This document shows, in pieces, positions 1 through 64,000 of a stretch of 64,000 nt of DNA. Location: positions 1-64,000 of IMG/VR virus record IMGVR_UViG_3300042453_005424, one strand, 5' to 3'. Made by a program: the position numbers and the translations under genes. The notes under the pieces were generated by a model, which did not search any database, was not told where the DNA came from, and saw only the letters and a list, made by a program, of their open reading frames with translations. The number at the start of each line of letters is the position of its first letter. Within the stretch, counting starts at the first letter, position 1. Source of the DNA: a virus.

Positions 1-2516
1 AGTTCGAATCTTATAGCCGGACCGCCAGAAATAATGTTAGGTCTAAAAACAGGGTCTAGCCCTGTAAAAGTTTTTGTATTATCTATGCTGAACGAAGTTC
101 CGCCTGGTTGTGTGGCGTAGGATGATTGAAGAGAGAAGGATAACTCGGTGGCTATAGTTGTTGTGTAATATATAAGGCGTGTAGCCGACCCGGCCGGATT
201 AGTAGCACGTAGCGTTAATGGGATAGGGGTGGAGCTAGAGTTTCCGGAAATTTGCCCGACCAAAGCGCTAGGTGTGCCAGGAGAAATCGATAAGCCGCTA
301 GGTAAACTTTGTGGCGGAGTGGTGCCAGGGTCAAAAAAGTTGTATGTAAACTCCGATGGGCTAAAAGGGTCTAGCCGAAACATATTTTCTGCGATTATTT
401 TTAAAGCGGGTGACGCATCGGTATATATATTAAGGTTACTCAACCTGAGTGGAAATAGCTCTGTATTGCCAGGACTTTGTATAATTGGTTTTGCGATATA
501 GACCAAATTAAATGTATAACTTCTAGTGATAGAAAAATCAGCTGCGGAAACAGAAAAAGTGTATTTTCTACTGGTGGTGTCCGAAACATCGCTCGCGGAA
601 AGCCGCAGTTTATTGATCGTAGGGTCTTCTGTATCTAAACTTAACGACAACCACGCCGGTTTTGCTCCTCTAATGTTTATAGTATCCACTACGAATTCTT
701 TAGGCACGTCAACACTCTCATTCAAAGATTCGCTCTGCAACAAAGTGTAGTCATTTAGTATCTCTCCGGTAGCAATAAAACCAGGGCGGGGGAAAAGAGG
801 GAGCCCTGTGTAAGGACATCCTGTTAAAGGTTCAGGAGAATCAGGGTCAGTTATATCCACAACACATACAGTCAACTCTCCTTTTGCACCGTCGTTTACT
901 ATAATACTCGGGATAAAGAATACTGCCTCGATAAAAGCGTATTCTTTGCAGCCTAAAGTCACCCAATCTCGGTTGTCTATGATTTCATCGTCTGTTCTTA
1001 GTTTACTATAACCTTGTTTTGTTAAATATTGATTTGGAGAATAATCTACCCTAAATGTTTTAGTCTCTATGGATGGATTAAAAATTGCAACGACTACAGC
1101 TATGTACGTTACGTAAATTCCATCTTTGTTATATGCTTCATTTGTAGTATATTTTACTGTAAAATAAGGATTTAAATTGTTTTCCGAAGAAACATTATAT
1201 GCTTCTATAGCACAATTTATATTATTGGTAATACCACAGTCATTAAGTTTAAAAGATAAAGGACTAGCAGAATGCTCAGGTAATTCTTCGAGCTCTATAG
1301 AAGTTTCGCTGATTACTTTTCTGATTGTGTAGTTTTTTACATCTACTGAGCTATAAGCTAAAGTTATTTTATGCCCTTCATGGAAATATTTTTTAAATTT
1401 ATCACCACAGATTATTTTGGCTGCGGTATTAACTGGGTCGGTGCATCTAGCAAAAACATCGTCGGGGTTACCCTCATCGTTGTTAAAAAAAACAGCCTGG
1501 GTTAAAACTTTACTTCCTTGGGTTGTAACTATTTTTCCGCGAGTCTCTACATTGTTCGAAGCTAGTTTATAAAGTTCTGATACTGCTGAACTAACGCGGT
1601 TTATATAGAATGCTACCGCAGCCATGCTCTCAGGAGGGCATTTAGGACTACAAAAATTTTCTAAAAGTATGCTATTACCTGCGGCGTTATTTAAAATATT
1701 TATTTGCTGAGGTGTTCCACTGTTATGCACTGTAAAATTCAAATAAGGCGCCAGGCTGTTTTGCCGCAATATCAAATCTTCAGTCGTTAATGTATTCGCT
1801 GTATAACACTCAGAATGTTTTAAAAATAAAGCCCCATTTTCGTTAGGTGTAATTTCATTTAGTTTTAATAAAACTGGAGACGCGCTACATGCATCGTATA
1901 GTCCGGCACCAAAGCCAGCCTCGACATATAACCCTGCAGCATCAGGCTCTTCAGGCTGAAATTCTGCATTGTGCCTAAACTTAACATCAGCAGAAAAATT
2001 ATTGTAAGTATGTACTAACGCTAAATTAGACCCTGCTAAAATGCGTTTTTGATAAGTTTTGAAGCTCAAACTTCTTAGTATCGGAGCACTTAAAACAACT
2101 GCGGATGTAGCTAGTTCTGACTCATCAGGTTGGTAAACTTGGTCAAATGCTGGTTTGTTTAATAACCCTGGACCAAAAATAATTTTAACTGCGAATGTCG
2201 AGTTTTGCGTTGATATAAAACTTTTTACACCGGATTCATAATGATCTAACTCGGAGTTTAAAACAGTGATCGACCCTATACCCGCCGGAATTGGATTATC
2301 TACATCTCCGAATGTTATCTTTACAGTTCCGCTGGATGTTCCTGTGTGCTCGATTCTTCTGATGTAAACACTTTTGATATTGGGAGAATATGACACAAAA
2401 AGTATATCATAAAACCAATCATCTTGAATTGGGTTTAAATTTATTGCAGTTGTGTGCCGGCGTTTAATCGGATAAGCCGTTAAACTGTTTGTTGTAATAT
2501 ACTCCAAGGCTGCCAT
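1..2516 (-). CDS. Large tail fibre/baseplate-associated protein, partial (runs off the window start); N-terminal part is paralogous to 2543..3430, with an Ig-like (He_PIG-type) repeat near the window edge
   Basis: Absent from the ORF track, consistent with no stop inside the window. I translated both ends and some middle segments by hand from ATG 2516: MAALEYITTNSLTAYPIKR... The distal part reads LPSGLSISPG...GQISG...LTLRATNPAG, an Ig-like pattern. Confidence 0.75.
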   Translation of the reverse strand, partial: MAALEYITTNSLTAYPIKRRHTTAINLNPIQDDWFYDILFVSYSPNIKSVYIRRIEHTGTSSGTVKITFGDVDNPIPAGIGSITVLNSELDHYESGVKSFISTQNSTFAVKIIFGPGLLNKPAFDQVYQPDESELATSAVVLSAPILRSLSFKTYQKRILAGSNLALVHTYNNFSADVKFRHNAEFQPEEPDAAGLYVEAGFGAGLYDACSASPVLLKLNEITPNENGALFLKHSECYTANTLTTEDLILRQNSLAPYLNFTVHNSGTPQQINILNNAAGNSILLENFCSPKCPPESMAAVAFYINRVSSAVSELYKLASNNVETRGKIVTTQGSKVLTQAVFFNNDEGNPDDVFARCTDPVNTAAKIICGDKFKKYFHEGHKITLAYSSVDVKNYTIRKVISETSIELEELPEHSASPLSFKLNDCGITNNINCAIEAYNVSSENNLNPYFTVKYTTNEAYNKDGIYVTYIAVVVAIFNPSIETKTFRVDYSPNQYLTKQGYSKLRTDDEIIDNRDWVTLGCKEYAFIEAVFFIPSIIVNDGAKGELTVCVVDITDPDSPEPLTGCPYTGLPLFPRPGFIATGEILNDYTLLQSESLNESVDVPKEFVVDTINIRGAKPAWLSLSLDTEDPTINKLRLSASDVSDTTSRKYTFSVSAADFSITRSYTFNLVYIAKPIIQSPGNTELFPLRLSNLNIYTDASPALKIIAENMFRLDPFSPSEFTYNFFDPGTTPPQSLPSGLSISPGTPSALVGQISGNSSSTPIPLTLRATNPAGSATRLIYYTTTIATELSFSLQSSYATQPGGTSFSIDNTKTFTGLDPVFRPNIISGGPAIRFE

Positions 2517-2542
2517 ATCATTTTAATTAATATTATAATATT

Positions 2543-3430
2543 TTATGGACAAGCGCAATTCGAGTTTACTGTAGCTAAATATGTGTTAAGCTGAGAATTA
2601 ATATTGGCATAATTAGATTTTAAATCTAAAAATTTATTTTCCAATGATGCTAATCTAGTAGTGAGTTCTTCTAAATCACTGCATCCTGAACACGGTGTGC
2701 AACACGTATCCTCCATCTCTAAAGTATATTGCATCGGGCTAGAGATTTTCAAACAATCTGTACCTAATAAATTAATATTGCCATTATTGTTAGGAGCCAC
2801 ACCATTAACAGTTTTAATACAATTAGCCTCAGCGCAAGCTTTGTTTAACCCTAAGTCATCACCTGCATCAAAAATAACTGTGTTTGTCGATATTTCGTAG
2901 CTGAATTTGTTATTTCTCCGTGTAGCTAAAACAACATCTCCTGACATCGAATACTCTCCTTCGAGGGTATCTATAAACTTTATCCTATCTACGCCTGAGA
3001 TTCCTGGTATTATCGTCCGAGGCTCTAATTCTGTAGCTCCGAGTAAAAAGCTAAAACTACCTGCAGGCTGACCTAAAAGCCCTTCTAAAGAGCCTATCTC
3101 TATTTTTCCATTAGAACCCACGTAATTGTTCGTGACGTTCATGTAATAACTTTTATCTGTGATGTGGCTATTTCCATCTATTTCAAAAGTCCCCACGATA
3201 CGATCGAGATCATCACTAATCTCAACAGTTAACTCGTTTAATCTGTTAAAAATTTTAGATATGAAGAACCTTCTCGCTACATTACTGGTGGCAGATAGAG
3301 TAAAATCTACAATTAAATTATCAGGTATTGTAAAATAACCGTCATTACTCGTAGCACTGAGACCCTCACGTATAGGGTATCTGCGAAGTGCATTTAAAGA
3401 AGTCCAATCTAAACTGTCTACCCATGGCAT
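2543..3430 (-). CDS. Baseplate/fibre-associated structural protein with Cys-rich motif and C-terminal coiled coil
   Basis: 295 aa. Contains IKTVNGVAPNNNGNINL (a fibre-type VNG motif), CCTPCSGC and a heptad-like C-terminus; lies distal to the baseplate genes. Confidence 0.6.
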   Translation of the reverse strand: MPWVDSLDWTSLNALRRYPIREGLSATSNDGYFTIPDNLIVDFTLSATSNVARRFFISKIFNRLNELTVEISDDLDRIVGTFEIDGNSHITDKSYYMNVTNNYVGSNGKIEIGSLEGLLGQPAGSFSFLLGATELEPRTIIPGISGVDRIKFIDTLEGEYSMSGDVVLATRRNNKFSYEISTNTVIFDAGDDLGLNKACAEANCIKTVNGVAPNNNGNINLLGTDCLKISSPMQYTLEMEDTCCTPCSGCSDLEELTTRLASLENKFLDLKSNYANINSQLNTYLATVNSNCACP

Positions 3431-3449
3431 ATTATTTTAAATATTTATG

Positions 3450-5477
3450 TTAAGCGTTTGATATCTCCCAGTATATACTAATCAATCCAATATTCCCTGG
3501 ATAATTAAGAGGTTCTTGGCTGGTCGAAACACGAAGAATTTTGAAATTAACAACACCGTCTTCTCTGATATTGCTGTCCGGAATACTGAGATCAGGGCTT
3601 GATAAAGTTCTGACTTGATATGCGGTGTAGCTCGACCCGGCAGCAGTTATAGGAATAACCACAGGATTCGCTGTTGGTTGAAAAGAAGTGGTGCTGACTA
3701 ACCGATTTTCTGCCGGGGAGTTGTTAAATGCTGCGCTGTCTGCAGAAGTAACCGAAGAGTATTCAAAATTTAAAGCAATGTTCCTAGCCTCGCTAGAACT
3801 GACGTAGCCTACATCTCCGAAAACATGTAACTTTAAATTAAGTTTTTTGTTATTTAAATAACCTTTCGGTAAAACTACTTTTCCAATCAACCCATAAGGA
3901 GTAGCTCCCGGAGGTGGTAATTTTATATATGAAGTAAGGCCGCGAAACTCTAATCTGGAATTAATCGGCTCGATAGAGTCTACAAACCCAGTTATACCCT
4001 CTGACAAATATGAAATATTCCATATTCCTGACCCGGCTGGAGATTCTACGACTTGTATAGGTGTATTTCCTACAACTTTTGAGACTACCGGTGTAACCGC
4101 AGCTCTAAACCCTCCTAAAGATGGTGCGTATTCCAAAGCAGCAATAGCTCTATTAGCTGTGTATGAGCTGGTAGTAGTTGTAGGAAATGTGAATGTTGGC
4201 GCAGCAAACCCTACAGGGAAAAACGGAGCTAAAATTTTAACCAGTAAATCTCCGGTGGATGATTCTAACGATGGAGTGTCTTTACTGTAAAATTTTATAA
4301 AATTATCTGTGCGGTCTGCTGTAGTGTTAAACGGAGCCAATGAACTTACTAGCTGTGTTCTCAGTGCAGGATTAAATTTGGAAAAACTTATAAAGATATT
4401 AGGTCGAGCAGTGCCTAACCCAGTTTTAATTGTGCTCCAAAGATGTGGGGCAGAGCTTGGGTATGTGGAAGCCCAAGGTACAGTTGTGTTGCTATGCCAC
4501 CACAAACCGTAGTCATTCACCGAGTAAACTCCGTCAGAGTCGTAAACATCTTTATATCTTTGAATTACTCCATTGATGGACAGCTGTATGAAATTTGAAG
4601 GAACCGGCGGTAAATGCTTTTTTAATTCCAATGCTTCTTCGCGCTCAAAAGTCTCTAAAGCTGCATCGTAATTAGGAGCCATTGGGTCCGAGATAACTGC
4701 TACACTAGGTATATTATAGTAGAACACAGCTCCTGGAGGAGCAACAAGCGAAGTAACCGAACTTACAGGCACCCAACCTAACTTGTTAAGATCCGGGTTG
4801 TTGATAGCCCATGTTGCGCCAGATTTATTAGGGACACCGGACACACGATCTAAAGCATGATATCTATAATTTATAAAAAATTGAGAAAATTCGTCTACGT
4901 TCGCGTGCAATAAAAATTTACGCTTTGACAGTGCATAGCCGATATAAACCGGAATTCCTGCAGGGTCTTTAGTGATTTTCCCTGGAGTTTTTCTCGATAA
5001 ATAATACGGGCCTACTTCAAAAGGTTCGATATTAACACCATCTTTTTGTATAAGCCCTAAAACCGGATGATCGATGTCTACCGGGAATTCACACAATCCT
5101 TCAGTAAAAATGTCTGCTGTTTTTTCCGTCGGATAAACAGTTTTTACAATACCAAACACATAATTAGATTTATTAGGTACGAATGAAGAAGATGAGTTTG
5201 ACGACGAGAATCCTGTGATTGCTTTAGCTATTCCTTCGCCGGCATTATCACTTTTGAAGTAGACAAGATTGAGCTGTCCTTTATCTATATCAGCTGTAGG
5301 ATGGATAGGTTGAGCAAAACTGATTAAAACGGACTTCCCTAGTAGAGATTCAAATTTTTCATATAAATGCTGCTCTCGTTGTGTTAGTTGATCGATAGGG
5401 ACATTCACAGTAGACTGGTCTACGGCCTCTCCATCTTTGATTCTTCTTACTGTAGGTAGCCAAGGTGTTACTAGCAT
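3450..5477 (-). CDS. Baseplate-attached tail fibre/fibre-anchor protein
   Basis: N-terminus WLPTVRRIKDGEAV...NVPIDQLTQREQHL resembles myophage fibre attachment segments; the rest is beta-rich. ATG 5477 preferred to the track start 5513, which overlaps the upstream gene. Confidence 0.6.
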   Translation of the reverse strand: MLVTPWLPTVRRIKDGEAVDQSTVNVPIDQLTQREQHLYEKFESLLGKSVLISFAQPIHPTADIDKGQLNLVYFKSDNAGEGIAKAITGFSSSNSSSSFVPNKSNYVFGIVKTVYPTEKTADIFTEGLCEFPVDIDHPVLGLIQKDGVNIEPFEVGPYYLSRKTPGKITKDPAGIPVYIGYALSKRKFLLHANVDEFSQFFINYRYHALDRVSGVPNKSGATWAINNPDLNKLGWVPVSSVTSLVAPPGAVFYYNIPSVAVISDPMAPNYDAALETFEREEALELKKHLPPVPSNFIQLSINGVIQRYKDVYDSDGVYSVNDYGLWWHSNTTVPWASTYPSSAPHLWSTIKTGLGTARPNIFISFSKFNPALRTQLVSSLAPFNTTADRTDNFIKFYSKDTPSLESSTGDLLVKILAPFFPVGFAAPTFTFPTTTTSSYTANRAIAALEYAPSLGGFRAAVTPVVSKVVGNTPIQVVESPAGSGIWNISYLSEGITGFVDSIEPINSRLEFRGLTSYIKLPPPGATPYGLIGKVVLPKGYLNNKKLNLKLHVFGDVGYVSSSEARNIALNFEYSSVTSADSAAFNNSPAENRLVSTTSFQPTANPVVIPITAAGSSYTAYQVRTLSSPDLSIPDSNIREDGVVNFKILRVSTSQEPLNYPGNIGLISIYWEISNA

Positions 5478-5485
5478 AAACTGTG

Positions 5486-6046
5486 TTAAGGTAGAAGTAC
5501 TCTTATTCCCCAAGTAATTGTAAAATTAAAACTCGGGTCATATTTAATTTTATTAAAGTTTGTTCTGGAAAAAACAGTATCTCCTGCGGAAATATTCGGG
5601 TCTGCTGCCGCAACCAGGGCAACTTCGAATATATTACTAGTTGTATTAAAAGGAGCTCCTTGAATAGTTGTGGCGGATGTGATCATTGTAGAGAATAATA
5701 CTGTATTATCTGAATAACCTGAAGAGGACAAAAAGGTAGGAGGAAAAGTGAGAGGTTCTCGTAGATACCCAAAATTTCCTCCATAACTACTGAATGGCGA
5801 TGTATAGTCTATGTCTATTGCAGGAGGCGCAAAAGATGTTGAATTATTATAGCCGATATACATCCCCCAAATATTTGACTTTGGATCTCCTCCTAATCCT
5901 CTAGCAATAATTCTTGCCCCGCCTTTAAGTATTAAATTATTTTTTTCCACCAGCAATTCAGAAGTGCCGCTATTAGGGTCAACCTTCCAAATTTTTATAA
6001 ATCCGGACAATGCATTTTCTCCGCGTAATGTTTCAATGTTTCCCAT
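5486..6046 (-). CDS. Baseplate/tail-collar protein (P2 gpH N-terminal-like)
   Basis: KNNLIL...G near the N-terminus and IFEVALV...VFSR..F..I...FTITWGI at the C-terminus; follows the wedge genes. ATG at 6046. Confidence 0.6.
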   Translation of the reverse strand: MGNIETLRGENALSGFIKIWKVDPNSGTSELLVEKNNLILKGGARIIARGLGGDPKSNIWGMYIGYNNSTSFAPPAIDIDYTSPFSSYGGNFGYLREPLTFPPTFLSSSGYSDNTVLFSTMITSATTIQGAPFNTTSNIFEVALVAAADPNISAGDTVFSRTNFNKIKYDPSFNFTITWGIRVLLP

Positions 6047-6071
6047 AAAACTCAATTATATTGTTTTTCTA

Positions 6072-7877
6072 TCAAAAGTCGATTAATAAGACAGATGGTA
6101 TTTCTCTTGTAGATGGTGTCCTAGGAGTATCTTCACCTATAGGCTTTACAGATAGAGGTATTTCTGTTCTAAGTGCACCATCTATAACTCTAGTGGAGGC
6201 TGTGCTCCCATTCAAGTAAACTTGTTCTAAGTTGTTGTTGTGGTGTAATGGTTGGTCATTTCTATAGGGTCCTATTGATACGCAAAATAGCCTATTAATA
6301 TAATCTTTATAGTAATCTGCGTCGGCTCCGCCAGGTAAAACAGGCCTGCTTCCTGTGGCTGCTACCGAGCCGTCTAAACTAAAAAGTTGAGAACCAAATC
6401 CAGGGATTGTCAGCCCGTGATTCATGTGGTCAATATTATCAGGAGCAATTTTAAGCGTTAGATACACTATGAGATACACATGAGCCGGGATATAGTTTTG
6501 AATATTGGGTAATAAATCAAAAAAATTACTCAACTCAAGGTCGTCATAAAAGTTTAATTTCAGTAGTAAAGTGTTATTTTTAAACACATTGGTAAAAACA
6601 AAATCTAGAGGATTTATAGCTAAAGAAAAACTTTCATCGGCTGCTCTACCTAATTTTTGTACTAGCTCCTCTTTTACGGGGGAAGCGTTTATATAATCAT
6701 GGAACGAATCAACATCTTCCGGCCTGCCTGAAATAGGGAAAGTAAATTTACCGTTTGCGTAAGTAAGAAGCTTTATCGAATTTTCAAAAAACAATTGGTG
6801 GCTTGGGTTGACCATAAAAACATGCGAAGAAAAAGCTAATTTGTTGCTTTCAATTTCATAGCGCCACCAAGCCGGGTTTATCAAAGAGTCTACTAATTTC
6901 ACACTATCTGAAAGAATTTCTCCAGCAGCTAACTTAGCTCCTACTTTTACATTACTCGCCATTCCTTTTTCTGCAGATATTTTATACACATGCTTATCAG
7001 TAATTATATAATGTGTGTTTTCCTGAAGATATATATCTTCTATTGTTTCATAATTTTCTAAAATAGTCGGGGTTTTATTAAACGCTGCGAATATGATGTT
7101 TAAAGCTTTGATGTTCGGTCCGTCAATCAATAAATTAAACAACCCGCTTATAATATTTTTATAACTTTCAGAACTCGGCAAATACAGGTCCAACAAAACT
7201 CCAAAATTAGAGTACACACTTTCTCTGTCTTCTTCAGAATTATATACCCATAGAATTATAAATTCGTCATTTGTAATTTTTCCTTCAGTGTCTACAAAAG
7301 TTTGAGGTACACCAAATTCTCCTATTATTTGTGCTCGTGGTATATAGTCATTGTTGAATAAGTTGTCGTTAAAATAGAGTACTCCATTAGAATATAAAAC
7401 GTCAACCCCCGGGATCATCACAAAAGACGGAGCTATAACTCTATTCGCTATCAGTCCAAATTTCTTGAGAGGGAAATCAGGCGTATAGCTGTACAATTTA
7501 TCTGTTGTTTGTTTTGGGGAGCCGAATCGGAAAAGTTTATTTGCATAAAATTTATCTGTGTCTGGCTGATAACCAAACACGGCGCCATTTTTTTCAAACA
7601 CAAAGGGAGCTTTACTGAACTGAGATTTTTTAATAATTATAGGTTTCCACTTTTCTTTATGGAATAAATCAACATCTTTGACAGAATATTGTTTCACCAT
7701 CTCCAATAAAGAATAATAGGCCTGAATAAGCTCTTCAGCCATACCGAGTGTATAACCTTTTAAAACATTCTTATCGTTAAAAATAGAAGTCCAGAAAGAC
7801 CCTAGCGATAAATACAGATGTTGGCCGTCAGTCGCGTCCAATGCAGGAAATTTATCGTTTAAAAAACTTATAGTCAT
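6072..7877 (-). CDS. Baseplate wedge protein (gp7/P2 gpI position)
   Basis: 601 aa, directly downstream of the J-like gene; has NFGVLL..L and IQNYIPAHV (a gpI-like 'PAH' motif). Confidence 0.6.
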   Translation of the reverse strand: MTISFLNDKFPALDATDGQHLYLSLGSFWTSIFNDKNVLKGYTLGMAEELIQAYYSLLEMVKQYSVKDVDLFHKEKWKPIIIKKSQFSKAPFVFEKNGAVFGYQPDTDKFYANKLFRFGSPKQTTDKLYSYTPDFPLKKFGLIANRVIAPSFVMIPGVDVLYSNGVLYFNDNLFNNDYIPRAQIIGEFGVPQTFVDTEGKITNDEFIILWVYNSEEDRESVYSNFGVLLDLYLPSSESYKNIISGLFNLLIDGPNIKALNIIFAAFNKTPTILENYETIEDIYLQENTHYIITDKHVYKISAEKGMASNVKVGAKLAAGEILSDSVKLVDSLINPAWWRYEIESNKLAFSSHVFMVNPSHQLFFENSIKLLTYANGKFTFPISGRPEDVDSFHDYINASPVKEELVQKLGRAADESFSLAINPLDFVFTNVFKNNTLLLKLNFYDDLELSNFFDLLPNIQNYIPAHVYLIVYLTLKIAPDNIDHMNHGLTIPGFGSQLFSLDGSVAATGSRPVLPGGADADYYKDYINRLFCVSIGPYRNDQPLHHNNNLEQVYLNGSTASTRVIDGALRTEIPLSVKPIGEDTPRTPSTREIPSVLLIDF

Positions 7878-7889
7878 TATATATAATAA

Positions 7890-9500
7890 TCAGGCTATGT
7901 TTAATCCTATATTATCTATAGGTATAGTTATACCATTTTCAATTCTATAGTAATCTATAAAATAAAGCGTAGTTTTGGGAGTTACTCCTTTATCCAGCCG
8001 TTCAGGAATTTCAAGCACATCCGCGTCTTCTAAGTTAATATCTGACCCATCAGGACAAAGTATTCGCCCAGTCATTTTAATAGGTAAGTCCACCCGCTTA
8101 ATCCCATAGTTATGGCATATATCTACAATAGAGGACGCCTGCAACTGCTGCCCAAACGGTATCGTATTAACATACTGAAAAATGTCTTGTTTGAGTTTTT
8201 GAAGTTTTAAAGACTCGTATGTGTCTGTAGGGCGTTTTTTTAACAAATTTATATTTAAAGAAACCATGCACGGAATAACTGCTCGAATCAAATAATCAGC
8301 GCAAGCAAGACGTTCATCGTCTCTCAGAAGCATGTTCTGCATTTCCAAGATATTAGGCTGGTATTTGATCATCAATTCAAACTCTGCGGTCTCTCCCACA
8401 GGCACTTTACCATCATCATCATATTCAAACACAACAACGGCTGTTTGGTATTTAGTAAACCTAGCCTCTACCGTAGAATTAATTTCGTTATTGCGCTGGT
8501 TCGGGTATCCTTCAAACCCATAAACAATTGAAGACGGGAGCAGGGTTCCTCCTAAATTTATATCTGTGCGAAATGGGATGATTGAAGTGATATTATAGAA
8601 GCCTGGAACGTCTGTATTAGCTATACGAAGCTCCCACTGTGTATCGGTAATTTTTGTAGCTGCTTTGAGAACATTTTTAGTTTGCAGCCCTAAGCTCGAT
8701 CTTGTGTAAACATCTGCTTTTCCGAAAGTCGAAATACCTAACAAATTTTGTTTTGACCTTGTCATCTCGGGGTCGTTTGCACCGCAAACAGAAATATACT
8801 GGAACCCAGGAAACGTGTCTCTGAATCTGTTGGCTATTCCTATAGGGGACTCAAATCGGTAGTTCCCTAAATTTCTTTTTATTTTAGCTATTAACTGCTT
8901 ATCCGTCTCCACAGCTTCACCAGATAAAAAATTTCCATAAGCTTCGGCTTTAACAAAATTATTTATAGTCAATTCTGGAATAAACGCAGTTCCTGAAGAA
9001 ACTTGGTATTTGGGGTCGGCTTCTTCAGCTACTACATCTAGAATGAAATACCATAAACCATTATCAGAATACACCTGTCTTTCATTCAACGAGGCCACAG
9101 GTTCTTGAGAAACTGATATATCTTGGGCAACCAAATAATTTAAATTCAAGGCTGGTTGTGTAAATATGAAACCCTCATCAAATTGGTAATCTCCTCCTTC
9201 GCTAACAATTACTTTTATTTTGCCTGCCACTTTAACCCCTCCACTACGTGAAGTATTATAATTTGACGCAACCATATCCATAATGACTGAATAGCTGTCT
9301 TCGTCACTAGCTAGAACATTTGTTATAGCTTTGCCTTGGGATAAACTCTCTATTTTGTTGTATTGTTCGTTTTGTAAAGTCGCAGCCAACTTAATAAGTA
9401 ATTCATTAATTACAGACCCTGGGCCTACATCTATATCTGTATAATTCTGCCCAATAAATGCAGTCAATCTTGCTACTGTGTCTTCGAGTAATTCGGCCAT
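7890..9500 (-). CDS. Baseplate J-like wedge protein (gp6-like)
   Basis: DVGPGSVINELLI, GEAVETDKQLIAKIK and GKADVY motifs are typical of the baseplate J family. ATG 9500 preferred to the track start 9539. Confidence 0.8.
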   Translation of the reverse strand: MAELLEDTVARLTAFIGQNYTDIDVGPGSVINELLIKLAATLQNEQYNKIESLSQGKAITNVLASDEDSYSVIMDMVASNYNTSRSGGVKVAGKIKVIVSEGGDYQFDEGFIFTQPALNLNYLVAQDISVSQEPVASLNERQVYSDNGLWYFILDVVAEEADPKYQVSSGTAFIPELTINNFVKAEAYGNFLSGEAVETDKQLIAKIKRNLGNYRFESPIGIANRFRDTFPGFQYISVCGANDPEMTRSKQNLLGISTFGKADVYTRSSLGLQTKNVLKAATKITDTQWELRIANTDVPGFYNITSIIPFRTDINLGGTLLPSSIVYGFEGYPNQRNNEINSTVEARFTKYQTAVVVFEYDDDGKVPVGETAEFELMIKYQPNILEMQNMLLRDDERLACADYLIRAVIPCMVSLNINLLKKRPTDTYESLKLQKLKQDIFQYVNTIPFGQQLQASSIVDICHNYGIKRVDLPIKMTGRILCPDGSDINLEDADVLEIPERLDKGVTPKTTLYFIDYYRIENGITIPIDNIGLNIA

Positions 9501-9516
9501 ATCTCTATATTTTTCT

Positions 9517-10002
9517 TTATTTAGGTAAGGGTACCACAAAACTTATATTATCTCCAGCCTCTGTGTTAATCTTTACATCAAATCCTACAAACCCTCCGTA
9601 TAAAGTATAGCCCTCTAATGTTGCGTTTACTATTTTTTCATCCGGCGGGATCGCGTCGTCTGGTTGCGAAGATTGATATGCTCTGAGAGTCAATATAGCC
9701 TTGTAGTTGGCTAAGTGAAAAACTTGTTGGGCCAGAATACCGTCGGTTGGAGAAATACCTCGCTTAAGGGTGTATAAAAAGTCAGTCCCGAAAGAAGGAA
9801 AATAAGGCTGTGATTCTATATTTGTTAAAAGTATAATCGCATATTTTTGTACAAGTTTTTGTGCGCCTGTGCAAAATCTTGCGGAGCTCCCAAATTTTGG
9901 AAAAACTGTCTGAGCTTCTCGAGAAAGTGCATCAGGATATTGCAGTATGCTGATATCACGCTTTCTTCCTGTGTAATCCGTTGTGGTATTTTTTACTGCC
10001 AT
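9517..10002 (-). CDS. Baseplate wedge/sheath initiator (gp25/GPW-like)
   Basis: QKLVQKYAIILLTNIESQPYFPSFGTDF matches the gp25 LLT...P.FGT pattern; adjacent to the J-like gene. Confidence 0.8.
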   Translation of the reverse strand: MAVKNTTTDYTGRKRDISILQYPDALSREAQTVFPKFGSSARFCTGAQKLVQKYAIILLTNIESQPYFPSFGTDFLYTLKRGISPTDGILAQQVFHLANYKAILTLRAYQSSQPDDAIPPDEKIVNATLEGYTLYGGFVGFDVKINTEAGDNISFVVPLPK

Positions 10003-10009
10003 ATGCTCT

Positions 10010-10429
10010 TTAGCCGGGTTTTTCTAAGTTTTTCTTAAATTCTTTAAAAAATCCTGCCGCATATCCTACAGCACCCATAACTCTTGCACCTTTTTGAGAC
10101 AAATCATCTCTATAAAAGTGCATTCTACCTTTGTGGCGCTGCACCCAGCATCTGTTGAAAGAATATAATACACCAATTTCTAACTTTAAAGCGCTTATAC
10201 CTTTTCGAGACTTTACCTCTTTTTCTTTGTAAGCTGTTTTATACTCAGTATTTAATTGCTTTCGATCAGTAAATTCTTTTAAATCTTTTAAAATAAGCTC
10301 TTTGTCATAAGGCATAGAATCGACCATCCAGCGGCGACCCTGCTGGTCATTTTGAAGGCGGTCTTGCGGAATATGTTCCTCTACCCACACTTTTAACTTG
10401 TCGAAAAGCTCTTCTAAAGTTTTTATCAT
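10010..10429 (-). CDS. Hypothetical protein
   Basis: 139-aa ORF packed tightly in the operon; its start overlaps the sigma stop codon (ATGA). Confidence 0.6.
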   Translation of the reverse strand: MIKTLEELFDKLKVWVEEHIPQDRLQNDQQGRRWMVDSMPYDKELILKDLKEFTDRKQLNTEYKTAYKEKEVKSRKGISALKLEIGVLYSFNRCWVQRHKGRMHFYRDDLSQKGARVMGAVGYAAGFFKEFKKNLEKPG

Positions 10430-11067
10430 TTCCAGCCCTTTGCTAATGTATTATTGATCAATTTAATTCTATTATTTAATATAGCTGTAGACAAATTTAA
10501 TTTTTTAGATATGCCTGCATTATCTAGAATTTGTTTACCTCCGAAGCCTGTTTTATGCTCGAATATTAATTTGTCTGAGGGTGACAGGTCATGATAAACA
10601 AAATGCACCCATTCATCATTACCGCTCTCGAATAAGGCCGGTGATTCAAATAAATTAGACATAGCTGATGTAGTTTTTTTGCTGCGCAGCATATTATTGA
10701 CCATTTTCATACTAAAGCCTGTATGCTCAGATAATTCTGAAACTGTTGGGTTTCTTCCTAATGTATGCTCTAAATCTTTCTCGACCCGCATCAGTTTATT
10801 AATACCGAATTGTGTATTTTCCGGAAGTCTTATAACGTTACCGTATTGTGTAGATAATCTTGATAATTTTTTCAAGTTGTTAACCAAATAAGTACTAAAT
10901 TTATACCCAGACGTAGGTTCGTACGAAGCTGCCGCATCTCGTGCCAGTTTATAAGCCTCTATTTGAACCGTTATAAGAGGAATATTCGTTGCGTACCTCG
11001 CCGCTTCTAGCTCAATTAACTTTTTGTTTTCTTTTATAAGCTTTTCTATTTCGTTTTTACTTTTCAT
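10426..11067 (-). CDS. Sigma-70 family RNA polymerase sigma factor (regions 2, 3, 4)
   Basis: YEPTSGYKFSTY (region 2.3), VIRLP, LGRNPTVSELSEHTGFS (region 3) and a C-terminal HTH. Confidence 0.85.
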   Translation of the reverse strand: MKSKNEIEKLIKENKKLIELEAARYATNIPLITVQIEAYKLARDAAASYEPTSGYKFSTYLVNNLKKLSRLSTQYGNVIRLPENTQFGINKLMRVEKDLEHTLGRNPTVSELSEHTGFSMKMVNNMLRSKKTTSAMSNLFESPALFESGNDEWVHFVYHDLSPSDKLIFEHKTGFGGKQILDNAGISKKLNLSTAILNNRIKLINNTLAKGWK

Positions 11068-11073
11068 AGTTAA

Positions 11074-12741
11074 TCACCTGGTATCTCCTAAAAATCCGCT
11101 CTGAACACCACTTTCTTTTCCTTGGTTGTAACCTAAAAATTTATCAGAGGATACACCTGCCGGGGATGACCCAATTCTACCGCACGAAAAATTTACAGTG
11201 GTCATCGCAGACCCTGTGTTGGGGCTGGACATGTCTATTCTGTGTGTCACGCCTGTAACATAAAAAGCTAATGTTAGCTTTGTTTCTCTGATATAAATTG
11301 AGCCGCCTGTGCCTGGAGCCCACTGAGGATTAAAATCCATCACGATTGTTCCTGTTCTATCTCCGTACCTATTCTGGTATAATTTAATTTCAGCATAGTT
11401 ATTCAGAACTTCGCCCACCTTCTGCACATCACCTTTCTTTTTTTCAAACTGTTGTTTATACCCAGATTGGCTTTCGCTTTTAGCCTGGTCATATTTAAGA
11501 GGAGCTTTCATCATTGAATCGCCTGGGTTATCCAACCTAGGCTTTCCTTCTTTTGAATCAGTCACGTAAGGAGCATTAGGTGAAAAAAGCATAAATGGAT
11601 TGCTTTTAACGACTAAAACTCCGGATGCCTGTGATACGTTTTTCTCGTCCATGTATTCTCCGGAGAGACCTGTATCAAATGCCGGCCCTCCCAAGTACAT
11701 ACCGTCTATATGTGTGGGTTGAGCAATAACAACTGCAGCGATATCCCTATAACCATTATCATTATAGGTATAGCTGACATAGTCTGCAGGACCCCCTTTG
11801 TTCGGAGCGCTTTGCACTTGTCCTTTACCTGGAGACCCGGAGTTTTGCTTTAAAACCGAATTAAACGGAACAACCCAACCTTTACTATTACCAAATATTA
11901 TAGAGCATCCGAGTAATTCTAAAAAGCCCATATAATTTTCAAGCAAAACATTAGAACCTTCTACAAATGCGGATTGTATAACTTTTAAAGCTGCTGGGTG
12001 TGAAGCTTTGGCTTGGGCTATGGACCCACTCTCTACAGCGCTAAGGTCTAAACTATCTAGAATTTCTTTTGCCCTAGTCAACGCTTTTTTATACCTTGGG
12101 TCCGTTAGTACTTTCTTTAAAGCCTGAGATCCGGAAGGTAATTTTTCTTTCCCAGCAAATTGAAAAGGATTATTTAATTGTATATCAACAACTAATTTTA
12201 ATAACTCTGTGTAATATTTTATTACGTTTTGAGTAAAAGGTAATTTTTGAGTCGCAGTCACATTGAACCAACTTTTAACCGCGTTAGACTCTTCGCCGGA
12301 CTGCTTGAACCCTATAGCCATCGCCGGGTTTTTATAAATATTAACCGACACTGGATGAAGCCCTGGCGTAATAGTGGTGATTTCCAATAATGTCTGAGCT
12401 TTGTTTTTTATAACTGCTTGATAAGAATTATTGCCTACAGCATTGCTTATGGATAAACCATCCAAATATCCTACAAATTTAGCTGTGCGATTTTTCTTTC
12501 CTCCATCGCCTGTATAAATAGAAACATCCACATTAATTGTTACTTCATCTTTTCGCTTGAGCTGATCTGTGCTTGTTATAACTCCCGCGCTAAAAGTGTC
12601 TATTTTAGACCCTCCTCCGCTAGAGGAAAGCTCCACCAAAGCTGTCGGAATTGCGCCTACAGCATAATTTATAGTAACACCCACAGGTGTAATTCCACTT
12701 AACCCTGATACGTTGATTTTTACGTCAGTTTGTTTTGCCAT
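11074..12741 (-). CDS. Baseplate hub protein (gp27/late control D-like)
   Basis: 555 aa, downstream of the tape measure; C-terminal FYVTGVTHRIDM...TTVNFS is typical of hub proteins. Confidence 0.7.
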   Translation of the reverse strand: MAKQTDVKINVSGLSGITPVGVTINYAVGAIPTALVELSSSGGGSKIDTFSAGVITSTDQLKRKDEVTINVDVSIYTGDGGKKNRTAKFVGYLDGLSISNAVGNNSYQAVIKNKAQTLLEITTITPGLHPVSVNIYKNPAMAIGFKQSGEESNAVKSWFNVTATQKLPFTQNVIKYYTELLKLVVDIQLNNPFQFAGKEKLPSGSQALKKVLTDPRYKKALTRAKEILDSLDLSAVESGSIAQAKASHPAALKVIQSAFVEGSNVLLENYMGFLELLGCSIIFGNSKGWVVPFNSVLKQNSGSPGKGQVQSAPNKGGPADYVSYTYNDNGYRDIAAVVIAQPTHIDGMYLGGPAFDTGLSGEYMDEKNVSQASGVLVVKSNPFMLFSPNAPYVTDSKEGKPRLDNPGDSMMKAPLKYDQAKSESQSGYKQQFEKKKGDVQKVGEVLNNYAEIKLYQNRYGDRTGTIVMDFNPQWAPGTGGSIYIRETKLTLAFYVTGVTHRIDMSSPNTGSAMTTVNFSCGRIGSSPAGVSSDKFLGYNQGKESGVQSGFLGDTR

Positions 12742-13690
12742 ATATGTCGTTTACTTTTTCAACATAGGCTAAAAGCAGCCCTGAAAGCCTATATATATCA
12801 TTGTAATGGGACGACCACAAGTTTTCATAAGTTTTAGTTGAAGAAGTACTGTTGAACTTAAACATATCTTCAACAATCCCTCGCTCATTACTTAACCGAC
12901 TAATCAAGCCAGGTATGTCAAATTTCATCGAAGTTTCCGCAGTAAATAACCAAGACTTATTCTCGCCCGATAAAAATAAGTCTAAAGGCCCTACAATATT
13001 AAACCCTATCCCGGTATCTCCTATCTTTATATGATTAGACATGTTGTCGTCATGCGCAGATTTCGAAATAGTTATAGCCATATTTGCTGGAGAGCGCGAA
13101 TCAGCCTCTCCGAACTTATAATATCTCCTTTGCACAGGAGAAAAAATGGTGATGCTTGGTGTGCTGCCTTCCTGCCTTATCAAAAAACTATCGAAAAAAA
13201 GATTTGCCTCTAGCCGTTGTTTTAATTTTCCTGTTATGATTAAACTGAATTTATTATCAGAGCTTTTCGGTATCGATATTTTTGGAATTTTAAAATAGTC
13301 GGAAGTTGCAGACAGTTCAAATAAATCATACGTAATTCTATTGTCGTATCTCATTATTTGCGGAGTCATACCCGCCGCGTCAATAATTTTTAAATAACTA
13401 AATAAAAAAAACTGTTTATAGTAATCTGAGCATTCCTCAGGAAAAAGAATACTATGCACATTTTTTAAAGCCGGAGGCAATTCTATAACTGTGTAATTCT
13501 TATTTAAAAATACTGAAGGTGAGCTTTCTGTTATAAGCGCTCCGCCCAATATATTCGATATCTCTATAAAATATTCGTCTCGGGTTTGTAAAAAATGATT
13601 GTCATATCCCATTAAGAGATAATTTTGCACTGATGCTTTTATAACTGATAAACGCACATTAGTTAAAAGTGTAGCGAAGTGGTTAACCAT
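12725..13690 (-). CDS. Tail/baseplate-associated hypothetical protein
   Basis: 321-aa ORF between the tube-like and hub genes; assignment is positional only. Confidence 0.5.
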   Translation of the reverse strand: MVNHFATLLTNVRLSVIKASVQNYLLMGYDNHFLQTRDEYFIEISNILGGALITESSPSVFLNKNYTVIELPPALKNVHSILFPEECSDYYKQFFLFSYLKIIDAAGMTPQIMRYDNRITYDLFELSATSDYFKIPKISIPKSSDNKFSLIITGKLKQRLEANLFFDSFLIRQEGSTPSITIFSPVQRRYYKFGEADSRSPANMAITISKSAHDDNMSNHIKIGDTGIGFNIVGPLDLFLSGENKSWLFTAETSMKFDIPGLISRLSNERGIVEDMFKFNSTSSTKTYENLWSSHYNDIYRLSGLLLAYVEKVNDIYGKTN

Positions 13691-13695
13691 AATTA

Positions 13696-14139
13696 TTACA
13701 TTGTGTGATTAACTATGGAAAAGTTGAACACAAACTGAGCCATAGTGTCTGGTTCGCTAATCACTGATATTTGTGCTGAGTTTAGTATTACTGTTAAAGT
13801 CATGCTGCCGATACTGATTGTTTGCTCTTTACCTCTTAACCCCGAAACAGCCCCAGAAAATTTATTTAGCCCCGGGATATCTCCATCACATTTGCTAAAC
13901 ATAATTCCGGCGACATTTACTGTTCCGAGTCCTTTACCAAAATGAATAAATTTAATTACGTCGTCGAATGTTAAAAAATATTGAATTGTTTCACCTATCT
14001 GAACACTTACTTCGGTATAAATAGCTAATCCGGATTGTCCGACTATATTATCTACCTGAGGTATTTTAACTAAGTGATCTGCAGAGCCACCGCTCTTAAA
14101 CACATCATCTTTTTCTAAATTAAAAAATGCTGCAGCCAT
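13696..14139 (-). CDS. Tube-fold baseplate/tail-tube initiator protein
   Basis: 147 aa, beta-rich, just after the tape measure; IQYFLTFDDVIKFIHFG..LGTVNVAG pattern; size similar to the tube. Confidence 0.55.
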   Translation of the reverse strand: MAAAFFNLEKDDVFKSGGSADHLVKIPQVDNIVGQSGLAIYTEVSVQIGETIQYFLTFDDVIKFIHFGKGLGTVNVAGIMFSKCDGDIPGLNKFSGAVSGLRGKEQTISIGSMTLTVILNSAQISVISEPDTMAQFVFNFSIVNHTM

Positions 14140-14144
14140 ATAAA

Positions 14145-17100
14145 TTAACTTGTTAACGCAGATGTCAAAGCTTGAAGTGCTGAGGCTATTCCTCCTCCAC
14201 CTTCAAAAACTTCTTTAAACTGTTTCAATATATCTTTCATATCTCCCATACCTTTATCCTCAGGCGCTTGAGCTCCTGTCGCTTTTAATTTATCATCTAT
14301 TGTACTTAAACTTCCTTGGGTCTGCGATAATATAACTCCTAGCTGCCCTCCTGCGCCATCTGAATATTTTTTTCTAACTTCTTCACTGGCAAACATACCT
14401 GAGGTTGTTGAATAGTCTGCAACCATCTTCTCCACATCTACAGACCCATCTTCTTTTTTATAGTTTTCTTTTGCCCTACCGATTAACTCGGCCGCCTCTC
14501 CTGACGCTGAGCTAGCGAACTCGTCTATACGCTTTTCCGCAGTGGTCAGTGTTTCCTCTTTAGCTTTGTCTGTTTCTGCTTTAAGTAATTGTTGCCTTCT
14601 AGACTCTATAGCCGCGGCACCTAAATTTCTTACACCTCCGTTATTCGCCATATCAAAAGCTGCTTCTGACTCAAGTAATCCCATTTTTTCAGCAGTCTCT
14701 AGGGCATTAAACATAGATTGATCTAACTCATTTAGATCTTCTCCTTTATCCACCCTAGTTCTAAAATCCTGTAAGTCTCTTTTAGCGGTTTTTACGGATC
14801 CTACGGTTTTAAGCTGTACCGCAGCATTTTCCAAGTCTTCACTACTAATTTCTCCTAATTTTTCTGCTAATTCGGTATCACCGGTCTGTCTTGCTTCTGC
14901 TATTCTGCCCTGTATAACAGCGTTCACACCTTCAGCCATTTTATCCGATATAGTGGCATCCCCACCCTCCATAGCGCTCGCAGCAGCAATTCCTTCAGCC
15001 CCTTTCAAGGATTGTTCGCGCGCTTTTTTTAGTTTTGGTGAAGTAACTCCCTCTGTAGTGAATAAACCTTCTATAGCTTGAGTTATTTCTCCTATATTTT
15101 CGCCTGAAGCTACCGCGTTAACCATTTGTGTAACCATTGGTGCATTAAGCCCGCCCAGCCTTTTTGACATATCGGCTTCAGTTTTAGCTTGTGTGTCGAT
15201 CAAATTTTTAACACGAGTTTTTTGCTCTTCTGTCATAGTAGACATGTAGAGATCTTGCATAACAGAAGATCTAGCCATATTCGCAAACCTCTGCGAATCT
15301 TCTGTCATAGGCATATTTGTTAAAAGTTCCGAGTCGAAAAAAGTTCCTGCGCTTATTCCTTTAGCTTGAGCTTCCTTAAATTTTTGTTTTATTTCTTCCT
15401 CGCTAATTCCCATCATTTCCATCCCCTCATAAAATGAGCGGGTCATAGTCCCTTTTGCTCCTCGTCGCAAACTCGAACTTATGTCTTCATCAGCCAAAGC
15501 TCTTTGCTGTAAATCTGCTCGCGACATATTTGCTACAACAAGAGAAGTATCCATACCTAATTTTTCTGATACATTCGCTAAAAAATTAGGATCAGCATAA
15601 TCTTGTGGAGTAAATTCTCCTGAAGAAAATTGCTGCTTTAATTCTTCATATAACTCTGGGCTTTTTCCTTTGGCCATTTGCAACAATGCTGCAAGCCCTC
15701 CTGTATAGCCGGATTGGAGATATTCTTGCTCAGAAGTTATTTCTTTTGCAGCTATGCCTTGCGATCCTCCAGCTTTACGATAATCTTCTGGACTCATAAC
15801 TGCCCCCATTGTAGCAGCTGTTTCTATAGCCTTAACGGACATTTCTGTTACAGTAGAAGAGCTTAGGTATTGCAGCTGAGGATTATTTCTAGCCAATTCT
15901 TTAGCAGAATCGATTATACCGAACATCGCTTCTAAACTAACCCCAGCCACTCTAGCTGTGGCTTTTGCTTTGCGTAAAATATCTTCTATTCCCTGAGCAT
16001 CTTTTCCGGCGTCATTCGAAGATAACTTATTACCTAGCTTAGCGGTTTCTTCACCTAGTCTAGGATCAGGCTCTGAGGAGGGGCCTGAAGCACCTACCTT
16101 TGGAGCTTCTCCTGGTTCTGTAGGCAACACACTCGATTCTCGAGAAGATAAATCGTAAGTTGCAGTCCCTACAAAATCGTTTATTCTTTCGACTAACTGT
16201 GCTCCAGATAAATCATTGCCGAATAAAGATCTGGCTGCGTCCAAAGCTCCCCCAGCATTTTTAGAGAAGTCAGCCATAGCCGCTGCTGGAGAAGAACCTC
16301 TCCTGTCTCCCAGTAATCTCAATTCAGCGGCTTTGTTAAACGCAGATGTAAAATCTTCCAACTTAAACCCTCTAGAATTTTCAAAATTAAATCCCTTAAA
16401 ACGCCCTTTTCCTTCTCGGTAAGCTTCTCCCTCCATTGTCAATCTCTCTATAGGATCAAGCTCAGCTGTTTTTTCTAAAAGATCTCTTACTTTTTCCGTA
16501 TTTAATTGACCGTCTTTATTTTTTAATTTTTTAAGCTGCTCTTCTGTGGCTACATTGTATTTTTTAAGCTGCTCTTCTAATCGCTCATTATACTCTTTTT
16601 TAACCGATTCATCGCTCTCGTCGATTAATTTTTCTACATCCACATCAAGCATATTAACTACCTGACGTTTTCTACGTATTCTATCTTTTACATTACGTGT
16701 AATTTCTGTATCAGCTCCTCCCTCAGGGCTTGTAATATCTATCTTCTCAAGCTGCTCCATTCCTTTTTCGGTGAGCTTTCCTTCGTCGTCCAAGTCCAAC
16801 TCAATACCTAAGTCTTTAAGATAATTAATGCCAGTTTCTCCCTCTTCCAATCTGTCTGTTATAAATTTCCGTGTTTTGTCTTGCACATACTTTCTAGCCC
16901 CAGGGGTTCCATCAGGCGCTGTTTCGTACTGTTGCTCCGCATAAAAATTTTTGGCTAAAGACTGCATTACGGCTTCTGTTTCTTCGGGTGTTATCGCACC
17001 AATCCTTCCAAAATTCCCCATAATATCTGCCCCAGCCAATCCGGCGTAAGTCTGCATTTGCGCAGCCATGGGATTTCCTCCTAAAAGAGGACTCATAGCT

Positions 17101-17408
17101 CTGGCCAATAACCCGTCCGGAGAACCCATGAAACGCCCGGCCAGCCCGGTAAGAGGATTTTCACTTATTCCTAACGACTTAGAAATCTGGTTATTCATGA
17201 ACCCTGAGCGCTGTAAGTTCATAAATTGAGCAGAACGTTCTCGTTGAATAAATGCGTCATACACGCTTTGCCCGCTATCTGGGCGAGGAGTATAACCGGC
17301 CCCATACAAACCCTGCATCATCAAGTTCATCACTGGATTACCATAGTTCCTCCCGAATGGGGAATATGCCGCGTAATCTTCGTAAGGGCTAAATGTATTC
17401 ACATTCAT
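14145..17408 (-). CDS. Tail tape measure protein
   Basis: 1087 aa, helical and Ala/Gly/Glu/Met-rich, immediately downstream of the frameshifted chaperone pair. Confidence 0.8.
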   Translation of the reverse strand: MNVNTFSPYEDYAAYSPFGRNYGNPVMNLMMQGLYGAGYTPRPDSGQSVYDAFIQRERSAQFMNLQRSGFMNNQISKSLGISENPLTGLAGRFMGSPDGLLARAMSPLLGGNPMAAQMQTYAGLAGADIMGNFGRIGAITPEETEAVMQSLAKNFYAEQQYETAPDGTPGARKYVQDKTRKFITDRLEEGETGINYLKDLGIELDLDDEGKLTEKGMEQLEKIDITSPEGGADTEITRNVKDRIRRKRQVVNMLDVDVEKLIDESDESVKKEYNERLEEQLKKYNVATEEQLKKLKNKDGQLNTEKVRDLLEKTAELDPIERLTMEGEAYREGKGRFKGFNFENSRGFKLEDFTSAFNKAAELRLLGDRRGSSPAAAMADFSKNAGGALDAARSLFGNDLSGAQLVERINDFVGTATYDLSSRESSVLPTEPGEAPKVGASGPSSEPDPRLGEETAKLGNKLSSNDAGKDAQGIEDILRKAKATARVAGVSLEAMFGIIDSAKELARNNPQLQYLSSSTVTEMSVKAIETAATMGAVMSPEDYRKAGGSQGIAAKEITSEQEYLQSGYTGGLAALLQMAKGKSPELYEELKQQFSSGEFTPQDYADPNFLANVSEKLGMDTSLVVANMSRADLQQRALADEDISSSLRRGAKGTMTRSFYEGMEMMGISEEEIKQKFKEAQAKGISAGTFFDSELLTNMPMTEDSQRFANMARSSVMQDLYMSTMTEEQKTRVKNLIDTQAKTEADMSKRLGGLNAPMVTQMVNAVASGENIGEITQAIEGLFTTEGVTSPKLKKAREQSLKGAEGIAAASAMEGGDATISDKMAEGVNAVIQGRIAEARQTGDTELAEKLGEISSEDLENAAVQLKTVGSVKTAKRDLQDFRTRVDKGEDLNELDQSMFNALETAEKMGLLESEAAFDMANNGGVRNLGAAAIESRRQQLLKAETDKAKEETLTTAEKRIDEFASSASGEAAELIGRAKENYKKEDGSVDVEKMVADYSTTSGMFASEEVRKKYSDGAGGQLGVILSQTQGSLSTIDDKLKATGAQAPEDKGMGDMKDILKQFKEVFEGGGGIASALQALTSALTS

Positions 17409-17428
17409 TGTTTATCTGTATCTTAACA

Positions 17429-17785
17429 CTATTTTTTATTTATATTACTTAGAAAAAGTTTCCATTCAGCTAAATCTTCTTTACTCAATTGTTTCTTTTC
17501 TTGCTTTATTTTATCTTTTGCTACTATAGAAGGCAATTTTAAAGCTATCAGCATTTTATTTAATTCAAAAATAGGCTCGAACAGCTCTTTGGAGCGTTTG
17601 TCTGAAGTAGCTCTAAGCGTAGACTCAATGAATAGTTTTTCTTTAAGTAATTCAAACATCCTATCATTTTGAAGTTTATGCAAAATAATCTCTTCTCTCA
17701 ACCGAGAAGTACGCTGAGGATATTTAAAGTTCAGCCAGCCCCTAAGATAGCCTTCTATAAGGCAACTTACGCGCTGGCTTTCCAA
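17429..17785 (-). CDS. Tail assembly chaperone, T segment (probably translated by -1 frameshift)
   Basis: The track start is a TTG lying exactly at a slippery heptamer, in the -1 frame of 17767..18282. Confidence 0.7.
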   Translation of the reverse strand: MESQRVSCLIEGYLRGWLNFKYPQRTSRLREEIILHKLQNDRMFELLKEKLFIESTLRATSDKRSKELFEPIFELNKMLIALKLPSIVAKDKIKQEKKQLSKEDLAEWKLFLSNINKK

Positions 17786-18282
17786 AAATTTACAGTTTGT
17801 ACCTCATTTGTAAGTTTTATTATTTTAGCCTCAAACTTTTGGAAAGCATCCAAAAAAAGTGACAACTTATAAGTGGGCCATGATTTAAAAGACTTAGCTC
17901 TTGCTACAATATAGCTGTCGTTATCCCCTACTGTTAAATACGTATCTTTGTTAATATCAGAATATACCTTTTCGTCTACAGACACTAACGCTAAGCCTAA
18001 TCTGTATGTTGCAATTGTAATGAAATAAGCATCATTATCCATAGCTACACCAGCCTTTTTATCTGCAACTATCTGATTAACAACATCTGTGTTTTCTTGG
18101 ACGGTCAATGACCTGAATCTAACTTTTAATTGACCATCAAAAAGAGGTATTGCCTCCTCGTAAGATCTGTCGGATAAAACACTTTTTAAAAAATTTTCTT
18201 TATCTTGCTCAGTAATATCTATTCTAGCTGGTTTTTCTGTACTCATATCTATAGAAGGATTGAATGATGGTTGGTTATTCAT
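17767..18282 (-). CDS. Tail assembly chaperone (G-like)
   Basis: 171 aa; LFDGQLKVRFRSLT motif; lies upstream of the tape measure and has a slippery site near its 3' end. Confidence 0.75.
   Translation of the reverse strand: MNNQPSFNPSIDMSTEKPARIDITEQDKENFLKSVLSDRSYEEAIPLFDGQLKVRFRSLTVQENTDVVNQIVADKKAGVAMDNDAYFITIATYRLGLALVSVDEKVYSDINKDTYLTVGDNDSYIVARAKSFKSWPTYKLSLFLDAFQKFEAKIIKLTNEVQTVNFWKASA
17785..17791 (-). other. -1 programmed ribosomal frameshift site A AAT TTT
   Basis: An in-frame X XXY YYZ heptamer (GTA AAT TTT TGG). A -1 slip gives AAA TTT TTG GAA AGC..., i.e. the T ORF, for a fusion of about 284 aa. Confidence 0.75.
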
Positions 18283-18290
18283 TATTTTAA

Positions 18291-20639
18291 TTATTTTGAT
18301 TTTTGTACTTTGTATTGTTTCAAGGAGGATAGCGTTATATTACCTGGAGATGGTTCAGATTCAGCTTTATTGCTATAATCTTTACCTAAAGGATTAGATT
18401 CCAAATTTTTAGGTTTTTCACCTTTAAAATAAAACTGCTCAAATTTTTCTTTTCCTGGGTATGGTAGGCTGCCATTGACTTCCTCTTCCTGCCAAGGTTG
18501 TAACGAGTATAAGCTTGAAGCTAAGTCTTCTTGCTGCGCCATAGTCATAGGTATAGCATCTTCTTGGTCACTTAACTGCCCGTATTGGTCGGATTTTAAA
18601 AACTTAAACTTCAGTTTTTCGACTTTTGATTCGTCTGTAAATATCGTCATTTTTAAAGGCTCTTTTTTAAATTCTTTTAGACTATCCAACATACCTTTAA
18701 ACATCTCGGTAGGTATAACACCTTTAAGAATATCTATAAAAGGACTATCTGTATCGTACATAACACCCAAGTTATCGTCTTTTTGACCAATATTAGTTCC
18801 AGATGAGCCGGCGACATTAACACTCTGACCAGCTATTAAGTTTAAACTTTTTGGTGTGTATATAATCAAAGATTCGTCGGTTATAAAATTTAATCGTTTA
18901 TCTGGGTAGAATGTAATATCTTTTTTGCAGCGGAGGTCGATATCTTTCATACTCTCGAATAAAATTTTATCTTTTGAGTGATTCAAGATTACTTTTTCTG
19001 CGAAATTATAAATACCTAATTTAGATTTAAGGATTATTCCACCTACTTTTTCAATCGCCATCGTTTCAGGGTCTGGCGTTCCTGGAGTATTCGAAGTACC
19101 TTCTGTTTGGAAAACAATTCCACCGTCTTTACTATAATAATAATGCGCATTTTTAGATTTGACTCTAAACCCTCCTTTTGTTGAAGAAAAATCGATGTCC
19201 CATTGCGAGGCTATGCTTACAAATCCGCCAGCTTTAACCACATTGTGTCTTAAAGGCTGGGATATCAAATCTTTAGCTGGCTGTAGATAAATATTTCCGC
19301 CTTCCATCACAATAGCAGAACTCCAGGCATCGCGAATTGCGATACCTCCGTTAGGCATAAGATATATCCCGGCAGTTCTAAGTTGGTATTCTTGAAGATC
19401 TAATTTTGTTTCTTTATCTATCGGACCGAATTCAGAAATTTTATTTTCTTTCCCGATAGAATCATTCACATAAAAATCTTTTTCATGCTTTTTAAAATTT
19501 TGATAATTAAGTTTTTCATTCACATATGCCACATAATCCCTAATTTGTAGCGCATATAAAAAAGGATTTCCTTTAAACTTGTGATCGTTTTTGAACTCAA
19601 ATTTTTCTTTTTCTTCGTACTCTAACGTGCGGGCGTCGTCTCCTTTTTTATCCTCAGGAAAAGCTATGCGATGAGGAACACGAATCCATTGCGTTTTTTC
19701 GATAAATACTTCTTTAACGCTGCGAAAATGCATTCCGCCGTCCGCACCTAAGTGAATGTCGCATAGTCCGGTATCAGGCGTACCTGGAGGCTTTAAATCG
19801 TTTTTACGTGTTTCTTGAGGGTCCGGGCGGACCACAAACAAGTGAAAAAAATCGCCTACACTACCTAAAAAAACTTTAAAGCGCTCAACAGCTTTTATAC
19901 GCTCATCCTCGGTAATCTTATAAAAATCTTTTTCATCGTCGGTAGTATGTGAGCCTTCTTTAGAAAAAGTTGGAGGTGTGGCATCCGAGTTTACACAGGG
20001 TTTTCCATATAATTCGCCTGTTTTATGTGTAGCTCCAAACTCACACATTAAGCGTTTTCCGTCGTGCCATATATTGTATTCTCCGAGAGCAGTATAATGC
20101 TGAAAATTATGGCTTATAATCCTCACCATATCATCTAATAAAAAACATTGTATTTGCGCTAATTCTGATGCCTTTAAATGAGCCATTTGCTGGTACAACC
20201 CGAGCAATACTCCGAATTCATTACCTAGCACATATTCTCCATCAACTACATCAGTTGATCTTCTATTATCGTTAATAGACTGGGTGTGCTCCACATGACC
20301 CATACGATTAGCTTGGTCATCTAATGTATTTTTTTGGCCTAGCGTTGCTCTAGATGGAAGAGAATCTACTTTGAGATTGTTTTGAGGTATGCCTCCAAGA
20401 ATATAACATGTAGTCCCTGTGTTTGGTACACATAGAACTCTAGCTCCGGGTTGCGGAAGGTTAGAGTCTTTGAATCCGAAAAACGCGGCCATTGAGCTAC
20501 TAATTAAAATTCCTTGCATCATATTTCCAGCATGCGGGGTATCTGACGAGGCGTATCCCTCAGGAGCGACTATAACTGTGTTCGATCCTGCGTTAGAAGT
20601 AATTACAACTGCAGTAAATAATGTAGGTGAAGAATTCAT
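18291..20639 (-). CDS. Baseplate central spike (gp5/VgrG-like OB-fold plus beta-helix)
   Basis: N-terminal LPQPGARVLCV (OB-fold pattern); C-terminal short beta repeats (IDLRCKKDITF, LNLIAGQSVNV). Confidence 0.7.
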   Translation of the reverse strand: MNSSPTLFTAVVITSNAGSNTVIVAPEGYASSDTPHAGNMMQGILISSSMAAFFGFKDSNLPQPGARVLCVPNTGTTCYILGGIPQNNLKVDSLPSRATLGQKNTLDDQANRMGHVEHTQSINDNRRSTDVVDGEYVLGNEFGVLLGLYQQMAHLKASELAQIQCFLLDDMVRIISHNFQHYTALGEYNIWHDGKRLMCEFGATHKTGELYGKPCVNSDATPPTFSKEGSHTTDDEKDFYKITEDERIKAVERFKVFLGSVGDFFHLFVVRPDPQETRKNDLKPPGTPDTGLCDIHLGADGGMHFRSVKEVFIEKTQWIRVPHRIAFPEDKKGDDARTLEYEEKEKFEFKNDHKFKGNPFLYALQIRDYVAYVNEKLNYQNFKKHEKDFYVNDSIGKENKISEFGPIDKETKLDLQEYQLRTAGIYLMPNGGIAIRDAWSSAIVMEGGNIYLQPAKDLISQPLRHNVVKAGGFVSIASQWDIDFSSTKGGFRVKSKNAHYYYSKDGGIVFQTEGTSNTPGTPDPETMAIEKVGGIILKSKLGIYNFAEKVILNHSKDKILFESMKDIDLRCKKDITFYPDKRLNFITDESLIIYTPKSLNLIAGQSVNVAGSSGTNIGQKDDNLGVMYDTDSPFIDILKGVIPTEMFKGMLDSLKEFKKEPLKMTIFTDESKVEKLKFKFLKSDQYGQLSDQEDAIPMTMAQQEDLASSLYSLQPWQEEEVNGSLPYPGKEKFEQFYFKGEKPKNLESNPLGKDYSNKAESEPSPGNITLSSLKQYKVQKSK

Positions 20640-20657
20640 TGTTTTTTTTTAGTATAT

Positions 20658-20698
20658 AAAAAAACCTCAGCCCTTAATATATAGGACTGAGGTTTTTT
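20658..20698. terminator. Bidirectional intrinsic terminator downstream of the tail tube gene
   Basis: Inverted repeat AAAAAACCTCAG...CTGAGGTTTTTT with A/T tails on both sides. Confidence 0.8.
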
Positions 20699-20722
20699 AT
20701 CAAGAAAATATACTGAAATATA

Positions 20723-21151
20723 TTATGCAGATAACTGAAGGAACTCGATGGTTACATTATCCATAACAGTCAAGCCTTCTGCTTCTGCTTGTACTTGGAA
20801 TTGTGTTACTATACAACCTGTAGCGGTGAGTGTTGTAGAAGCTCCGCCGCCGCAGCCGCCAGCCATAGCAAATGTGAGAGTTCCCGGCTCGCACGCTTTC
20901 CATCCAGGGCTACTGAACAGCTCGCTAGAATTTGTCGTAAGCAATCTAGCTATAGTTATTTGCCCGACAGGCATAGTGGCCCATATGGCTGCGACTCTAT
21001 TTCCAATAGTACGTCTGCGATTTATTTGCTGCGCGTAGTTAATACTGATCTGGACAGCTCCTGTTACAATTCCACCCCAGTTAATGGTGCATTTATCTGC
21101 TGTGATTGGTGTTGCGATGTCTTGATCTTTATATCCAAATAGGTCGGCCAT
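20723..21151 (-). CDS. Tail tube protein
   Basis: 142 aa, beta-rich, downstream of the sheath, with its own promoter and terminator; QISINYAQQINRRRTIG and LTATGCIVTQF..Q patterns. Confidence 0.8.
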   Translation of the reverse strand: MADLFGYKDQDIATPITADKCTINWGGIVTGAVQISINYAQQINRRRTIGNRVAAIWATMPVGQITIARLLTTNSSELFSSPGWKACEPGTLTFAMAGGCGGGASTTLTATGCIVTQFQVQAEAEGLTVMDNVTIEFLQLSA

Positions 21152-21180
21152 ATATTTATTCTAGTTAAGGTTATGTATAT

Positions 21181-21209
21181 AGTTTATGAAATTTTCTCTA
21201 CCCTTGCAA
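21181..21209 (-). promoter_or_regulatory. Sigma70-type promoter for the tube gene
   Basis: TTGCAA-17 nt-TAAACT. Confidence 0.6.
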
Positions 21210-21226
21210 GTTTATTTGTTGTTTAT

Positions 21227-21427
21227 TTAAAGTAATCCTAACGATTTTGCTATTTCATCAAAGCTAGCGTCTTCGCCTTTAGTATACCTTATCCAGCCTT
21301 GTCCTTCTCCAACTATTCTATATATTGTATTAGGCTTTCCGTCAGGAGAAAAAATTAAAACCCCTGTAGCTTTATCAGTATTTAATAATGCAGGTTCTCT
21401 AAAATCTCCAGTTACTATAACTTTCAT
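21227..21427 (-). CDS. Hypothetical protein
   Basis: 66 aa; start overlaps the upstream stop (TAATG). Confidence 0.55.
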   Translation of the reverse strand: MKVIVTGDFREPALLNTDKATGVLIFSPDGKPNTIYRIVGEGQGWIRYTKGEDASFDEIAKSLGLL

Positions 21428-21663
21428 TATAATCGAATTTTTTTCTTTGCTGCTCTCATTCTGTCATCTATAATTTCATGTTTTAACATATTGGCTAAAA
21501 TACCTACAGTAGTCGGGTCGTTTGTTTTTTCTGTAGGGAAAGTTTCGAATAACTTTCCAGCCTCGGAATGCTCCATGGCTCTTTTATATATATGGGCTGT
21601 CTGTTCGGTAGACAGCCCATATTCATTAGCGTAAGTTATGAACCCGGCTTCGAAAGCGGTCAT
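21427..21663 (-). CDS. Small protein carrying the recurrent FxxGF helix motif
   Basis: Begins MTAFEAGFITYANEYGL. Confidence 0.6.
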   Translation of the reverse strand: MTAFEAGFITYANEYGLSTEQTAHIYKRAMEHSEAGKLFETFPTEKTNDPTTVGILANMLKHEIIDDRMRAAKKKIRL

Positions 21664-21676
21664 ACTTTATGTCTCC

Positions 21677-24600
21677 TTAGACGATAAGCTTGAGGTTGAT
21701 GTAGTTCATCGGGTAAGGAACATTCAGTCTAACCTCTACATCAATTCTATCTTTATAGGTAGCATTTTGCTCAAGTCTTAAAATGTCATCTTTTGGAACA
21801 AAACTGACCAACTGGTTACCTGCTCTATATGTCCAGGTATTTGTCGCTCTAAAATTAAGCTGAGAGACAATAGCGGCGCGCACAACAACCAAGTTTTCTG
21901 GGTTGATGTTGAATCTGCCGATAAAAGGCTCAAGTGTAGCCTTCAGAGCATAACTGATCGAGTCTACGTTGGTAGTGATTGAATCTTCTGAAGTATTCAA
22001 ACTACGTTCATCAGTCGTCAACTGGTGGCGAACATAAGGCGTAGCCCCGACCACTTCTTGCGTGATCAGCCATATACCTTGCTCAGCCATCACGTTCAGC
22101 TCATCTTGAGTAAATTCAAGAACAACTTTGGATAAATCATCAGCTCCGAGATATTCTGTGTTAGTTAACCCTTGATGGGGCACAACACCAGACCTAAGCC
22201 CTGCAAGCCCTGCGGCTGCAAAATAACCCTGCTTGACGACGTTTCCGTACTTAAATGTGTCAGGGAAAACACAACGCACACGACGGTTATTGTATTCACC
22301 TCCGATAAGAGCAACATTATTGGCTCTTTCGGACCTTGTGTACATTCTAACTATTTGAACTTTGGTTAATGTACCTATCGCAGCCGGGAGCGGCTTGGTG
22401 ATAGTGAATGATGTTTGTGTGCGAACTGTATCGATAACAAATTCGTCATAAATCATCTTACCGTCAGGATTTAATCTAAAGTTCATGCGAAGACGATCGT
22501 TCGGGCGAATTCCGTCTTCTATGAAGGTTGCGTCGGGCACAGAAACAAGCTTGTATTGTATTCCTCCAACTGCGGGGTCATCTCCTACAGTAGCTTGATA
22601 CGGAGAACCATCTTCTTTCAAGTCATAAAGAACTTTAGAAGCCTCGTCTTTTACAGAAAGCCATGCAATTCTCCAGCGGCCTACCTCCGGAGTACTGTAG
22701 GCATTAACGTGCGAAACAACAGCGTCCTGGATAGGTCTATCGAATGTCATAGGAACAAAGCTATAAACTTTGTTGCTTTTTTCAGAGATCTTGATTGCCT
22801 TAGTGTAGCCGTTCAGGTCATTCGACTCAACACCGATAAAGTAAACCAGCATGTTGCTCGCATTCAAAACAGCGTCGTATACACCCTGGGCAAGCGGGTT
22901 GTCTGGGTGTACTGTGCCAAGCTTTGTGGTAACTTCTGCAAGGCTGCGAACCGAGTCGATAGCGTTTACATTATCTTGTAACAAATCTCGGTGCTCTACA
23001 AATAAGCTGGCTTTTGCTACAGGTAACCGAACCGGCGTACCAGCGTCTGTAAGCCTGTTATCATAGCTGGTAATTCCTCCGTTAATCGTTATATAGTTGT
23101 TATCAAGAACCCAGTTGGATGTCATCGTGACTAGATCTCGTGTAGCTGGAATCTGGATAGATTTCTGTACCACGAAAAGCTTGACTGTGTGCGACGTAGC
23201 GATAGACACCATCGCGTCAGGCATATCAGCAGAAAAGTCTACAACTCTTACACGACCCAGCTTTTCAGCCGTAACAGGAATGTAGTATGTGTCACCTGCG
23301 ATTAAACCCCCGTTGTTAGACCCTGCAGCGAATTTACCGGTTACACCAAAACTTCCAACATTGAATGCAGTGTTAAGCTGCGGGAGAACCGCAGAAGAAG
23401 TATCGATATCTGACGCAGTAATAACAATTCTTGCACATGTTTCAAAATTACCTGCCACAGGATCATAAAAAGCTCCACCTCTTTCGACTGTGAGCTTATA
23501 ATACATATCAGAAGGCCCTGTGTAGCCTCTAAGAGGATCAGCAGCAGCAGCTACAGGGTTAACCTGGGTAACTGCAGCTGTAACCTCAAGAGTCCACTTT
23601 GTACCTAAAGTAAAATTAGTGGTTCCTGTGAAATCTAACTTTACATTATTCAGGTTAAAATTATCTATGATAAGTTCGTCCGCCGCGTCGAGAGAAAGGT
23701 TGGTTCTTTCGATAAAAGCAAGGCTTTCGGACGAAACATTGAACCTTGCGTCAGCCAAATTTCCGCCAACTATAACTTCAATAGTATACTTGTCTGCTAA
23801 AATATTTCTACTGTTATAGCCTACATAAGCTGTAGAGGAGTTAGCCACAGTGACACCAGTAACGCTTCCTGTTCCTGGAACAAGCACAGGCGCGGCGCTA
23901 AAGCTTGCGGCCTGAGCAGCTGTATTATTAGCGTCATTGTATACCCCCTCAACAAAATAAGGGAGAGTTGTTCCTGTAGCTACACTCGCGTTCAAAACAA
24001 TGGCAGTATTGCTCAGACGAGCTAAAATTTTACGCACACCTCGCCCGCCGATAGTGATAAATTTTCCAACCATAGCCTCAGTGAATACCGCTGAAGCTGA
24101 TGTAAATGTAGTTGACCCGTTGGCTACACCATCGTTACCAGCCTCAAGTTCTCTACCGATTGTGGATGCCAGCGAAGCATCTTCTTTAGCTGTGTCTGCT
24201 CGAAGCGCTGTGATTTTACCCCGCACTGTGTTGCCGAGGTTATCGGTAACTTCTATGATATCGTTTAAAGAAACATCGCGACCACTAAAATAATTGGACC
24301 TGCTGTACCCATTGGCTGTTTTGAGCACCGCACTAGTAAAACGAATTTTATTTGTGTATTTCTGCCCTGTAGGTCCGCTTAAAAGAGCCACATCATCTGC
24401 GTGAGTGGCGTTAGACCCTAAATCAGGATTAGGAAAATATTGAGCTTCAACAGCTTCAGCATAAACTTTTGTATAATCCGGGTCCACAAGACCTCCTGCA
24501 GGAACATTAGGCACGTCGTAAGTTGTATCTACGTCAGGAAGATAACTATTTCCTGTAGCTAAATACGCACCATTATATGTTTTTGGTGCAGTGAAAGGCT

Positions 24601-24730
24601 TTTCTGAAGCTTCACTATAACGAGTTAATGAAAACTGAGGCCCAAGAATAAACGCGGGAAGCGGAAACTCTCTGAATACCGGTAGTTGAGTGAACTCTTG
24701 CTGAATTAAGACTCTTGGTGTGATGTACAT
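21677..24730 (-). CDS. Contractile tail sheath protein with a large inserted domain
   Basis: 1017 aa; N-terminal YITPRVLIQQEF; C-terminal sheath motifs FTQDELNVMAEQGIWLI...VRHQLTT and DRIDVEVRLNVPYPMNYINLKLIV; AGGAGA SD. Confidence 0.9.
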   Translation of the reverse strand: MYITPRVLIQQEFTQLPVFREFPLPAFILGPQFSLTRYSEASEKPFTAPKTYNGAYLATGNSYLPDVDTTYDVPNVPAGGLVDPDYTKVYAEAVEAQYFPNPDLGSNATHADDVALLSGPTGQKYTNKIRFTSAVLKTANGYSRSNYFSGRDVSLNDIIEVTDNLGNTVRGKITALRADTAKEDASLASTIGRELEAGNDGVANGSTTFTSASAVFTEAMVGKFITIGGRGVRKILARLSNTAIVLNASVATGTTLPYFVEGVYNDANNTAAQAASFSAAPVLVPGTGSVTGVTVANSSTAYVGYNSRNILADKYTIEVIVGGNLADARFNVSSESLAFIERTNLSLDAADELIIDNFNLNNVKLDFTGTTNFTLGTKWTLEVTAAVTQVNPVAAAADPLRGYTGPSDMYYKLTVERGGAFYDPVAGNFETCARIVITASDIDTSSAVLPQLNTAFNVGSFGVTGKFAAGSNNGGLIAGDTYYIPVTAEKLGRVRVVDFSADMPDAMVSIATSHTVKLFVVQKSIQIPATRDLVTMTSNWVLDNNYITINGGITSYDNRLTDAGTPVRLPVAKASLFVEHRDLLQDNVNAIDSVRSLAEVTTKLGTVHPDNPLAQGVYDAVLNASNMLVYFIGVESNDLNGYTKAIKISEKSNKVYSFVPMTFDRPIQDAVVSHVNAYSTPEVGRWRIAWLSVKDEASKVLYDLKEDGSPYQATVGDDPAVGGIQYKLVSVPDATFIEDGIRPNDRLRMNFRLNPDGKMIYDEFVIDTVRTQTSFTITKPLPAAIGTLTKVQIVRMYTRSERANNVALIGGEYNNRRVRCVFPDTFKYGNVVKQGYFAAAGLAGLRSGVVPHQGLTNTEYLGADDLSKVVLEFTQDELNVMAEQGIWLITQEVVGATPYVRHQLTTDERSLNTSEDSITTNVDSISYALKATLEPFIGRFNINPENLVVVRAAIVSQLNFRATNTWTYRAGNQLVSFVPKDDILRLEQNATYKDRIDVEVRLNVPYPMNYINLKLIV

Positions 24731-24770
24731 ATTATTTATTTCTCCTGAATGTATTTTTTATACTTAATTA

Positions 24771-24799
24771 ATTTTAGGTTAAATCGATTGCGTTTGCAA
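24771..24799 (-). promoter_or_regulatory. Sigma70-type promoter for the sheath gene
   Basis: TTGCAA-17 nt-TAAAAT. Confidence 0.65.
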
Positions 24800-24813
24800 C
24801 ACATAAATAAACT

Positions 24814-25512
24814 TTATTGCTGCTCCAACGGTTGCTCCGAGCAACTCGTAAAAACTGTATGTGTAATTGTTTTTATCTTCAAATGGTCACCCTTGATCAC
24901 TGTGCCTAGGTCAAATACTGCTTGTAAAGTAATATTAACAACAAAATGATCCTTGCTTTCTAAGTATAGCATAGGAGGATCTATAGTGAGTAGCTTAAAT
25001 TGGCGTAAACAAAAATCTTTTTTAATAATCTCCTGGTATCTAAAGAATATTTTGAAAACATACTCAGCCATTTGTTCTGCAAATCCAACGTTAGTGGCAA
25101 CCACAGATAAATTAACAGGCATGGTTATTATCGCGAATCGCGCCTTTTCTGATTCTTTCGCGTTAATACCTATTAATTGATTTATTGTCGGAAACGTATA
25201 CACTCCTTGCCCGCGTGAAACATATATCGCAGGTCGCTTTTGTATCACAGAATCTTTATAGTGATAAGCTATCTCAATAGCTATACCTGATTTAGTTTCA
25301 TCTAAATCATAAGTTTGAGAAAACACATACCCTTCTTTTTGTGGGGAGTTCTCGAGCATATAATTTTTCACTATCTCATAGCAAATATTTTGCACAGTCC
25401 ACGGGGTTAATACCATCACTCGTTTATCTGCCAAATATTTTTCACGCTCATCAATATTGAGATAAGCTATATCTGGCGATCCGCAGTATTGTTTATTTAA
25501 TGGGTCAGACAT
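24814..25512 (-). CDS. Tail terminator/completion protein
   Basis: 232 aa, just upstream of the sheath; QKRPAIYVSRG motif. Confidence 0.65.
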   Translation of the reverse strand: MSDPLNKQYCGSPDIAYLNIDEREKYLADKRVMVLTPWTVQNICYEIVKNYMLENSPQKEGYVFSQTYDLDETKSGIAIEIAYHYKDSVIQKRPAIYVSRGQGVYTFPTINQLIGINAKESEKARFAIITMPVNLSVVATNVGFAEQMAEYVFKIFFRYQEIIKKDFCLRQFKLLTIDPPMLYLESKDHFVVNITLQAVFDLGTVIKGDHLKIKTITHTVFTSCSEQPLEQQ

Positions 25513-25519
25513 AATTTTC

Positions 25520-26332
25520 TTACACTGTAGGTATAGGTATGGAATATATTGTGTCCGTGGGAGCTATTAAACGCAAAGTAACTTTCTGAATAACTGTTAT
25601 GCTAGTCCCTGGAAAAGATTTATATGCTTTCGACATAACACTATACCTAGAACCGTCGTCTGCATCGCACACAACGTCTCTAACTTCTAACATAGGAAAT
25701 CCCGGAAATTTTGCTAAAAAATCGAAAGTTTCTTTTACCCCTATTCCCTCTCTGTCTAATTGGCGATCTTGAGAGCTATTTTCAAAATAAAAAGCGCACG
25801 GAGCAGGATTAAAATATCCTCCATCCAATCCGACGCCATAATCTTCTTCTTTAGTGTCGGACAACGGTACACCAGAAACAGGATCCAAATTTTTAGCAAT
25901 TCTAGCCGGAGCTTTTCCGTAACTTTTCCGTTTCAACAACCAGCCTTTTTGCCCTGCATATCTGCAAGCCAGAAGCTCTTTCCGTATTATTTCTGCAGCC
26001 ATAGCATACTTGCGTAATTCTACTTTATGCGCCCCGAATGAAATTGCTTTAGAACAGTGCGTTTGACCATCTCCAGTGTATAAAATTACTCGGTAATAAT
26101 AACTCTGTCCCCATGACTGCTTCAAATTAAAATCGTCTATCGCATAAAATACATCACCTAAGTTATTCTTAACCGCGATCAATTCTGAAAAATCTGCAGT
26201 TTGTGATATTTCAAGCGAAAAATTATATGGGCGCTCCCCACGAAAAAATGGGTCCAATTCCCATTGTACCATGTGCCCATTAATATAATCAGGGATCATG
26301 GTGACTGTTTTGAATACTTTCTGAGCACTCAT
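25520..26332 (-). CDS. Neck/head-closure protein
   Basis: 270 aa between the adaptor and terminator genes; LLKRK..G, YGVGLDGGYFNP and FPMLEVRDVV patterns. Confidence 0.6.
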   Translation of the reverse strand: MSAQKVFKTVTMIPDYINGHMVQWELDPFFRGERPYNFSLEISQTADFSELIAVKNNLGDVFYAIDDFNLKQSWGQSYYYRVILYTGDGQTHCSKAISFGAHKVELRKYAMAAEIIRKELLACRYAGQKGWLLKRKSYGKAPARIAKNLDPVSGVPLSDTKEEDYGVGLDGGYFNPAPCAFYFENSSQDRQLDREGIGVKETFDFLAKFPGFPMLEVRDVVCDADDGSRYSVMSKAYKSFPGTSITVIQKVTLRLIAPTDTIYSIPIPTV

Positions 26333-26337
26333 TCGAA

Positions 26338-26565
26338 TTATTTACCTTTTAAAAATTTAGCTGCGCCCTCGGCAATAATAAAATTAGGTATAGCTACTTT
26401 GAGTGTTTTCATAGCTATGCTATATGCTCCGTCAGTAACTATTTTTTTTGCTTTGTTTTTAAATAATCTCCATCTGATATGCGATACTAATCTTTTATTG
26501 GATGGTGCGAGCTGAAGCGCCCGAATCATTCTATTGTAGTCATTTATTATAGGAGATTGTTCCAT
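26338..26565 (-). CDS. Hypothetical protein
   Basis: 75-aa basic ORF within the operon. Confidence 0.5.
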   Translation of the reverse strand: MEQSPIINDYNRMIRALQLAPSNKRLVSHIRWRLFKNKAKKIVTDGAYSIAMKTLKVAIPNFIIAEGAAKFLKGK

Positions 26566-26579
26566 GGAAATTATATAGC

Positions 26580-27026
26580 TTAAAACCTACGCCTATGTAT
26601 ATATTCAGAATGCACCGTCCCGTATATTTGAGCGATATTTTGGTTTATTTTGATTTGCTGACCTAATTCTTTAAAGTCTTCTTGTAAGCTTTGAGCTAGA
26701 GATGCGAATATCTGGGCTTTATCCTTGTCGTTTATCTGCACCCCGTCAGCAGCATAACTTAAGCTATTCGCCGCTTCGTTTATTGCCCCGGAGCGCAATA
26801 AATATGCCGCAGAGCCTAGCAATAAAAGAGAGCGAAATGGAAATGTCTCTACCGTATACATAAACCCTGAAGGCGGGTTCATTAAATTATAATAATCCAC
26901 AGTATTAATCATAGCTTGCTCGATCATTTCAGGCGTGAATCTAATCCCGAGCAACAAAGGATTCATCTCTTCACGGTCTTGTATAAAAAGACGTATTTCT
27001 TCGCTAGTTAATATTGGCGCAGCCAT
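26580..27026 (-). CDS. Head-tail adaptor/neck protein
   Basis: 148 aa, helical, downstream of the MCP; IRLFIQD and LSYAADGVQINDKDK patterns. Confidence 0.65.
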   Translation of the reverse strand: MAAPILTSEEIRLFIQDREEMNPLLLGIRFTPEMIEQAMINTVDYYNLMNPPSGFMYTVETFPFRSLLLLGSAAYLLRSGAINEAANSLSYAADGVQINDKDKAQIFASLAQSLQEDFKELGQQIKINQNIAQIYGTVHSEYIHRRRF

Positions 27027-27043
27027 AATATTTAAAATATAAA

Positions 27044-27322
27044 TTAAAGTTTTGTTGCTTTGATCGGTTTGGCTGGAGCGGGGGCAGAGGCTCCTGTTGT
27101 TGTAGCTGCAGTGCTTTTTCCTACAGTAGCATTGTTGCTAGGTTTAGGAAAATTTCCTTCTCTAGGGGCAGGAGCACCTGAAATAACAGGTGCTGTTTCG
27201 ATGTTAGATGGTGTTCCTCCTACACCACCTACATCTTTAGAAGGATAATTAGGCTGAATTACCATACTTGTTTTTTTCAAAAAAATATCAAATTCTTCGA
27301 GTATATTTTCCGATGTATCCAT
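27044..27322 (-). CDS. Small Pro/Ala/Thr-rich protein with an LKKTS site
   Basis: 92 aa; acidic leader, then K-x-S, then low-complexity sequence. Confidence 0.55.
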   Translation of the reverse strand: MDTSENILEEFDIFLKKTSMVIQPNYPSKDVGGVGGTPSNIETAPVISGAPAPREGNFPKPSNNATVGKSTAATTTGASAPAPAKPIKATKL

Positions 27323-27329
27323 AATTTAA

Positions 27330-27358
27330 ATTATATATCCAAAAGAAATTTATAGCAA
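27330..27358 (-). promoter_or_regulatory. Sigma70-type promoter for the neck operon
   Basis: TTGCTA-17 nt-TATAAT. Confidence 0.65.
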
Positions 27359-27378
27359 GAGGCATACTGCCTCTTTTT
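27357..27378 (+). terminator. Plus-strand (antisense-facing) terminator-like hairpin
   Basis: AAGAGGCA-TAC-TGCCTCTT followed by TTT. Confidence 0.5.
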
Positions 27379-27384
27379 AAATAG

Positions 27385-27409
27385 AAAAGGGGTCCGCACG
27401 GGACCCCTC
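27385..27409 (-). terminator. Intrinsic terminator after the major capsid gene
   Basis: On the minus strand: AGGGGTCC-CGTGC-GGACCCCT-TTT. Confidence 0.85.
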
Positions 27410-27443
27410 TCTATAACTTATCTTATCTTATCTTATTTTAACC

Positions 27444-28400
27444 TTAGACGAAGTCGATTCTGACCGCGCCCTTAACGTTACCGATAGCGAGCGAAAGGTT
27501 CATGTATTGGAAGTACTCCAAGAAGTATGCTTCGTTTTTCATGAACACAGTGAGCGGCTGTAAGCGATAATATTTACCAAAGAACTCTTCCGAAGAAAAG
27601 AGATAAATAGTTCCGTCAGGAACCAAGTCAGACTTGATTGTGTAGATGGGTTTCACGCCTAAGAGAGTCTTAGAAGGAAGGCCATTCACAAACATGTCTT
27701 GAGCAAGATCACCACCAACTTCAGAGCGACTCATCTTAACGAAGTCGTCTGCAGTAACAGTATTCATGAGCATAACACCCTTGGATTCTCCACCATCAGG
27801 CTGCGAAGGTCCAAAAGGAACGCGGAGGCGTTTGATCACTTTGAAGGCTTCTGCGACATTTTCACGAGTAATTCCGCCAGAAATGCTGCGGTATTGGGGA
27901 AGACCCATGCCGTTCAACGGGTTGACGGCGTCTCTCGTTCCGAGCACGCTATTAACACGCTCGATGAATCTAGAATCGATCTCAGCAGCAATATCCTTGG
28001 TGCTGATTTCGAGCATGATCGCACGAATGTCATAGTCGTAGCTACGAAGATGATCGATGTCCTTGTTGAACTTCGGGGATGTGATCCGTGTGAAGTAAGA
28101 AGGATAACGCGATCCGCTGAACTGATAAGCGTCCGGAACTACTCCGAGAGGAATAGTAACAGCAGGAGCTGTATCAGGCTCACGATCATTCCACTTAACC
28201 AAGAACTCGGGGTTTTCTGCCTTGTCGAGTTCGTCATTACTGATGTCGATAGGCGTCAGAATCTTTTCTGTGAAGCTCTCTTCACGAAGTTTATTACGAG
28301 TAAAAGATTGCGCTGAAACAGCGGCCTTTTTCTCTTCGCCGGCTCGAATCATTTCAACGAACGTGTCGTTGAATACTTTTTGATTTGCGATTTTTTCCAT
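27444..28400 (-). CDS. Major capsid protein (HK97 fold expected)
   Basis: 318 aa after the protease, scaffold and decoration genes; CAGGAGA SD, C-ending codon bias and a strong terminator; LREESFTEKIL and KDIAAEIDSRFI backbone-helix patterns. Confidence 0.85.
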   Translation of the reverse strand: MEKIANQKVFNDTFVEMIRAGEEKKAAVSAQSFTRNKLREESFTEKILTPIDISNDELDKAENPEFLVKWNDREPDTAPAVTIPLGVVPDAYQFSGSRYPSYFTRITSPKFNKDIDHLRSYDYDIRAIMLEISTKDIAAEIDSRFIERVNSVLGTRDAVNPLNGMGLPQYRSISGGITRENVAEAFKVIKRLRVPFGPSQPDGGESKGVMLMNTVTADDFVKMSRSEVGGDLAQDMFVNGLPSKTLLGVKPIYTIKSDLVPDGTIYLFSSEEFFGKYYRLQPLTVFMKNEAYFLEYFQYMNLSLAIGNVKGAVRIDFV

Positions 28401-28421
28401 AGTATTAATTCTCCTGATCTA

Positions 28422-28904
28422 TTAAGCGTTGAGTTTCACTGCGACAAATGTCACGGCGGCGCCGGCTGCTCCTCTGGGGAGTGTGCGGAAGCCTTCAACC
28501 CAGCCAACAACCTTACTTCCAGCATTTCCGCCGGTGGCTGCGATGGTGGTTAAGTTTCCGCTGTCGTTTGTAGTGAGCGGTGTGCCTATTGCTGCGGTGG
28601 CAACAGCTGTTTCATATTTGTCTGTTTCTACGACAGAAGCGCCATCAAGCCCGAAGACACCGATTCTTCCGGACTCAACTACATCTCCATCTGTTTGGTC
28701 GTTGATAGCGAAACCTAAGAGTACATTCCCAGGCACAGCTCCTGTACCAGAGTTAGCTCCTCTAGCGACTTCGACTAAGCTAGCGCCTGCGGCAGTGAAT
28801 ACACGTACCACATGGCCGGCTTCGATTGCATTTCCCGCGACAGGCTTACCAATAAAATTTGTTTGGCGAAGACTTAAAGCAGGACCTTTTTTGAAGTTAA
28901 TCAT
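28422..28904 (-). CDS. Capsid decoration/cement protein
   Basis: 160 aa, Gly/Ala/Val-rich beta protein directly upstream of the MCP; AAGGAGA SD. Confidence 0.7.
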   Translation of the reverse strand: MINFKKGPALSLRQTNFIGKPVAGNAIEAGHVVRVFTAAGASLVEVARGANSGTGAVPGNVLLGFAINDQTDGDVVESGRIGVFGLDGASVVETDKYETAVATAAIGTPLTTNDSGNLTTIAATGGNAGSKVVGWVEGFRTLPRGAAGAAVTFVAVKLNA

Positions 28905-29016
28905 ATTATTCTCCTTTAATTTTGTTTATTTGTTTTGGTTTTTTTGTTTTCTTCGCTTTTCACTCTGCTAACCGATCAAGGTCACATCAGCAATGTATTT
29001 GCAAAGCTATATTATT

Positions 29017-29045
29017 ATTATCTATAATTACTGATATTTAGTCAA
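29017..29045 (-). promoter_or_regulatory. Sigma70-type promoter for the decoration-MCP operon
   Basis: TTGACT-17 nt-GATAAT. Confidence 0.6.
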
Positions 29046-29080
29046 TTATTTTTTTTAGATAAATCTTTAGAAAATTTAAA

Positions 29081-29656
29081 TTATTTAGAAGCTGCGGCAG
29101 CTCCTTGAAACTCTTTCGGTATAGCTTCAGGATGTCCTGTAAACCAAGCTGTTTGGCGGTCCATTTCTTCTCGGCTAATTTTTGATGGATCACTGTATAT
29201 GCTCGCGGCGGCGGCCTGAGCTGGGGATAATTTCCCTTGAGCCACATTTTCTTTTAGTTCGATAAGTCTACTAATAAAATTTTCTTTTCTTATTTGTTTA
29301 AGTGCGGATTCGCGGCCCATACCTTTACCTAGACGGTAACCTGTATAACCTGGGACAAACATAAATTTTGCTCCTCTTCCTAATAACGAGGGGCGGTCTT
29401 CGATTACTCTGGTCAACAACTTCTTTTTGAACTCTTCTGGTGTGTCCGATACATCACGGAAATGGTTGGTTTTAGCTTTTTCCCTCAGATACCCTGCCCC
29501 CATACCCAAAGCAGAAGGAAGGCCGTAGTAGCCCATTTCCATAGCAGGCCCAAAAAAAGCTTTTTTTGTTAAGGAATCTATCTGAGCCTCCGGTAAACCG
29601 GACTCAGAAGCACGCTTTAAAAATCCTTCTATAAATTTTTGCTGCAACGTGCGCAT
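29081..29656 (-). CDS. Putative head-packaged membrane protein (FxxGF helix, KKA site, Gly-rich hydrophobic segment)
   Basis: KFIEGFLKRASESGL...TKKA followed by GYYGLPSALGMGAGYL. Confidence 0.6.
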   Translation of the reverse strand: MRTLQQKFIEGFLKRASESGLPEAQIDSLTKKAFFGPAMEMGYYGLPSALGMGAGYLREKAKTNHFRDVSDTPEEFKKKLLTRVIEDRPSLLGRGAKFMFVPGYTGYRLGKGMGRESALKQIRKENFISRLIELKENVAQGKLSPAQAAAASIYSDPSKISREEMDRQTAWFTGHPEAIPKEFQGAAAASK

Positions 29657-29662
29657 AAAAAA

Positions 29663-30055
29663 TTATTCGTCTAAAAGACTATAGTTTTGGTCATAACCGA
29701 ATGCTCGGCGCATCACAGGGTCTTCTGATGCTCCGGCCGATTTAACTGTGGCTACTTTACCCATATAAGCAACATCTGATGCAGTACAAACACGCTCAAC
29801 AATTTTAGCTAGATAACCGAGGTCTTCCTTGGCTTTTTTAAGGAACACTTCCTTCTCATCGCTATCAGTTATAAAATCAGAATTATATAGAGCATCAGCT
29901 GCTTTTTTCAAGGCAGCTTCGGTTTCTTGGTCTTTTTTAACTTTTTCAGCAGCTTCCTTTACTTGATAATCATGCAACTGATTTTTAAGCTCCTTGATTT
30001 CAGCTAAAGCCGATTTTACGAATTCTTCTATTTTGTTAGTTGCTTCGTTTGTCAT
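29663..30055 (-). CDS. Scaffold-like helical head protein
   Basis: 130 aa, coiled coil with six K-x-A sites. Confidence 0.6.
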   Translation of the reverse strand: MTNEATNKIEEFVKSALAEIKELKNQLHDYQVKEAAEKVKKDQETEAALKKAADALYNSDFITDSDEKEVFLKKAKEDLGYLAKIVERVCTASDVAYMGKVATVKSAGASEDPVMRRAFGYDQNYSLLDE

Positions 30056-30185
30056 TGTTTGCTTTATCTAGGTTTATCAAGCTGTCTATGTATTCTAAAA
30101 CTTTTTGCTTGTCTTGATCGTCTAAATAATTAAGCGCGTTTATCGCTTGCTGCTCGACAGATATTTCTGGCGATGTATCAGGCAT
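30036..30185 (-). CDS. Small hypothetical protein (49 aa, below the track cutoff)
   Basis: MPDTSPEISVEQQAINALNYLDDQDKQKVLEYIDSLINLDKANNDKRSN fills the gap between the scaffold-like genes. Confidence 0.55.
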   Translation of the reverse strand: MPDTSPEISVEQQAINALNYLDDQDKQKVLEYIDSLINLDKANNDKRSN

Positions 30186-30198
30186 TATAAGCTGTTAG

Positions 30199-31122
30199 TT
30201 ATTTAGTAGGTTGACCACCGACAATTTCTGTCTTGAGCTTTTCTAAAACCATGTCAGCAACAACAGAAGCTAATTTTGCCTGAGCTTCAACTTGAGCTTG
30301 CTCCTGCTTAGCTTCGGCCTGCTTAGTCTGCTCTTTTTGATAAAAACTCTCTAATTCAGCAACTTTTGCTTTAAGGGTTTTATTTTCTTCAATTGCTTGC
30401 TCGAGAGCAGCTTCTTTTAAAATAGAATCAAAGTATTCAGCTCCTGCTTCTTCTGCTTTCTTTTCGGTTAAGCTATCCTCGGATTGAAGATTCTCGGCTG
30501 CTTGGGCGATCATCAGATCAAAATCACGGCGACCGGCCTCTTTTGTAAATTCTGCTTCATTAGGAGCGGAATATTCGCTAGCGCTCTTTAAGAGAGCTGC
30601 GCAAAATTGGCGGCCTAGTTCGTAGGAAGCAACTTTAGCAGCCAGCTCTTCAACTTCAGCCTTTTTAGCCTCAGCTAAAGGAGCGCTATCGTCCGTGCTG
30701 GGCTTTTGCTCTCCTGTGGTTTGGGGTGTGTTATTTTCAGGTTTTACAGCATTTTTATCAACAGTTTCTTTGTCATCACTAATACTTTCCGATTTAACAT
30801 CTCCAGGAGTTCCCTTAACTGTATCCTGTGCTTCGCCCTGCTTGCGAATAATGTCAAGAATTTCAGCTCCCAAGGTCTCTGCTGTTTTAGGCCCGCAACA
30901 AGGTGTAGCAGAGTCGTCAGAAGGTTTCTGATGATAGCCTTGCGCTACATTTTCAGGACCTACGGAATTTTTATTAGTCGTTTCATGCTCATCGCTAATA
31001 CTGTTAGATTTCACATCTTCCCCCGGAACACCAGAAATATTTTTCTGTGCGTCGGCTGCTTGCTTTTTGACCATAGTGTGAAGTTGATTAAGGACTTCTG
31101 CGTGTTTTGTTAATTTTGCCAT
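30199..31122 (-). CDS. Capsid scaffold/core protein
   Basis: 307 aa, acidic and helical, with about 12 K-x-A sites, an internal ~55-aa duplication and a CAGGAGA SD. Confidence 0.7.
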   Translation of the reverse strand: MAKLTKHAEVLNQLHTMVKKQAADAQKNISGVPGEDVKSNSISDEHETTNKNSVGPENVAQGYHQKPSDDSATPCCGPKTAETLGAEILDIIRKQGEAQDTVKGTPGDVKSESISDDKETVDKNAVKPENNTPQTTGEQKPSTDDSAPLAEAKKAEVEELAAKVASYELGRQFCAALLKSASEYSAPNEAEFTKEAGRRDFDLMIAQAAENLQSEDSLTEKKAEEAGAEYFDSILKEAALEQAIEENKTLKAKVAELESFYQKEQTKQAEAKQEQAQVEAQAKLASVVADMVLEKLKTEIVGGQPTK

Positions 31123-31149
31123 GATTTTTGTTCTCCTGATTGTTTATAG

Positions 31150-31178
31150 ATTTTATTTTAATTTAATGAAATTGTAAA
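31150..31178 (-). promoter_or_regulatory. Sigma70-type promoter
   Basis: TTTACA-17 nt-TAAAAT. Confidence 0.5.
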
Positions 31179-31181
31179 TAT

Positions 31182-32195
31182 TTATTTCTCTTCTTGTTTC
31201 TCTTTGTTATCTTCGGTTTTTCCTTTAGCTAAGTTATAAGCAACTGTTCCACCTGCAGCAGCTCCGCCTGCCGCAGCGGCACCTAACCCAATAGCTTTCT
31301 TATTACGTCTAAGAAAAGCAGCTGTATCTTTACCTTTGGTGAAAGATTCTCCGCCGCGCACCTTATCTGCTTTGTTTCCTTTTACAAACCCTTCAGCAAA
31401 ATCTTTTGCTTTATTGTACTTAGAACTAACTGTCTTACCGGCAGAGCTCGTTGCGGCTCCAAAACGCCCGGCTAATGTAGGCGCCGGAAGAGATAATGCT
31501 GAAGATTTTACAAACTCAAGAATTTCAGCATCTGAAAACCCATATTCACGAGCGCGCTCTAAAACACCTTCGTAATAAGCAGCTGTTTTTTCATCAATTT
31601 CAGAAGTCGCGTCTTTGTCTCCGCGCAATTTCTTTAAATCGCTCGAATCAATTTTACCGTTATTGTTTAAATCTAATTTGTGCTGGTCTCCTTTTAATTC
31701 AGCTGCTTGTTTTACAAAATTAACAGTTTCGTTCAACGCCTGCTCATACAAATCAACCGCTTGTTTAAAAGAGGCTCCGTGCTCCACAGCTCTCTCTAAA
31801 AATCCTTCTATATACCCAGCAGATTTAACAAAATCCAACTCGGCGCTTTTAACAGCTTCTTCTTGAGGTTGTGTTCCGAGATGCGTAGCGATTGCTTGAG
31901 CTAATTCTCCAATCTCACCATCTTCCGAAGCTGATTGGCCTCCTTGGATATCTCCAGCCAACTCAGAGGCTAACTGCTCTAATTCTTCCGGAGATAAAGA
32001 CGCAAGAAGCTGCTCCACTTCATCACCTCCCTGCGCTCCTCCTTCAACTCCAATATTTTCTTCTAACGCCTCTTGGGGCAGCTCTGGAGATGCTGCTGCT
32101 GGGGAAGGGGCAACCGGTGGAATATTCAGTTCTTCCGCAGCAAGCTTGTTTTTTAAAAATTCTGCGGCTAATTCAGTGGCTGATTTATTTGTCAT
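31182..32195 (-). CDS. Prohead core/cargo protein with EF-hand-like loop and C-terminal glycine-zipper segment
   Basis: Two YxEG[FV]LERAxExG helices, GDQHKLDLNNNGKIDSSDLKKLR, AIGLGAAAAGGAAAGGTVAY and many K-x-A sites. Confidence 0.65.
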   Translation of the reverse strand: MTNKSATELAAEFLKNKLAAEELNIPPVAPSPAAASPELPQEALEENIGVEGGAQGGDEVEQLLASLSPEELEQLASELAGDIQGGQSASEDGEIGELAQAIATHLGTQPQEEAVKSAELDFVKSAGYIEGFLERAVEHGASFKQAVDLYEQALNETVNFVKQAAELKGDQHKLDLNNNGKIDSSDLKKLRGDKDATSEIDEKTAAYYEGVLERAREYGFSDAEILEFVKSSALSLPAPTLAGRFGAATSSAGKTVSSKYNKAKDFAEGFVKGNKADKVRGGESFTKGKDTAAFLRRNKKAIGLGAAAAGGAAAGGTVAYNLAKGKTEDNKEKQEEK

Positions 32196-32220
32196 ATGTT
32201 TGTATGTTGAGTATTAAGTT

Positions 32221-32249
32221 ATATTAACTGAAAATTTGTATAACTCCAA
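32221..32249 (-). promoter_or_regulatory. Sigma70-type promoter
   Basis: TTGGAG-17 nt-TAATAT. Confidence 0.45.
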
Positions 32250-32256
32250 GAATTTT

Positions 32257-33693
32257 TTAAAAATTCTGAATTATAGCGTTCAAAAGCAAGTCATCATCTA
32301 ATTTATTTTGGTCCTCAAGGTATCTCAAAGCTGCCAATTTATAAGCTGTATATTGGTCAGCTAATTCACGAACTGCGGCTTCTTTCGATATCTCCGAGTT
32401 TTCTTTTTTACCTGTTAATTTATTCTGAGGTTTGCCTACAATCGTAATTCGCAAAATTCTTTGGTGTGCAGGAGCTCCAAAAAGAGAATGCCCGTCAAAC
32501 AAACCATTCACCAATTTTTTAATCTCTTTTGGCATTATATCTGAAAAAGAGGGCTCATATTTTTCATTGTGTAAAATATCCTCATTCAAATCAGAAAAAG
32601 CAAAAGGAAGCCTAGTTTTTACTTTGCTGAATAAATCTTCGGTGTTTTTAATCTTTTTGGTTCCGAATAAATATTTTATAAAGTCTTCGAGAGAAAAAAT
32701 GACACCTTTGTCTGCTAGCGCTCTTAGTAATTTAGAAGGTTCGAATTTACGCAGCTCTTCAAGAGTATCCTCAGAAATATTGTCGCTACTTTTAATTTTA
32801 GCTGCTTCATCTCGAATAAATTTATCTCGGCTGTTTTTAACCCCGCCTTTTATAACTGTCTCAACACGCTTTTCTATCTCTGCCAGCTTGGCTACCAAAT
32901 TTCTTTTCTCACTGGCATATTTTGACACATAAAGAGTATTGTCTTCCTCAGGAACAACAAACCCTGGGTATAGATTAAAATAGTCCGCAGCTTTTTTAAT
33001 ATAAGTTCCGTCAGAAGCAACTTTTTTAAGAGACATACCTATCCTATCAGCAGGTCTGCCGACTATAGACAATTCGAACCATCTAGGATTTATATTATCC
33101 ATACTGCACATTTCGCCGCGTTTGTTGATTTCGCCTAATTTAGATGGAATATGCTCGCAACGAGATCTGTCGTCTTTAGCTTCGTGGTCGCACCAAGTAC
33201 ATTTGTCATAAGCCACTTTAGCCGCCATCGAAACATTGATTTGTTTACCTTCTGACAACTTTTGAATTTCTTCAGCACATTTATCATTATCCATTCCGAT
33301 AATTAATTCAATACGGCGCATATTTTTATTATATGCGGCAGCTTTAATATTTCCGTATTTCGGGTCTTCAGGTTTATTTTTATGGTGCCTGTTTAAAGCA
33401 CGCCCGTCGTACTTACCTTCTTTATTTTTTTTGCCTGAATATAAGAATGTTTTATAATTGTTTACACATTCGGCTTCTTTAAAAATATCGCCGTTTCTAT
33501 TAGCGCCAGTTCCTTCGTACGCACCAAGCGCAATAACTAATACATCAGTTTGTCCGGCTGTTTTCTCAGCACAAAGCTCATTGTGCGCAGCTCCTGTCTT
33601 AGCCAATGTATTTTTATTAGCCAGTATTTGTACAGGTTCTACATCCCAATTCCAATCTTCAGTAGAACTAAATTTAATTAACCCCGAGTACAT
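32257..33693 (-). CDS. Prohead maturation protease (HK97/assemblin-like fold) with a Zn-binding insert
   Basis: GANRNGDIF, RHHKN (candidate catalytic His), NVSMAAKV (candidate catalytic Ser), CTWC...CEH and FELSIVGRPAD; upstream of the scaffold and MCP genes. Confidence 0.8.
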   Translation of the reverse strand: MYSGLIKFSSTEDWNWDVEPVQILANKNTLAKTGAAHNELCAEKTAGQTDVLVIALGAYEGTGANRNGDIFKEAECVNNYKTFLYSGKKNKEGKYDGRALNRHHKNKPEDPKYGNIKAAAYNKNMRRIELIIGMDNDKCAEEIQKLSEGKQINVSMAAKVAYDKCTWCDHEAKDDRSRCEHIPSKLGEINKRGEMCSMDNINPRWFELSIVGRPADRIGMSLKKVASDGTYIKKAADYFNLYPGFVVPEEDNTLYVSKYASEKRNLVAKLAEIEKRVETVIKGGVKNSRDKFIRDEAAKIKSSDNISEDTLEELRKFEPSKLLRALADKGVIFSLEDFIKYLFGTKKIKNTEDLFSKVKTRLPFAFSDLNEDILHNEKYEPSFSDIMPKEIKKLVNGLFDGHSLFGAPAHQRILRITIVGKPQNKLTGKKENSEISKEAAVRELADQYTAYKLAALRYLEDQNKLDDDLLLNAIIQNF

Positions 33694-33696
33694 ATT

Positions 33697-35343
33697 TTAA
33701 TTAATTCTTTCAGCGGCATCGAAATCCCCTCTTGATTTGAGGAGTGTTTTTTTCCATTCTTTAATTTGCTCGTCTTCAAAAGCTTTATTTTGAATAGCTC
33801 GCACCAAGGCATATAATCCAGAGCCGCCTAAGGCTATCCCTGCTCCGGCCGCCAAAGGGAGACCAGCCCTTCTCAATGTTCTTCTCAGCCCTGAAGATTG
33901 AAAGTTCGGATTCTTTATATCTCTTAAAGTTGTGTTAGCAAACATATGCTCCGCAGGATTTGCCGAAGAAAAATCTTTTCCGCCATTGATTTCTTTTATA
34001 ATGTCTGATACCAGCCCTTCATTAAAATATTTGTCTGCTCCGGTGATATTTCCTTTTTCTAAAAGATCGCCAATTGCTTGATTTTTCCCAGGAACGAGAC
34101 TATTGACTATTCCACGCAACTTGTTCGCTACAGGGCTAATATATTTCTTCTGTAAAAATTTCTGTACAGCCGGATTGTTTTTCAGCTCGTGCAAATCTTC
34201 ACCAATATAAGATTTAAAAGGTTTTCCAGAATCTCTTTTCCTCTTATAACTTTCCATGAAATTTGCATAATCTTTGAGCTTTGCCTGTGCAGGAGATTGT
34301 CTGGCTTGGCTAATCAAGTTTTTTTGTGCCTGTTCTATTTCAGATATTCTAGAAGCATATTGCTCTTGTAATGTTTTTTTAGGCTTTTGGTCTCCGGTAG
34401 CCATGAGTTGCTCAAGCTTTCGATTGAAGTCTTCGCTAATAATACTTTTTTGCATCTCTAATGCGCGGTATTGCGGAGCATAACCATGAGGCTCTAAAGT
34501 ACGCATCAGATCATTGACTTTAGTTTTATAATCGGTCATCGCCGTTCCATAACCTATATCAAGATCTTTTAATTTACTTCTGTAGTAACTATCCAAATTT
34601 TCAAGAGCCCCGCCCTGCATATCTGTAGGATCTATATTCAAATCTTTTATTATTTGCTCAATAGGTTCGCCTTTTTTAGCCCTGCTCAAAGCATTAAGTT
34701 GCTCTTTCTGCGTTGCCGAATATTGCTTTCTAAAATTATCGATAGCTTCAGAACGCTGCGCTTCGAGCATATTGAATTCTCCAGGATATTTCCGCATATC
34801 CGCTACTGGGCGGCGCTCAAGGTCATCTAATCTACGAAAACGCAATTCTGGAGAAACTTTTAAATCGTCACTCAGCTCGCCAAAAGTTCTAGCTATATCT
34901 TCGCGTAAAGGACCTCTTGAAGAATCTAGTAAGTTTGTGGGATTGCTTGGATCTAAAGGGTTATTAGCGCGAGCCATTTGCGCTTTTTCTGTAGCCATCA
35001 TGTTCTGCATCTGGCGTAAATAATTAGTCGCTGCTCCGCCGGCTGCTACCCCAAGACCTATGGTGGGTGACTGCTTTAAAATATCGCTAAGTACAGATTG
35101 CGTTGGGTGCTCATCATAAAAAGTTTTTCCTTTATTGCTCTTAGTACCTGTCAAGTACTCGAGACCTACCACACCTTTTCTAACATGCTCTCGTAAAGCT
35201 TTAATTCGCTCTGCGTCATAACCTTTTAATTTACCGACATTAGAAGAAACTATTGGAGCTATCGCATGGTATAGGTCAGTGTCAAGCCCTGCGGCAGGAT
35301 TCGCTAAGTCTTCTTGAAAAGCTGTTTGTGATGGTGTTGGCAT
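33697..35343 (-). CDS. Putative head-packaged protein with two glycine-zipper hydrophobic segments
   Basis: IGLGVAAGGAA and GLPLAAGAGIALGGSGLYALV flank a long helical region. Confidence 0.55.
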   Translation of the reverse strand: MPTPSQTAFQEDLANPAAGLDTDLYHAIAPIVSSNVGKLKGYDAERIKALREHVRKGVVGLEYLTGTKSNKGKTFYDEHPTQSVLSDILKQSPTIGLGVAAGGAATNYLRQMQNMMATEKAQMARANNPLDPSNPTNLLDSSRGPLREDIARTFGELSDDLKVSPELRFRRLDDLERRPVADMRKYPGEFNMLEAQRSEAIDNFRKQYSATQKEQLNALSRAKKGEPIEQIIKDLNIDPTDMQGGALENLDSYYRSKLKDLDIGYGTAMTDYKTKVNDLMRTLEPHGYAPQYRALEMQKSIISEDFNRKLEQLMATGDQKPKKTLQEQYASRISEIEQAQKNLISQARQSPAQAKLKDYANFMESYKRKRDSGKPFKSYIGEDLHELKNNPAVQKFLQKKYISPVANKLRGIVNSLVPGKNQAIGDLLEKGNITGADKYFNEGLVSDIIKEINGGKDFSSANPAEHMFANTTLRDIKNPNFQSSGLRRTLRRAGLPLAAGAGIALGGSGLYALVRAIQNKAFEDEQIKEWKKTLLKSRGDFDAAERIN

Positions 35344-35344
35344 A

Positions 35345-36280
35345 TTATGAATGTAATAAATATTGGTCAGCTGTGTTCATATCAGAAACATCTGAAATAT
35401 TGTTTGTATTTTGTAGCTTTTTCAGCGCCTGTACAGCTTCATATTTATTTTTTGCTGCGGGCATAGAAGATAATATGCCGGATAGTAATGCTGAAGTTCC
35501 TCCTAAAACTGCAGGAAGTGCAGAACGTGTTTTGTAAGATAAATTTAAAAATGGAGCTTTCCGTAGTAAATGCCCTCCAGCTAAACCTGCCGCCCCTCCT
35601 ATCCCAGCACCTAAAAGCCCTCCCTTTAGTCCGGCAATTCCTCCTGATATTACGGGGATGTCGTCGACCGCAGCATCTCGAGCTTTCAACAAATTCTCAT
35701 TATATGCTCTTCGCTGTTCCCCAGTAAAATCATCGTAAACCGGAGAAACCCCGCGGCTAGCTAACTCTTTTTTAATATTAGCAAAATCAGCGGATGTCAT
35801 ATCGCCGGGATTCTGAAAAGCTTGTTTTTTGAATGAAGAAATTTTACTTACTCCGGCTGTGCTATCTTCAAAATAGGGCTGCATCTCCATCTTATTAGGT
35901 TTATACCCGAATGCGCGACCACCGGCGTCAAGTATAGGATTTCCTAAAACTGAAGCAAAGCCCATAACAGGCATATCTACAGCAGCTGCCGAGGCTATGG
36001 GACGATTTAAAAAATTAGGTAGCCCGCGACCAATTCTCCCCATAACCCCAGATCTCTCCGCTAACCTCGGAGCCGATTTCAGTAGTTGTTTTCTAGCTAT
36101 CGAGGAGGCTACTAGAGGAAGCATAAACTTCCCTGCCTCTGCAATTAATGGGGCTACAAAAGCGAATTTATTTAACTCCTCATAGTTACTTTTATTACGT
36201 GAGTTTAATAAAATAGAATAAATTGATTGCGAGGCTGTTTTTTTATTAATAGCTTTGGATAATTTTTCACATAATTCCAT
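35345..36280 (-). CDS. Putative head-packaged glycine-zipper membrane protein
   Basis: KKTA, NKFA and KKQA sites; GGIAGLKGGLLGAGIGGAAGLAGG. Confidence 0.6.
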   Translation of the reverse strand: MELCEKLSKAINKKTASQSIYSILLNSRNKSNYEELNKFAFVAPLIAEAGKFMLPLVASSIARKQLLKSAPRLAERSGVMGRIGRGLPNFLNRPIASAAAVDMPVMGFASVLGNPILDAGGRAFGYKPNKMEMQPYFEDSTAGVSKISSFKKQAFQNPGDMTSADFANIKKELASRGVSPVYDDFTGEQRRAYNENLLKARDAAVDDIPVISGGIAGLKGGLLGAGIGGAAGLAGGHLLRKAPFLNLSYKTRSALPAVLGGTSALLSGILSSMPAAKNKYEAVQALKKLQNTNNISDVSDMNTADQYLLHS

Positions 36281-36282
36281 AA

Positions 36283-36657
36283 TTAAACATTTTCTATATA
36301 TTCCCCTGTAAAAGTATCTGCGTTAGCTCTTAATGCCGAGAAAGCTGCGGTATAAGCAGCAACAAAATGGTCTTGATAAGCTTCGGCTTTTGTTTGTGTA
36401 TTTGTCGAAAAAACACCTGCTTTAGAATCAAACTCTTGAGTAAAAGGCAAATCAGATCTTATTTTAATAAATTTATCAGGCAAAGTATATTCGTCAGGAG
36501 TACCACTTAAAACTACCCCGCCCGAATTAATAGCGGGTTCTCCGAATTTACGCATTAACTCTTTATCGGATTCAGCTAATTTTTCTATATCCAGATAAAA
36601 AGTTATACTCCAAACATCATTATTTATAGTTCTTTTAATTTTTAATTGAGCCGGCAT
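36283..36657 (-). CDS. Hypothetical (probably virion) protein
   Basis: 124-aa ORF within the head operon. Confidence 0.55.
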   Translation of the reverse strand: MPAQLKIKRTINNDVWSITFYLDIEKLAESDKELMRKFGEPAINSGGVVLSGTPDEYTLPDKFIKIRSDLPFTQEFDSKAGVFSTNTQTKAEAYQDHFVAAYTAAFSALRANADTFTGEYIENV

Positions 36658-36672
36658 AATAATTATATTCTA

Positions 36673-38118
36673 TTAAATTCTAAATTGCTCAGTCAAGCCA
36701 CTGTTAAAAGCTTGAGTGGCAATTCTGCGTTTAAGCATGTCCACATCAAGTTTAGTCATTAAATCTGCGTCATGCGCACTTAAGGCTTGTGAAGCGACCA
36801 TCGCTCTTAATTGTGCGCGTACCACTTCTTTCTCTTTAGATGTTTCTGGAGAAAGTCTTAATAACTGCTCGTAAGCTTTGGCTACTCGAACAGGGTTAAC
36901 TCTAGATAATATGGGGTCAGTGAGCATTAATTCTTGCAATAAAAGCTTTCGCTCCATATTTTCTAACGTAAGATTAGGCTTAGTAGGTCTGCTTTGCGCG
37001 GCTCCTCCGAGTCGAGATCTTAAGTTATCTACAAAAGTACCTTTTAAAAAGTCGCCTAAGGGGTCTCTGTTAAACCCCGCAGCTGTCTTTTCCGCTGCTG
37101 CCTCGATGACAGGATCTTTAGCGTATTCTTTAGCTATTGTAAACTCAGGGTCTGATACTTTTTTTTTAACTGCGTCAAGAACAGGATCTTCAGCGGCGTC
37201 TTTCTGAAGATCACCTGCAAAAGCTTTAGTCTCAGATGCATTCTCGGTAGAATTTTTTATGTCCGCCGTTTTTTTAAATTCTTTATACGCTTCTTTTGCA
37301 AAAGCTGATTCATACTTATAGTTCTCGAGCGCGTCCGCGGCTTCCTTTTCCAATGCTACAAGTTCATGAGCTGATTCTATCAAGCGGTCAAAAAGTACGG
37401 CTTCTTTAGTCGGCTCAAACATAATATAACCCTTGTCGTGAACTCCTCGCTCCTCTTCTCGAGCAGCTGTCTTATGGATTAAGTCCAAATAAGGCACAGC
37501 CAGTTCTCCGTATTTAGAAAAAACTTGCGACTCAAATTCTTCAAAAGACGTTCTTGCGGCTGCATCTTTTCTAAACTCATGAGTCAACGCACAAAAAACA
37601 TCATTCAAGTGTAACTCAGCGGCCACCTTATGTATCTCTGTCTCCTCTACCTGACGAGCTAATTTTTCTATATACTGCGCTGACTTCTCGTAAAGAGTTT
37701 CGACTCTGGTTGGAAAGCTGTCATGCTGCTCGTCAGAATTCGCTATCTCCAAATATGCTTGTTTATACTGAGGGTTGTTAAGAATTCGGTTGTAGTTAAA
37801 AACTACGTCGTCAGAATCCGGAGTTATAAAGTTATCTGCTAATGTTTTAGCCGCGCTTTTTTCACTCACGCTCAATGCATCGGTAATAACTTTTGGAATA
37901 TCCGCTATAGCGAATTCTTCTGCCCGATCTTCCGCTGTTTTAAAATGCCGATAATGTAATGCCACGTTCAAAGCTTCGCCTGTACGTTGGATGTAATTCG
38001 GGTTTAGATCCATTTCTTCAGCCACTTTTTTAAGAGCTTCTGTAGGAGAATTCCCTTGGTTTACATATTGCACAGCTTCGTTCAATGCAGTTTTAATTAA
38101 AATATTAGGCTCTTCCAT
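36673..38118 (-). CDS. Putative head-internal helical protein with many K-x-A sites
   Basis: 481 aa; IKTA, EKSA, HKVA, HKTA, EKEA, KKTA, EKTA. Confidence 0.6.
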   Translation of the reverse strand: MEEPNILIKTALNEAVQYVNQGNSPTEALKKVAEEMDLNPNYIQRTGEALNVALHYRHFKTAEDRAEEFAIADIPKVITDALSVSEKSAAKTLADNFITPDSDDVVFNYNRILNNPQYKQAYLEIANSDEQHDSFPTRVETLYEKSAQYIEKLARQVEETEIHKVAAELHLNDVFCALTHEFRKDAAARTSFEEFESQVFSKYGELAVPYLDLIHKTAAREEERGVHDKGYIMFEPTKEAVLFDRLIESAHELVALEKEAADALENYKYESAFAKEAYKEFKKTADIKNSTENASETKAFAGDLQKDAAEDPVLDAVKKKVSDPEFTIAKEYAKDPVIEAAAEKTAAGFNRDPLGDFLKGTFVDNLRSRLGGAAQSRPTKPNLTLENMERKLLLQELMLTDPILSRVNPVRVAKAYEQLLRLSPETSKEKEVVRAQLRAMVASQALSAHDADLMTKLDVDMLKRRIATQAFNSGLTEQFRI

Positions 38119-38126
38119 AATTTATA

Positions 38127-38154
38127 ATTGTAACAGGTTTAAAAACTATTTCAA
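38127..38154 (-). promoter_or_regulatory. Sigma70-type promoter with extended -10
   Basis: TTGAAA-16 nt-TACAAT, preceded by TGn. Confidence 0.5.
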
Positions 38155-39237
38155 TTCAGTAATTGATTTATATTCCGGTAAGGTATTTTCTTTTAAAGCC
38201 AGCTGAGAAATTAATTTCAACGCTATTTCATCCTCTTCCTGCATATTTGTGTCAAAATCAACTTTGTCGTTAAGTATTCTAGTTGTACTTGCATCTAAAT
38301 TTCTAACTTTAGCTTGGAAATATTTGATTTCCTCTTTTTTAATTAAAAACGACGCCAAGTTATTTATAACACTATTATAGTTTAAAGCATCTTTCTTATC
38401 TTCGATAGAAAAATATAAAGATGTAACGTTATCTATCATCGAATCACCTAAATAAGCATTAAGTCGTTCTCTTTCTTCGTAAGTTAAGCTGTGTGGGTCT
38501 GCATCTGCTTTTAACCCTAATTCTCCTAACGAACCTATGATTTTATAATATCTTCTATCAATATCGCTTATAATTTGATTATCTGCTAATTGTGTAAAAT
38601 ACGCTGCGCGAGCTACAACCTCGGTGGGAGCATTTGAAAAGTCAAAAAACAGTTCTCTGAGTGCGCGAACCTGTTTAGGATATAATCTATGCCTTTTAGC
38701 TATTTCACTATCCGAAAGACCTGCAAAAATACAATAACCTATTACGCAACATGTCCTCCGATGATCTTTAGAACTATGAAACTTGACCGCAAAGTCATAT
38801 TCTGAATAATATTTAATTTTAGCTGTGTGATATAAAAAATTGCGTAAAGGCTCGTCTAAAATCAAATCTATAAATTTACAATTCCAAAGCTTGATGTCGT
38901 CTGATTTATACGTAGGAACAAAAAGTTTTTTATCCCCCTGTTTTTTAAGTTTTTTATTGAACAGTTTAAAAAACATACTCTTCTGATCCATGGTTAATTT
39001 CGAAATGGCCTTAGATATGAATGGTGTGAAAGAATAAGCTAACGCCGCGTTATTCAACAAATCTTGGTTACTTGTAAGATACCTGCGCAACCGATTAGCT
39101 CCATCTCTAGGCTTATCCCTACAATAAGCCAAATTAGCTCTGTGGGGCTCTAAATAAATTAGATACCGCCAATTAGGAAAATTAAAAAATGAGCCTATTT
39201 GATTAAGCGTAATAGGCATTAATGTTTTAAGCTTCAT
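38146..39237 (-). CDS. Hypothetical protein with a possible HTH
   Basis: 363 aa, basic and aromatic; AGLSDSEIAKRHRLYPKQVRAL is HTH-like. Confidence 0.5.
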   Translation of the reverse strand: MKLKTLMPITLNQIGSFFNFPNWRYLIYLEPHRANLAYCRDKPRDGANRLRRYLTSNQDLLNNAALAYSFTPFISKAISKLTMDQKSMFFKLFNKKLKKQGDKKLFVPTYKSDDIKLWNCKFIDLILDEPLRNFLYHTAKIKYYSEYDFAVKFHSSKDHRRTCCVIGYCIFAGLSDSEIAKRHRLYPKQVRALRELFFDFSNAPTEVVARAAYFTQLADNQIISDIDRRYYKIIGSLGELGLKADADPHSLTYEERERLNAYLGDSMIDNVTSLYFSIEDKKDALNYNSVINNLASFLIKKEEIKYFQAKVRNLDASTTRILNDKVDFDTNMQEEDEIALKLISQLALKENTLPEYKSITELK

Positions 39238-40183
39238 GCGGTCCGAGGCCCTGCGTTATGCTGCCTAATACTCCTCCTACAGCAGCCATAGGCAGAGCTG
39301 TCCTTTTTATAGCCTTTGGCGTATTTCTCAACATATTTAAAAAATCTTTTTTAATAACATTCACGGGCGCACCTCGCTTACCGCTAAACGCAGACCATAA
39401 GGATCTAGGTGCGTCAACCAGAGGAGCTGCTGCTCCAGTAATTCCTCCCAAAGCGCCGCCTAAACCTACCCCTAAAAGTCCGTTTTTTAAATTACTTAAA
39501 ATAAAATCATTTTTTTCTGTATTATTCCGCCTAGTCACGCTTAATAAATCAGCTACAGGAAAGCTAGAAAGATATGGCTGAGCTTCTATCACGCGGGCGG
39601 CGTCCTCGAGCGCGGCGTCAGGTAGCTTTGTTTTGCCTGCCAAAAAAGGAACAGCCGTACCGCTAGCTGCGCCTAAGATTGCTCCCGTGGCTGTATCATT
39701 GATCACGCCGTGTGTAAACTTTTTACGGTGGGCATGCTCATTATTAAATATACGCTTCGTTGTTTTGACTGGAGAAAAAGGTAATCTTAATTTACCTCCT
39801 GGTCCTCTTAATCCTCTGAACCCCATCAACCGTATTGCTGACGACAATAAAAAACTGGCAGGAATTCCGCCTAGCCCCATAGACAAAGAGTTGCTAAGCA
39901 TCTGTTTTCCAATTTCAGATTTAGCTTCTTTAGTATTTTTTATTTTTTCAATAGCCCTACGGACTTGAGCTTTGCGGGTCTCTGTGTTTCTAGAAATAAC
40001 AGCCAAGGAAGTCGGGACGTCTTCAAAAAGCCCAGCCACAGTCTTTAATCTGCCTGGGAAGTCTCCCATAAAATCAGCAGCATTATACTTATTAGGTTGA
40101 GTAAAATAAATATTTTCGCGCAATAATTTTAAAGCTAAATAACGCTTTAATAAACTATTATCATTTTCAATAGGAGTATCCAT
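39227..40183 (-). CDS. Putative multi-pass glycine-zipper membrane protein
   Basis: Four Gly-rich hydrophobic segments, e.g. GLLGVGLGGALGGITGAAA and GAILGAASGTAV. Confidence 0.6.
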   Translation of the reverse strand: MDTPIENDNSLLKRYLALKLLRENIYFTQPNKYNAADFMGDFPGRLKTVAGLFEDVPTSLAVISRNTETRKAQVRRAIEKIKNTKEAKSEIGKQMLSNSLSMGLGGIPASFLLSSAIRLMGFRGLRGPGGKLRLPFSPVKTTKRIFNNEHAHRKKFTHGVINDTATGAILGAASGTAVPFLAGKTKLPDAALEDAARVIEAQPYLSSFPVADLLSVTRRNNTEKNDFILSNLKNGLLGVGLGGALGGITGAAAPLVDAPRSLWSAFSGKRGAPVNVIKKDFLNMLRNTPKAIKRTALPMAAVGGVLGSITQGLGPHEA

Positions 40184-40203
40184 TTAAGTTACTCATGCGC
40201 GTA

Positions 40204-42393
40204 TTACATATCAAAATTATCTGCTTTTGACATGTTTATGGATAACTCCGGAGATTTCCGTTTTAAGAAAATTACCAGCTCCCCTAAATTTTTGAAAACG
40301 CTGGTAACTAATTCCACTAATTCAGGTAAATCGCCTCTGCCATACATATCTTTAAATTTATCTGTTTCCCAGTGGAGTAAAAATAAAATTCTACCAAGCC
40401 TATCCATAGCTTCAATGATGGATGGAAGGTACTCAGAAACTTTATCCCCTACTGAAACATATTTCGCTAAAGCTCCGATTGTATGCGCGTCAAATATTTC
40501 TTTTTGGTTGTTCTGCGCTAATTGAATCGCTTGTTGAACAACTCTCGGGTCTACCCCTTCTACGTCTGGCATAACACCTAACCCCTTACGAGTAGGATCT
40601 TGCGTATAGCTAATATCTGAGGAAAGCATGTTCTCCATACCTACCCCAGTAGTTGTGGCCTGTCCAAATTCGTTGGTATAGGGTGATTCCTCCAACGGCT
40701 GGGGGTACATATCTCCGGTGTAAGCTTGTTTTATATGCCCTTTTTTTGATATCCCTGGGACAAGAGAGTCTATTATTTTTTCAGACTCTTCAAAAGGTAA
40801 CCCAAACTCCATAGTCATGGCAATTTTTGCGCTAACAGGGTCATCATACTTTTTCTTAGCTCCGTTTATATCTATAAAATATTCGCTGCCGTTTGTGCGC
40901 ACAGACATAGGCAAAATATTTTTTTCAGTCAACAAATTATTTAAAGCACGTATCGATCCAGGCTCATGTCTGGTGTCTTCGTCGATCTTATCACCTCCCG
41001 CCTCTGCGGACACAGTGCTTAATTTTCCAGAACTAGGCTCAATCTTAAGTAATTTATACCCGGACGGGACATAAATTAAATTATCCTTATATTCCAGTTT
41101 ATCGCCAGGTTTTTTTGTAATCACCAAAAATACTTCTTTCGCCTGTTTGGGGTGGTTATAAAAATTACCTCTAGGAAGATCATGCACACTTCCGGGGCGG
41201 TCAGTTTTTCCACGATATTCTATACAATCGCAACCATGGTCATAAGCTCTATAAGGCTCTGCAGAAATTCTTCGAATTCCAGAAGCATCTTTGAAATTAG
41301 CTGTTATGTAAAACGGCTGGGTAGCATTTAAATTTTCATTTATTAATACATAAATATTTGAACCTGGACGAGCCTCGGCTGCGTCGACCATCATTTTATG
41401 CACATCAGAATAATCGGCTATCTTAAAATGGTCTTTAATAAATACTTTGGTGCTATCCTTTATATACGCGCTTCCTTTTCCGGACTCTAAATCGATAACA
41501 ATAGCGTCATCTGTAGAAAAATTTTGCTGAAGCTGCTTCGGACGAACTAAAACTAAACCATACCGCAAATTACCTGTAGCTGTAATATATGAATAAAATC
41601 CAGAATCTACAGGATTTGAAAAAGTCTTTTCATAATCTATAGCTCCAAACTTTGATTTTTCTCCAGCCTCTCGGTTGTCCAAAATGACAAACCCTTGGGT
41701 CAACAAAGTTTCTTTTTGCTGAGCAGTTAAATTCTTTACTTGCTCCTTATTCTCTTTTTTTACAAGTTTCAATTTGGCTGGAGCATTGTCTCCTGAGCGA
41801 TATTTATCTCCATCGTCTAAACTAATAGCTTCGGCGACCTTCTCCATAGGATAAAATCTCATAACAGCCTCACAAAAGTCTGCGTCTTTCTCCAATAAGT
41901 TTGCGAATGCCTTTTTGGTTGGGTTGCCGGAATCTCTTACATAATCGATAACTGAAGCGACTGTATATTTTCCGGTACGTGGAGGAACAACAAGCTGTCT
42001 GTAATCTCCCTGAGCCACATCGCGCATTATGTCAGATCTGCTTTCGTCTGAGTTTTCTCCCAGTCCTAGCAATTCCTCTTTTATGAACATTTCAGCAAAG
42101 TCTTCATTCAACGGATAAAATTGCTCGTTGTTTTTACTGTAGAGTAAATCAAGAGTTTTAACCTTACCATTAATAAAAAACACCGGAACAAATAAAATTT
42201 GCCCATTAGCCGAGCGAAAACCAAAAACCCCTAGAGCTTTCGTATTGTCTTCATTCTTTTTTACAATCTCAAATCCCACCAAATACGGGATTAAATTTTT
42301 GAGGGTATCTTGAAGACGTTGGTAAGCTAGTTGGAAAAAAGCCCCTTCGAGTTGGTCGTCTGCTGCTGCTTTTATTAAATTTGTTTTAGGCAT
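40204..42393 (-). CDS. Large putative head-internal protein next to RNAP beta'-C
   Basis: 729 aa; N-terminal IKAA and an internal IKQA site; no recognisable catalytic motif. Confidence 0.55.
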   Translation of the reverse strand: MPKTNLIKAAADDQLEGAFFQLAYQRLQDTLKNLIPYLVGFEIVKKNEDNTKALGVFGFRSANGQILFVPVFFINGKVKTLDLLYSKNNEQFYPLNEDFAEMFIKEELLGLGENSDESRSDIMRDVAQGDYRQLVVPPRTGKYTVASVIDYVRDSGNPTKKAFANLLEKDADFCEAVMRFYPMEKVAEAISLDDGDKYRSGDNAPAKLKLVKKENKEQVKNLTAQQKETLLTQGFVILDNREAGEKSKFGAIDYEKTFSNPVDSGFYSYITATGNLRYGLVLVRPKQLQQNFSTDDAIVIDLESGKGSAYIKDSTKVFIKDHFKIADYSDVHKMMVDAAEARPGSNIYVLINENLNATQPFYITANFKDASGIRRISAEPYRAYDHGCDCIEYRGKTDRPGSVHDLPRGNFYNHPKQAKEVFLVITKKPGDKLEYKDNLIYVPSGYKLLKIEPSSGKLSTVSAEAGGDKIDEDTRHEPGSIRALNNLLTEKNILPMSVRTNGSEYFIDINGAKKKYDDPVSAKIAMTMEFGLPFEESEKIIDSLVPGISKKGHIKQAYTGDMYPQPLEESPYTNEFGQATTTGVGMENMLSSDISYTQDPTRKGLGVMPDVEGVDPRVVQQAIQLAQNNQKEIFDAHTIGALAKYVSVGDKVSEYLPSIIEAMDRLGRILFLLHWETDKFKDMYGRGDLPELVELVTSVFKNLGELVIFLKRKSPELSINMSKADNFDM

Positions 42394-42423
42394 AAATATA
42401 ATCCGGCTATTATTGATTTACTA

Positions 42424-42452
42424 ATTTTATTTATTTTTTGCTTGTATATCAA
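42424..42452 (-). promoter_or_regulatory. Sigma70-type promoter
   Basis: TTGATA-17 nt-TAAAAT. Confidence 0.6.
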
Positions 42453-42466
42453 GACTCTTCTTACTG

Positions 42467-44326
42467 TTAGTAAATGTCTTCCTTTTCCCCAAATCCTACA
42501 CCATACGCTAACCCAGGTATAGGACTTGGTCCTTTAACATCTGAAACGGATCCTTTATTTACCATGTTTACAAATCTTTTCGCCAAATTGGTACTGTTCA
42601 GAACATGCATCCAATCTTCATGATGCTCAGGTATATCCAATAAACGCACCATCACAGGCTCAAAGTTGGGAGGATTGTCGTTCACCAACACAGCTTCAAT
42701 CCCATTATCTTTTAAATCTTTGATTACCCTGGAAGTTATTTTTGTACCTAGTGTGTAATGCAGCTCGGGTTTTTCCAGATATTTTCCGTAAGCAAAGTCT
42801 AACCTGAGATCTTTGGAATTTTCTCTAGGTTTATAATTTTTTTCAACGGCTGAATAGGAAACGATCTGGTCTGGTAGGTAATCGCCTAAACCTTCGGGAT
42901 CTGTTATTTGCACATGGTCGATAGCGGCTTTGGCTATAAGTTCAAAATTTCTACGATTGACACTTAAATTACTATCGTCGAAAGCTTTTTTCATCGCTTC
43001 CATATAATACTTTCTACCGTCTCCTATTCCTCTGTATTTAACAACTTCTCGAGGGTCTATTAAACCTGAGCTTAAAGCGTCTCCCTGCTCTACACTATCC
43101 CCGACAGAAACTGTAGGCTCTTGGTCTAACCCGATATAATGTTCGGTATTGTTGACTTTTATAAAATATCCTCCTGCCGCAGCAGGCTCGATTTTCGTAA
43201 TAAAGCCATCTTCTTGAGCTAACGGCGCTTTACCTAAAAATTGTTTTGGGACATTCGCCAATTGATTTATTAATTTAAACCCTTGCTGACTAGTTCCTAG
43301 TGTAGTAGCTGCACCTCCAGAATGTCTGGCTTTCATAGCGCTTTCAGTTAGTGGTTCTGCTACAGCTGTTCCTGCGACCAACCCAACATAACTATCTAAG
43401 GCGGCCATTCCTTTTTCGCGCACCCCAACACACATTTGGCAAAGTCCGCCCGCATGATGTTTTTTGTTAGCTTGACACGTCATCGGAGAACGTATGGTTA
43501 TACTTTTAATGTTTTTATTCGCGAGGTTATTTAACATTTTCAATGTAACCTCATTATTTCTATTATACTCGTCAACAGGTTTTGCTAAAAAAGAGCCCAC
43601 CGATTCTTTATCTTTCACACTAACGGATATTCCATTCATGGTGTCGCAATCATGCTCCACAACTTGAAGAGGCATGAGAGCGCGTGCGAATTGCTTTGAA
43701 CCATACCCGCCTTGGGCTACGGAAATTTTTTTCAAAACTTCTCCAGATCTTGTACCGAATGATGTTGTCAGATATTCAGGTAGAGTTAATCCCTCTGCAT
43801 AAGAACTTTTTATCGGTAAATCCATTTTAGGTTTACCGTCAGCATCCACAACAACACCTTGTGTAGCTATTGTTCCTCGATACTGCGCGGGAGATCCTCT
43901 TGAACCGGCAATAATAATTTTAGCTAAAGATTTATTCGAACTAAGCCCTTTTGACAAAATATCTTTTTCGATATTAGTCATCATGTCATTGTATTTATCG
44001 AATATCTTTTTATTTTTTACAGATTCTGAGTCATCACTTTTTTCTATTTTTGCTTTGAATGCGTCGAAATCCTCCCAAAGCTTATCCTTATCTATAGGAG
44101 ATACTAAATCTTTTAATGTGAGTGATGTTCCTTCTCGTGTGGCAATCTCGAAACCTAACCTTGTTAAATCCGATGTAATTTTACTGTATTCGGTCGGAGC
44201 TTTAGCAGCTAGTGCGCTAAAAAATTTAGAAAGCCCTTTTTTGTCTAAAACTTCATCGTCTATCAAATCATGAAACTGCGAAGGAGTAAAAAACTTAAGC
44301 AAAACTTTACCTACTGTGGTTACCAT
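42467..44326 (-). CDS. rpoC: Phage multi-subunit RNA polymerase, beta' C-terminal subunit
   Basis: TTVGKVLL, AGSRGS, EGLTLPEY...GTRSG (bridge helix), RSPMTC...LCQMC (Zn site) and AEPLTESAMKARHSGG (trigger loop) parallel bacterial RpoC motifs. Confidence 0.92.
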   Translation of the reverse strand: MVTTVGKVLLKFFTPSQFHDLIDDEVLDKKGLSKFFSALAAKAPTEYSKITSDLTRLGFEIATREGTSLTLKDLVSPIDKDKLWEDFDAFKAKIEKSDDSESVKNKKIFDKYNDMMTNIEKDILSKGLSSNKSLAKIIIAGSRGSPAQYRGTIATQGVVVDADGKPKMDLPIKSSYAEGLTLPEYLTTSFGTRSGEVLKKISVAQGGYGSKQFARALMPLQVVEHDCDTMNGISVSVKDKESVGSFLAKPVDEYNRNNEVTLKMLNNLANKNIKSITIRSPMTCQANKKHHAGGLCQMCVGVREKGMAALDSYVGLVAGTAVAEPLTESAMKARHSGGAATTLGTSQQGFKLINQLANVPKQFLGKAPLAQEDGFITKIEPAAAGGYFIKVNNTEHYIGLDQEPTVSVGDSVEQGDALSSGLIDPREVVKYRGIGDGRKYYMEAMKKAFDDSNLSVNRRNFELIAKAAIDHVQITDPEGLGDYLPDQIVSYSAVEKNYKPRENSKDLRLDFAYGKYLEKPELHYTLGTKITSRVIKDLKDNGIEAVLVNDNPPNFEPVMVRLLDIPEHHEDWMHVLNSTNLAKRFVNMVNKGSVSDVKGPSPIPGLAYGVGFGEKEDIY

Positions 44327-44328
44327 TG

Positions 44329-44760
44329 TTAAACAAACCTTTCGTCCGCCCCCAAAAAGCGGGCGCGAAGTGCTTCATAAAATGTAACCCCTGGAACCAA
44401 CACTCTTGCAACTTTTTGCTGCGGAATAAAATTATTAGAAATAACATTATTAGTCTTAGCTGTAGAAGAATCTTTTGGCTTTCCCACAGTGTTTTTCTCT
44501 TCGTCTAACATATTTTGCACGGATAATTCTTGAAATGCATCATCCATTAGCTGCCCTTCAAAATTATCCGCAGTTTGCTGCTTCGGTGTGGCTGTGGTTA
44601 CATCCGGTTCTGCTAATTCGTAGTTATCTCCATTATTTACCGTGAAAGGATCCCTGTGATCTTCGGCCAACTTTTCCTTTATATAACAAGCGTAGTCGTA
44701 ATTTGGATCTTGCTCAACTACACTATCTAAAAAAACGGATAATTTAGTCAAATCGAACAT
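44329..44760 (-). CDS. Acidic hypothetical protein with K-x-[A/S] sites
   Basis: TKLS, EKLA and QKVA sites; lies between the RNAP genes. Confidence 0.55.
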   Translation of the reverse strand: MFDLTKLSVFLDSVVEQDPNYDYACYIKEKLAEDHRDPFTVNNGDNYELAEPDVTTATPKQQTADNFEGQLMDDAFQELSVQNMLDEEKNTVGKPKDSSTAKTNNVISNNFIPQQKVARVLVPGVTFYEALRARFLGADERFV

Positions 44761-44778
44761 ATTTTTAAATTAATGAAA

Positions 44779-45648
44779 TTAACCTACCGCATTCATAGCC
44801 TGCGGGTATATTCCTCCTGCGGACCCCATCAAGGCTTCTTGTTGCTGTGAGTTTTGCTGCTGACTCTGCTGTTTTTCAAGTTCAGCCTTTTGTTTAACAG
44901 CTTCCATTTTTTGGTTATGTTGGTCTGCCAGTTGTTTAACTTTCAGTAATGAAGCTGTGGCAGACCCTTTCCCTATCAAATCCAGTAATTCTCGTACCGA
45001 TAAATTAACGCGTACATTATCCAGCTCATTCTTTGCTTCTACAGCAGAAGCTTCGGCAGAAGAAGCGTCATCCATGGCTGCTGGGGTATTTTGGCTGGTT
45101 CCGAAAAGCCCTGCAGCGTCTTCGTAGGATGCTTGCGCTTCCATAGGCGCTGCTTGCCCGACAGCTCCGCCATTCATCTGAGGAGCCAATTGTTGTAAAA
45201 TAGCCGCCAGCTGTTGTTCTCTTTGCTCAGGAGGTAACGCTTGAAGTTGAGTCAATAGGGGAGTGATTTGCTGCTGCAGCTCAGGGGGAATTTGCTGTAA
45301 AGCTGTTGTGACCTCGTCCCATAAACTTTGTTGAGGAGCAGCTTGTTGAGGAGCAGCTTGTTGAGGAGCAGCTTGTTGAGGAGCAGCTTGTTGAGGAGCA
45401 GCTTGTTGAGGAGCAGCTTGTTGAGGAGCAGCTTGTTGAGGAGCAGCTTGTTGAGGAGCAGCTTGTTGCTGTTCTTGTAGCTGCTGAGCAACTTGAGGGT
45501 TAGGTATGAAAGCAACTTTTTCGCTGCTGTCTGCGGTAGCTGTGTCTGTAGATGAAAATAGCGCCGTTAATGTTGTCTTGGCGGAGTTTTCTGCGGCTTC
45601 TTTAACTATTAAGTTGTTATATTGGTTTATCAAATCTACGATTTTCAT
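44779..45648 (-). CDS. Gln/Ala/Pro-rich putative head-internal protein
   Basis: VKEA and EKVA sites, (QQAAP)x9 and a C-terminal coiled coil. Confidence 0.6.
   Translation of the reverse strand: MKIVDLINQYNNLIVKEAAENSAKTTLTALFSSTDTATADSSEKVAFIPNPQVAQQLQEQQQAAPQQAAPQQAAPQQAAPQQAAPQQAAPQQAAPQQAAPQQAAPQQSLWDEVTTALQQIPPELQQQITPLLTQLQALPPEQREQQLAAILQQLAPQMNGGAVGQAAPMEAQASYEDAAGLFGTSQNTPAAMDDASSAEASAVEAKNELDNVRVNLSVRELLDLIGKGSATASLLKVKQLADQHNQKMEAVKQKAELEKQQSQQQNSQQQEALMGSAGGIYPQAMNAVG
45328..45468. repeat. Perfect 15-bp tandem repeat, 9 units plus 6 nt (encodes QQAAP)
   Basis: TTGTTGAGGAGCAGC repeated without mismatch. Confidence 0.95.
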
Positions 45649-45845
45649 AAGGCATTTTCTAATTCTATAATTTTAAATATTTTGTTTTGGAGCTCCGTTT
45701 TTATTTTACTTAATTTTCCTTGTTCTCGTGTATAGCTAAGGTTATGCTTACCTTTGTCTATAAGTACTAATTCCTGTAGATATTTTTGCAACTCCTCATA
45801 TTTATCAACTTCAGATAATTGAAGCCATTCAGTTTCGTCAAGCAT
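45645..45845 (-). CDS. Hypothetical protein
   Basis: 66 aa; overlaps the start of the next gene. Confidence 0.5.
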   Translation of the reverse strand: MLDETEWLQLSEVDKYEELQKYLQELVLIDKGKHNLSYTREQGKLSKIKTELQNKIFKIIELENAL

Positions 45846-45885
45846 AACTTAAAAGAATAGAAAGATAAAGATTAATCTATCTGAT

Positions 45886-48876
45886 TCAAACTTCAACGCG
45901 GTCGCCAACATCTAATTTACCGGCTAAAAAATCTCTTACAACTTCTTGCGCTGAGCTATATTTAATAGGTTTATTTTTTTTATCTTCAAAACTTGCAGCG
46001 AATAAACCTGTAGCGGCCTCGTTCGAAGGAGTGAATATCGGGCTGAATGTTCTGTGGTAGATTAAATTTTTCTCAGGCAATAGCTTTTCTTTGATTTCAT
46101 CTTTAGCTTCTTCTGTCGCCGGAACTTGCACATTCAACTGATCTCCATCACAATCAGCGCCGAAACCTTTAAACACCAAAGGATTTAATTTAACTGAAAA
46201 ATCTTTAGGATCAATATTTGTCTTTAGATAGAAACCTTGAAAATTATATTTAGATAATTGCGGATCTCGAGTAACAATTCCTGGGCGGTCCTCCATCTCT
46301 AGCTGGAGTGCATTAAGCGCCAACGGATGTTTTGTATCTAAGTATTCTCTAGCTTTAGTTGCAGGTATTCCTTGTTTAACCAATCTTCGAATTATAAAAG
46401 GAGCATATATACTCCAAGCAACATTTTGAGGAATGCTCGCTTGATTCAGATCTAACTTCGAATCAGGCAATAACACAGCTCTTCCTACCAAATCAATTGG
46501 TTTGTTAACAACTTTTGCCTGAAACATGGATTCTTTGGCTGACCCGCCGTGAACGCCTAACGCAGTAGCTAGTAAACCTTTATACCCTTTCTCTTTACTT
46601 TTTTGAGATATTGGGTCACCTAAACCATATATAGCTTGAGCACCTTCGTAAATTTTCTGTTTTGCCGCTCTAATGTGTTCAGGAGAAATATCCTCTATTT
46701 TTTCAGCATCTTTCAAAGATTTATTGACAAGCATCAAATCTTTATATAGCTCATTAATATCTGCCGAAAGAACTTGATCTCCCTGTATAATAATAGGGCG
46801 ATACTGTGCAGGAATAATTGGGATTTTAGATAACAACATATCACTAGGCTTGAGCCCGTGTGATTTAAGCATAGTTAAAAAGCTTAAACTTTTGACTGCC
46901 TCGTCTCTTCCGGATTTACGTTTGGTAGCAATAAATTGTTTAAGCTCATCAATTTTATTCTCTACATCTATAGCTTCTAATTTCTTTTCAAGCTCACCAC
47001 TAGCGATAGCCGCTGTATAATTCGCCTTGGTCATTTTTAACATTTTACGTAAATGTTCTTCAGCCATAGGATTAGGTATTTTATGACTCAACTCAATGTG
47101 ATTGAAATTATCTCCGTACAACCCAACATATGTAGGGTCAAAAAGGCCGTGCTCCTCATGCTGCAATTCATCTTTTTTTAACTTGTACGTGAGAGGATTT
47201 TTAATTTCCCCTGATGATAATGAAACAATATCTTTATCGGTTTGAGGAAAAATATGAAATTTTGAACCTTCCTGCTGAACATTAATTCCTGCTCCACGAA
47301 GATGCCCAAGAAACTTATTAAATATAAATGGTACTTTTGGAGGGGGTGGAGGATACCCTAATTTGAGGGCAGTCCAATAATCATCGTTTTTAGTAGAGCG
47401 CACCGTAGCGATATCCCTAAGCACTGCTTTCGCGTCATTCGATAAAGCAACCGTCGTAGCCAAGTTACCTATTCGTTTAGCTTTTTCTGTTGTTCCGGCC
47501 TTTGAAGGCTGCATATTCACATCATATGTAGTTGCAGCAGATCTAGCAGAAATTTTGTCCTCAGCTATATGGTGTAACCTGTTAAAATAAAGAGGTCCTG
47601 TTAGCACTTCGACCTGTTTGCCTGAAATTGGATCATAAAGCTTTTCAGTGTCTTTAATTCCTGCTTTGTCCAACGCGTCTATTACTTTTTGCACCGCAGA
47701 ACCTTCAGTAAATCCGGTCATATTGAGAGCTTTGCCTTTTTTCTGTGCTAATTTACCTAGCCCGATTGTATTCACCAACCCAGGAGCAACGCGAGAAGTG
47801 ATGCTCATGGAATTAAGGATAACATCCACAGGTTTGCCGTCTTCGTCTTGTGGCATTTGCGTATCAGCAGCGATGTGTACCACTCCTTTAGCTCCGAACG
47901 GCATATTCAATTTATCCCCAAACCCCATAGGGCGCTTTGTTTTAACAGTTACAGTTATAAGTTTACCTGTGTTAACTGAGTCAACCACTGTTCCTTCGTG
48001 CTCATATTCCCATGTTGTAGAAATATCATTAAAAGCATTTCTAATCACTTTAGATAACTTTCCAAGTTGTATATCCAATGATTTAAGTGTTTTAGGCTGG
48101 AAAGCCAGGATCACGGGATCTCCAGGTCGCAAAACTGTTCCTTTTTTTACTACTCCCTGAGAATCTATGGTATCTAATTGATCGTTATAGAACTTGTTAG
48201 GAAACAATGAAATATGCTGATTTTTATCTGTGGAAACTCCTCTAGCCACCTCTAAACGAATAGGGATGAGTTGCTCTCCTTCGAGTTTTTTTGCTGCAGA
48301 TTCAGATATAACCAAAGCATCCTCAAAATTAAGAGAGCGATAAGGCATAACCGCGGTTTTCAAATTCATACCTAGGGCTAAGTTGCCTTTATCATCTGAA
48401 TAATTCGAGGTAGCCAATAATTGCCCTTTTTCTACCTTGTCTCCTATTGAAACCGTAGGTTTGTGGTCTATATAACTTTCTCTTCCGACGATATAATTTG
48501 AATATCTGTCGTGCGTATGCTCTTTACCTGAAGAGTCTTTGATAACAATGGTATCATCATTAATTTTTGCAACTTTACCTGCAACTGACGATCTGATGCT
48601 TACTAAATTTCCAAAAAGCTGGTTAAAACTCTGTTTTCCTCCTTTAGGAGCTGACTGAACTAACGGAGCTTCTCGATTAGTTAACGTCATAGCTTGCAAC
48701 GAAGACTTATCCCCGATCAAAACGCGAGCCCCAGAAACAGAGCTGATTCCTGGAATTAAATTGGTTACAGGACTAAAAAACTCGGAAGGATCTGGTATAG
48801 TATATTTGGCTTTTTCAGATGAGGAAACTTTTTTTAATTTCCCTGCCACCAGCATATATTTATAATTTTTACCCAT
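45886..48876 (-). CDS. rpoBC: Phage multi-subunit RNA polymerase, fused beta C-terminal / beta' N-terminal catalytic subunit
   Basis: Beta motifs: GNLALGMN...NFEDALVIS, GDK...GAKGVV, MP.DEDGKPVDVILN...SR, LHHIAEDKISARS. Then beta' motifs: SSGEIKNP, HIEL, IPIIPAQYRP, GRAV and catalytic GADCDGDQ. Confidence 0.95.
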   Translation of the reverse strand: MGKNYKYMLVAGKLKKVSSSEKAKYTIPDPSEFFSPVTNLIPGISSVSGARVLIGDKSSLQAMTLTNREAPLVQSAPKGGKQSFNQLFGNLVSIRSSVAGKVAKINDDTIVIKDSSGKEHTHDRYSNYIVGRESYIDHKPTVSIGDKVEKGQLLATSNYSDDKGNLALGMNLKTAVMPYRSLNFEDALVISESAAKKLEGEQLIPIRLEVARGVSTDKNQHISLFPNKFYNDQLDTIDSQGVVKKGTVLRPGDPVILAFQPKTLKSLDIQLGKLSKVIRNAFNDISTTWEYEHEGTVVDSVNTGKLITVTVKTKRPMGFGDKLNMPFGAKGVVHIAADTQMPQDEDGKPVDVILNSMSITSRVAPGLVNTIGLGKLAQKKGKALNMTGFTEGSAVQKVIDALDKAGIKDTEKLYDPISGKQVEVLTGPLYFNRLHHIAEDKISARSAATTYDVNMQPSKAGTTEKAKRIGNLATTVALSNDAKAVLRDIATVRSTKNDDYWTALKLGYPPPPPKVPFIFNKFLGHLRGAGINVQQEGSKFHIFPQTDKDIVSLSSGEIKNPLTYKLKKDELQHEEHGLFDPTYVGLYGDNFNHIELSHKIPNPMAEEHLRKMLKMTKANYTAAIASGELEKKLEAIDVENKIDELKQFIATKRKSGRDEAVKSLSFLTMLKSHGLKPSDMLLSKIPIIPAQYRPIIIQGDQVLSADINELYKDLMLVNKSLKDAEKIEDISPEHIRAAKQKIYEGAQAIYGLGDPISQKSKEKGYKGLLATALGVHGGSAKESMFQAKVVNKPIDLVGRAVLLPDSKLDLNQASIPQNVAWSIYAPFIIRRLVKQGIPATKAREYLDTKHPLALNALQLEMEDRPGIVTRDPQLSKYNFQGFYLKTNIDPKDFSVKLNPLVFKGFGADCDGDQLNVQVPATEEAKDEIKEKLLPEKNLIYHRTFSPIFTPSNEAATGLFAASFEDKKNKPIKYSSAQEVVRDFLAGKLDVGDRVEV

Positions 48877-48884
48877 TTAAACTA

Positions 48885-48913
48885 ATATTACCTTACCAAA
48901 TATGAAAGATCAA
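48885..48913 (-). promoter_or_regulatory. Sigma70-type promoter for the RNAP fusion gene
   Basis: TTGATC-17 nt-TAATAT. Confidence 0.55.
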
Positions 48914-48930
48914 CCAACGGAATTAATTTT

Positions 48931-49269
48931 TTAGTTTTTTTTTGTTTTTTTATCTTTAATTTTTTTGTTAGACGGAATGTCGGCATCTTCGTCTATAAAC
49001 CTCAAACCGCACCGCCAAAGCACCTCAGCCATATCGTCGGATATAACATCTACAATATCGTTATCTATCTCCCATATAGCGCAATGAATCAGCTCGTCTA
49101 TAAGTGTGGCTAACAGTTTTTTACCTCGTTCTCCGCGGTCTATAAAAACTCCCTTGTTCTTAGTCTCCGGATGATCGGTTAGCCCTCGGGCTTCTCTCAG
49201 TTTTTTTAAACCGAATTTATACCTTTTTCCACGCACTGTGATTGATTTCACTTTTTCGATAGCTCTCAT
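48931..49269 (-). CDS. Small metallopeptidase-like protein (HExxH variant DELIH)
   Basis: RGLT...VFID...LATLIDELIHC pattern; ATG 49269 preferred. Confidence 0.5.
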   Translation of the reverse strand: MRAIEKVKSITVRGKRYKFGLKKLREARGLTDHPETKNKGVFIDRGERGKKLLATLIDELIHCAIWEIDNDIVDVISDDMAEVLWRCGLRFIDEDADIPSNKKIKDKKTKKN

Positions 49270-49383
49270 AAATAAACATAATTTACTAGATTTACCTGAA
49301 TGGTTCAAGCCACAAACAAGAAAACTGGTATACAGTCTATGGTAGATCTGCTTTCCCTCATATCAACAGATGCTTTCTCCCCC

Positions 49384-49412
49384 TTGACTCCACGATAATT
49401 GATGAGTAGAGT
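49384..49412 (+). promoter_or_regulatory. Sigma70-type promoter for the Rep-like gene
   Basis: TTGACT-17 nt-TAGAGT. Confidence 0.5.
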
Positions 49413-49515
49413 TAGCTCCGATATGTCTAAGAGCATATAGGCACCTGACAGCAATGTACTCAATCGAGCCTGAAAAGAGTTGAGTAGTGTGCTGCACAAT
49501 AAACATACATACAAA

Positions 49516-50688
49516 ATGTCATTGGCCATCGAATCAGCAAAACTAACGAGAATAGAAGAAATATTAGTCACCCGAGAAACTTCTCCAGTTGAAAATCCAC
49601 CTCCGAAACTGACTCAATATAAAAACTCGGTATGGGAAGGAGAGAGCGCGCCTACCGAATACACAATCGCTAAGTTTATCGAAACAGAGCAATCCAGAAC
49701 TCATTCAGACGAATTAGTCTCTTCCAAGGCTTCAACAGTATCTAGCAAGCCAGTTAAAGGCATACTCGATATAAACTGGGCGAATCCGAGGGATTGGGTT
49801 AGAAACTGGAAAGTTATTCCTCTCGACGAAAGACTGCTTATAAAAACATTGTTTACCTCACCACTAGCCAAAAACGGAAATCGCTACGGGCTAAAGCGGT
49901 TTAATCTCGGAAGTCATCTAATGCAGTGCATAGGAGTCGATATGACCAACATTATCGGAAACGGTATTTGTGCTGTGAAATCGAATCTAATAAACGAGCT
50001 GGGATACTATAGCGATTACTGCGCGAACAACCGGGCCATGGATCCTAAAACCTGCCGAAGGGCTTTTGCTAAATTCATGAAAGACAACAATCCTCAAAAA
50101 CTGTTCGAATCTGGGTATGTAGCCTTTCACGCTGTTGTAAACTCCGGAGAAACCTTGAAACACTTGGATAACGATATCGAAAGCTATAAGAAGAAATTAT
50201 GGAGCTTTTACGGAAAAAACTGTAAAGTTTTCCGAAAGCTGAAAAAGAAAAAACTGGTTTCCTATATGATTTATGTTCACGAAATGTCTACTCGAAATCT
50301 TTTGAGCAAAGAGTTGAACCCGCATACGCACGTTATGTTCTTTTTCAAAGACCCTGGGCTCGGAGGTTCAGAGCTTGAATGGATGAGCCGTGAGATTGTC
50401 CGAGAGTTCAACAATATCTCTGAAGAAGGAATTATGAGTCCTAGCACCGAAGTAGTCGGGGACTCGGGCGAAAGAGCTGTTCGAGTAGCAAAAAAGTGGA
50501 ACTCGAACACGAAGAAATCCGTAGGCTACTATTTCAGGGTATGTTCCACAGTAGAAAACTACCTGAAAGAAATAACCCCGGAAAACATACGAGAATTAAA
50601 TATAGCCACTCGCGAAAATTGGTGGGTAGTTCGTCAACTTATGAGTGGAAAGTCCCAGCGGAGATTCGGTTATACAAGAATACGTTAG
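49516..50688 (+). CDS. HUH endonuclease, rolling-circle Rep-like (Rep_1/IS91-type motif order)
   Basis: YC.NNR.MDP..C, motif I-like FHAVVN, motif II HEMST...NPHTHVMF, motif III-like VGYYFR and terminal GKSQRRFGY; ATG 49516. Confidence 0.6.
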   Translation: MSLAIESAKLTRIEEILVTRETSPVENPPPKLTQYKNSVWEGESAPTEYTIAKFIETEQSRTHSDELVSSKASTVSSKPVKGILDINWANPRDWVRNWKVIPLDERLLIKTLFTSPLAKNGNRYGLKRFNLGSHLMQCIGVDMTNIIGNGICAVKSNLINELGYYSDYCANNRAMDPKTCRRAFAKFMKDNNPQKLFESGYVAFHAVVNSGETLKHLDNDIESYKKKLWSFYGKNCKVFRKLKKKKLVSYMIYVHEMSTRNLLSKELNPHTHVMFFFKDPGLGGSELEWMSREIVREFNNISEEGIMSPSTEVVGDSGERAVRVAKKWNSNTKKSVGYYFRVCSTVENYLKEITPENIRELNIATRENWWVVRQLMSGKSQRRFGYTRIR

Positions 50689-50758
50689 AAACAAGCGCGA
50701 ACCAGTTTTGTTAAATAAAAGTTTTTACCTAGGCTTTCGAGCACGCACATCTACTTTG

Positions 50759-50787
50759 TTGCAAACCACAAAAGATTTCGATACAAT
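50759..50787 (+). promoter_or_regulatory. Sigma70-type promoter for the plus-strand cargo operon
   Basis: TTGCAA-17 nt-TACAAT. Confidence 0.65.
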
Positions 50788-50827
50788 TATAAAAACCGGA
50801 GCATACCCAAATTTTAACCAACAAACC

Positions 50828-52810
50828 ATGCACATTGATTCAACACACGCTCACTCGCCGGAAAACGCCGAACTGAACAACACTATGGAAAAAGCGTCTC
50901 AAGAAAAAAAGGCGGTTACCTTAATAGAAGCCGCCATCGCGCCATTCTTAACCGGAGCTGTCGGAGCAGGAATTGGGGCTTTAGCCAACAAGGAGGATCG
51001 ATCCGCTGGGGCACGGCGAGGAGCGTTAGTCGGAGCCTCGCTGCCTCTAGGAGCACTCGGCGGTATAGTAGCTTCTGGAAATACCGGCGCTTTGGCAGGA
51101 CCGTTAGCCGGGGCAGCTTTGGCTGGAGGAATAACACATCATCTCACAGGAAAGAATAAAACGGATGAGCGCCCGAAAGCTTCAGAGCTATCCGAAGAAG
51201 AAATCCTAGCTCAGCTCAACAGCACCGATCTGAGCAATTCGGAATTCGAACGAGGATTCAAAGAAGCTTGCGTAGAACTAGGTGCGGACCGAGAGTTCGC
51301 CGAAGGCTTTATCGCTCAAACAACAAAAGAAGCTGAAATCGCTGAAGGGCAGTATTTAAACCATGTTCAAAACGAGCTTTCGAAGCTCGCTGAAGAATTC
51401 GGTGAAAACGCCAGCTTTTCCATAAGCGAAATCAACGAGTTTACTAAATCCATGAGCTTGTTTAAAGAGGCTGCGGAGAAAGAAGCAAGAATGTTCTGGA
51501 AAGGCCTCGAAGAAGAACTTCAAAAGCAAGGATACGACAGAGATTTTGTGGATGGAATGAAGTATGAGCTTACCTCCACGGAGTTAAATTCGATTATAGA
51601 GAATAACTTTGAAAAAAGTGCTAGCATGGGTTCTTTTTTAAGAATGGCTCTGAGTCCAACACTTTGGAAACGTCCAGGAGCGCAGCTTAAAGGAATAGGC
51701 GCCGGAATCACAAGTGGTGCGAAAGGAGTTCAGAAGTTCGTGAGTGATTTGGCAAAAGCTCCGGGCGGAGCCGTAACCAACCAAGCAGGCGAGGCTGTTA
51801 TGCACAGTTCCGCGCCAAAACATATTCCGGGCTCGAGAACCAAAGCTTACGCAGATGCTTACGAAGCAGCTCTCGGAGCAAAGCCGCTTGCCCCGAAAGG
51901 CCAAGGAATAATAGACTCAGCAAGAGACTCGGCTATTTCACAAGGAAGCACTGCACTTAGAAGAACAGGTGACGATGCTTTTCAGCAGGAAATGTATAAC
52001 CTGAGCCGTGAAGCCAGAAATAGCGGCCCTGGGGGCGCTGCGGCCCGGGATGCTCTCGATAGGTTAGGAAAAGGAGACTTCGGAGGGATTGCCGGGCGAA
52101 TGGGTATGGACCCGACAAAAATGAACCAGTTCGCAGGAATGAGCGCAGATGATATACGTAGAGCTAACATTCCGTCCGAGGATGTGCTCGGAGCGGCTCA
52201 GCGATACGGGGCCGATGCGACTGCGTCCGGGTTTAACATGAGTGGAATACCTATGCCTAAAATGAACCCGAACGTGTTTCACGGAGGAGCCCCTAATCGT
52301 TGGTTTAGATTTTCTCCAGGAAAAGCTATGGGTTACGGGCTTACCGGAGCGCTAGGCGGGTCTATGCTCGGACCTCTAGGAACTGTGGCAGGAGGGCTGG
52401 GCGGAGCAGCTCTCGGAGGCTTGGGTGTGGGGGGAGCAGCCCTCGGAACCGGAGCCGCGGCAGCAGCAGGAACCTACGGGGCTGGAAAAGTCCTAGGGCT
52501 CTGGGGGAAAGACAAAGCTACCGATTTGAGCGGCGCCCCAACGGACCGGAATAGAGCTATTCCGATGCTTAAAAACAATTGGACCGGAGGCGTGGGTGGT
52601 CTCATAGTTGCGAGTTTGCTCGCGAATCAATTAGGGCTTCAAGGACCTATGGCATGGATTGTTCCTCTCCTGGGCGGAGTGCTTGGGTACAACTATTTTC
52701 CGCAGCTTATGAACAAATGGAAAGACCCTTACGGCTACGGAGCAAACGCAGTCTCGGGCGGAGCAGCTTTCCAGAACGCGGCCTCGCCGATAACTCCTAG
52801 GCAACCATGA
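50828..52810 (+). CDS. Large putative head-packaged glycine-zipper membrane protein
   Basis: Four FxxG[FLM] helices, EKKA/TKEA/EKSA sites, and several Gly-zippers including GYGLTGALGGSMLGPLGTVAGGLGGAALGGLGVGGAALG. Start moved downstream of the promoter (50828, or 50885). Confidence 0.65.
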   Translation: MHIDSTHAHSPENAELNNTMEKASQEKKAVTLIEAAIAPFLTGAVGAGIGALANKEDRSAGARRGALVGASLPLGALGGIVASGNTGALAGPLAGAALAGGITHHLTGKNKTDERPKASELSEEEILAQLNSTDLSNSEFERGFKEACVELGADREFAEGFIAQTTKEAEIAEGQYLNHVQNELSKLAEEFGENASFSISEINEFTKSMSLFKEAAEKEARMFWKGLEEELQKQGYDRDFVDGMKYELTSTELNSIIENNFEKSASMGSFLRMALSPTLWKRPGAQLKGIGAGITSGAKGVQKFVSDLAKAPGGAVTNQAGEAVMHSSAPKHIPGSRTKAYADAYEAALGAKPLAPKGQGIIDSARDSAISQGSTALRRTGDDAFQQEMYNLSREARNSGPGGAAARDALDRLGKGDFGGIAGRMGMDPTKMNQFAGMSADDIRRANIPSEDVLGAAQRYGADATASGFNMSGIPMPKMNPNVFHGGAPNRWFRFSPGKAMGYGLTGALGGSMLGPLGTVAGGLGGAALGGLGVGGAALGTGAAAAAGTYGAGKVLGLWGKDKATDLSGAPTDRNRAIPMLKNNWTGGVGGLIVASLLANQLGLQGPMAWIVPLLGGVLGYNYFPQLMNKWKDPYGYGANAVSGGAAFQNAASPITPRQP

Positions 52811-53388
52811 TGTATCTCCACCTAGATTCTTTTATTGCCGGGGTTGTGCAAGGACTTAAAAAGGAAGCCGGTGTGGACATGGGTGCTATGCCTATAAACG
52901 AAAATATCCTCCCGAATATCTCTTCTCAAGCCAAATGGAGATATGTAAAAACAAAAGATGGTCTTCGGCTTACGGATGGAAATCACGTGTATACTTTCGG
53001 AATTCCTGAAGAATACCCTCAAGAGAGCTCTAGAGTTCTTCGAATGAACGACGAAAATTTATTGAATTTCGAGGCCGACGCTCTCTCGAAAGGAACCGCA
53101 CAAATACATCGTGCCTCTCCTGACAATATATATCTTACTTTGGCCGACGGAGAAAAAAATCCTACCTTCGCACTTCAGCACGAAACAGAGAAGCAATGGC
53201 GGTATACTCCATCTAAAAAGTTTGTGGAAAAATTGCGAGCCTCTGGTGCTCCAGTCAGTGCGCCCTCTTCTCTCAGTGAAACCGAGAAAAGCCATGCCGG
53301 GGAAAATTTAACGCTAATCAGCCCAGAAAGCCTTTTGGATGGAGGAAAGGACGAGCTCAGAAATTCTTTTGAACCTTCGAGAGGCTAA
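52807..53388 (+). CDS. Putative head-packaged protein
   Basis: N-terminal SFIAGVVQGLKKEA motif. Confidence 0.55.
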   Translation: MMYLHLDSFIAGVVQGLKKEAGVDMGAMPINENILPNISSQAKWRYVKTKDGLRLTDGNHVYTFGIPEEYPQESSRVLRMNDENLLNFEADALSKGTAQIHRASPDNIYLTLADGEKNPTFALQHETEKQWRYTPSKKFVEKLRASGAPVSAPSSLSETEKSHAGENLTLISPESLLDGGKDELRNSFEPSRG

Positions 53389-53394
53389 AGCGCC

Positions 53395-53787
53395 ATGAAC
53401 AAAACAGCTTTTCCAGAGTTAAATACTTCTCCTTTTAGTATCGGAGGAAGATCTCCATACGGGCGCCCTCTTATGGGACCTGACATGATTAGCGATCCGG
53501 TTAAAGTTATGCAGCTCGTAAGTCAAGACAAAGGGATATCCCGCGGGCAAAAACAATCAGTTATTACTATGCTTAATTCTCCGGAATTCGTGGACCATAT
53601 ACTGGTAGGTGCTGCCGGAGCAGCGTTAGGGAATGCTATAGCCAAATATTCAAATATACCTCAACCGGCTAGAACTTTGTTGAGCTTGGCGGGCTTCGGA
53701 ATAGGTAATATAATATACAACACATTACAAAACAGAGAATTTATTTCTTATGACCAAGAAACAGCCAAAGCAAAAATAAAATTATAA
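53395..53787 (+). CDS. Putative head-packaged two-TM protein
   Basis: Begins MNKTA; ILVGAAGAALG and LLSLAGFGIG segments. Confidence 0.55.
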   Translation: MNKTAFPELNTSPFSIGGRSPYGRPLMGPDMISDPVKVMQLVSQDKGISRGQKQSVITMLNSPEFVDHILVGAAGAALGNAIAKYSNIPQPARTLLSLAGFGIGNIIYNTLQNREFISYDQETAKAKIKL

Positions 53788-53791
53788 AATT

Positions 53792-54148
53792 ATGGAATTA
53801 ACAGAATATTCATCAGCAATTAAAAACGAGCTAGCTTTGGAGTTAGCTAAAAATGGCCACACGCTCGAAGATTTCGAAAACGGTCTAGCTTCCTTGAACA
53901 CAGGCGAAGGTGTTTTAAAAGTTGCTACAATCGAGGCCGGACTACTTCCGGGAGTTTTGAGCGGTGTTCAACAAGCTCCGGGACTCATATTCAAAACATT
54001 TGCCGCTGGTGGAGCTTTAGGAGGTTTAGCTGCGGACGAAATGGACAGCTCTGTAGACGAATTGAATAAATCGCTTGACCGAGAGCGTGAAAAGATTAAA
54101 TTAGTCAAAAGAATCACTGAAAACTTAAAGAGAGAGCATGGGTTATAA
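53792..54148 (+). CDS. Putative head-packaged small membrane protein
   Basis: LKVA site, FAAGGALGGLAA and a C-terminal coiled coil. Confidence 0.55.
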   Translation: MELTEYSSAIKNELALELAKNGHTLEDFENGLASLNTGEGVLKVATIEAGLLPGVLSGVQQAPGLIFKTFAAGGALGGLAADEMDSSVDELNKSLDREREKIKLVKRITENLKREHGL

Positions 54149-54533
54149 TCAAGACTACACAGCAAAACAGTCCGAAGCCACCGAGCACTTTGATTTCGGG
54201 AGTTCGTCAGGCGACCCGCTTAATTCCGTAAGCAGAAAACGAAACATCCGAAACGAAGTGACTAACAAGGGAGGATTCGACCCTGAGGTAATCATCGATG
54301 CGTTCGAAAAATCTAGAGGAATTCGCTCCCGGCAAAAGAACGAGTTAGAAAATTATAAATTTAAAAACATTATATTAGACCCTGAGAAACAAAAGGATCA
54401 AGATATGCTTAATGAGTTGATGAACAATAAGAAATATCTTATTACTTTATGGAAAGACACGTGGACGCAGCAGGGAAGTTTTCGAGTATTTATTATATAC
54501 GGCGCGAAAGAAGACGAATCAGCTAAAACGTAA
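54138..54533 (+). CDS. Hypothetical protein
   Basis: 131-aa ORF overlapping the upstream stop. Confidence 0.55.
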   Translation: MGYNQDYTAKQSEATEHFDFGSSSGDPLNSVSRKRNIRNEVTNKGGFDPEVIIDAFEKSRGIRSRQKNELENYKFKNIILDPEKQKDQDMLNELMNNKKYLITLWKDTWTQQGSFRVFIIYGAKEDESAKT

Positions 54534-54627
54534 CAAAAATCTCGGGCGAAGAATCATTTCGAGCCGGACTGCGTAGAATTTGATTTACTTATAAACACCT
54601 ATAATTGTATACTGTAGATGAATACTT

Positions 54628-55809
54628 ATGAACGAACAGATCCGGAATTTATTAAAAAAATCGCGTTGTTGGGAAGGTTATAAGCCTGTTCCAGGTAAAA
54701 AGCCTTATACCAAAGATTCTTGTGCGCCGGTGGAAAAGAAGGACCCGGAGAAAGCAGGTAGCACCAACATTCCACTCTCACCTGAAGAGAGCTATCTGGC
54801 TTCGCAGTTAATAGGAAAAAGTCTTTTTAGCGCTATCCAATTAGCTAAAGAAAAAGAAAGACAACAGAACATTTTAAGCCAAGAGCTGATAGGTGCAGAC
54901 GGGGGAGATATATTACGTATTCCTATACCTAAGAAACTTCTGCCTAATCCTACAGGGCAGAAACAAGCCTCTCATACTCCTTCGCCAGAAGCTATGTCAG
55001 CTATGCAGGATTTAATAGCTTATAATAATTATGTTCGTAAACACGGTAATCCTGATGCTTATGATGAAAAAATAAGACGAGGATTAGATCCGTTACTTAA
55101 TAGGGTTTCGATGTCGCAGGGTAACCTGCACCGTTTAGGTGATGCCGGGATTATGTCTATTTTTCCTTTTGGAAAAGCACATAAACAAAGAAAACAATAC
55201 GACCAAGACATAGACTGGATCAATAGCGAGTTGAAGAAATCCGCAAACGACGATTATTCTGATGCGCTTCACACGAACCACGAACCTGGTGTTTTAGCCC
55301 GAGCGCTGAAGTTAAATACACACCCTGTTAAAAAAATAATGGGAATGCAGAGCGGATTTCGCGACGCTAAAAAAGAATTTTATTTCCAAGAAAAAGCGCA
55401 AATTGCCCAAGAGCTGATGAATGCTCAAAAAGAATACATTGAGCTTCTGGAAAGAATCAAAACCGGTGAAGAAAAGCTCGGTAAAGCCTCGAGTACTCCA
55501 TGTGTTGACGCTTTTTGCAACGGAATAGCCCATAGCGCGCTTTTTGGAGAGGAGGCTGCGGCAAAAACCGCTGGTGCTGAAAACGTGGATATCTCCGACG
55601 GATCAATAAACCGTCTGCTGAAAGATACTTTTAGCGCAGTGAAAAAACCTTTTCAACCTGCGGTAGATACTGCGGCAAGCGGGTTACTTGCCACTTCGGC
55701 TGGAACAGCATATTTAACATATTTATTGCGTAAAAGAATGCGTGAAGAACCTGAAAAATATATGCAGGAAAAATTGCCTACCAGAGTGGAGCTGCAGCCT
55801 TATGAGTAA
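54628..55809 (+). CDS. Putative head-packaged protein with an N-terminal CWEGY module and a C-terminal TM segment
   Basis: KKSRCWEGYKPVPGKKPYTKDSC; QKQA, KKSA and AKTA sites; AFCNGI helix; GLLATSAGTAYLTYLL. Confidence 0.6.
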   Translation: MNEQIRNLLKKSRCWEGYKPVPGKKPYTKDSCAPVEKKDPEKAGSTNIPLSPEESYLASQLIGKSLFSAIQLAKEKERQQNILSQELIGADGGDILRIPIPKKLLPNPTGQKQASHTPSPEAMSAMQDLIAYNNYVRKHGNPDAYDEKIRRGLDPLLNRVSMSQGNLHRLGDAGIMSIFPFGKAHKQRKQYDQDIDWINSELKKSANDDYSDALHTNHEPGVLARALKLNTHPVKKIMGMQSGFRDAKKEFYFQEKAQIAQELMNAQKEYIELLERIKTGEEKLGKASSTPCVDAFCNGIAHSALFGEEAAAKTAGAENVDISDGSINRLLKDTFSAVKKPFQPAVDTAASGLLATSAGTAYLTYLLRKRMREEPEKYMQEKLPTRVELQPYE

Positions 55810-56161
55810 CCTCAAAGCAGCTTTTAACGCGGGGTTTTTAAAACGTGCCGAGGCTCGAGGTTTTCGAGAAGATCAGGCAGCCATGCTTCTAGGCAAAACA
55901 GCAGGAAACGGTGCATTGATAGGACGATTAATGAGTACAGCAAAAAACCTCCACAATGTTTGGCCAGCCATGTCTAAAACAAGCCCTGCGGCATACGATA
56001 AAATGTATAATACGTATAATACACTCAAAGGGCTCATGAGCCAGGGAATAGCTCCCAAAACAAACCCTAGCAGAAGAACAATACAGGCTGATTATACTAG
56101 GCTGTTGAAACACCGAGTGAATAATTTGAATCCCCAGGCGAGCAAACTTCAATCAAAGTAA
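55802..56161 (+). CDS. Putative head-packaged basic protein
   Basis: From ATG 55802: MSNLKAAFNAGFLKRAEARGF...GKTA. Confidence 0.6.
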   Translation: MSNLKAAFNAGFLKRAEARGFREDQAAMLLGKTAGNGALIGRLMSTAKNLHNVWPAMSKTSPAAYDKMYNTYNTLKGLMSQGIAPKTNPSRRTIQADYTRLLKHRVNNLNPQASKLQSK

Positions 56162-56168
56162 CTGCACA

Positions 56169-56792
56169 ATGAATTTAGACTGGACTGCATGCAATAAAGG
56201 AATAGCTGATGAACTAGAGAAACACGCCCGCTGGGGAGCTATTGGTAACGCAGCTAAGCAAGTTTTTAATTTAGGCAGAAAAGCTTTTTTACCTGCAGCC
56301 GCCGCTGGTGGTGCTTTTACGTTAGGAAAAGGTTTGTATAACAAATATAGGGATATCACAGGAACTATAGACGGTGTAGGAAATGCTATAAACAAGCTGG
56401 CTCCGGTAGGCCTTATGGCTATGCTGGCATCAGGTATGCGCAAAAGCGCACCCCAACTTCCCACACCTGCGCCTAGAGGAGCCTTTGATGCTAAGTCTTT
56501 ATTGGGTGTTAACCCTGCCGGGGTGTCTACACTAACCTCACCTAAAGTAGGTCCTATGAATATAAAAATTGCGAATCCTCTTTATGACCCTTTGCTTTGG
56601 GCTGCGAGAAATCGCGTAGCTAACCATGTTTTAAACGAAGTAACAAAGACAAGTCCGTCAGGGGCTGGTGAAAGAGCAAAACTAACCGAAGAAAATCCTA
56701 AAAAAATTGAATTAACCTCTAAATATCCTGAGCTTGCAAAGTTATTAGAAGACGAAGAAAACAAAGCTTATTTAAACAAATTGCTAGCATAA
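56169..56792 (+). CDS. Putative head-packaged membrane protein
   Basis: ACNKGIADELEKHA, then FLPAAAAGGAFTLG and VGLMAMLASG. Confidence 0.6.
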   Translation: MNLDWTACNKGIADELEKHARWGAIGNAAKQVFNLGRKAFLPAAAAGGAFTLGKGLYNKYRDITGTIDGVGNAINKLAPVGLMAMLASGMRKSAPQLPTPAPRGAFDAKSLLGVNPAGVSTLTSPKVGPMNIKIANPLYDPLLWAARNRVANHVLNEVTKTSPSGAGERAKLTEENPKKIELTSKYPELAKLLEDEENKAYLNKLLA

Positions 56793-56802
56793 TAATAATT
56801 GC

Positions 56803-56831
56803 TTGCACTGATGCTCCGGAAAGATTAGTTT
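56803..56831 (+). promoter_or_regulatory. Possible sigma70-type promoter
   Basis: TTGCAC-17 nt-TAGTTT. Confidence 0.4.
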
Positions 56832-56841
56832 AATTTTAATT

Positions 56842-57069
56842 ATGCCGGCAGAAAATAAGCAAATATATATCCCAGAGCTGTTCGTCAAAGGAACATACAT
56901 AGAAGAAGTGGGTACAGCACAAGATAAAGTGGTTTATCCAGGAGCGGAATTCAACATAGCGTTAACTATGAAAGATTTTGAAAATTCGGAAGATTACCAC
57001 ACAGTATGGATAGCGATAACAAAAGCGATTAAATCAAAACTAAACAATGGAAACCTCACCTGCCCCTAA
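56842..57069 (+). CDS. Hypothetical protein
   Basis: 75-aa ORF upstream of the beta-N gene. Confidence 0.5.
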   Translation: MPAENKQIYIPELFVKGTYIEEVGTAQDKVVYPGAEFNIALTMKDFENSEDYHTVWIAITKAIKSKLNNGNLTCP

Positions 57070-57712
57070 AAATACGCGAGCACTTTTTGACCCAGAAAAT
57101 TTGCGTAATATGTTGTTTGAAACTGCTGTAAGCAGTTTTGATAAAAAGTTAAATGCTATCGAAACGCCAGACTTTAAATTAGTCGCTAAAAATTTAACAG
57201 TTGAGGTCCCGCAGATAACTATATCAGCGCAAAAAAAAGCTATTTTAGAAAAAAAGGATCTAACCGTACCACTCAAAGGAACCGTAGATCTTATACATAA
57301 GCCGACAGGAAAAGTGGTAGAAACCAAGAAAACAACGATTGCGCAAATTCCGTATGTAACAAATCATAATACTGTAATATATAATGGTTCAGAGTATGAG
57401 CCTGTTAACCAACAACGGCTTCTCCCAGGTATATACTCCAGAATAAGGCAAGACGGTATAGCTGAAGCCCACATCAATCCTGAAAGTAGAACAGGTATGG
57501 CTGGCAGGATATTGTTTTTGCCGGATAAACAACTATTCGTTTTTATGGTGAGAAATTCTCAAATAAAGCTCTACGGAATTTTACACGACCTAGGAATACC
57601 TGACGCTATGATAAAAAAAGCTTGGGGAGAAAAAATTTACTCAGCTAATAGAATATTTTATACAGGAGATGAAATTGACAAGCTCTACGGTGTGCTTATC
57701 GGAGATGAATGA
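57047..57712 (+). CDS. rpoB: Phage RNA polymerase beta N-terminal fragment
   Basis: LTVPLKGTVDL..K.TG...IPYVTNHNTVIYNGSEY...QQRLLPGIY parallels RpoB IPLMT..GTF.INGTERV..SQL.RSPGV; ILHDLG parallels ILRAL. Confidence 0.85.
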   Translation: METSPAPKNTRALFDPENLRNMLFETAVSSFDKKLNAIETPDFKLVAKNLTVEVPQITISAQKKAILEKKDLTVPLKGTVDLIHKPTGKVVETKKTTIAQIPYVTNHNTVIYNGSEYEPVNQQRLLPGIYSRIRQDGIAEAHINPESRTGMAGRILFLPDKQLFVFMVRNSQIKLYGILHDLGIPDAMIKKAWGEKIYSANRIFYTGDEIDKLYGVLIGDE

Positions 57713-57722
57713 TATTATGTAG

Positions 57723-57750
57723 TTGCGAGCTGCAAGAAACATGATACAAT
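57723..57750 (+). promoter_or_regulatory. Sigma70-type promoter with extended -10
   Basis: TTGCGA-16 nt-TACAAT, preceded by TGa. Confidence 0.55.
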
Positions 57751-57859
57751 AATTAATAGCAATGGAGCAGATCCTCGATCCCTCTGGGAAATAGCAAAAT
57801 ATTTCCTGTTGCGTTTGGACTTTTCGTTGCTATATTAACAATCAACCAAACTTAAATAT

Positions 57860-58255
57860 ATGGCAGACAAAAACATTAAAAAAACCAAAGTAGCCACCCA
57901 CGATGTTGGAGGGCTCAAAAGCACAAGATACGAAAAAATTCAAGTAAGCTATGGAACAATTGCCACGACAGATTGGACATGGGGAACGACTGGTGCCGGA
58001 GATGACGTACTGATCTTTTCCGAAGTTCCTTCTCAGGATATTATTCGCGCCACGATCGTACTTCACCGTACAAGCCCTGTTGTTTTGGATATCTATCCCG
58101 GAACAAATACAGCTGCAGTGATTGACTGGGTTGTCGGAGGAACAGCTGCTGATCGCCCGCAGATTAGTTATGTTATCAACTATGTTCGAGGAACAGGTTC
58201 GGTAGGAACTTCTGGCCCCGGAGATCTTCTTCGCGTTAGACCTAAAGTTTCCTAA
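57860..58255 (+). CDS. Probable abundant beta-rich virion protein (monocistronic)
   Basis: 131 aa with its own promoter, a structured leader and a strong terminator; TKVA site. Confidence 0.5.
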   Translation: MADKNIKKTKVATHDVGGLKSTRYEKIQVSYGTIATTDWTWGTTGAGDDVLIFSEVPSQDIIRATIVLHRTSPVVLDIYPGTNTAAVIDWVVGGTAADRPQISYVINYVRGTGSVGTSGPGDLLRVRPKVS

Positions 58256-58282
58256 AAAACTTACTGTAATCGTAGCTATTAT

Positions 58283-58307
58283 AAAAAGGGCCTTCGGGCC
58301 CTTTTTT
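58283..58307 (+). terminator. Intrinsic terminator (cUUCGg loop), potentially bidirectional
   Basis: AAAAAGGGCC-TTCG-GGCCCTTTTTT. Confidence 0.9.
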
Positions 58308-58439
58308 AGTAGCTTATAAAATTTGCTTAATTTTTTGCTTGCAGCCGAACAGATTTTATTGAATATTGGAGCAAGCTTTTAAATCGCCGGTAATAAATAG
58401 CTACTTAAAATTTTAATCTTAATCTTATACTGTATAAAA

Positions 58440-58607
58440 ATGCCTGAACCTTTAAGCACAAAAGAAAAAGTTTTTAACCTAGTTATAGAATTAGAGGATA
58501 TTAAAAAAGCCAAAAGATCCGCAGTAAAAAGTTATAACGAAGATATCAAAAGAATCTCTGATGAAATAAAAGAACTTATTGACGGCGAGGATGAAAAAAA
58601 GGCCTAA
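58440..58607 (+). CDS. Small coiled-coil protein (55 aa, below the track cutoff)
   Basis: MPEPLSTKEKVFNLVIELEDIKKAKRSAVKSYNEDIKRISDEIKELIDGEDEKKA. Confidence 0.6.
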   Translation: MPEPLSTKEKVFNLVIELEDIKKAKRSAVKSYNEDIKRISDEIKELIDGEDEKKA

Positions 58608-58637
58608 CCGTTTTAACTTAAACATAATAATAATTTA

Positions 58638-58916
58638 ATGAGTAACACTAAAGTAGAATTACCTGTAGTCACAGAAACAAGCACCGAAGGAAAGCACCCG
58701 TCTATTCTTTTAGTAGCTGACGGCCTTCGTCAAGCTGAAGAAAATTTAAAAGACCAAGAAGCTAATATTAAAAAATTTACAGAACAGCTTCAAAATCTGC
58801 ATAGTTTGAGGATCGCGACTATGGCTCAAAGGAATTTGCTTCTTGAGCTTCAAAATAAAATCGTAGAGTTGGAGCAGCTTCAACCTTCCGCACCCAAGCC
58901 TACGGCTGCAGAATAA
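58638..58916 (+). CDS. Coiled-coil hypothetical protein
   Basis: 92 aa with a heptad pattern. Confidence 0.6.
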   Translation: MSNTKVELPVVTETSTEGKHPSILLVADGLRQAEENLKDQEANIKKFTEQLQNLHSLRIATMAQRNLLLELQNKIVELEQLQPSAPKPTAAE

Positions 58917-58936
58917 CGTAAAATTTTGAGTTAGCG

Positions 58937-59275
58937 ATGATTATAGATTTTGCCATCGTAGCTTTGGTATTAAGCTATTTTTTAGTAGTCTGGCTAAAAA
59001 CGGACGCGTTTGCTGAATACATGATATTATTTAGATTAACAAAATTATTTCATATGGAAGAATATAAGCAATTACGCGCAGACGGCTACGATGGAAACTA
59101 TATCGATTTTTTAGTAGAATATTATAAAGATAAATTTTTTGTCAGGCTTTTGTCATGCCCTGTGTGTTTGAGTTTTTGGTTAGGAATGGCAGCTATAGCT
59201 ATAAATGGGCTAGGAGCAATAATTGTTCCTCCTTTGGTGTTGTTTTCATATCTGCTATTTAATAAACTAATGTAA
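58937..59275 (+). CDS. Membrane protein with CxxC motif (DUF1360-like)
   Basis: Hydrophobic helices and LLSCPVCLSFW; its stop overlaps the next ATG. Confidence 0.6.
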   Translation: MIIDFAIVALVLSYFLVVWLKTDAFAEYMILFRLTKLFHMEEYKQLRADGYDGNYIDFLVEYYKDKFFVRLLSCPVCLSFWLGMAAIAINGLGAIIVPPLVLFSYLLFNKLM

Positions 59276-61290
59276 TGTCATTAGAAGTTAAACCCGATAC
59301 GGTTAAATTTGGCGACGATCCCGCCAGACCTAAAAAATATTACGCGACTTATATCCCTCCCGTAGAGTCGGGAGGCCCTGCTTGCGAACTACCGAATCCT
59401 TTAACTTATACTAGCGAGCTGCAGAGCGCGCTCCCGATGAATCAAACTTGTACGTTTGAATTCCCGGAAGCCATAGCTATCCCTCCGATATATAATCCTC
59501 CTCCACCTAAAATCATAGCGTGTGAAGCATTCACCGCGACTACATCTCTTATAGCCAGTGGAGCAGCCAAATCCACCATATTAAATCTAATTGCTGCAGG
59601 ACCTAAAGAATGTGGAATAGAATTGACGGGTATCATAGATGTCCAGGCTTGCGAAGAATTTACTGCTAATGTGGATATAGACTTCGGATCTTCGCATCGT
59701 AAAGCCGGAAGTTCCGCAGCCATTACATCTACAAGCTCTCCACAATGCGGACTGAACCTCACAGGCTATTTTGATGTATTGGTTTGTGAAGAATTGACCG
59801 TTAACACAGATGTCCAGTTTAGTGGTGCTGCTGATAAAGGAAGCTCACTTCTATTAGGTAAAACTAGTGAAGCTCCTCTTTGTGGTCTAGACTTAACCGG
59901 GTTAATTAATGTGCAAGCTTGCGAAACATTCGAAGCTAGTGCGGATATAACCTTCGGAGGTGCGAACGAAAAAGGCGGCAGTTCAATAAGTTTAGTCTCT
60001 CGAAATCAGCCTGAATGCGGGCTAGAATTGACCGGCGTTATAAACGCTTTAGCTTGTGAAGAATTGACCGTTAACACAGATGTCCAGTTTGGTGGTGCTG
60101 CAGAAAAAGGAGGGAGCTCAATTGTATTAAATACAACTAGTGAAGCTCCTCTTTGTGGTCTAAACTTAACCGGCAATATAAATGTTTTGGCTTGCGAAAC
60201 ATTCGAGGCCGACGGGACAATATCTATAACTGGTGCAGGAGTTTCCGGAGGGCCTATAACTGTTACATCTCGAACTGTACCTGCCTGCGGGTTAACTTTA
60301 AGCGGTGATGTATCTATCGATGTATGTGAAACATTCGACGCCAGTGGAAGCTTGGATGTGACCGGCATGTCCGGAGCGTCAGGACAACTGAGCGTGGTTT
60401 CTCGAGGGAAGCCTGCCTGTGGGGTAGATATTAACGGGCAAATTGTATTACCACAGGTTTGTGAAAATTTTCAACTGAGTGTGTCTGGAGGTTCTATATC
60501 TATAAGTATAAGTAGCCCTTGCGGCGGGAACAGTGGTACAATTAATTTAAATCCTGCGGTTTCAGTTATGGGTCCGCCGACTTGCGGTGCGACGATAGCG
60601 CTCGGGAGTGGCTCGATAAGCTTAGATGTAGGTAATGTTCAATGTGAACAAAATAATTATCAGTCTAGTAGCTGGGGCGGGGGCAGCAGTAGCTGGGGCG
60701 GGTGCAGCAGTAGCTGGGGTTGCTGCGGATGTGTTACCAGCACTGGGCAAGGTTGTTGTGCAGGCTGTACATATAGCGCTTGTTGCGGCAGCTACTACGA
60801 CCCGTCGTCAAATCCCGATGGTTGCTGTACATATAGCCAGTGCTGCTGGCTTAGCGAGTCTAGCGGCGGAGGAAGTAGTAAAAATAGCGCTATTGTTCCA
60901 GCGTCATGGCAAAAAACAGGCTACACAGCACTTTCTGTTGTTGAAGCCCCGGAGGTAAGATTTGAAGATGTGTTTGACGTTACTCTATACAGCGAAGAAG
61001 AACTTGTTCCTATAGACCCTAGATTTGTGGAAGTTTGTGAGCCTGGCACATTGCGTGTTTGCGGCGTAGTTGCAGAAGAACCTGTCTTAATTGGAGCCAA
61101 AGTAAAAGAAGATTTGATTCGTATAAAAGTTAAACAAATCGATGAAGAAAAATGGCCTCTGCAGGCTACACTTAAATTAACCGGAGTTAGAAGAGGGTTC
61201 GACTGGTATCGTTTTCCTGCAAGAACAAAAGCTCAATACGTTGCGAATGAAGCATTCATCAATTCTGCTTATCCTCCATTTAGAGAATAA
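59275..61290 (+). CDS. Cys-rich repetitive fibre/spike protein with a C-terminal chaperone-like domain
   Basis: Eight ~45-aa CE...CG repeats, a Cys/Ser/Gly-rich tip, then SKNSAIV...EAPEVRFED...IDPRF, a pattern seen at phage fibre C-termini. Confidence 0.6.
   Translation: MSLEVKPDTVKFGDDPARPKKYYATYIPPVESGGPACELPNPLTYTSELQSALPMNQTCTFEFPEAIAIPPIYNPPPPKIIACEAFTATTSLIASGAAKSTILNLIAAGPKECGIELTGIIDVQACEEFTANVDIDFGSSHRKAGSSAAITSTSSPQCGLNLTGYFDVLVCEELTVNTDVQFSGAADKGSSLLLGKTSEAPLCGLDLTGLINVQACETFEASADITFGGANEKGGSSISLVSRNQPECGLELTGVINALACEELTVNTDVQFGGAAEKGGSSIVLNTTSEAPLCGLNLTGNINVLACETFEADGTISITGAGVSGGPITVTSRTVPACGLTLSGDVSIDVCETFDASGSLDVTGMSGASGQLSVVSRGKPACGVDINGQIVLPQVCENFQLSVSGGSISISISSPCGGNSGTINLNPAVSVMGPPTCGATIALGSGSISLDVGNVQCEQNNYQSSSWGGGSSSWGGCSSSWGCCGCVTSTGQGCCAGCTYSACCGSYYDPSSNPDGCCTYSQCCWLSESSGGGSSKNSAIVPASWQKTGYTALSVVEAPEVRFEDVFDVTLYSEEELVPIDPRFVEVCEPGTLRVCGVVAEEPVLIGAKVKEDLIRIKVKQIDEEKWPLQATLKLTGVRRGFDWYRFPARTKAQYVANEAFINSAYPPFRE
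59518..60630 (+). repeat. Eight imperfect ~135-bp coding repeats, including a recent two-unit duplication (270-nt offset)
   Basis: TGTGAAGAATTGACCGTTAACACAGATGTCCAGTTT occurs at both 59785 and 60055. Confidence 0.85.
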
Positions 61291-61410
61291 ATAATATGAT
61301 CACCGGTTATGCTACATATGATGGAGGAAGCTACGGATCAAATAAAGAGAGCGGTTGTTGCTCCAGTTGCTGTACATATAGCCAGTGCTGCTGGCTTAGC
61401 GAGTCTAGCG
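60821..61410 (+). repeat. Identical 45-bp direct repeat (60821-60865 and 61366-61410) shared by two adjacent genes
   Basis: GTTGCTGTACATATAGCCAGTGCTGCTGGCTTAGCGAGTCTAGCG encodes CCTYSQCCWLSESS in both ORFs. Confidence 0.95.
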
Positions 61411-62069
61411 CCGTTCCGGATGGGCCAGATGGGCCAGACTATGATTATGGTTACGGCTGCTGTACATATAGCACCTGCTGCGGCTGTGGTGGTACGGCCA
61501 CCACCGCCACCAAAAAAACAAGCCTCAACTATACTAGCTCCAGCTCTGGCACATTCATTATAGGTGCTCGTGAAAATGAGCGATATCTTCACATGGGGCA
61601 TTTTCCTATAACCGCTATCAAAACTATCAAACCTTCACAAGTTTTAACCAATGGTGAAGAAACATATAATTCAAACGTCGATAATTATGATGTGTCTATT
61701 GTGGGGTTGGTCCACGGCATAAATTTAGAGGAAAATGCAATATCTGTAAGTTTTATAGAGAATGGTGAATTTAAAACTTATAACTTAGCCACAGTAGAAA
61801 TTGTGGAACCTATATCCACCTCGATAAACGGAGCAAAAAACTATGGAAGACGCACAGGGAATTCGGACAGCTCTGTTTTTGCTTTTTCTAACCCTTTCTC
61901 GTATGAAATGTTGACCACCATTAAACTAACTGTACGGACGTCAGGATTAGGTTTAGGCGCTACCGATAGAGAAATCACAGAATCTGATGGAGCAGTCTTA
62001 ACCGCGACTAATAACGCGGAAGTTTATAAATTGATTGCTTATGGAAATGAAGTGTGTAGTTTTAAATAA
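61296..62069 (+). CDS. Fibre-associated protein with a Cys-rich N-terminus
   Basis: 257 aa; two CCTYSxCC motifs followed by a beta-rich domain. Confidence 0.55.
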   Translation: MITGYATYDGGSYGSNKESGCCSSCCTYSQCCWLSESSAVPDGPDGPDYDYGYGCCTYSTCCGCGGTATTATKKTSLNYTSSSSGTFIIGARENERYLHMGHFPITAIKTIKPSQVLTNGEETYNSNVDNYDVSIVGLVHGINLEENAISVSFIENGEFKTYNLATVEIVEPISTSINGAKNYGRRTGNSDSSVFAFSNPFSYEMLTTIKLTVRTSGLGLGATDREITESDGAVLTATNNAEVYKLIAYGNEVCSFK

Positions 62070-62071
62070 CT

Positions 62072-62551
62072 ATGACGAACATACGTCCGGCACCAAATCA
62101 TTTTGAAGCTCAACTTTTTGCAGCTATAGCTAGAAGTAACGATAAAACTGCGGAAAAAATTCCCAGTAAACTAAAAAGCAAGTTGTACAGCAAAGCGCAA
62201 TTATGTCGTGATGAAGCATATAAAACTCCAGGATTTGCACAAGCTGTGATATCAGCTGGGGAGGATTATGGAGCATTTGTAGAGCTACACGAAGATAACT
62301 ACTTGGCTATATGTAAACAATACGCATATTGTTCAAACAAGCTTGAGCCAATTCAACTCGCGAGTAGTGACACTGAAGACACACAGCTGCCTGTTATCGC
62401 TCGCATTCAAGATTGTGTTAGAAATACTGCTGCTGAAAACAGCTTTAAAATCGAGCAATTTAGCAACGACATAGATTTTAAAGCTGCGGGCGAGGTAATT
62501 AAAGCGTACACAGACAATTTATTTATATACGAAAATGACTCCGGGAAATAA
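62072..62551 (+). CDS. Hypothetical protein
   Basis: 159-aa ORF within the operon. Confidence 0.55.
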   Translation: MTNIRPAPNHFEAQLFAAIARSNDKTAEKIPSKLKSKLYSKAQLCRDEAYKTPGFAQAVISAGEDYGAFVELHEDNYLAICKQYAYCSNKLEPIQLASSDTEDTQLPVIARIQDCVRNTAAENSFKIEQFSNDIDFKAAGEVIKAYTDNLFIYENDSGK

Positions 62552-63263
62552 ACTTATTAAACACATTTTAGAAATTCCTGAAAATTACCCCGATGTTTCC
62601 GACAAAGAAATATATGAGCTTTATAATCATTCGCTCATGATCTCCGGGACAAAAGGTTTAAAAGTTAAAGTAAATGCTGCTGCGGGATTCGAAGTGGAGC
62701 CATCTTGGGCTTTAGGTACCCCTAGTTGTAGGAAAATAGCTGTTAAAATTTTGAAAGCGAAAGTCGACAAGCACAACATTCGTCAAATTGTAGTTGGCGG
62801 ACACAGAGACCATGCTGTGCTATGGGCTCTACTAGCCGCAGCGCCGGAGGCAAATATAGCTTTCTTAAACATGAGTGAAGTAACAGAAAATGCAGATAAA
62901 AAAGAGAAATTTTCGGCTAATACAGGGCTTTATGGACATTTAGATAAGGATGTTCCAACTTGGCTCATAGGAGGAAAACTTATATTAGGCAGGGCTTATG
63001 CTGAGCAAATACATATTTTAAAAAACACATATGGGTTTAATATTTCAGGACTTTTAACTCTATTTTCAACAATCAATGGAGGTGGGATGAACGTTATGCG
63101 TACTGTGCAGTACCTTTGCGATATAGACAAAAAAGATAATACAGGCAGCAAAAACAAATTTATCTATGATTATTGTATAGGAATTTCTAATAAACCTAAG
63201 AAATCTGAAGAGATTAGCACAATACCTTTCTGGACTTCGAACAATATAACTTATGCTACTTAG
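62535..63263 (+). CDS. Hypothetical alpha/beta protein
   Basis: 242 aa; IVVGGHRDHAVLWALL is Rossmann/PP-loop-like but degenerate. Confidence 0.5.
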   Translation: MTPGNKLIKHILEIPENYPDVSDKEIYELYNHSLMISGTKGLKVKVNAAAGFEVEPSWALGTPSCRKIAVKILKAKVDKHNIRQIVVGGHRDHAVLWALLAAAPEANIAFLNMSEVTENADKKEKFSANTGLYGHLDKDVPTWLIGGKLILGRAYAEQIHILKNTYGFNISGLLTLFSTINGGGMNVMRTVQYLCDIDKKDNTGSKNKFIYDYCIGISNKPKKSEEISTIPFWTSNNITYAT

Positions 63264-64000
63264 CGCGACCAAAATATCCTCTGTTGAAGAAAAATTAGAC
63301 TTGCTTGAACGCTTGTTTGAAAAAAATGCTATCTTAATAGCTTACGAATATGCGCAGAACAAAAACTGGAAGCAAATACTCGCAAGCGATGCTATAATCA
63401 ACGCATTCGAAATCCCAGAAGATAAATTGTATACGATTTATGTTCCATCAAGATTTATTCGTAGGTTTAAAGCAGCTTACAGGGCAAGCCATCCAGCGAG
63501 GTGCATTCGCAGTCTAACTATTAGTGAGAAAGAAAATTTTGCTGTATGTGCTCATGGATTACCTCCTATGCTGCATCTGAGAGACTTCACACAAAGAGAA
63601 ATTTTACTCAGTAAAAAGAATTATATTAGCGAAAAATTGAATGGGATGAATATCGAGATATTTAAACATCAAAATTTATATATTGTTAAAAACAAGCAGA
63701 AGATTTTGCTAGCTTCTAAAGATTTAGAAGAACTTAATGTTCCGGAGGGAACGGCTGTCGGAGCGCGAATTCGAGCATTCCTTGATTATCTAGAGCGGGC
63801 AACGAGAAACCAGCAGGTTTTAACATTCGTTATTTGCGCACCCAGGAAACAATGGAGAGCGCAATACGCGGAAGAATGCGGGAGCGAAAATTCATGGCTA
63901 TCCAGGTTAAATATAAACAAAACAACTTCTTGTGATTTTATTCCCGTGATAGATTATCCAGAAACTAAAGTTGCGCTAACAGGTATAGTTAATTTTCCTT
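63253..64000 (+). CDS. Partial RNA ligase/nucleotidyltransferase-like protein (runs off the window end)
   Basis: Not in the ORF track. Translated by hand from ATG 63253, it is open to 64000 and contains ISEKLNGMNIEI (Kx[D/N]G motif I). Confidence 0.5.
   Translation, partial: MLLSATKISSVEEKLDLLERLFEKNAILIAYEYAQNKNWKQILASDAIINAFEIPEDKLYTIYVPSRFIRRFKAAYRASHPARCIRSLTISEKENFAVCAHGLPPMLHLRDFTQREILLSKKNYISEKLNGMNIEIFKHQNLYIVKNKQKILLASKDLEELNVPEGTAVGARIRAFLDYLERATRNQQVLTFVICAPRKQWRAQYAEECGSENSWLSRLNINKTTSCDFIPVIDYPETKVALTGIVNFP

Follow-up and report, generated by a model that had tools for sequence, protein, structure and literature searches.

A conserved 33-residue module on unrelated proteins of a freshwater phage clade is a candidate prohead-targeting tag

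The window analysed here, 64,000 nucleotides long (IMG/VR virus record IMGVR_UViG_3300042453_005424), is part of the genome of a contractile-tailed phage of approximately 190 kb that encodes its own split multisubunit RNA polymerase. This phage is related to Arash, a distant, cultured Salmonella phage, and not to phiKZ. The complementary strand encodes a 478-amino acids prohead maturation protease (coordinates 32257-33693), recognized by its match to phrog_18299, head maturation protease (E 5.9e-9), and by 30% identity to Arash gp222; no Pfam match and no PDB sequence match were found for it. Its gene adjoins the scaffold and capsid genes in an order that is common to Arash. In this protein the N-terminal half is catalytic and the C-terminal half helical. 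Of its 12 K-x-A sites, 9 are fully conserved; several of the conserved ones fall within the folded catalytic domain, where their conservation may be structural. The major capsid protein (27444-28400, complementary strand, 318 amino acids) aligns over 97% of its length with Arash gp226, which is annotated as major capsid protein, at 28% identity (E 3e-24). As this alignment starts at residue 6, the capsid protein has no long propeptide. Its N-arm carries K-x-A at residues 3-5 and 24-26, both 100% conserved in 13 relatives, and K24-K-A26 aligns with Arash K27-E-A29.

Other head-module genes, also on the complementary strand, code for a scaffold-like acidic helical protein of 307 amino acids (30199-31122), with 13 K-x-A sites of which 10 are conserved in 100% of the orthologues and with no Pfam or PHROG match, a helical K-x-A-rich protein of 130 amino acids (29663-30055, 7 sites), a helical protein of 481 amino acids (36673-38118, 16 sites), and a 548-amino acids protein that lacks K-x-A altogether (33697-35343). 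The RNA polymerase is represented on the same strand by a subunit in which the C-terminal part of beta is fused to the N-terminal part of beta' (45886-48876; Pfam RNA_pol_Rpb2_6, 1.4e-48, Rpb1_1 and Rpb1_2; 32% identity to Arash gp206), and by a beta' C-terminal subunit (42467-44326; RNA_pol_Rpb1_5, 3e-15) that is a homologue of Arash gp216.

Four genes in the window code for proteins that carry a shared module. The first of them, referred to here as the hub, is a 337-amino acids protein encoded between the protease and the scaffold-like gene (31182-32195, complementary strand). It has two internal copies of the module, at 31728-31826 and 31491-31589 (HMM iE 1e-12 and 1e-14), with K-x-A before each, an EF-hand-like loop between the copies, for which the EF-hand Pfam matches are weak, and a Gly/Ala-rich hydrophobic C-terminus. 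AF2 models both copies as helix-turn-helix with a pLDDT of about 70, and the remainder of the protein below 50. The hub orthologues include 2-3 copies in all 13 relatives, always between the prohead protease and the scaffold-like gene. The second carrier, of 191 amino acids (29081-29656, complementary strand, iE 2e-10), is encoded upstream of the capsid and decoration-like genes and has its module near the N-terminus (29549-29647), closing in K-K-A and followed by a glycine-zipper-like stretch. The genes found at this position in the relatives share the N-terminal module while their tails are unrelated, and single-copy carriers are located directly upstream of the relatives' major capsid gene.

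The third carrier is a 78-amino acids protein encoded directly after the sheath gene (21427-21663, complementary strand, iE 4e-17). Behind its N-terminal module (21568-21663), which closes in K-R-A, the protein has a C-terminal helix; the AF2 model has a mean pLDDT of 75, with helices at residues 3-14 and 19-31 separated by a turn. The protein belongs to a conserved family with orthologues in 11-13 relatives. A Pfam match of this protein to Tape_meas_lam_C (E 0.14) was below any threshold. The fourth carrier, of 119 amino acids (55802-56161, direct strand, iE 2e-8), has an N-terminal module at 55811-55909 that closes in K-T-A. Its true start is the ATG at 55802 and not the GTG at 55742, because with the former the module begins at residue 4, as in the wider family. 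It is the only protein with a supported module in a second cluster of genes for small, mostly glycine-rich proteins (50645-56792, direct strand). In the relatives, arrays occupy the equivalent clusters and many of their genes open with the module; one genome (G002), for example, has 8 copies within 4 kb. A match of the protein encoded at 50645 to the Pfam family Phage_T7_Capsid (E 0.054) was discarded as below any threshold. Of two other candidate locations, a similar-looking segment in the C-terminal half of the protease ('LLRALADKG...', hhalign E 0.41) was rejected, and elements in the scaffold-like protein encoded at 30199 ('KVASYELG...' and 'LLKSASEY...', hhalign E 0.067), which the sub-HMM did not find, are not supported.

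The sequence-only reading had cited eleven helices in otherwise unrelated proteins of this region. All the cited strings were found at the cited genes; five are real copies of the module (those encoded at 21427, 29081 and 55802, and two at 31182) and six are without statistical support. Among the latter, the three helices in 50645-52810 gave a best helix-1 score with p of about 0.07 against shuffles and the one at 54628 gave p 0.16, with no HMM copy in either case; the helix at 52807 is borderline (p 0.01 against shuffles) and not among the copies found by the HMM; and the one at 56169 had no match. Failure of 6 of the 11 examples to exceed shuffled controls is what would be expected if the shared helix were a chance or compositional resemblance among unrelated proteins. 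However, the 74-kb contig has 7 matches to the strict pattern [FY]xxG[FILMV]xxx[ACL]xxxG, distributed over 5 proteins, as compared to a mean of 0.43 after shuffling, and none of 2000 per-protein shuffles reached 7. Since this pattern was defined post hoc, after the data had been seen, an independent test was added using an HMM trained with rows from related phages only, excluding those of the window. In the window proteome this HMM identified exactly five copies in four proteins, with iE values of 2e-8 to 4e-17, and a wider search described below yielded 666 matching clusters. Chance resemblance is refuted for the five core copies, and as an account of the shared helix we regard it as extremely improbable. 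At the HMM level the module is absent from sheath, baseplate and fibre proteins, as had been claimed, but one of its carriers, 21427-21663, is encoded in the tail module.

The helix described initially as a single amphipathic helix does exist, but it is a portion of a longer unit. The module is a conserved unit of 33 residues, real and independent of the pattern from which the search started, with the consensus optional K-x-A, then [AS]-[YF]-x-x-G-[FV]-h-K/E-R-A-x-E-x-G-h-S-x-x-E/Q-A-x-x-h-h-K-x-A, so that the closing K-x-A is part of it. It is predicted by AF2 to fold as a helix-turn-helix (pLDDT 70-87). N-terminal copies typically start at residue 4 of the carrier. A profile search of 1.84 billion proteins identified 666 clusters with the module at E<=1e-3, 94 of them at <=1e-10, and their genomic context was drawn from IMG/VR and metagenome loci. 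The 97 proteins carrying an N-terminal copy have 54 unrelated families of C-terminal tails, the module itself being about 50% identical among them; the top 150 profile matches include 77 N-terminal copies. Every copy that could be placed belongs to one clade of freshwater lake phages with genomes of 150-205 kb, a clade that has no cultured member. Within each genome the copies are confined to two or three gene clusters, the third location being present in some genomes. Complete relatives (182-204 kb) have 4-12 copies in two gene clusters only, which span approximately 7% of the genome in four of the five and 16% in the fifth. Thus the module exists, is attached to many unrelated tails, and is limited to one clade and a few gene clusters.

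Curated domain models (Pfam-A and PHROGs) had no match over the module in the window proteins, in 62 carriers or in consensus-like members of the family, and a tblastn search of 50,697 records of cultured phages, for which one consensus-like module protein was the query, gave no match. A pattern scan of 185,579 prokaryote genomes gave a single match, in a Vicinamibacteria MAG, which has no HMM-level module and is attributed to chance. Foldseek comparison of the 78-amino acids model with the PDB returned nothing at E<=0.001, and the structures in the Atlas that resemble this model are generic two-helix matches. A PDB sequence profile search with the module found no scaffolding protein; it returned only matches to TAL effector repeats, which are sums of ~2-bit matches to the turn 'HGLTPxQ' and are spurious. 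P22-type scaffolding proteins have a helix-turn-helix coat-binding domain, a small two-helix hairpin that binds inside the procapsid. This domain is at the C-terminus of the scaffold and is not known to be reused on cargo, whereas here the predicted two-helix hairpin is found on many proteins.

The presence of K-x-A sites, also pointed out in the sequence-only reading, was borne out and extended. The head-module proteins include 99 occurrences of K-x-A while 60 are expected (z about 5.5-6), which places it first among 400 gapped residue pairs; neither the other spacings and orders (KA, KxxA, AxK, AxxK) nor E-x-A and other pairs are enriched in these proteins, and in tail and other proteins the z value for K-x-A is about -1.3. 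The head enrichment is repeated in all 13 relatives (z 4.9-8.3). K-x-A is also the pair most conserved across orthologues (0.72 versus about 0.4). The orthologues of 30199-31122 include 188 sites versus 64 expected (z 17.5), and those of 29663-30055 and 36673-38118 reach z 14.7 and 19.3, respectively; the sites in 29663-30055 have a mean conservation of 0.78 versus 0.39 for all pairs. The complete 204-kb relative has an excess of K-x-A in five genes only, four in the head module and one ~2 kb from the terminase gene; the orthologue of 36673-38118 is one of the five. The motif also brackets the module: 158 of 213 internal copies open with K-x-A, and 45-51 of 77 N-terminal copies (58-66%) close with it, the other 34-42% being without it; in the window the exact K-x-A at the module end is missing from 2 of the 5 copies. 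No short motif of the scaffold-like head proteins is more enriched or better conserved than K-x-A, irrespective of the module, and this applies to Arash as well.

Instead of a cleavage site, K-x-A could be a structural or binding feature of Ala/Lys/Glu-rich helical scaffolds, such as an L-x-K-x-A packing register or a capsid-contact motif, with the module being a helical element of the same material. The concentration of the motif in proteins predicted to be helical, its K being preceded at a distance of two residues by L, F or I, and the conserved sites inside the catalytic domain of the protease are consistent with this explanation. Against it, the enrichment is limited to the exact spacing, conserved sites do not exchange K for other polar residues, the family of the 548-amino acids head protein is strongly depleted (24 sites versus 62 expected among orthologues of 33697-35343, z -5.1), and the position of the capsid N-arm site is kept in Arash at 28% overall identity. 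The protease motifs of T4-type and SPN3US-type phages likewise appear as multi-site motifs in scaffolds (PMC7411985). A purely structural role is in our view unlikely.

The head proteins of Arash show the same bias, K-x-A being again rank 1 (z 6.1), with L-x-K second. The module itself is missing from Arash; the repeats of its scaffold-like protein gp223 resemble it weakly in profile-profile comparison (E 0.006 at 6% probability). An analogous Arash tag system based on the three gp223 repeats was considered but not established; beyond gp223 the repeat HMM has no match in the 47 kb of the head and tail genes. Mass spectrometry of Arash virions detects homologues of the RNA polymerase, the protease and the protein encoded at 40204, as well as other Arash head-module proteins (PMC10585845). 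Among virion proteins gp206 gave the most spectra, gp216 gave 1210, and gp222 was detected (PMC10585845). Since 116 proteins were detected in total and gp223 was covered at 100% (PMC10585845), these data neither prove packaging nor show processing. The co-encoded RNA polymerase had been listed with the candidate cargo system; its genes lack the module, and its link to the tag is one of gene neighbourhood only. As neither the protease nor the RNA polymerase has the module, packaging of these two cannot be explained by the tag.

Cleavable or N-terminal capsid targeting signals have precedents in T4, SPN3US (PMC7411985) and P1 (PMC9024508). The T4 capsid targeting sequence, present in IPI-III and Alt, marks otherwise unrelated proteins at their N-terminus and is immediately followed by the protease motif; its carriers, encoded by small variable genes, remain in the head and exit with the DNA (PMC7411985). 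A shared N-terminal signal on unrelated proteins is likewise found here, among the 97 carriers in 54 families. However, the T4 tag has ~10-20 residues and ends in I-A-E, whereas the module has two predicted helices in 33 residues and ends in K-x-A, and a head-module hub with 2-3 internal copies is unlike the T4 case. No relation to the T4 sequence, taken as the N-terminal decapeptide of the internal proteins, was found at the sequence level, the module HMM giving no match on IPI, IPII or IPIII even at E 1000. The N-terminal ~30 residues of P1 DarB, a size similar to that of the module, suffice for entry into the capsid (PMC9024508); this signal belongs to one protein with no reported cleavage motif, while the module is on dozens of families. 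The large phages phiKZ and SPN3US package many proteins including RNA polymerase, their head protease recognizes a short x-gapped motif in many head proteins and cuts there, and their propeptides have been proposed to target proteins into the prohead (PMC7411985). Cleavage in these phages follows the Glu of an A-x-E or S/A/G-x-E motif and the propeptides are 100-130 residues long, in contrast to K-x-A and a 33-residue tag; a (S/A/G)-x-E motif with long propeptides was not found here, the enriched pair being K-x-A.

By analogy with T4, the module is best read as a cleavable prohead-targeting tag, an explanation to which we assign a probability of about 0.5. The module would act as an address that docks its carrier onto the assembling prohead core, with either the scaffold-like proteins or the hub, itself with 2-3 copies, as a possible partner. 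After closure of the shell the prohead protease (32257-33693) would cut at or next to K-x-A, degrading the K-x-A-rich scaffold-like proteins 29663, 30199 and 36673 together with its own C-terminal half, trimming the capsid N-arm and freeing the tag; the variable payloads would stay in the head and exit with the DNA. Docking, cleavage, the exact bond cut, location in the virion and ejection are all steps that we infer. What supports a modular prohead-import tag, as proposed in the sequence-only reading, is the modularity, the neighbourhood of head genes, the bracketing by K-x-A and the module-independent prominence of K-x-A in scaffold-like head proteins, those of Arash included; the six examples that are not supported as copies, the carrier in the tail module and the lack of the module in the protease and RNA polymerase weigh against it.

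These last two observations would also fit a general docking domain of injected or early proteins, which could, for instance, bind some common partner from phage or host once inside the cell or load proteins onto the tail or ejection apparatus, with no import into the prohead; K-x-A in scaffold proteins may still be a protease site under this explanation, its occurrence in the module then having structural reasons. The small genes of the second cluster form a hypervariable array that recalls accessory or host-takeover regions, and variable small-gene arrays are typical of early host-takeover regions too. A third location of the module in some genomes, and the fact that G-h-S-x-x-E is a generic helix-capping turn that also produced the summed TAL repeat matches, point in the same direction. 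On the other hand, every relative has its multi-copy carrier gene at the fixed place between the protease and scaffold-like genes and its single-copy carriers beside the capsid gene, and K-x-A flanks the internal copies on both sides much more frequently than structure alone would demand (158 of 213 at the start). We consider docking of this kind improbable.

If the module is a packaging tag, it would be the first of its kind to be defined through a sequence family with hundreds of protein members and not in one model phage. It would be a compact label for loading proteins into capsids, the injected repertoire of abundant uncultured freshwater phages would be readable directly from sequence, and this repertoire would diversify by swapping of tails behind a fixed tag. 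The broadest version, a universal address label that loads more than 50 fast-evolving payload families into the capsid, with a head protease specific for K-x-A freeing each of them before injection alongside the DNA and the virion RNA polymerase, is possible but doubtful; if true, phages would have their own equivalent of polymorphic effector delivery systems, and the module would be a naturally evolved plug-and-play tag for packaging. The K-x-A result is independent of the tag reading and predicts the specificity of a head protease that is common to Arash; as the prediction covers this cultured phage, it can be tested now with existing material.

The 64-kb window sits within a 74,454-bp phage contig, with the genes from 3 to 49308 on the minus strand and those from ~49480 mostly on the plus strand. 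Its genes include those for a 1017-aa tail sheath (21677-24730), with tblastn matches to Vibrio phages D181, D148 and D69, Salmonella phage Arash and Bacillus phage G; a major capsid protein (27444-28400) with 28% identity to Arash gp226 over 97% of its length (E 3e-24); and a head maturation protease (32257-33693; phrog_18299, E 5.9e-9), 30% identical to Arash gp222. RNA polymerase is represented by a subunit consisting of the beta C-terminal part and the beta' N-terminal part (45886-48876; Rpb2_6, 1.4e-48) and by the beta' C-terminal subunit (42467-44326). The split is unusual: a single 996-aa protein joins the C-terminal domain of beta to the N-terminal domains of beta'. Short extra pieces homologous to Arash gp206 are found on both strands, at 57047-57712 of the window and 64252-64944 of the contig. 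Arash (180.8 kb) is the sole cultured relative, and the gene order in common is RNA polymerase, 40204-like protein, protease and capsid. The comparison set consisted of 13 IMG/VR relatives, with contigs of up to 204 kb. Capsid proteins are 83-89% identical to those of the 13 relatives while the other proteins are only 35-65% identical, which gives the set a useful evolutionary depth.

The sequence-only reading had proposed that otherwise unrelated proteins share an amphipathic helix, usually closed by the gapped residue pair K-x-A. Its strict pattern is indeed present above chance, with 7 instances in 5 proteins against 0.43 expected, and 0 of 2000 shuffles reached 7. When the instances were aligned, five proved to have far more in common than the strict pattern, namely one 33-residue unit, here called the module. 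It consists of an aromatic residue, x-x-G-[FV], K/E-R-A-x-E-x-G, a capping turn h-S-x-x-E/Q, and a second helix ending in K-x-A. An HMM made from the five window instances found the module throughout the relatives, and an HMM made from relatives only re-found the five window copies, and exactly those (iE 2e-8 to 4e-17), in 21427, 29081, 31182 (twice) and 55802. The relatives-only HMM found no module in the cited examples of 50645-52810, 54628-55809 and 56169-56792, and the N-terminus of 52807-53388 is borderline. The observation was therefore right for four proteins and over-extended elsewhere. AlphaFold2 models the module as a helix-turn-helix: in a 78-aa protein, helix 3-14, a turn and helix 19-31 (pLDDT 76-87). 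In the 337-aa protein 31182-32195, which has two internal copies and is referred to as the hub, pLDDT is ~70 for both copies and <50 for the remainder. In the hub (residues ~170-190) and in some single-copy carriers the module is followed by a loop resembling those of EF-hands and dockerins (D-x-N-x-N/D-G-K-I-x-x-x-D-L); the profile-search proteins P0118, P0150, P0003 and P0005 have it too. Pfam EF-hand matches for the loop are under threshold (E 0.002-0.008); together with the module it may form a unit that binds calcium.

A search of 1.84 billion representative proteins with a module profile of 47 copies matched 666 clusters at E<=1e-3, of which 94 reached E<=1e-10. Among the best 150 of the 666 clusters two carrier architectures were found. 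The first is a protein of ~77-270 residues (one of 799) with a single copy that typically starts at residue 4 (M-x-T-x-Q-A-Y-I-E-G-F-V-K-R-A...), and the second, similar to 31182, has 2-4 internal copies. For a census of tails, the best-150 proteins were pooled with the carriers of the fetched loci, counting those whose N-terminal copy is followed by 40 or more residues. The 97 proteins with an N-terminal copy fell into 54 tail families without mutual BLAST similarity, between which the module is ~50% identical. Among 62 carriers Pfam recognized DUF6321 in five and a glycine zipper in one, and no Pfam or PHROGs model covers the module region in the window proteins and carriers searched. With one consensus-like module protein as query, tblastn found no match in 50,697 cultured phage records. 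A degenerate DNA pattern of the module core was found in 14 IMG/VR stretches, 25 metagenome contigs and one of 185,579 prokaryote genomes; every contig with enough context has genes in common with the same phage clade. The lone prokaryote match, a Vicinamibacteria MAG, has no module at the HMM level and is a chance match. Further false positives, which any family census should leave out, are the long repeat proteins P0083 (1954 aa) and P0104 (1833 aa) and the TAL effectors of the PDB; their scores are sums of numerous weak matches to the turn x-H-G-L-T-P-x-Q only.

Six-frame searches of five near-complete relatives (182-204 kb) found 4-12 module copies in each, confined to two stretches that jointly span ~7% of the genome in four and ~16% in the fifth (G004). 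The first stretch is the head module, where the hub, with multiple copies, is flanked without exception by the protease gene on one side and the scaffold-like gene on the other, and a single-copy carrier whose tail varies by genome lies just upstream of the capsid gene. The second is an array of small genes, the counterpart of window 50645-56792, that in the relative G002 holds eight copies inside 4 kb; in one metagenome contig 9 of 15 ORFs are carriers. In one phage (contigs L028 and L034) an additional carrier adjoins a K-x-A-rich gene near the large terminase. The motif had been said to be missing from sheath, baseplate and fibre proteins, and this held, but the tail module does include a carrier gene. 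The 78-aa carrier family, counted with the first stretch, is encoded after the sheath gene.

Other shared elements were observed in these regions. The only part of 54628-55809 (393 aa) kept in relatives is an N-terminal Cys-flanked segment (C-W-E-G-Y-K-P-V-P-G-K-K...C, residues ~11-44), which there heads proteins of widely differing size, up to 1308 aa; it appears to be another short N-terminal element shared by proteins of the second cluster. Hydrophobic Gly/Ala-rich glycine zipper stretches are found in many head-module and second-cluster proteins of the window (29081-56792) and the relatives. Pfam glycine-zipper matches occur in carriers of two relatives, one relative's carrier combines DUF3008, the module and a glycine zipper, and the Arash counterparts of zipper-rich proteins (gp213, gp221 and gp224) were detected in virions. 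A 702-aa protein of a relative (L025:3596-5704) has an acylphosphatase domain (Pfam 1.6e-7) and an internal module-like segment, and is also similar to the 1087-aa tail-module protein 14145-17408.

To evaluate K-x-A, a proposed head protease site, all 400 one-position-gapped residue pairs were scored against per-protein shuffles. In 22 head-module and second-cluster proteins K-x-A ranked first of the 400 (99 against 60 expected, z 5.5-5.9), and KA, KxxA, KxxxA, AK, AxK and AxxK were not enriched in the same proteins; in tail proteins and the remaining window proteins its z was about -1.3. The sites tend to have F/L/I two residues before the K, E directly before it and A/E/S after the A, and are concentrated in the helical head-module proteins 29663 and 36673, the scaffold-like 30199, 31182 and the protease. 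Enrichment recurs in 13 of 13 relatives, with head z of 4.9-8.3 and mostly negative tail z. Of the frequent pairs, K-x-A is the best conserved in alignments of orthologues (0.72 against ~0.4), and 10 of 13 sites of 30199 are invariant. The head-module protein 33697-35343 (548 aa) has no K-x-A, and in its orthologues the pair is strongly under-represented (24 where 62 are expected, z -5.1), the pattern anticipated for a protein that has to survive a K-x-A-specific protease. In the complete 204-kb relative only 5 of 233 ORFs have an excess (Poisson p<0.01), four of which are orthologous to the protease and to 29663, 30199 and 36673. The remaining one, G002 193591-194652 (L076:13591-14652; 353 aa), has 15 sites against 2.8 expected, and the gene for the large terminase (GpA_ATPase, 1.9e-9) is ~2 kb away; the orthologue of this ORF in another phage (L034) is followed by a module carrier. 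Among the best 150 of the 666 clusters, K-x-A occupies profile positions 1-3 in 158 of 213 internal copies and positions 28-30 in 45-51 of 77 N-terminal copies. Ala, Gly and Pro are comparatively frequent in the stretch that comes after the N-terminal copies.

The Arash head-module proteins gp218-226 have the same bias, K-x-A ranking first of 400 (46 against 21, z 6.1) and L-x-K second, and its tail proteins show no K-x-A enrichment (z -0.4). In the capsid N-arm, K24-K-A26 of the window aligns with K27-E-A29 of Arash, despite the low identity of the two capsid proteins. The module was not found in Arash, so the sole cultured relative is informative on K-x-A and not on the tag. In mass spectrometry of Arash virions, gp206 and gp216, both RNA polymerase subunits, ranked with the most abundant proteins, and the head-module proteins gp218 and gp220-225.1 were detected (PMC10585845). 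These data lend soft support to the view that phages of this lineage package the polymerase and internal proteins, since as many as 116 proteins are listed as 'virion' proteins and the authors acknowledge possible carry-over (PMC10585845). In the hub position, Arash gp223 (L014 locus 23210-23977) has three tandem ~31-residue repeats (L-E-K-A-A-A-V-N-x-L-I-x-x-G-x-x-F-x-E-A-V-E-L-V-K-E-A-S), each opening with K-x-A, that resemble the second half of the module only.

Head proteases recognize L/I-x-E in T4 and A-x-E in SPN3US (PMC7411985). K-x-A is likewise a short motif enriched many-fold and conserved in scaffold-like proteins; here it also occurs in the N-arm of the capsid protein and within the protease, is missing from one head protein family, and is common to distant relatives that have the protease in common. 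As with the T4 capsid targeting sequence, a conserved N-terminal unit stands on many unrelated tails and is followed by a putative protease site, although the T4 signal has no sequence relationship with the module; P1 DarB has an N-terminal packaging signal of ~30 residues (PMC9024508). We therefore consider a cleavable prohead-targeting tag the module's likeliest function, with a probability of about one half. Cleavage, the bond that would be cut, a location in the virion and ejection are inferred. No module copy is present in the protease or the RNA polymerase genes, and therefore the tag cannot be credited with loading the polymerase. The internal copies of the hub suggest that it may be either the docking partner, acting via module-module contacts, or a high-avidity core component.

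Targeting propeptides and head-protease motifs are already known kinds. What is new is the module family, which Pfam and PHROGs lack and the tblastn search did not find in cultured phages; the size of that family, with clusters numbering in the hundreds and over 50 tail families; and the K-x-A motif.

Follow-up and report, generated by a model that had tools for sequence, protein, structure and literature searches.

Why does the head region of a large phage encode about ten proteins with glycine-zipper segments, and what do these proteins do? The stretch of DNA analysed here, which we call the window, is 64,000 nt long and is a fragment of a ~200-kb uncultivated phage from freshwater metagenomes. 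The segments prove genuine, show periodicity and are conserved; their genes lie among those for RNA polymerase (RNAP), the prohead protease, a scaffold-like protein and the capsid protein. We propose that the zipper proteins are internal head proteins (cargo or ejection proteins) that later enter a membrane, where they form or anchor a conduit. We put the probability of this reading at roughly 45%.

The phage and its head and RNAP genes

Cultured relatives of the window's phage number just two, Salmonella myovirus Arash and Vibrio phage D69, and core proteins are only 26–32% identical to those encoded by the Arash and D69 genomes. Gene order around the zipper ORFs is shared with nine relatives, on contigs of 87–204 kb. 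None of the tail-region ORFs matched Pfam or PHROGs, and ORFs 21677, 26580, 18291, 6072, 7890 and 9517 are homologous to structural proteins of Arash or D69. Arash has the morphology of a myovirus (PMC10585845). This morphology, together with the structural-protein homology, leads us to infer a contractile tail. The window's phage is most likely an Arash-like giant myovirus of ~200 kb, with a tail type judged from its relatives. In its capsid protein it is unlike phiKZ (318-aa type versus the 747-aa phiKZ gp120), and no match to PF12699 was found among the zipper proteins.

The major capsid protein (318 aa; 27444–28400, minus strand) is a homologue of the Arash major capsid protein, gp226 (28% identity, 97% of length, E 4e-30). 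The prohead (head maturation) protease gene (32257–33693, minus strand) was recognised by matches to phrog_18299 (E 5.9e-9) and Arash gp222 (E 4e-25). A conserved 729-aa protein with no assigned role (40204–42393, minus strand) is a homologue of Arash gp218, which is abundant in Arash virions (1149 spectra); nothing matched it in Pfam, PHROGs or PDB sequences. This ORF is not the capsid protein. The first-pass annotation was right to place the five minus-strand zipper ORFs in a head module, but the gene map had to be redrawn, with 27444–28400 and not the 729-aa ORF as capsid gene.

RNAP genes with Pfam RNA_pol_Rpb1 and Rpb2 domains occupy 42467–48876 on the minus strand. They encode the C-terminal part of β′ (42467–44326) and a β-C/β′-N fusion (45886–48876), each identified by Pfam domains and Arash homology, with three small ORFs between them. 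The homologous Arash proteins, gp216 and gp206, rank near the top in abundance in Arash virion mass spectrometry (MS), and the window's phage probably carries its own RNAP in the virion. An N-terminal fragment of β (57047–57712, plus strand), which matches Arash gp206 residues 36–222 (E 7e-16), closes the rightward glycine-zipper operon. Both zipper gene clusters are flanked by RNAP pieces.

Ten ORFs with Gly/Ala-rich uncharged runs

All ten of the glycine-zipper ORFs originally proposed lie where they were reported, and each has a Gly/Ala-rich uncharged run of 13–54 aa, a run being a stretch that lacks D, E, K, R, H, N and Q and is rich in Gly or Ala. Seven ORFs are strong; those at 29081, 53395 and 53792 are weak.

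Five ORFs are on the minus strand. The weakest of the ten (29081–29656, 191 aa) has an N-terminal F-x-x-G-F-x-K-R-A-x-E-x-G module and a 17-aa Gly-rich run at aa 41–57, with a Kyte-Doolittle (KD) maximum of 0.57; BLAST found few orthologues. Directly downstream of the protease gene is a 337-aa ORF (31182–32195) with two copies of a G-F/V-L-E-R-A module and a zipper at aa 301–320 with a charged tail after it. This C-terminal run of Gly and Ala is preserved in eight orthologues of 35–47% identity. Contigs from one metatranscriptome run span 30145–31579 and overlap this ORF, which is a hint only. Directly upstream of the protease gene, a 548-aa ORF (33697–35343) has zippers at aa 92–106 and 493–514. 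Most of its nine orthologues (38–48% identity) have a matching run at each end, eight of them at the C-terminus, and there was no match to it in Pfam, PHROGs, cultured phages or Atlas. The adjacent 311-aa ORF (35345–36280) combines a hydrophobic stretch at about aa 39–57 with glycine-zipper runs at aa 220–236 and 253–276; it evolves fast, since BLAST detected just two orthologues. The fifth (39227–40183, 318 aa) has four glycine-zipper helices, at aa 99–117, 164–183, 235–256 and 295–310.

The other five ORFs are on the plus strand. The rightward operon opens, after a 402-aa ORF, with a gene for ~660 aa (50828–52810) that has three N-terminal and three C-terminal glycine-zipper runs, the longest of 54 aa. 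Position 50828 is an internal ATG and the reading frame is open from 50645; the true start is uncertain. The C-terminal runs are conserved in relatives L017, L018 and L020. A local rise in GC to 0.455–0.484 coincides with this Gly/Ala-rich gene. In the alignment, the 130-aa ORF (53395–53787) has a conserved helix-loop-helix with A-G-x-A-G-x-A and L-S-L-A-G-F-G stretches; since its runs are interrupted by Asn or His, it does not qualify under the strict run criterion. The 118-aa ORF (53792–54148) has a short conserved core, G-G-A-L-G/A-G-L (aa 69–81), which with only 13 aa could not cross a membrane; L020 has a 49-aa glycine-zipper insertion upstream of this type of core. An uncharged helix (aa 348–367) is conserved at the C-terminus of the 393-aa ORF (54628–55809) and in five orthologues; with the basic tail that follows, it gives a tail-anchor-like layout. 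Relatives of this protein have one to three additional glycine-zipper runs near aa 85–210. The last ORF (56169–56792, 207 aa), directly upstream of the gene for the RNAP β N-terminal fragment, has Gly/Ala runs at aa 39–53 and 77–90 that are hard to align, yet are present in four of five orthologues.

The zipper segments are periodic and conserved

Under a strict criterion, 9 of the contig's 82 ORFs contain 16 segments in total. Shuffles that preserved composition gave an expectation of 2.0 segments and a maximum of 7 in 500 shuffles, an 8-fold enrichment; the segments are not a chance product. We defined a glycine zipper as Gly or other small residues every four positions inside an uncharged helical segment, and this small-xxx-small-xxx-small pattern is present. 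In the window, residues of one class (Gly, small or bulky) are in excess at lags of 4 and 8 with z of about +2 (+2.1 to +2.3), and in 119 segments from relatives the excess reaches z of +5.5 to +5.6.

The zipper proteins are fast-evolving. Orthologues with just 30–48% identity maintain the positions of the segments, while extra segments are gained and lost. An alignment of the 39227 family (A2, 15 sequences) shows that the residues which never vary in the C-terminal half are zipper glycines, G238, G242, G303 and G307, with G246 nearly invariant. An AF2 model of 39227 is all-helical with the segments as helices, at low confidence (pLDDT 52.9).

None of the ten proteins matched a Pfam family above threshold, or even at E ≤ 1; this includes PF12699, the domain of phiKZ-like internal head proteins. 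Within the 39227 family, six of 15 members match Gly-zipper_YMGG (PF13441; best E 2.9e-7), two match Bacteriocin_IIc and one matches Gly-zipper_OmpA (PF13436), although these matches may be largely compositional. Our literature search found no paper linking glycine zippers with phage virion proteins.

Packaging of zipper proteins

Nine Arash ORFs have zipper-type segments (gp4, 21, 95, 97, 191, 213, 221, 224 and 241), and all nine products were detected in virions by LC-MS (PMC10585845). With 116 of ~251 proteins on the Arash virion list, detection of nine out of nine has a hypergeometric p of ~8e-4. The list is permissive, including ribonucleotide reductase and kinases; hence, detection is weak proof of true packaging. 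Arash gp97, gp213, gp221 and gp224, and D69 0269 and 0272, resemble the window's proteins in having uncharged Gly/Ala segments but differ in sequence, with no detectable similarity or homology between the two sets. The four Arash proteins appear in the Arash paper only as unnamed "structural proteins" (PMC10585845). Position is shared: the protease gene is flanked by gp221 and gp224 in Arash and by 0269 and 0272 in D69, as it is by 33697 and 31182 here, with 33697 in the same position as gp221 and 0269. By analogy with Arash, the zipper proteins are probably packaged in the window's phage.

From the capsid to the membrane?

What might packaged zipper proteins do? In the mechanism that we propose, they would be made late, together with the head genes, and packaged in the capsid along with the phage multisubunit RNAP. 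What is conserved in them is a set of one to six glycine-zipper helices, which often lie close to the C-terminus and have a charged tail behind them. Because the helices are only moderately hydrophobic, the proteins could stay soluble or self-associated in the head. Once the proteins had been ejected through the contractile tail, these helices could pack via their small-residue faces and insert, independently of the Sec machinery, into the cytoplasmic membrane, where they might form or anchor a conduit for entry of DNA and RNAP. Ejection we regard as slightly favoured; membrane activity is more tentative. That the proteins build a channel for DNA or a vesicle early in infection is conjecture. 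A broader proposal is that a widespread ~200-kb myovirus lineage (the freshwater clade, Arash and D69-like phages) packages about ten zipper proteins with virion RNAP, and that these jointly insert into the cytoplasmic membrane on ejection to give an entry pore for DNA and RNAP or a protective early lipid compartment; this seems to us distinctly unlikely.

A conventional transmembrane helix was taken to have a mean KD of ≥1.6 in a 19-residue window, or an insertion dG of ≤0. The ten ORFs have KD maxima of 0.57–1.70, with 1.6 reached by only two (35345 and 50645), and the summed Hessa dG of the zipper segments is positive in every case (+3.5 to +9.8), whereas true membrane proteins on the same contig have KD values of 2.5–2.65 and dG of -0.3 to -2.5. 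By these measures, the segments do not qualify as conventional transmembrane helices. The first-pass annotation held that its reading would fall if the segments were not predicted to be transmembrane; our result goes partway in that direction. Since the helices of the phage's true membrane proteins are of the ordinary hydrophobic type, the zippers form a separate class. Basic flanks, also claimed at first, are present but mild, with K/R at 38–50% of flanking positions and D/E at 24–25%. The K-x-A sites noted initially in front of the segments are not conserved in relatives, where [KR]x[AS] is near 15 of 110 segment starts (0.14; background 0.15); in the window, it is near 7 of 16 segment starts (background 0.17). 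A search for conserved [AGSLIVT]xE likewise found no site placed consistently close to the segments, and neither scan established a cleavage motif for the prohead protease.

The low hydropathy and positive summed dG are consistent with an alternative explanation, in which the zippers serve only protein-protein packing, either in an internal core or bolus with RNAP or in DNA organisation, and play no part at a membrane once ejected. Faces of the small-xxx-small type are a general motif for packing helix against helix, and some segments, such as that of 53792, are below bilayer-spanning size. Arash gp4 and gp97 are abundant in virions (1952 and 1060 spectra; PMC10585845), and the injected internal head proteins of phiKZ and Goslar have a role that is still open. 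On the other hand, members of the 39227 family match membrane-associated Pfam families (those listed above), the combination of C-terminal helix, charged tail and basic flanks looks like a membrane anchor, and charge is excluded strictly over 20–54 residues, beyond what helix packing needs. We consider packing without membrane entry possible but unlikely.

A second alternative is that the zippers tie proteins of the head core or cargo to the producing cell's cytoplasmic membrane for prohead assembly, and that the tether is removed or extracted at maturation. Proheads of T4 and phiKZ assemble in association with the membrane. The tail-anchor-like layout of 31182, 33697 and 54628 and the adjacency of the protease gene to zipper genes fit such a role. 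Weak hydropathy makes a stable anchor unlikely, and ten different tethers seem too many. For Arash gp221 and gp224, 100% peptide coverage in virions is reported; this speaks against the segments being removed, although the coverage figures in the table look generous (PMC10585845). We regard tethering as quite improbable.

The N-termini that we read include none that is signal-peptide-like, as the first-pass annotation had said, with the proviso that the start of 50828 is uncertain. Least probable of all is that the zipper proteins stay out of the virion and act in membranes of the infected cell (in lysis, superinfection exclusion or anti-defence, for example), their location among head genes being incidental. 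Moron-like fast evolution and variable length fit this reading; against it are co-orientation and tight packing with protease, scaffold-like, capsid and RNAP genes, MS detection of the positional analogues in Arash, and the lack of signal peptides and weak hydropathy in a phage whose real membrane proteins have classic helices.

Significance

It is an open question how large contractile-tailed phages bring DNA and packaged enzymes through the inner membrane, and likewise what shapes the lipid body early in phiKZ-type infections. This lineage supplies a set of candidate membrane-active virion proteins that is compact, conserved and easy to recognise. Since Arash and Vibrio D69-like phages are cultured, the idea is directly testable. 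Charge-free period-4 Gly/Ala runs beside head genes also offer a simple signature for cargo in unannotated giant-phage genomes. If collective insertion is true, these would be the first phage-encoded candidates for membrane shaping at injection by a contractile-tailed phage; if the helices are merely packing elements, they still represent a new type of internal head protein.

Comparison with known systems

The first-pass annotation considered so many zipper proteins unusual for a contractile-tailed phage, and the comparison with phiKZ agrees: by the same criterion, none of 148 phiKZ ORFs spanning gp57–gp181 (140 kb) has a glycine-zipper segment. The giant Salmonella myovirus SPN3US, which is phiKZ-related, has a contractile tail and a packaged multisubunit RNAP. 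Its gp47 is a head-packaged, protease-processed protein that has been inferred to be ejected to meet the host membrane; it has a membrane helix directly after the maturation cleavage site, and the corresponding genomic position in relatives is occupied by highly diverged genes (PMC5694885). In contrast to the ~ten proteins of the window, with their lower KD maxima, gp47 is a single protein with one classic helix (KD 2.58, dG -1.2), and no sequence similarity between them was found.

The phiKZ proteins gp93, gp95 and gp97 and Goslar gp58 are paralogous, fast-evolving and abundant head proteins that are packaged with virion RNAP, undergo processing by the prohead protease and are injected along with the DNA; their function is still open. 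They differ from the window's proteins in having the PF12699 domain. Among podophages, the internal virion proteins of T7 (gp14, gp15 and gp16), P22 (gp7, gp16 and gp20) and N4 refold after ejection and span the envelope, and those of N4 accompany a virion RNAP. These phages have short tails, unlike the contractile tail proposed here, and the window proteins matched no PHROG at E ≤ 0.01, the podophage ejection families (T7 gp14–16 and P22 gp7/16/20 types) included, and gave no relevant Pfam match.

Low-hydrophobicity small-xxx-small helices that reside in or attack membranes are found in PF13441, PF13436 and PF10439 (Gly-rich class II bacteriocins). The members of these families are small bacterial lipoproteins or secreted peptides, whereas here the zippers are modules inside phage proteins of 118–721 aa. 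A last likeness is one of mechanism, drawn with no claim of homology: although they are toxins from a bacterial machine, the T6SS effectors Tse4 and Ssp6 are glycine-zipper pore formers that are delivered by a contractile machine and insert into the inner membrane of the target cell.

Genomic context

The window covers the first 64 kb of a virus contig that is 74,454 bp long. The same genes are found in the same order in nine IMG/VR contigs of 87–204 kb, with core-gene protein identities of 60–80%, and one of these relatives (204,454 bp) carries direct repeats at its termini. Hence, the window represents a fragment of a phage of ~200 kb. The public runs that contain it are freshwater or lake metagenomes. 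Among cultured phages, only Salmonella phage Arash and three Vibrio phages (about 187 kb) are related to it. Arash has a 180.8 kb genome and myovirus morphology (PMC10585845).

Almost all of the window is unmatched in PHROGs and Pfam. The two exceptions, all on the minus strand, are a multisubunit RNA polymerase (RNAP), split between 42467–44326 and 45886–48876, and a head maturation protease at 32257–33693 (phrog_18299, E = 5.9e-9; Arash gp222, E = 4e-25). These databases gave no usable match for any of the ten proteins under study, and nothing for the tail-region and small neighbouring ORFs. Comparison with Arash added a major capsid protein (27444–28400, minus strand; gp226 homologue, E = 4e-30) and a 729-aa ORF (40204–42393, minus strand) that is the counterpart of gp218; a scaffold-like gene lies at 30199–31122. 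On this map, five of the ten ORFs, on the minus strand, occupy the stretch from the RNAP genes to the capsid gene, surrounding the protease and scaffold-like genes. The other five, on the plus strand, make up a divergent operon with an RNAP fragment gene at its end. Residues 36–222, 231–469 and 482–1517 of the Arash RNAP protein gp206 (1525 aa) align in order to three genes, at 57047–57712 (plus strand), 64252–64944 (minus strand; on the contig, partly past the window) and 45886–48876 (minus strand); the second encodes the “middle” of RNAP beta on the opposite strand. Separately, the ORF at 10426–11067 (minus strand) is homologous to Arash gp10 (E = 6e-14), which is annotated as an RNA polymerase sigma factor and is itself among the proteins detected in Arash virions.

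Conserved glycine zippers

The first-pass annotation described ten glycine-zipper proteins in this region. All ten ORFs are present, and in every one there are Gly/Ala-rich runs that lack D, E, K, R, H, N and Q. The pattern is clear in seven (31182, 33697, 35345, 39227, 50645/50828, 54628 and 56169, named by start coordinate; the fifth is open from 50645, with an internal ATG at 50828) and weak in three (29081, 53395 and 53792). Under a strict criterion, 9 of the 82 ORFs contribute 16 segments in total, as compared with a mean of 2.0 and a maximum of 7 for shuffled proteins. Inside the segments, recurrence at i+4 and i+8 is seen for Gly, for small and for bulky residues alike, with a periodicity z-score near +2 for the window and near +5.5 for 119 segments of relatives. 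This periodicity indicates helical glycine zippers rather than generic Gly-rich linkers. The criterion also catches collagen-like G-x-T repeats in the fibre proteins of the complete relative, G003; these have period 3 and were removed by eye. They lie in large, presumably fibre, proteins at 64955–75824 and 103028–104827 of that genome (loci L031 and L018), with G-A-T or G-x-T repeats that differ from period-4 zippers.

Segment positions are kept among orthologues that are only 30–48% identical, with varying length, and extra segments have been gained or lost among relatives. In the C-terminal half of the 39227 family (n = 15), G238, G242, G303 and G307 are invariant and G246 is nearly so; AF2 on this alignment gave an all-helical model of low confidence (pLDDT 52.9). 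Members of this family match the Pfam entries Gly-zipper_YMGG (6 of 15, best E = 2.9e-7), Bacteriocin_IIc (two) and Gly-zipper_OmpA (one); none of the window's own zipper proteins reached a Pfam threshold. With 33697 as query, tblastn matched nothing in cultured phages. The original observation is confirmed, and on stronger grounds than could have been known at first reading, since the zippers show periodicity and conservation and cultured relatives have them as well. The proposed basic flanks correspond to a K/R-type preference on both sides of the segments, but it is mild. The K-x-A motif said to precede the segments does so for 7 of 16 in the window but only 15 of 110 in relatives, which is background, and is not a conserved feature. 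Conserved [AGSLIVT]-x-E sites of the T4/phiKZ type were also sought, and none lay consistently beside the segments.

A short motif and a longer module were encountered in these proteins. A locus search with 54628 gave no orthologues, its matches sharing only a short N-terminal Cys-Trp-x-Gly-Tyr motif; orthologues were instead retrieved from contigs of relatives. Near the N-terminus of this 393-aa ORF (54628–54760) it reads Cys-Trp-x-Gly-Tyr-x-x-Val-Pro-Gly-Lys, and large proteins (212–1290 aa) on other viral contigs, otherwise unrelated, also bear the motif at their ends. The ~30-aa module, [FY]-x-x-G-F-x-K-R-A-x-E-x-G-[FYL]-S-x-x-E-A, is seen in several proteins, most often alongside zippers, as many of these proteins are zipper-bearing: at 21427–21663, 29081–29656, 31182–32195 (two copies) and 50645–52810 in the window, and at 57–62 kb, where it begins a series of small proteins, and 134–138 kb in the complete relative. 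It was not found in Arash by regular expression. It might serve these proteins as a common domain for docking or packaging.

Probable association with the virion

Are the zipper proteins part of the particle? The same criterion applied to the whole Arash genome selects nine ORFs: gp4, gp21, gp95, gp97 (six segments), gp191, gp213, gp221, gp224 and gp241. All nine are in the LC-MS particle list or annotated as structural from it, with gp241 counted by its GenBank “structural protein” label. It is missing from the printed table unless, as we infer, the numbering there runs one ahead after Gp239. Given that 116 of about 251 Arash proteins were detected, the chance of nine out of nine is about 8e-4, for a permissive proteome that includes metabolic enzymes and in which long proteins are detected more easily. 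Several of the nine are abundant, and spectra for gp4 and gp97 number 1952 and 1060, respectively. Furthermore, the Arash protease gene is flanked by gp221 and gp224, just as that in the window is flanked by 33697 and 31182, and Vibrio phage D69 has the same layout with 0269 and 0272. The capsid proteins of these genomes are only about 28% identical and the zipper proteins themselves show no detectable similarity, yet this layout is conserved. RNAP subunits rank among the most abundant Arash virion proteins, suggesting that the polymerase encoded beside the window's zipper genes is probably packaged too. From these comparisons, it is likely that the zipper proteins are packaged in the virion.

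The 729-aa protein was considered as a capsid protein, an assignment dropped after the comparison with Arash identified gp218 as its counterpart. It is not a portal either, as the Arash portal is gp204. Its mean column identity is 80% across 10 relatives. Pfam, PHROGs, PDB sequences and the ESM Atlas contain nothing that matches it; searching PDB sequences with a profile of the family gave no real match, and ESM Atlas look-ups of this protein and 33697 scored < 0.82, with no family. Its homologue gp218 is among the most abundant Arash virion proteins and its gene lies just downstream of those for RNAP beta' and a helicase.

Metatranscriptome contigs from one freshwater RNA library match the window with at least 99% identity at 28276–29222 and 30145–31579, with DNA carry-over possible. 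A 160-aa gene upstream of the capsid gene has a depth of 73, and the scaffold-like gene is also covered. Cover elsewhere is much patchier, with a few other spots, and the uncovered parts carry no meaning. The pattern is consistent with high late expression or DNA carry-over, and we do not use it as expression evidence.

Functional interpretation

We propose that the zipper proteins are packaged ejection proteins with membrane-active zippers, a reading to which we give a probability of roughly 45%. The original proposal was that they are packaged, ejected and inserted into the host inner membrane. Packaging is likely, but weak hydropathy counts against the later steps, and ejection and membrane insertion are plausible inferences. 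On the Kyte-Doolittle and Hessa scales, the segments are mostly not membrane helices: the best 19-residue Kyte-Doolittle means of the zipper proteins are 0.57–1.70 and the summed Hessa dG of the segments is +3.5 to +9.8, whereas three true membrane proteins encoded on this contig (58937, 70740 and 73225) score 2.54–2.65 and −0.3 to −2.5. This gap sets the zippers apart as a class from the phage's ordinary membrane proteins. Any membrane entry would be as self-associating helices that insert post-translationally, and a place for these proteins in an early vesicle is speculation.

The same low hydropathy, together with likely packaging, is what would be seen if the zippers served merely for protein-protein packing within packaged proteins, which we consider unlikely but the strongest competitor to membrane-active ejection proteins. 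That the zippers are membrane tethers during prohead assembly is improbable; such a role would suit genes adjacent to the protease gene, and the weak hydropathy counts against it. Non-virion membrane proteins, the least probable account, would have to be reconciled with both these values and the Arash particle list.

How do these proteins compare with known systems? Of the 233 ORFs in the complete relative, about ten encode period-4 zipper proteins. These group into three clusters, one in the head module, one in the divergent operon linked to RNAP and one in a 51–62 kb region absent from the window's contig. No zipper segment was found in the half of the phiKZ genome covered (140 kb, 148 ORFs, gp57–gp181, including most head genes); hydrophobic stretches of the ordinary kind occur in a few phiKZ head proteins. 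The literature searched yielded no link between glycine zippers and phage virion proteins. The idea can be tested in cultured Arash. The closest published precedent is gp47 of the giant Salmonella myovirus SPN3US, an inferred ejection protein whose mature form opens with a predicted membrane helix (PMC5694885). That helix is classic, with a Kyte-Doolittle mean of 2.58, in contrast to 0.57–1.70 for the window's zippers. The zipper proteins would belong with the known “internal head or ejection proteins”, as a variant.

What the first reader, a model, noticed from the sequence alone, without database searches (positions are those of the whole stretch)
42467..57712. Multi-subunit RNAP with unusual architecture: beta-N, missing beta middle, beta-C fused to beta'-N, and beta'-C
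Seen: three separate genes. The 996-aa protein joins the C-terminal part of beta directly to beta', so both catalytic double-psi barrels are on one chain; beta' is then split after the catalytic loop. The active-site motif is GADCDGDQ rather than NADFDGD. The three Asp, the beta FED, GDK and GAKG lysines and the trigger-loop His are all kept, so the enzyme looks active. The beta' N-terminal Cys4 zinc ribbon is cleanly deleted (GLFDPTYVGLYGDNFNHIEL). The beta middle (fork loop and rifampicin pocket, roughly E. coli residues 230-640) and any alpha subunit are not in the window. Established: phiKZ/AR9 RNAPs are split without a beta-beta' fusion, while Helicobacter and Wolbachia fuse full-length RpoBC. 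Inference: an independently derived, bacterial-like phage RNAP, probably virion-packaged because it is encoded among head genes.
Basis: partly seen in the sequence, partly recalled or inferred. Interest (0 to 1): 0.85.

Follow-up and report, generated by a model that had tools for sequence, protein, structure and literature searches.

The report
Four-gene phage RNA polymerase, beta/beta-prime fused
An uncultured large phage encodes its own bacterial-type RNA polymerase in four scattered genes, one joining the end of beta to the start of beta-prime. It is a further-split variant of a very large, almost unstudied phage polymerase family whose cultured member (Salmonella phage Arash) carries the enzyme in its virions.

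Summary
The 996-aa protein (45886-48876, -) joins the beta C-terminal half head-to-tail to the beta-prime N-terminal half. The 619-aa protein (42467-44326, -) is the rest of beta-prime, and the 221-aa protein (57047-57712, +) is the beta N-terminus.

The "missing" beta middle is not missing. It is a 230-aa gene at 64252-64944 (-) of the same 74-kb contig, 252 bases past the window end.

All four genes recur in five related viral contigs. They evolve under strong purifying selection and form the only RNAP set in a complete 198-kb relative.

The fusion is not unique. Salmonella phage Arash (gp206, 1525 aa, plus gp216) and Vibrio phage D69 share the beta/beta-prime junction and beta-prime split. 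At least 150 metagenomic protein clusters share the junction, nearly all with the same C-terminal end; beta is usually unsplit.

Arash virion proteomics found gp206, gp216 and a sigma-like Gp10. The window encodes the Gp10 orthologue at 10426-11067.

Best reading: an alpha-less RNAP with its own sigma-70-type factor, probably delivered in the virion.

The three-way beta split is a derived variant. I found no paper describing this architecture. Earlier follow-ups in this scan reached the same reading on other genomes.

The parts
57047..57712 (+). beta N-terminal piece (221 aa). It is on the opposite strand to the other three RNAP genes. NOTE: the fourth RNAP gene, the beta middle piece (230 aa; fork domain and rifampicin-pocket region), lies just OUTSIDE the window at contig 64252-64944 (-). 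It cannot be listed as a part of its own; contig coordinates equal window coordinates.
   Evidence: beta-N: aligns to Arash gp206 residues 36-222, E 2e-17. A profile of 5 orthologues hits bacterial beta N-termini in the PDB, E 2e-7. Orthologues at 60-74% identity occur in 5 of 5 relatives. dN 0.20-0.44 with dS saturated.

beta-middle: ORF found. Pfam Rpb2_3 26 bits, cut-off 21. Aligns to E. coli beta 491-575 and to Arash gp206 231-469, E 2e-26. Present in 5 of 5 relatives at 72-81% identity.
45886..48876 (-). beta C-terminal half fused head-to-tail to the beta-prime N-terminal half (996 aa). It carries both double-psi beta-barrels.
   Evidence: Pfam Rpb2_6 + Rpb1_1 + Rpb1_2. 32% identity to Arash gp206 residues 482-1517. 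PDB best hits are bacterial beta for aa ~18-536 and beta-prime for aa ~605-995. Foldseek on the AF2 model gives bacterial beta and beta-prime chains.
47239..47295 (-). The fusion junction. The beta C-terminus (GAGINVQQEG, aa 528-537) runs directly into the beta-prime N-terminus (SKFHIFPQT, aa 538-546) with essentially no linker.
   Evidence: Coordinates. The bacterial beta alignments end at aa ~534-549 and the beta-prime alignments begin by aa ~605. The junction is shared by Arash gp206. Mapping the first beta-prime residues to the E. coli N-terminus is my reading, from memory of that sequence.
47089..47148 (-). Site where the beta-prime N-terminal Cys4 zinc ribbon would be. It is deleted (GLFDPTYVGLYGDNFNHIEL, aa 577-596).
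   Evidence: The 996-aa chain has a single Cys, C909. G577, L578, F579, D580, N592 and H593 are invariant in 30 homologues. Arash also lacks Cys here.
46138..46161 (-). Catalytic Mg-binding loop GADCDGDQ (aa 906-913). The canonical form is NADFDGDQ.
   Evidence: D908, D910, G911, D912 and Q913 are invariant in 30 homologues, while position 909 varies. Arash reads AADYDGDA.
47884..48330 (-). beta active-site elements: NFED (aa 183-186), GFGDK (318-322) and FGAKG (327-331).
   Evidence: N183, F184, E185, D186, D321, K322, G328, K330 and G331 are invariant.
42467..44326 (-). beta-prime C-terminal piece (619 aa): bridge helix, second zinc site and trigger loop.
   Evidence: Pfam Rpb1_5, E 3e-15. 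Aligns to E. coli beta-prime 572-945 and Thermus 925-1391. 26% identity, E 1e-61 to Arash gp216. Cys 227/284/296/299 and the trigger-loop His at AMKARHSGG. Present in 5 of 5 relatives at 69-81% identity.
10426..11067 (-). Sigma-70-family factor (213 aa), the likely specificity subunit of this RNAP. It lies outside the finding's coordinates.
   Evidence: Pfam Sigma70_r3 35 bits, cut-off 25.3. A profile of 4 orthologues matches regions 2-3 of SigB, SigA and RpoD in the PDB, E 7e-13. It is the orthologue of Arash Gp10 (E 6.5e-14), which was detected in virions.
40204..42393 (-). 729-aa virion-module neighbour immediately downstream of beta-prime-C.
   Evidence: Matches Arash gp218, a "structural protein" detected by MS.
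27444..33693 (-). Head module that places the RNAP genes in context: major capsid protein (27444-28400) and prohead protease-like protein (32257-33693).
   Evidence: tblastn to Arash gp226 (major capsid protein) at E 3e-28 and to gp222 at E 4e-24, in the same order as in Arash. PHROG head maturation protease, E 6e-9.

Best explanation
This is the single, functional, phage-encoded bacterial-type RNA polymerase of a roughly 200-kb uncultured phage. It is built from four polypeptides:
- beta-N (221 aa)
- beta-middle (230 aa)
- a beta-C::beta-prime-N fusion (996 aa) that carries both catalytic barrels
- beta-prime-C (619 aa), with the bridge helix and trigger loop

Shown:
- The four pieces map end to end, without overlap, onto Salmonella phage Arash gp206 plus gp216.
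- They are conserved as four genes in every relative examined.
- They keep every catalytic element that was checked.
- They are under strong purifying selection.

Shown: the beta/beta-prime junction is the hallmark of a very large phage family. The C-terminal end after the catalytic loop is constant in nearly all members compared. In that family beta is usually unsplit, so the three-way beta split here is a derived, clade-specific state.

Inferred:
- No alpha subunit is encoded. The covalent beta/beta-prime link may replace the alpha-dimer platform that normally brings the two large subunits together.
- Promoter recognition is provided by a co-conserved phage sigma-70-family factor, because the flap-tip region and the clamp-helix region lie within the stretches that align to bacterial beta and beta-prime.
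- The enzyme and its sigma are packed into the capsid and injected with the DNA to start transcription independently of the host. With only one RNAP set in the genome, it probably continues through the cycle.
- The rifampicin pocket differs at positions where resistance mutations map, so the enzyme is predicted to be rifampicin-insensitive.

The confidence of 0.8 is for identity, architecture and function. The virion-delivery and sigma steps alone rate about 0.6.
For: Domain content.

Collinear mapping on Arash gp206/gp216.

Conservation of all four genes in 5 of 5 related viral contigs (60-81% identity), with the same order and strand pattern.

Only one beta and one beta-prime set in a 100%-complete 198-kb relative, in a 93%-complete one and in Arash.

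Selection: dS is saturated while dN is 0.06-0.44, and omega is 0.02-0.18 where computable.

Catalytic residues invariant across 30 homologues down to 53% identity.

Family size and architectures:
- 8,786 representatives at E<=1e-3, and 1,451 at E<=1e-30; these counts include cellular RNAP subunits.
- The best 150 all contain the fused region.
- The states range from one chain (~2,050 aa: P0229, P0238, P0268) through two chains (the commonest) to four.

The split clade is monophyletic (support 100) and nested among full-beta forms.

The fused family is one clade (SH-aLRT 100) apart from 15 bacteria and 3 other phage beta-primes.

No alpha.

Sigma factor.

Virion evidence in Arash: gp206 3,516 spectra (the most of any protein), gp216 1,210 and Gp10 467 (PMC10585845).

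Head-module synteny with Arash.

Rifampicin pocket: a gapless alignment to the beta of chain 6wmp_C, which I renumbered from memory of the E. coli sequence, gives F514N, D516E, H526L, R529K and S531T.
Against: - No biochemical or transcriptomic data exist for any member of the family.
- Packaging is extrapolated from one phage at 26-32% identity. The Arash authors themselves note that abundant infection-phase enzymes may have been carried over into the virion preparation, which also contained ribonucleotide reductases and RNA ligases.
- Use of the sigma by this core rather than by host RNAP is untested. Many phages without an RNAP also encode sigma factors (PMC7824862).
- No sigma-70-type promoter enrichment was seen in 42000-58500: 38 sites against 33 +/- 5.6 expected.
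- The idea that the fusion replaces alpha is inference only.
- The AF2 model of the fusion is only moderate (pLDDT 67.7, pTM 0.36), so it says nothing about inter-domain geometry.
- The contig is only 38% complete by CheckV. A second RNAP set in this particular genome is excluded only by analogy with its complete relatives.
Confidence: 0.8

Rival explanations
1. The enzyme is functional but is not a virion component. It is made after infection and transcribes middle and late genes only, while early genes are read by host RNAP, possibly redirected by the phage sigma factor.
For: The Arash authors caution that highly expressed enzymes may contaminate virion preparations, and 88 proteins including RNRs and RNA ligases were called "structural". 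Phage sigma factors commonly act on host core enzyme (PMC7824862).
Against: gp206 gave the highest spectral count of all Arash virion proteins, above the major capsid protein. The RNAP genes lie inside the head-morphogenesis module, in the same order in Arash and in this phage. There is only one RNAP set per genome, so there is no separate virion paralogue as in phiKZ.
Confidence: 0.17
2. The pieces are the decaying remnants of a once-intact fused gene (pseudogenisation), or an assembly or frameshift artefact.
For: Relatives with a single unsplit beta::beta-prime-N gene are the majority, so fragmentation could in principle be decay.
Against: The pieces are separated by 6-8 kb, and one is on the opposite strand. 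The same four ORFs occur with the same boundaries in five independent contigs from different samples. omega is far below 1. The catalytic residues are invariant. The split clade holds 15 of the sequences sampled for the tree, down to 53% identity.
Confidence: 0.01
3. Origin rival: the family is not an independent ancient viral lineage. It is a fast-evolving capture of a cellular rpoBC fusion, such as exists in Helicobacter and Wolbachia, that later lost its zinc ribbon, lobe and alpha dependence.
For: The enzyme is much closer in sequence to bacterial beta and beta-prime than phiKZ or AR9 are. It uses a sigma-70-family factor. Some members are complete one-chain beta::beta-prime proteins, as in bacterial RpoBC fusions (established knowledge).
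Against: In the beta-prime-N tree the family sits on a long stem (1.12 substitutions per site) outside all 15 sampled bacteria from at least four phyla. However, no Campylobacterota or Wolbachia sequence was included, and long-branch effects are likely.
Confidence: 0.3

Closest known systems
Salmonella phage Arash gp206 (1,525 aa) + gp216 (606 aa), OQ632216.1, PMC10585845; also Vibrio phage D69 VPHD69_0261 (1,527 aa), with matching one-piece tblastn hits in D148 and D181
   Same: The beta C-terminus to beta-prime N-terminus junction is the same, and the beta-prime split ~80 residues after the DxDxD loop is the same. The N-terminal zinc ribbon is likewise lost and there is no alpha. A Gp10-type sigma factor is co-conserved. 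The genes occupy the same position in the head module. There is a single RNAP set per genome.
   Different: In Arash and D69 all of beta is in the fused chain, giving two genes. Here beta is cut into three genes scattered over 19 kb on both strands, giving four genes. Identity is only 26-32%. The active-site loop reads GADCDGDQ here against AADYDGDA in Arash. The Arash paper annotates gp206 simply as "beta" and does not describe the fusion.
phiKZ and AR9 virion and non-virion multisubunit RNAPs
   Same: These are also phage-encoded, alpha-less RNAPs whose beta and beta-prime homologues are split into several polypeptides. Beta-prime is split after its barrel, and one version is virion-packaged (PMC7824862, PMC13282480).
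   Different: They have two paralogous sets per genome, against one here. No beta/beta-prime fusion is described for them. They have no sigma-70 homologue and use gp68 or gp226 instead. They are far more divergent from cellular RNAP: Pfam Rpb1_2 gives no hit in phiKZ and 30 bits in AR9.
Cellular RpoBC fusions (Helicobacter, Wolbachia) and the cyanobacterial/plastid split of beta-prime into gamma (RpoC1) and beta-prime (RpoC2)
   Same: The fusions are end-to-end joins of beta to beta-prime with no real linker (established knowledge). The cyanobacterial split of beta-prime lies in the same inter-domain region: the 996-aa chain ends at about residue 551 of the ~625-aa gamma subunit, and beta-prime-C residue ~23 aligns with RpoC2 residue ~11.
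   Different: The cellular enzymes keep alpha2, omega, the zinc ribbon and full-length beta. The phage split point is roughly 50-70 residues upstream of the cyanobacterial one. No cellular enzyme combines the fusion with the split.
Other bacterial-like phage RNAPs (Rhizobium phage RHph_Y65 of the Kleczkowskaviridae, Vibrio phage Va2, Yersinia phage YerA41)
   Same: These phages encode beta-prime homologues detectable at ~24-26% identity, and YerA41 also splits beta-prime into N and C pieces.
   Different: Their beta-prime genes are annotated as standalone genes, and the beta half of the query did not match at the same locus. They do not group with the fused family in the beta-prime-N tree, where they have long branches of uncertain placement.

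Membership tests
Bacterial-type multisubunit (two-barrel) RNA polymerase | beta-type barrel with conserved Lys pair and flanking ED motif (Pfam Rpb2_6) | tested here: met
   Rpb2_6 at E 1.4e-48. NFED, GDK and GAKG are present and invariant.
Bacterial-type multisubunit (two-barrel) RNA polymerase | beta-prime-type barrel with DxDxD Mg-binding loop | tested here: met
   Rpb1_2 at E 3.9e-13. D908, D910 and D912 are invariant. The first residue of NADFDGD is Gly instead of Asn.
Bacterial-type multisubunit (two-barrel) RNA polymerase | Bridge helix and trigger loop (Rpb1_5) | tested here: met
   Rpb1_5 at E 3e-15. The alignment to Thermus beta-prime covers both elements, with the trigger-loop His kept.
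Bacterial-type multisubunit (two-barrel) RNA polymerase | beta fork/rifampicin-pocket domain (Rpb2_3) | tested here: met
   A separate 230-aa gene at contig 64252-64944 scores 26 bits against a cut-off of 21 and aligns to E. coli beta 491-575.
Bacterial-type multisubunit (two-barrel) RNA polymerase | alpha dimer as assembly platform | tested here: not met
   No PF01000 or PF01193 match at E<=1 in this contig, two near-complete relatives, Arash or D69. Controls were positive in 14 of 14 genomes.
Bacterial-type multisubunit (two-barrel) RNA polymerase | beta-prime N-terminal Cys4 zinc-binding domain | tested here: not met
   There is one Cys in 996 residues, and the flanking motifs are joined directly.
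Arash-type fused phage RNAP family | beta C-terminus covalently continued by the beta-prime N-terminus | tested here: met
   The region is shared by all of the best 150 representatives.
Arash-type fused phage RNAP family | beta-prime cut ~80 residues after the catalytic loop, with the remainder as a separate ~610-aa protein | tested here: met
   The C-terminal overhang is 0-5 residues in nearly all family members compared. The 619-aa protein matches gp216.
Arash-type fused phage RNAP family | Whole beta in the same chain (~450 residues ahead of the region matched here) | tested here: not met
   Here beta-N and beta-middle are separate genes. This is the clade-specific difference.
Arash-type fused phage RNAP family | Co-conserved Gp10-type sigma factor and placement in the head module | tested here: met
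Arash-type fused phage RNAP family | Presence of the subunits in virions | not testable with these tools
   Known only for Arash, by mass spectrometry.
phiKZ/AR9-type phage RNAPs | Two paralogous sets (virion and non-virion) | tested here: not met
   There is one Rpb2_6 locus and one Rpb1_2 locus per genome in the complete relatives.
phiKZ/AR9-type phage RNAPs | No sigma-70 homologue; a lineage-specific initiation subunit instead | tested here: not met
   A sigma-70-family protein is conserved in all relatives searched. The literature states that phiKZ-group phages have none.
Cellular RpoBC fusion (Helicobacter/Wolbachia type) | Full-length beta and full-length beta-prime in one chain, working with alpha and omega | tested here: not met
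   Only beta-C and beta-prime-N are joined here, and there is no alpha. Some distant family members are complete one-chain forms.

The most novel reading that the evidence does not exclude
A very large, unstudied family of phages carries a self-sufficient transcription machine of a new type. It is an alpha-less bacterial-type core in which beta and beta-prime are covalently joined, and it can be cut at permissive junctions into one to four chains. It is programmed by a true sigma-70-family factor, and both core and sigma are injected from the virion. This would be the first phage multisubunit RNAP shown to use a sigma-70 homologue. It would also be a natural experiment on how far a two-barrel RNAP can be permuted and minimised.
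Probability: 0.5. Interest if true: 0.8.

Novelty: new variant of a known kind. Interest (0 to 1): 0.62.

Why it matters
Phage multisubunit RNAPs are currently understood almost entirely from phiKZ and AR9: two enzyme sets, no sigma homologue, and extreme divergence from cellular RNAP. This family is different. It is bacterial-like, has a single set, has a sigma-70-type partner and has both catalytic barrels on one chain.

The family is large. At least 150 protein clusters at the 50% identity level contain the fused region, and there are cultured representatives in Salmonella and Vibrio that could be studied at once.

The natural series of one-, two-, probably three- and four-chain versions marks the junctions at which a bacterial-type RNAP tolerates cutting, fusing and domain insertion. 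That bears on RNAP assembly without alpha, on minimal-RNAP engineering, and on the debate over whether phage RNAPs are ancient lineages or captured cellular enzymes.

A rifampicin-insensitive, virion-delivered RNAP would also explain host-independent early transcription in a widespread group of environmental phages.

Tried and rejected
- Megablast of the locus against 50,697 phage records found no match, so only protein-level searches were informative.
- PHROGs on 20 large window proteins gave one hit, the prohead protease. The phage is mostly dark matter, and context had to come from tblastn against Arash.
- The sigma-70 promoter and intrinsic terminator scan of 42000-58500 showed no enrichment over shuffles. 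A crude intergenic survey gave too few regions for motif finding. I make no promoter claim.
- The AF2 model of the 996-aa fusion had pLDDT 67.7 and pTM 0.36. Foldseek confirms bacterial beta and beta-prime folds, but the model is too weak for inter-domain geometry.
- I tried to add phiKZ and AR9 to the phylogeny. phiKZ has no Pfam Rpb1_2 match and AR9 has no BLAST-level similarity, so they could not be aligned reliably and were left out.
- Host inference from MAG bins: four copies sit in MAGs labelled Gammaproteobacteria, Sediminibacterium, Dependentiae and Saprospiraceae. These are inconsistent, and at least two are whole-phage-sized contigs, so I treat them as mis-binning and not as host evidence.
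- The "moraphage" paper (PMC12619734) was checked as a possible description of this lineage. Those phages have no RNAP, so it is unrelated.
- Reviews of jumbo-phage RNAPs (PMC7824862, PMC13282480) and five full-text searches found no description of a beta/beta-prime fusion in phages.
- Two genome-search runs failed on a handle rule and were redone correctly.
- The first submit attempt was rejected because the beta-middle gene lies outside the window coordinates. It is now described under the beta-N part.

Full report
WHAT THE SEQUENCE IS

The window is the first 64,000 bases of a 74,454-base linear IMG/VR viral contig. CheckV rates it 38% complete, so it is a fragment of a phage of roughly 200 kb. 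GC content is about 39%. The phage is very divergent. Twenty large proteins gave a single PHROG hit, a prohead protease, and megablast finds no relative among 50,697 phage records.

CHECKING THE OBSERVATION

The 996-aa protein (45886-48876, minus strand):
- It carries Pfam Rpb2_6 (aa 133-459, E 1.4e-48), then Rpb1_1 (658-726) and Rpb1_2 (863-930).
- Against the PDB, its first ~540 residues align to the C-terminal half of bacterial beta.
- Residues ~605-995 align to bacterial beta-prime residues ~150-550.
- Beta ends at GAGINVQQEG (aa 528-537), and SKFHIFPQT follows at once, so the two are joined end to end with no real linker. Equating SKFHIFPQT with the beta-prime N-terminus is my reading, from memory of the E. 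coli sequence.

The 619-aa protein (42467-44326, minus strand):
- It carries Rpb1_5.
- It aligns to E. coli beta-prime 572-945 and to Thermus 925-1391.
- That range includes the bridge helix, the second zinc site and the trigger loop.

The 221-aa protein (57047-57712, plus strand):
- It has no Pfam hit.
- A profile of five orthologues matches the N-terminus of bacterial beta (E 2e-7).

- GADCDGDQ, NFED, GFGDK and FGAKG.
- The zinc-ribbon-less GLFDP...NHIEL junction.
- The trigger-loop His.

The 996-aa chain has just one cysteine.

THE CORRECTION

The beta middle is not missing from the genome. Reading the rest of the contig shows a 230-aa ORF at 64252-64944 on the minus strand, 252 bases past the window end.
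- It hits Pfam Rpb2_3 above the gathering threshold.
- It aligns without gaps to the beta segment that holds rifampicin clusters I and II and fork loop 2, equivalent to E. coli 491-575.

The enzyme therefore has four genes.

What is truly absent is about 120 residues of the beta lobe between the end of beta-N and the start of beta-middle. That estimate comes from the S. aureus beta alignments. The beta-prime N-terminal zinc ribbon is also absent.

No alpha subunit is encoded. No alpha-family match was found in this contig, two near-complete relatives, Arash or Vibrio D69, while all 14 control genomes were positive.

RELATIVES

A tblastn search of the 996-aa protein against phage records gave one-piece hits over 94-98% of its length in Salmonella phage Arash and in Vibrio phages D69, D148 and D181. 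Arash gp206 is 1,525 aa and D69 VPHD69_0261 is 1,527 aa.

The four pieces of this contig map collinearly, without overlap, onto Arash gp206 and gp216:

| Piece | Arash target | Score |
|---|---|---|
| beta-N | gp206 36-222 | E 2e-17 |
| beta-middle | gp206 231-469 | E 2e-26 |
| 996-aa fusion | gp206 482-1517 | 32% identity |
| 619-aa protein | gp216 | E 1e-61 |

So Arash has the same beta/beta-prime junction and the same beta-prime cut, but its beta is whole.

The Arash paper (PMC10585845) calls gp206 "beta" and gp216 "beta-prime" and does not mention the fusion. It reports gp206 as the protein with the most spectra in virion preparations (3,516). gp216 gave 1,210 spectra and the sigma-like Gp10 gave 467. 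The authors add the caveat that abundant enzymes might be carried over.

SIZE AND VARIETY OF THE FAMILY

The word-indexed search found 525 homologues. The top 120 were almost all ~995 aa with the same three Pfam domains.

The exhaustive search of 1.84 billion representatives gave 8,786 hits at E<=1e-3 and 1,451 at E<=1e-30. These totals include cellular RNAP subunits. The best 150 (E<1e-167) all contain the fused region, and most are 1,400-2,900 aa long.

Cutting each representative against the query gives these classes:
- No N-terminal extension: this clade, at 53% identity or more.
- An extension of ~160 aa, where the chain starts within beta-middle (P0143, P0254).
- An extension of ~450 aa, with the whole of beta in the chain. 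This is the commonest class.
- Longer chains with extra domains. P0138 has SET, DUF5661 and 2H-phosphoesterase domains inserted exactly between beta-N and beta-middle.
- Chains of ~2,050 aa that also contain beta-prime-C, so the whole core is one polypeptide (P0229, P0238, P0268).

The C-terminal end of the fused piece is constant to within 0-5 residues in nearly all members.

Short forms taken from metagenomic gene calls could be truncated. The four-gene state of this clade, by contrast, was verified on DNA.

Five related viral contigs of 121-198 kb, one of them 100% complete, each have all four genes. The lengths, order and strand pattern match.

In a tree of 67 family members, the 15 sequences that start at beta-C form one clade with support 100. 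That clade is nested among full-beta forms. The three-way split of beta is therefore derived and specific to this clade.

IS IT FUNCTIONAL?

- Synonymous sites are saturated between relatives while dN is 0.06-0.44. Where omega can be computed it is 0.02-0.18, for all four pieces.
- The catalytic Asp triad, the beta Lys residues, the ED motif and many structural residues are invariant over 30 homologues down to 53% identity.
- Complete relatives have only one beta and one beta-prime locus, so this is the phage's only RNAP of this type.

Decay and assembly artefact are excluded.

HOW IT PROBABLY WORKS

Shown: the core is alpha-less, with both barrels on one chain.

Inferred: the covalent link substitutes for the alpha-dimer assembly platform.

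Evidence for a sigma partner:
- A 213-aa sigma-70-family protein is encoded at 10426-11067.
- It scores 35 bits on Sigma70_r3, above the cut-off.
- A profile of its orthologues matches regions 2-3 of SigB, SigA and RpoD at E 7e-13.
- It is conserved in every relative searched.
- It is the orthologue of virion-detected Arash Gp10.

An earlier first-reader note on this genome (e1-6101661) pointed to this ORF, and I tested it here.

The flap-tip region and the clamp-helix region lie within the stretches that align to bacterial beta and beta-prime. A sigma-dependent initiation mechanism is therefore plausible but untested.

The RNAP genes lie in the head module, in the same order as in Arash:
- the sigma (Arash gp10);
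- a 601-aa structural protein (gp14);
- the major capsid protein (gp226);
- a protease-like protein (gp222);
- a 729-aa structural protein (gp218);
- beta-prime-C and then the fusion.

Together with the Arash proteomics, this supports packaging and injection as the likeliest reading, at about 0.6.

The rifampicin pocket differs at F514N, D516E, H526L, R529K and S531T. This is E. coli numbering that I assigned from memory to the alignment, whose subject is chain 6wmp_C. These are positions where resistance mutations map (established knowledge). The enzyme is therefore predicted to be rifampicin-insensitive.

RELATION TO KNOWN SYSTEMS

The enzyme is much nearer to bacterial RNAP than phiKZ or AR9 are:
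- All PDB best hits are bacterial.
- Pfam Rpb1_2 finds nothing in phiKZ and only 30 bits in AR9, against 50 bits here.

It also differs from that group in other ways:
- It has one RNAP set instead of two.
- It has a sigma-70 homologue, whereas reviews state that phiKZ-type phages have none.
- It has the fusion.

A tree of the beta-prime-N region included 18 family members, 15 bacteria and 3 other bacterial-like phage enzymes. The bacteria were six Bacteroidota, six from the phylum of one small-genome MAG, one Dependentiae MAG, Salmonella and Staphylococcus. In that tree the family is one clade (SH-aLRT 100) on a long stem, outside all sampled bacteria.

That is consistent with a single origin of the fusion. 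It does not decide between an old viral lineage and a fast-evolving capture of a cellular rpoBC fusion.

Full-text searches and two reviews gave no description of this architecture.

EARLIER NOTES OF THIS SCAN

A sequence look-up showed that first readers and follow-up agents had already met the same enzyme on other genomes, described there as freshwater phages. They reached the same reading: four genes, a beta/beta-prime fusion, and Arash as the closest known relative (e1-5781962, e1-5801829, e1-5805086). I treated these as leads.

VERDICT

This is a new, further-fragmented variant of a phage RNAP type that exists in cultured phages but has never been described or studied. It is a genuinely interesting family. 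The particular window adds the four-gene split state.

Noticed in passing
Homologues P0077 (1,296 aa, Pfam LAGLIDADG_3), P0062, P0112 and P0075; many multi-stretch representatives: Many family members have the fused RNAP gene interrupted by inserts that look intein- or homing-endonuclease-like. They show 2-4 matched stretches and reach 2,937 aa. The window's own copy has none.
   Followed up: partly
Contig 70299-70700 (+), outside the window; homologue P0138: The contig encodes a stand-alone SET-domain protein (Pfam SET, E 2.6e-9). In the distant family member P0138, a SET domain plus DUF5661 and a 2H phosphoesterase are inserted into the RNAP chain exactly at the beta-N/beta-middle junction. 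This may be a recurrent link between SET domains and this polymerase.
   Followed up: partly
46138-46161 (-): The first residue of the universal NADFDGD loop is Gly here and Ala in Arash. From memory, that Asn contacts the ribose of the incoming NTP in E. coli and contributes to discrimination against dNTPs. Its consistent absence in this family is unexplained.
   Followed up: no
44779-45648 (-): A 289-aa protein between the two large RNAP genes has about eleven tandem PQQAA repeats and Gln-rich flanks. It has no family match.
   Followed up: no
59275-62069 (+): Two adjacent proteins (671 and 257 aa) have unusual Cys patterns. There are eight repeats of a CE...CG unit, and both proteins share a CCTYSQCCWLSESS motif.
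   Followed up: no
L050-L053 (genome contigs): Copies of this phage type sit in MAGs labelled Gammaproteobacteria, Sediminibacterium, Dependentiae and Saprospiraceae. Two are whole-phage-sized contigs of 211 and 226 kb. This looks like mis-binning of phage genomes into bacterial bins, and it gives no consistent host signal.
   Followed up: partly
INPHARED records OR844998.1, OR849902.1, OR846602.1, OR848788.1 and others: Several unannotated records named as Staphylococcus, Enterococcus, Listeria, Salmonella or Escherichia "phage" matched over the length expected of bacterial rpoB-rpoC. They appear to be host-DNA contamination in the phage collection.
   Followed up: partly
Contig 65152-73146, outside the window: The right end of the contig encodes a dCMP/cytidine deaminase, an Amidase_2 lysin, a weak ribonucleotide-reductase-like protein, a VWA protein, a family-25 glycosyltransferase and a PhoH-like ATPase.
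   Followed up: partly
   Followed up: partly
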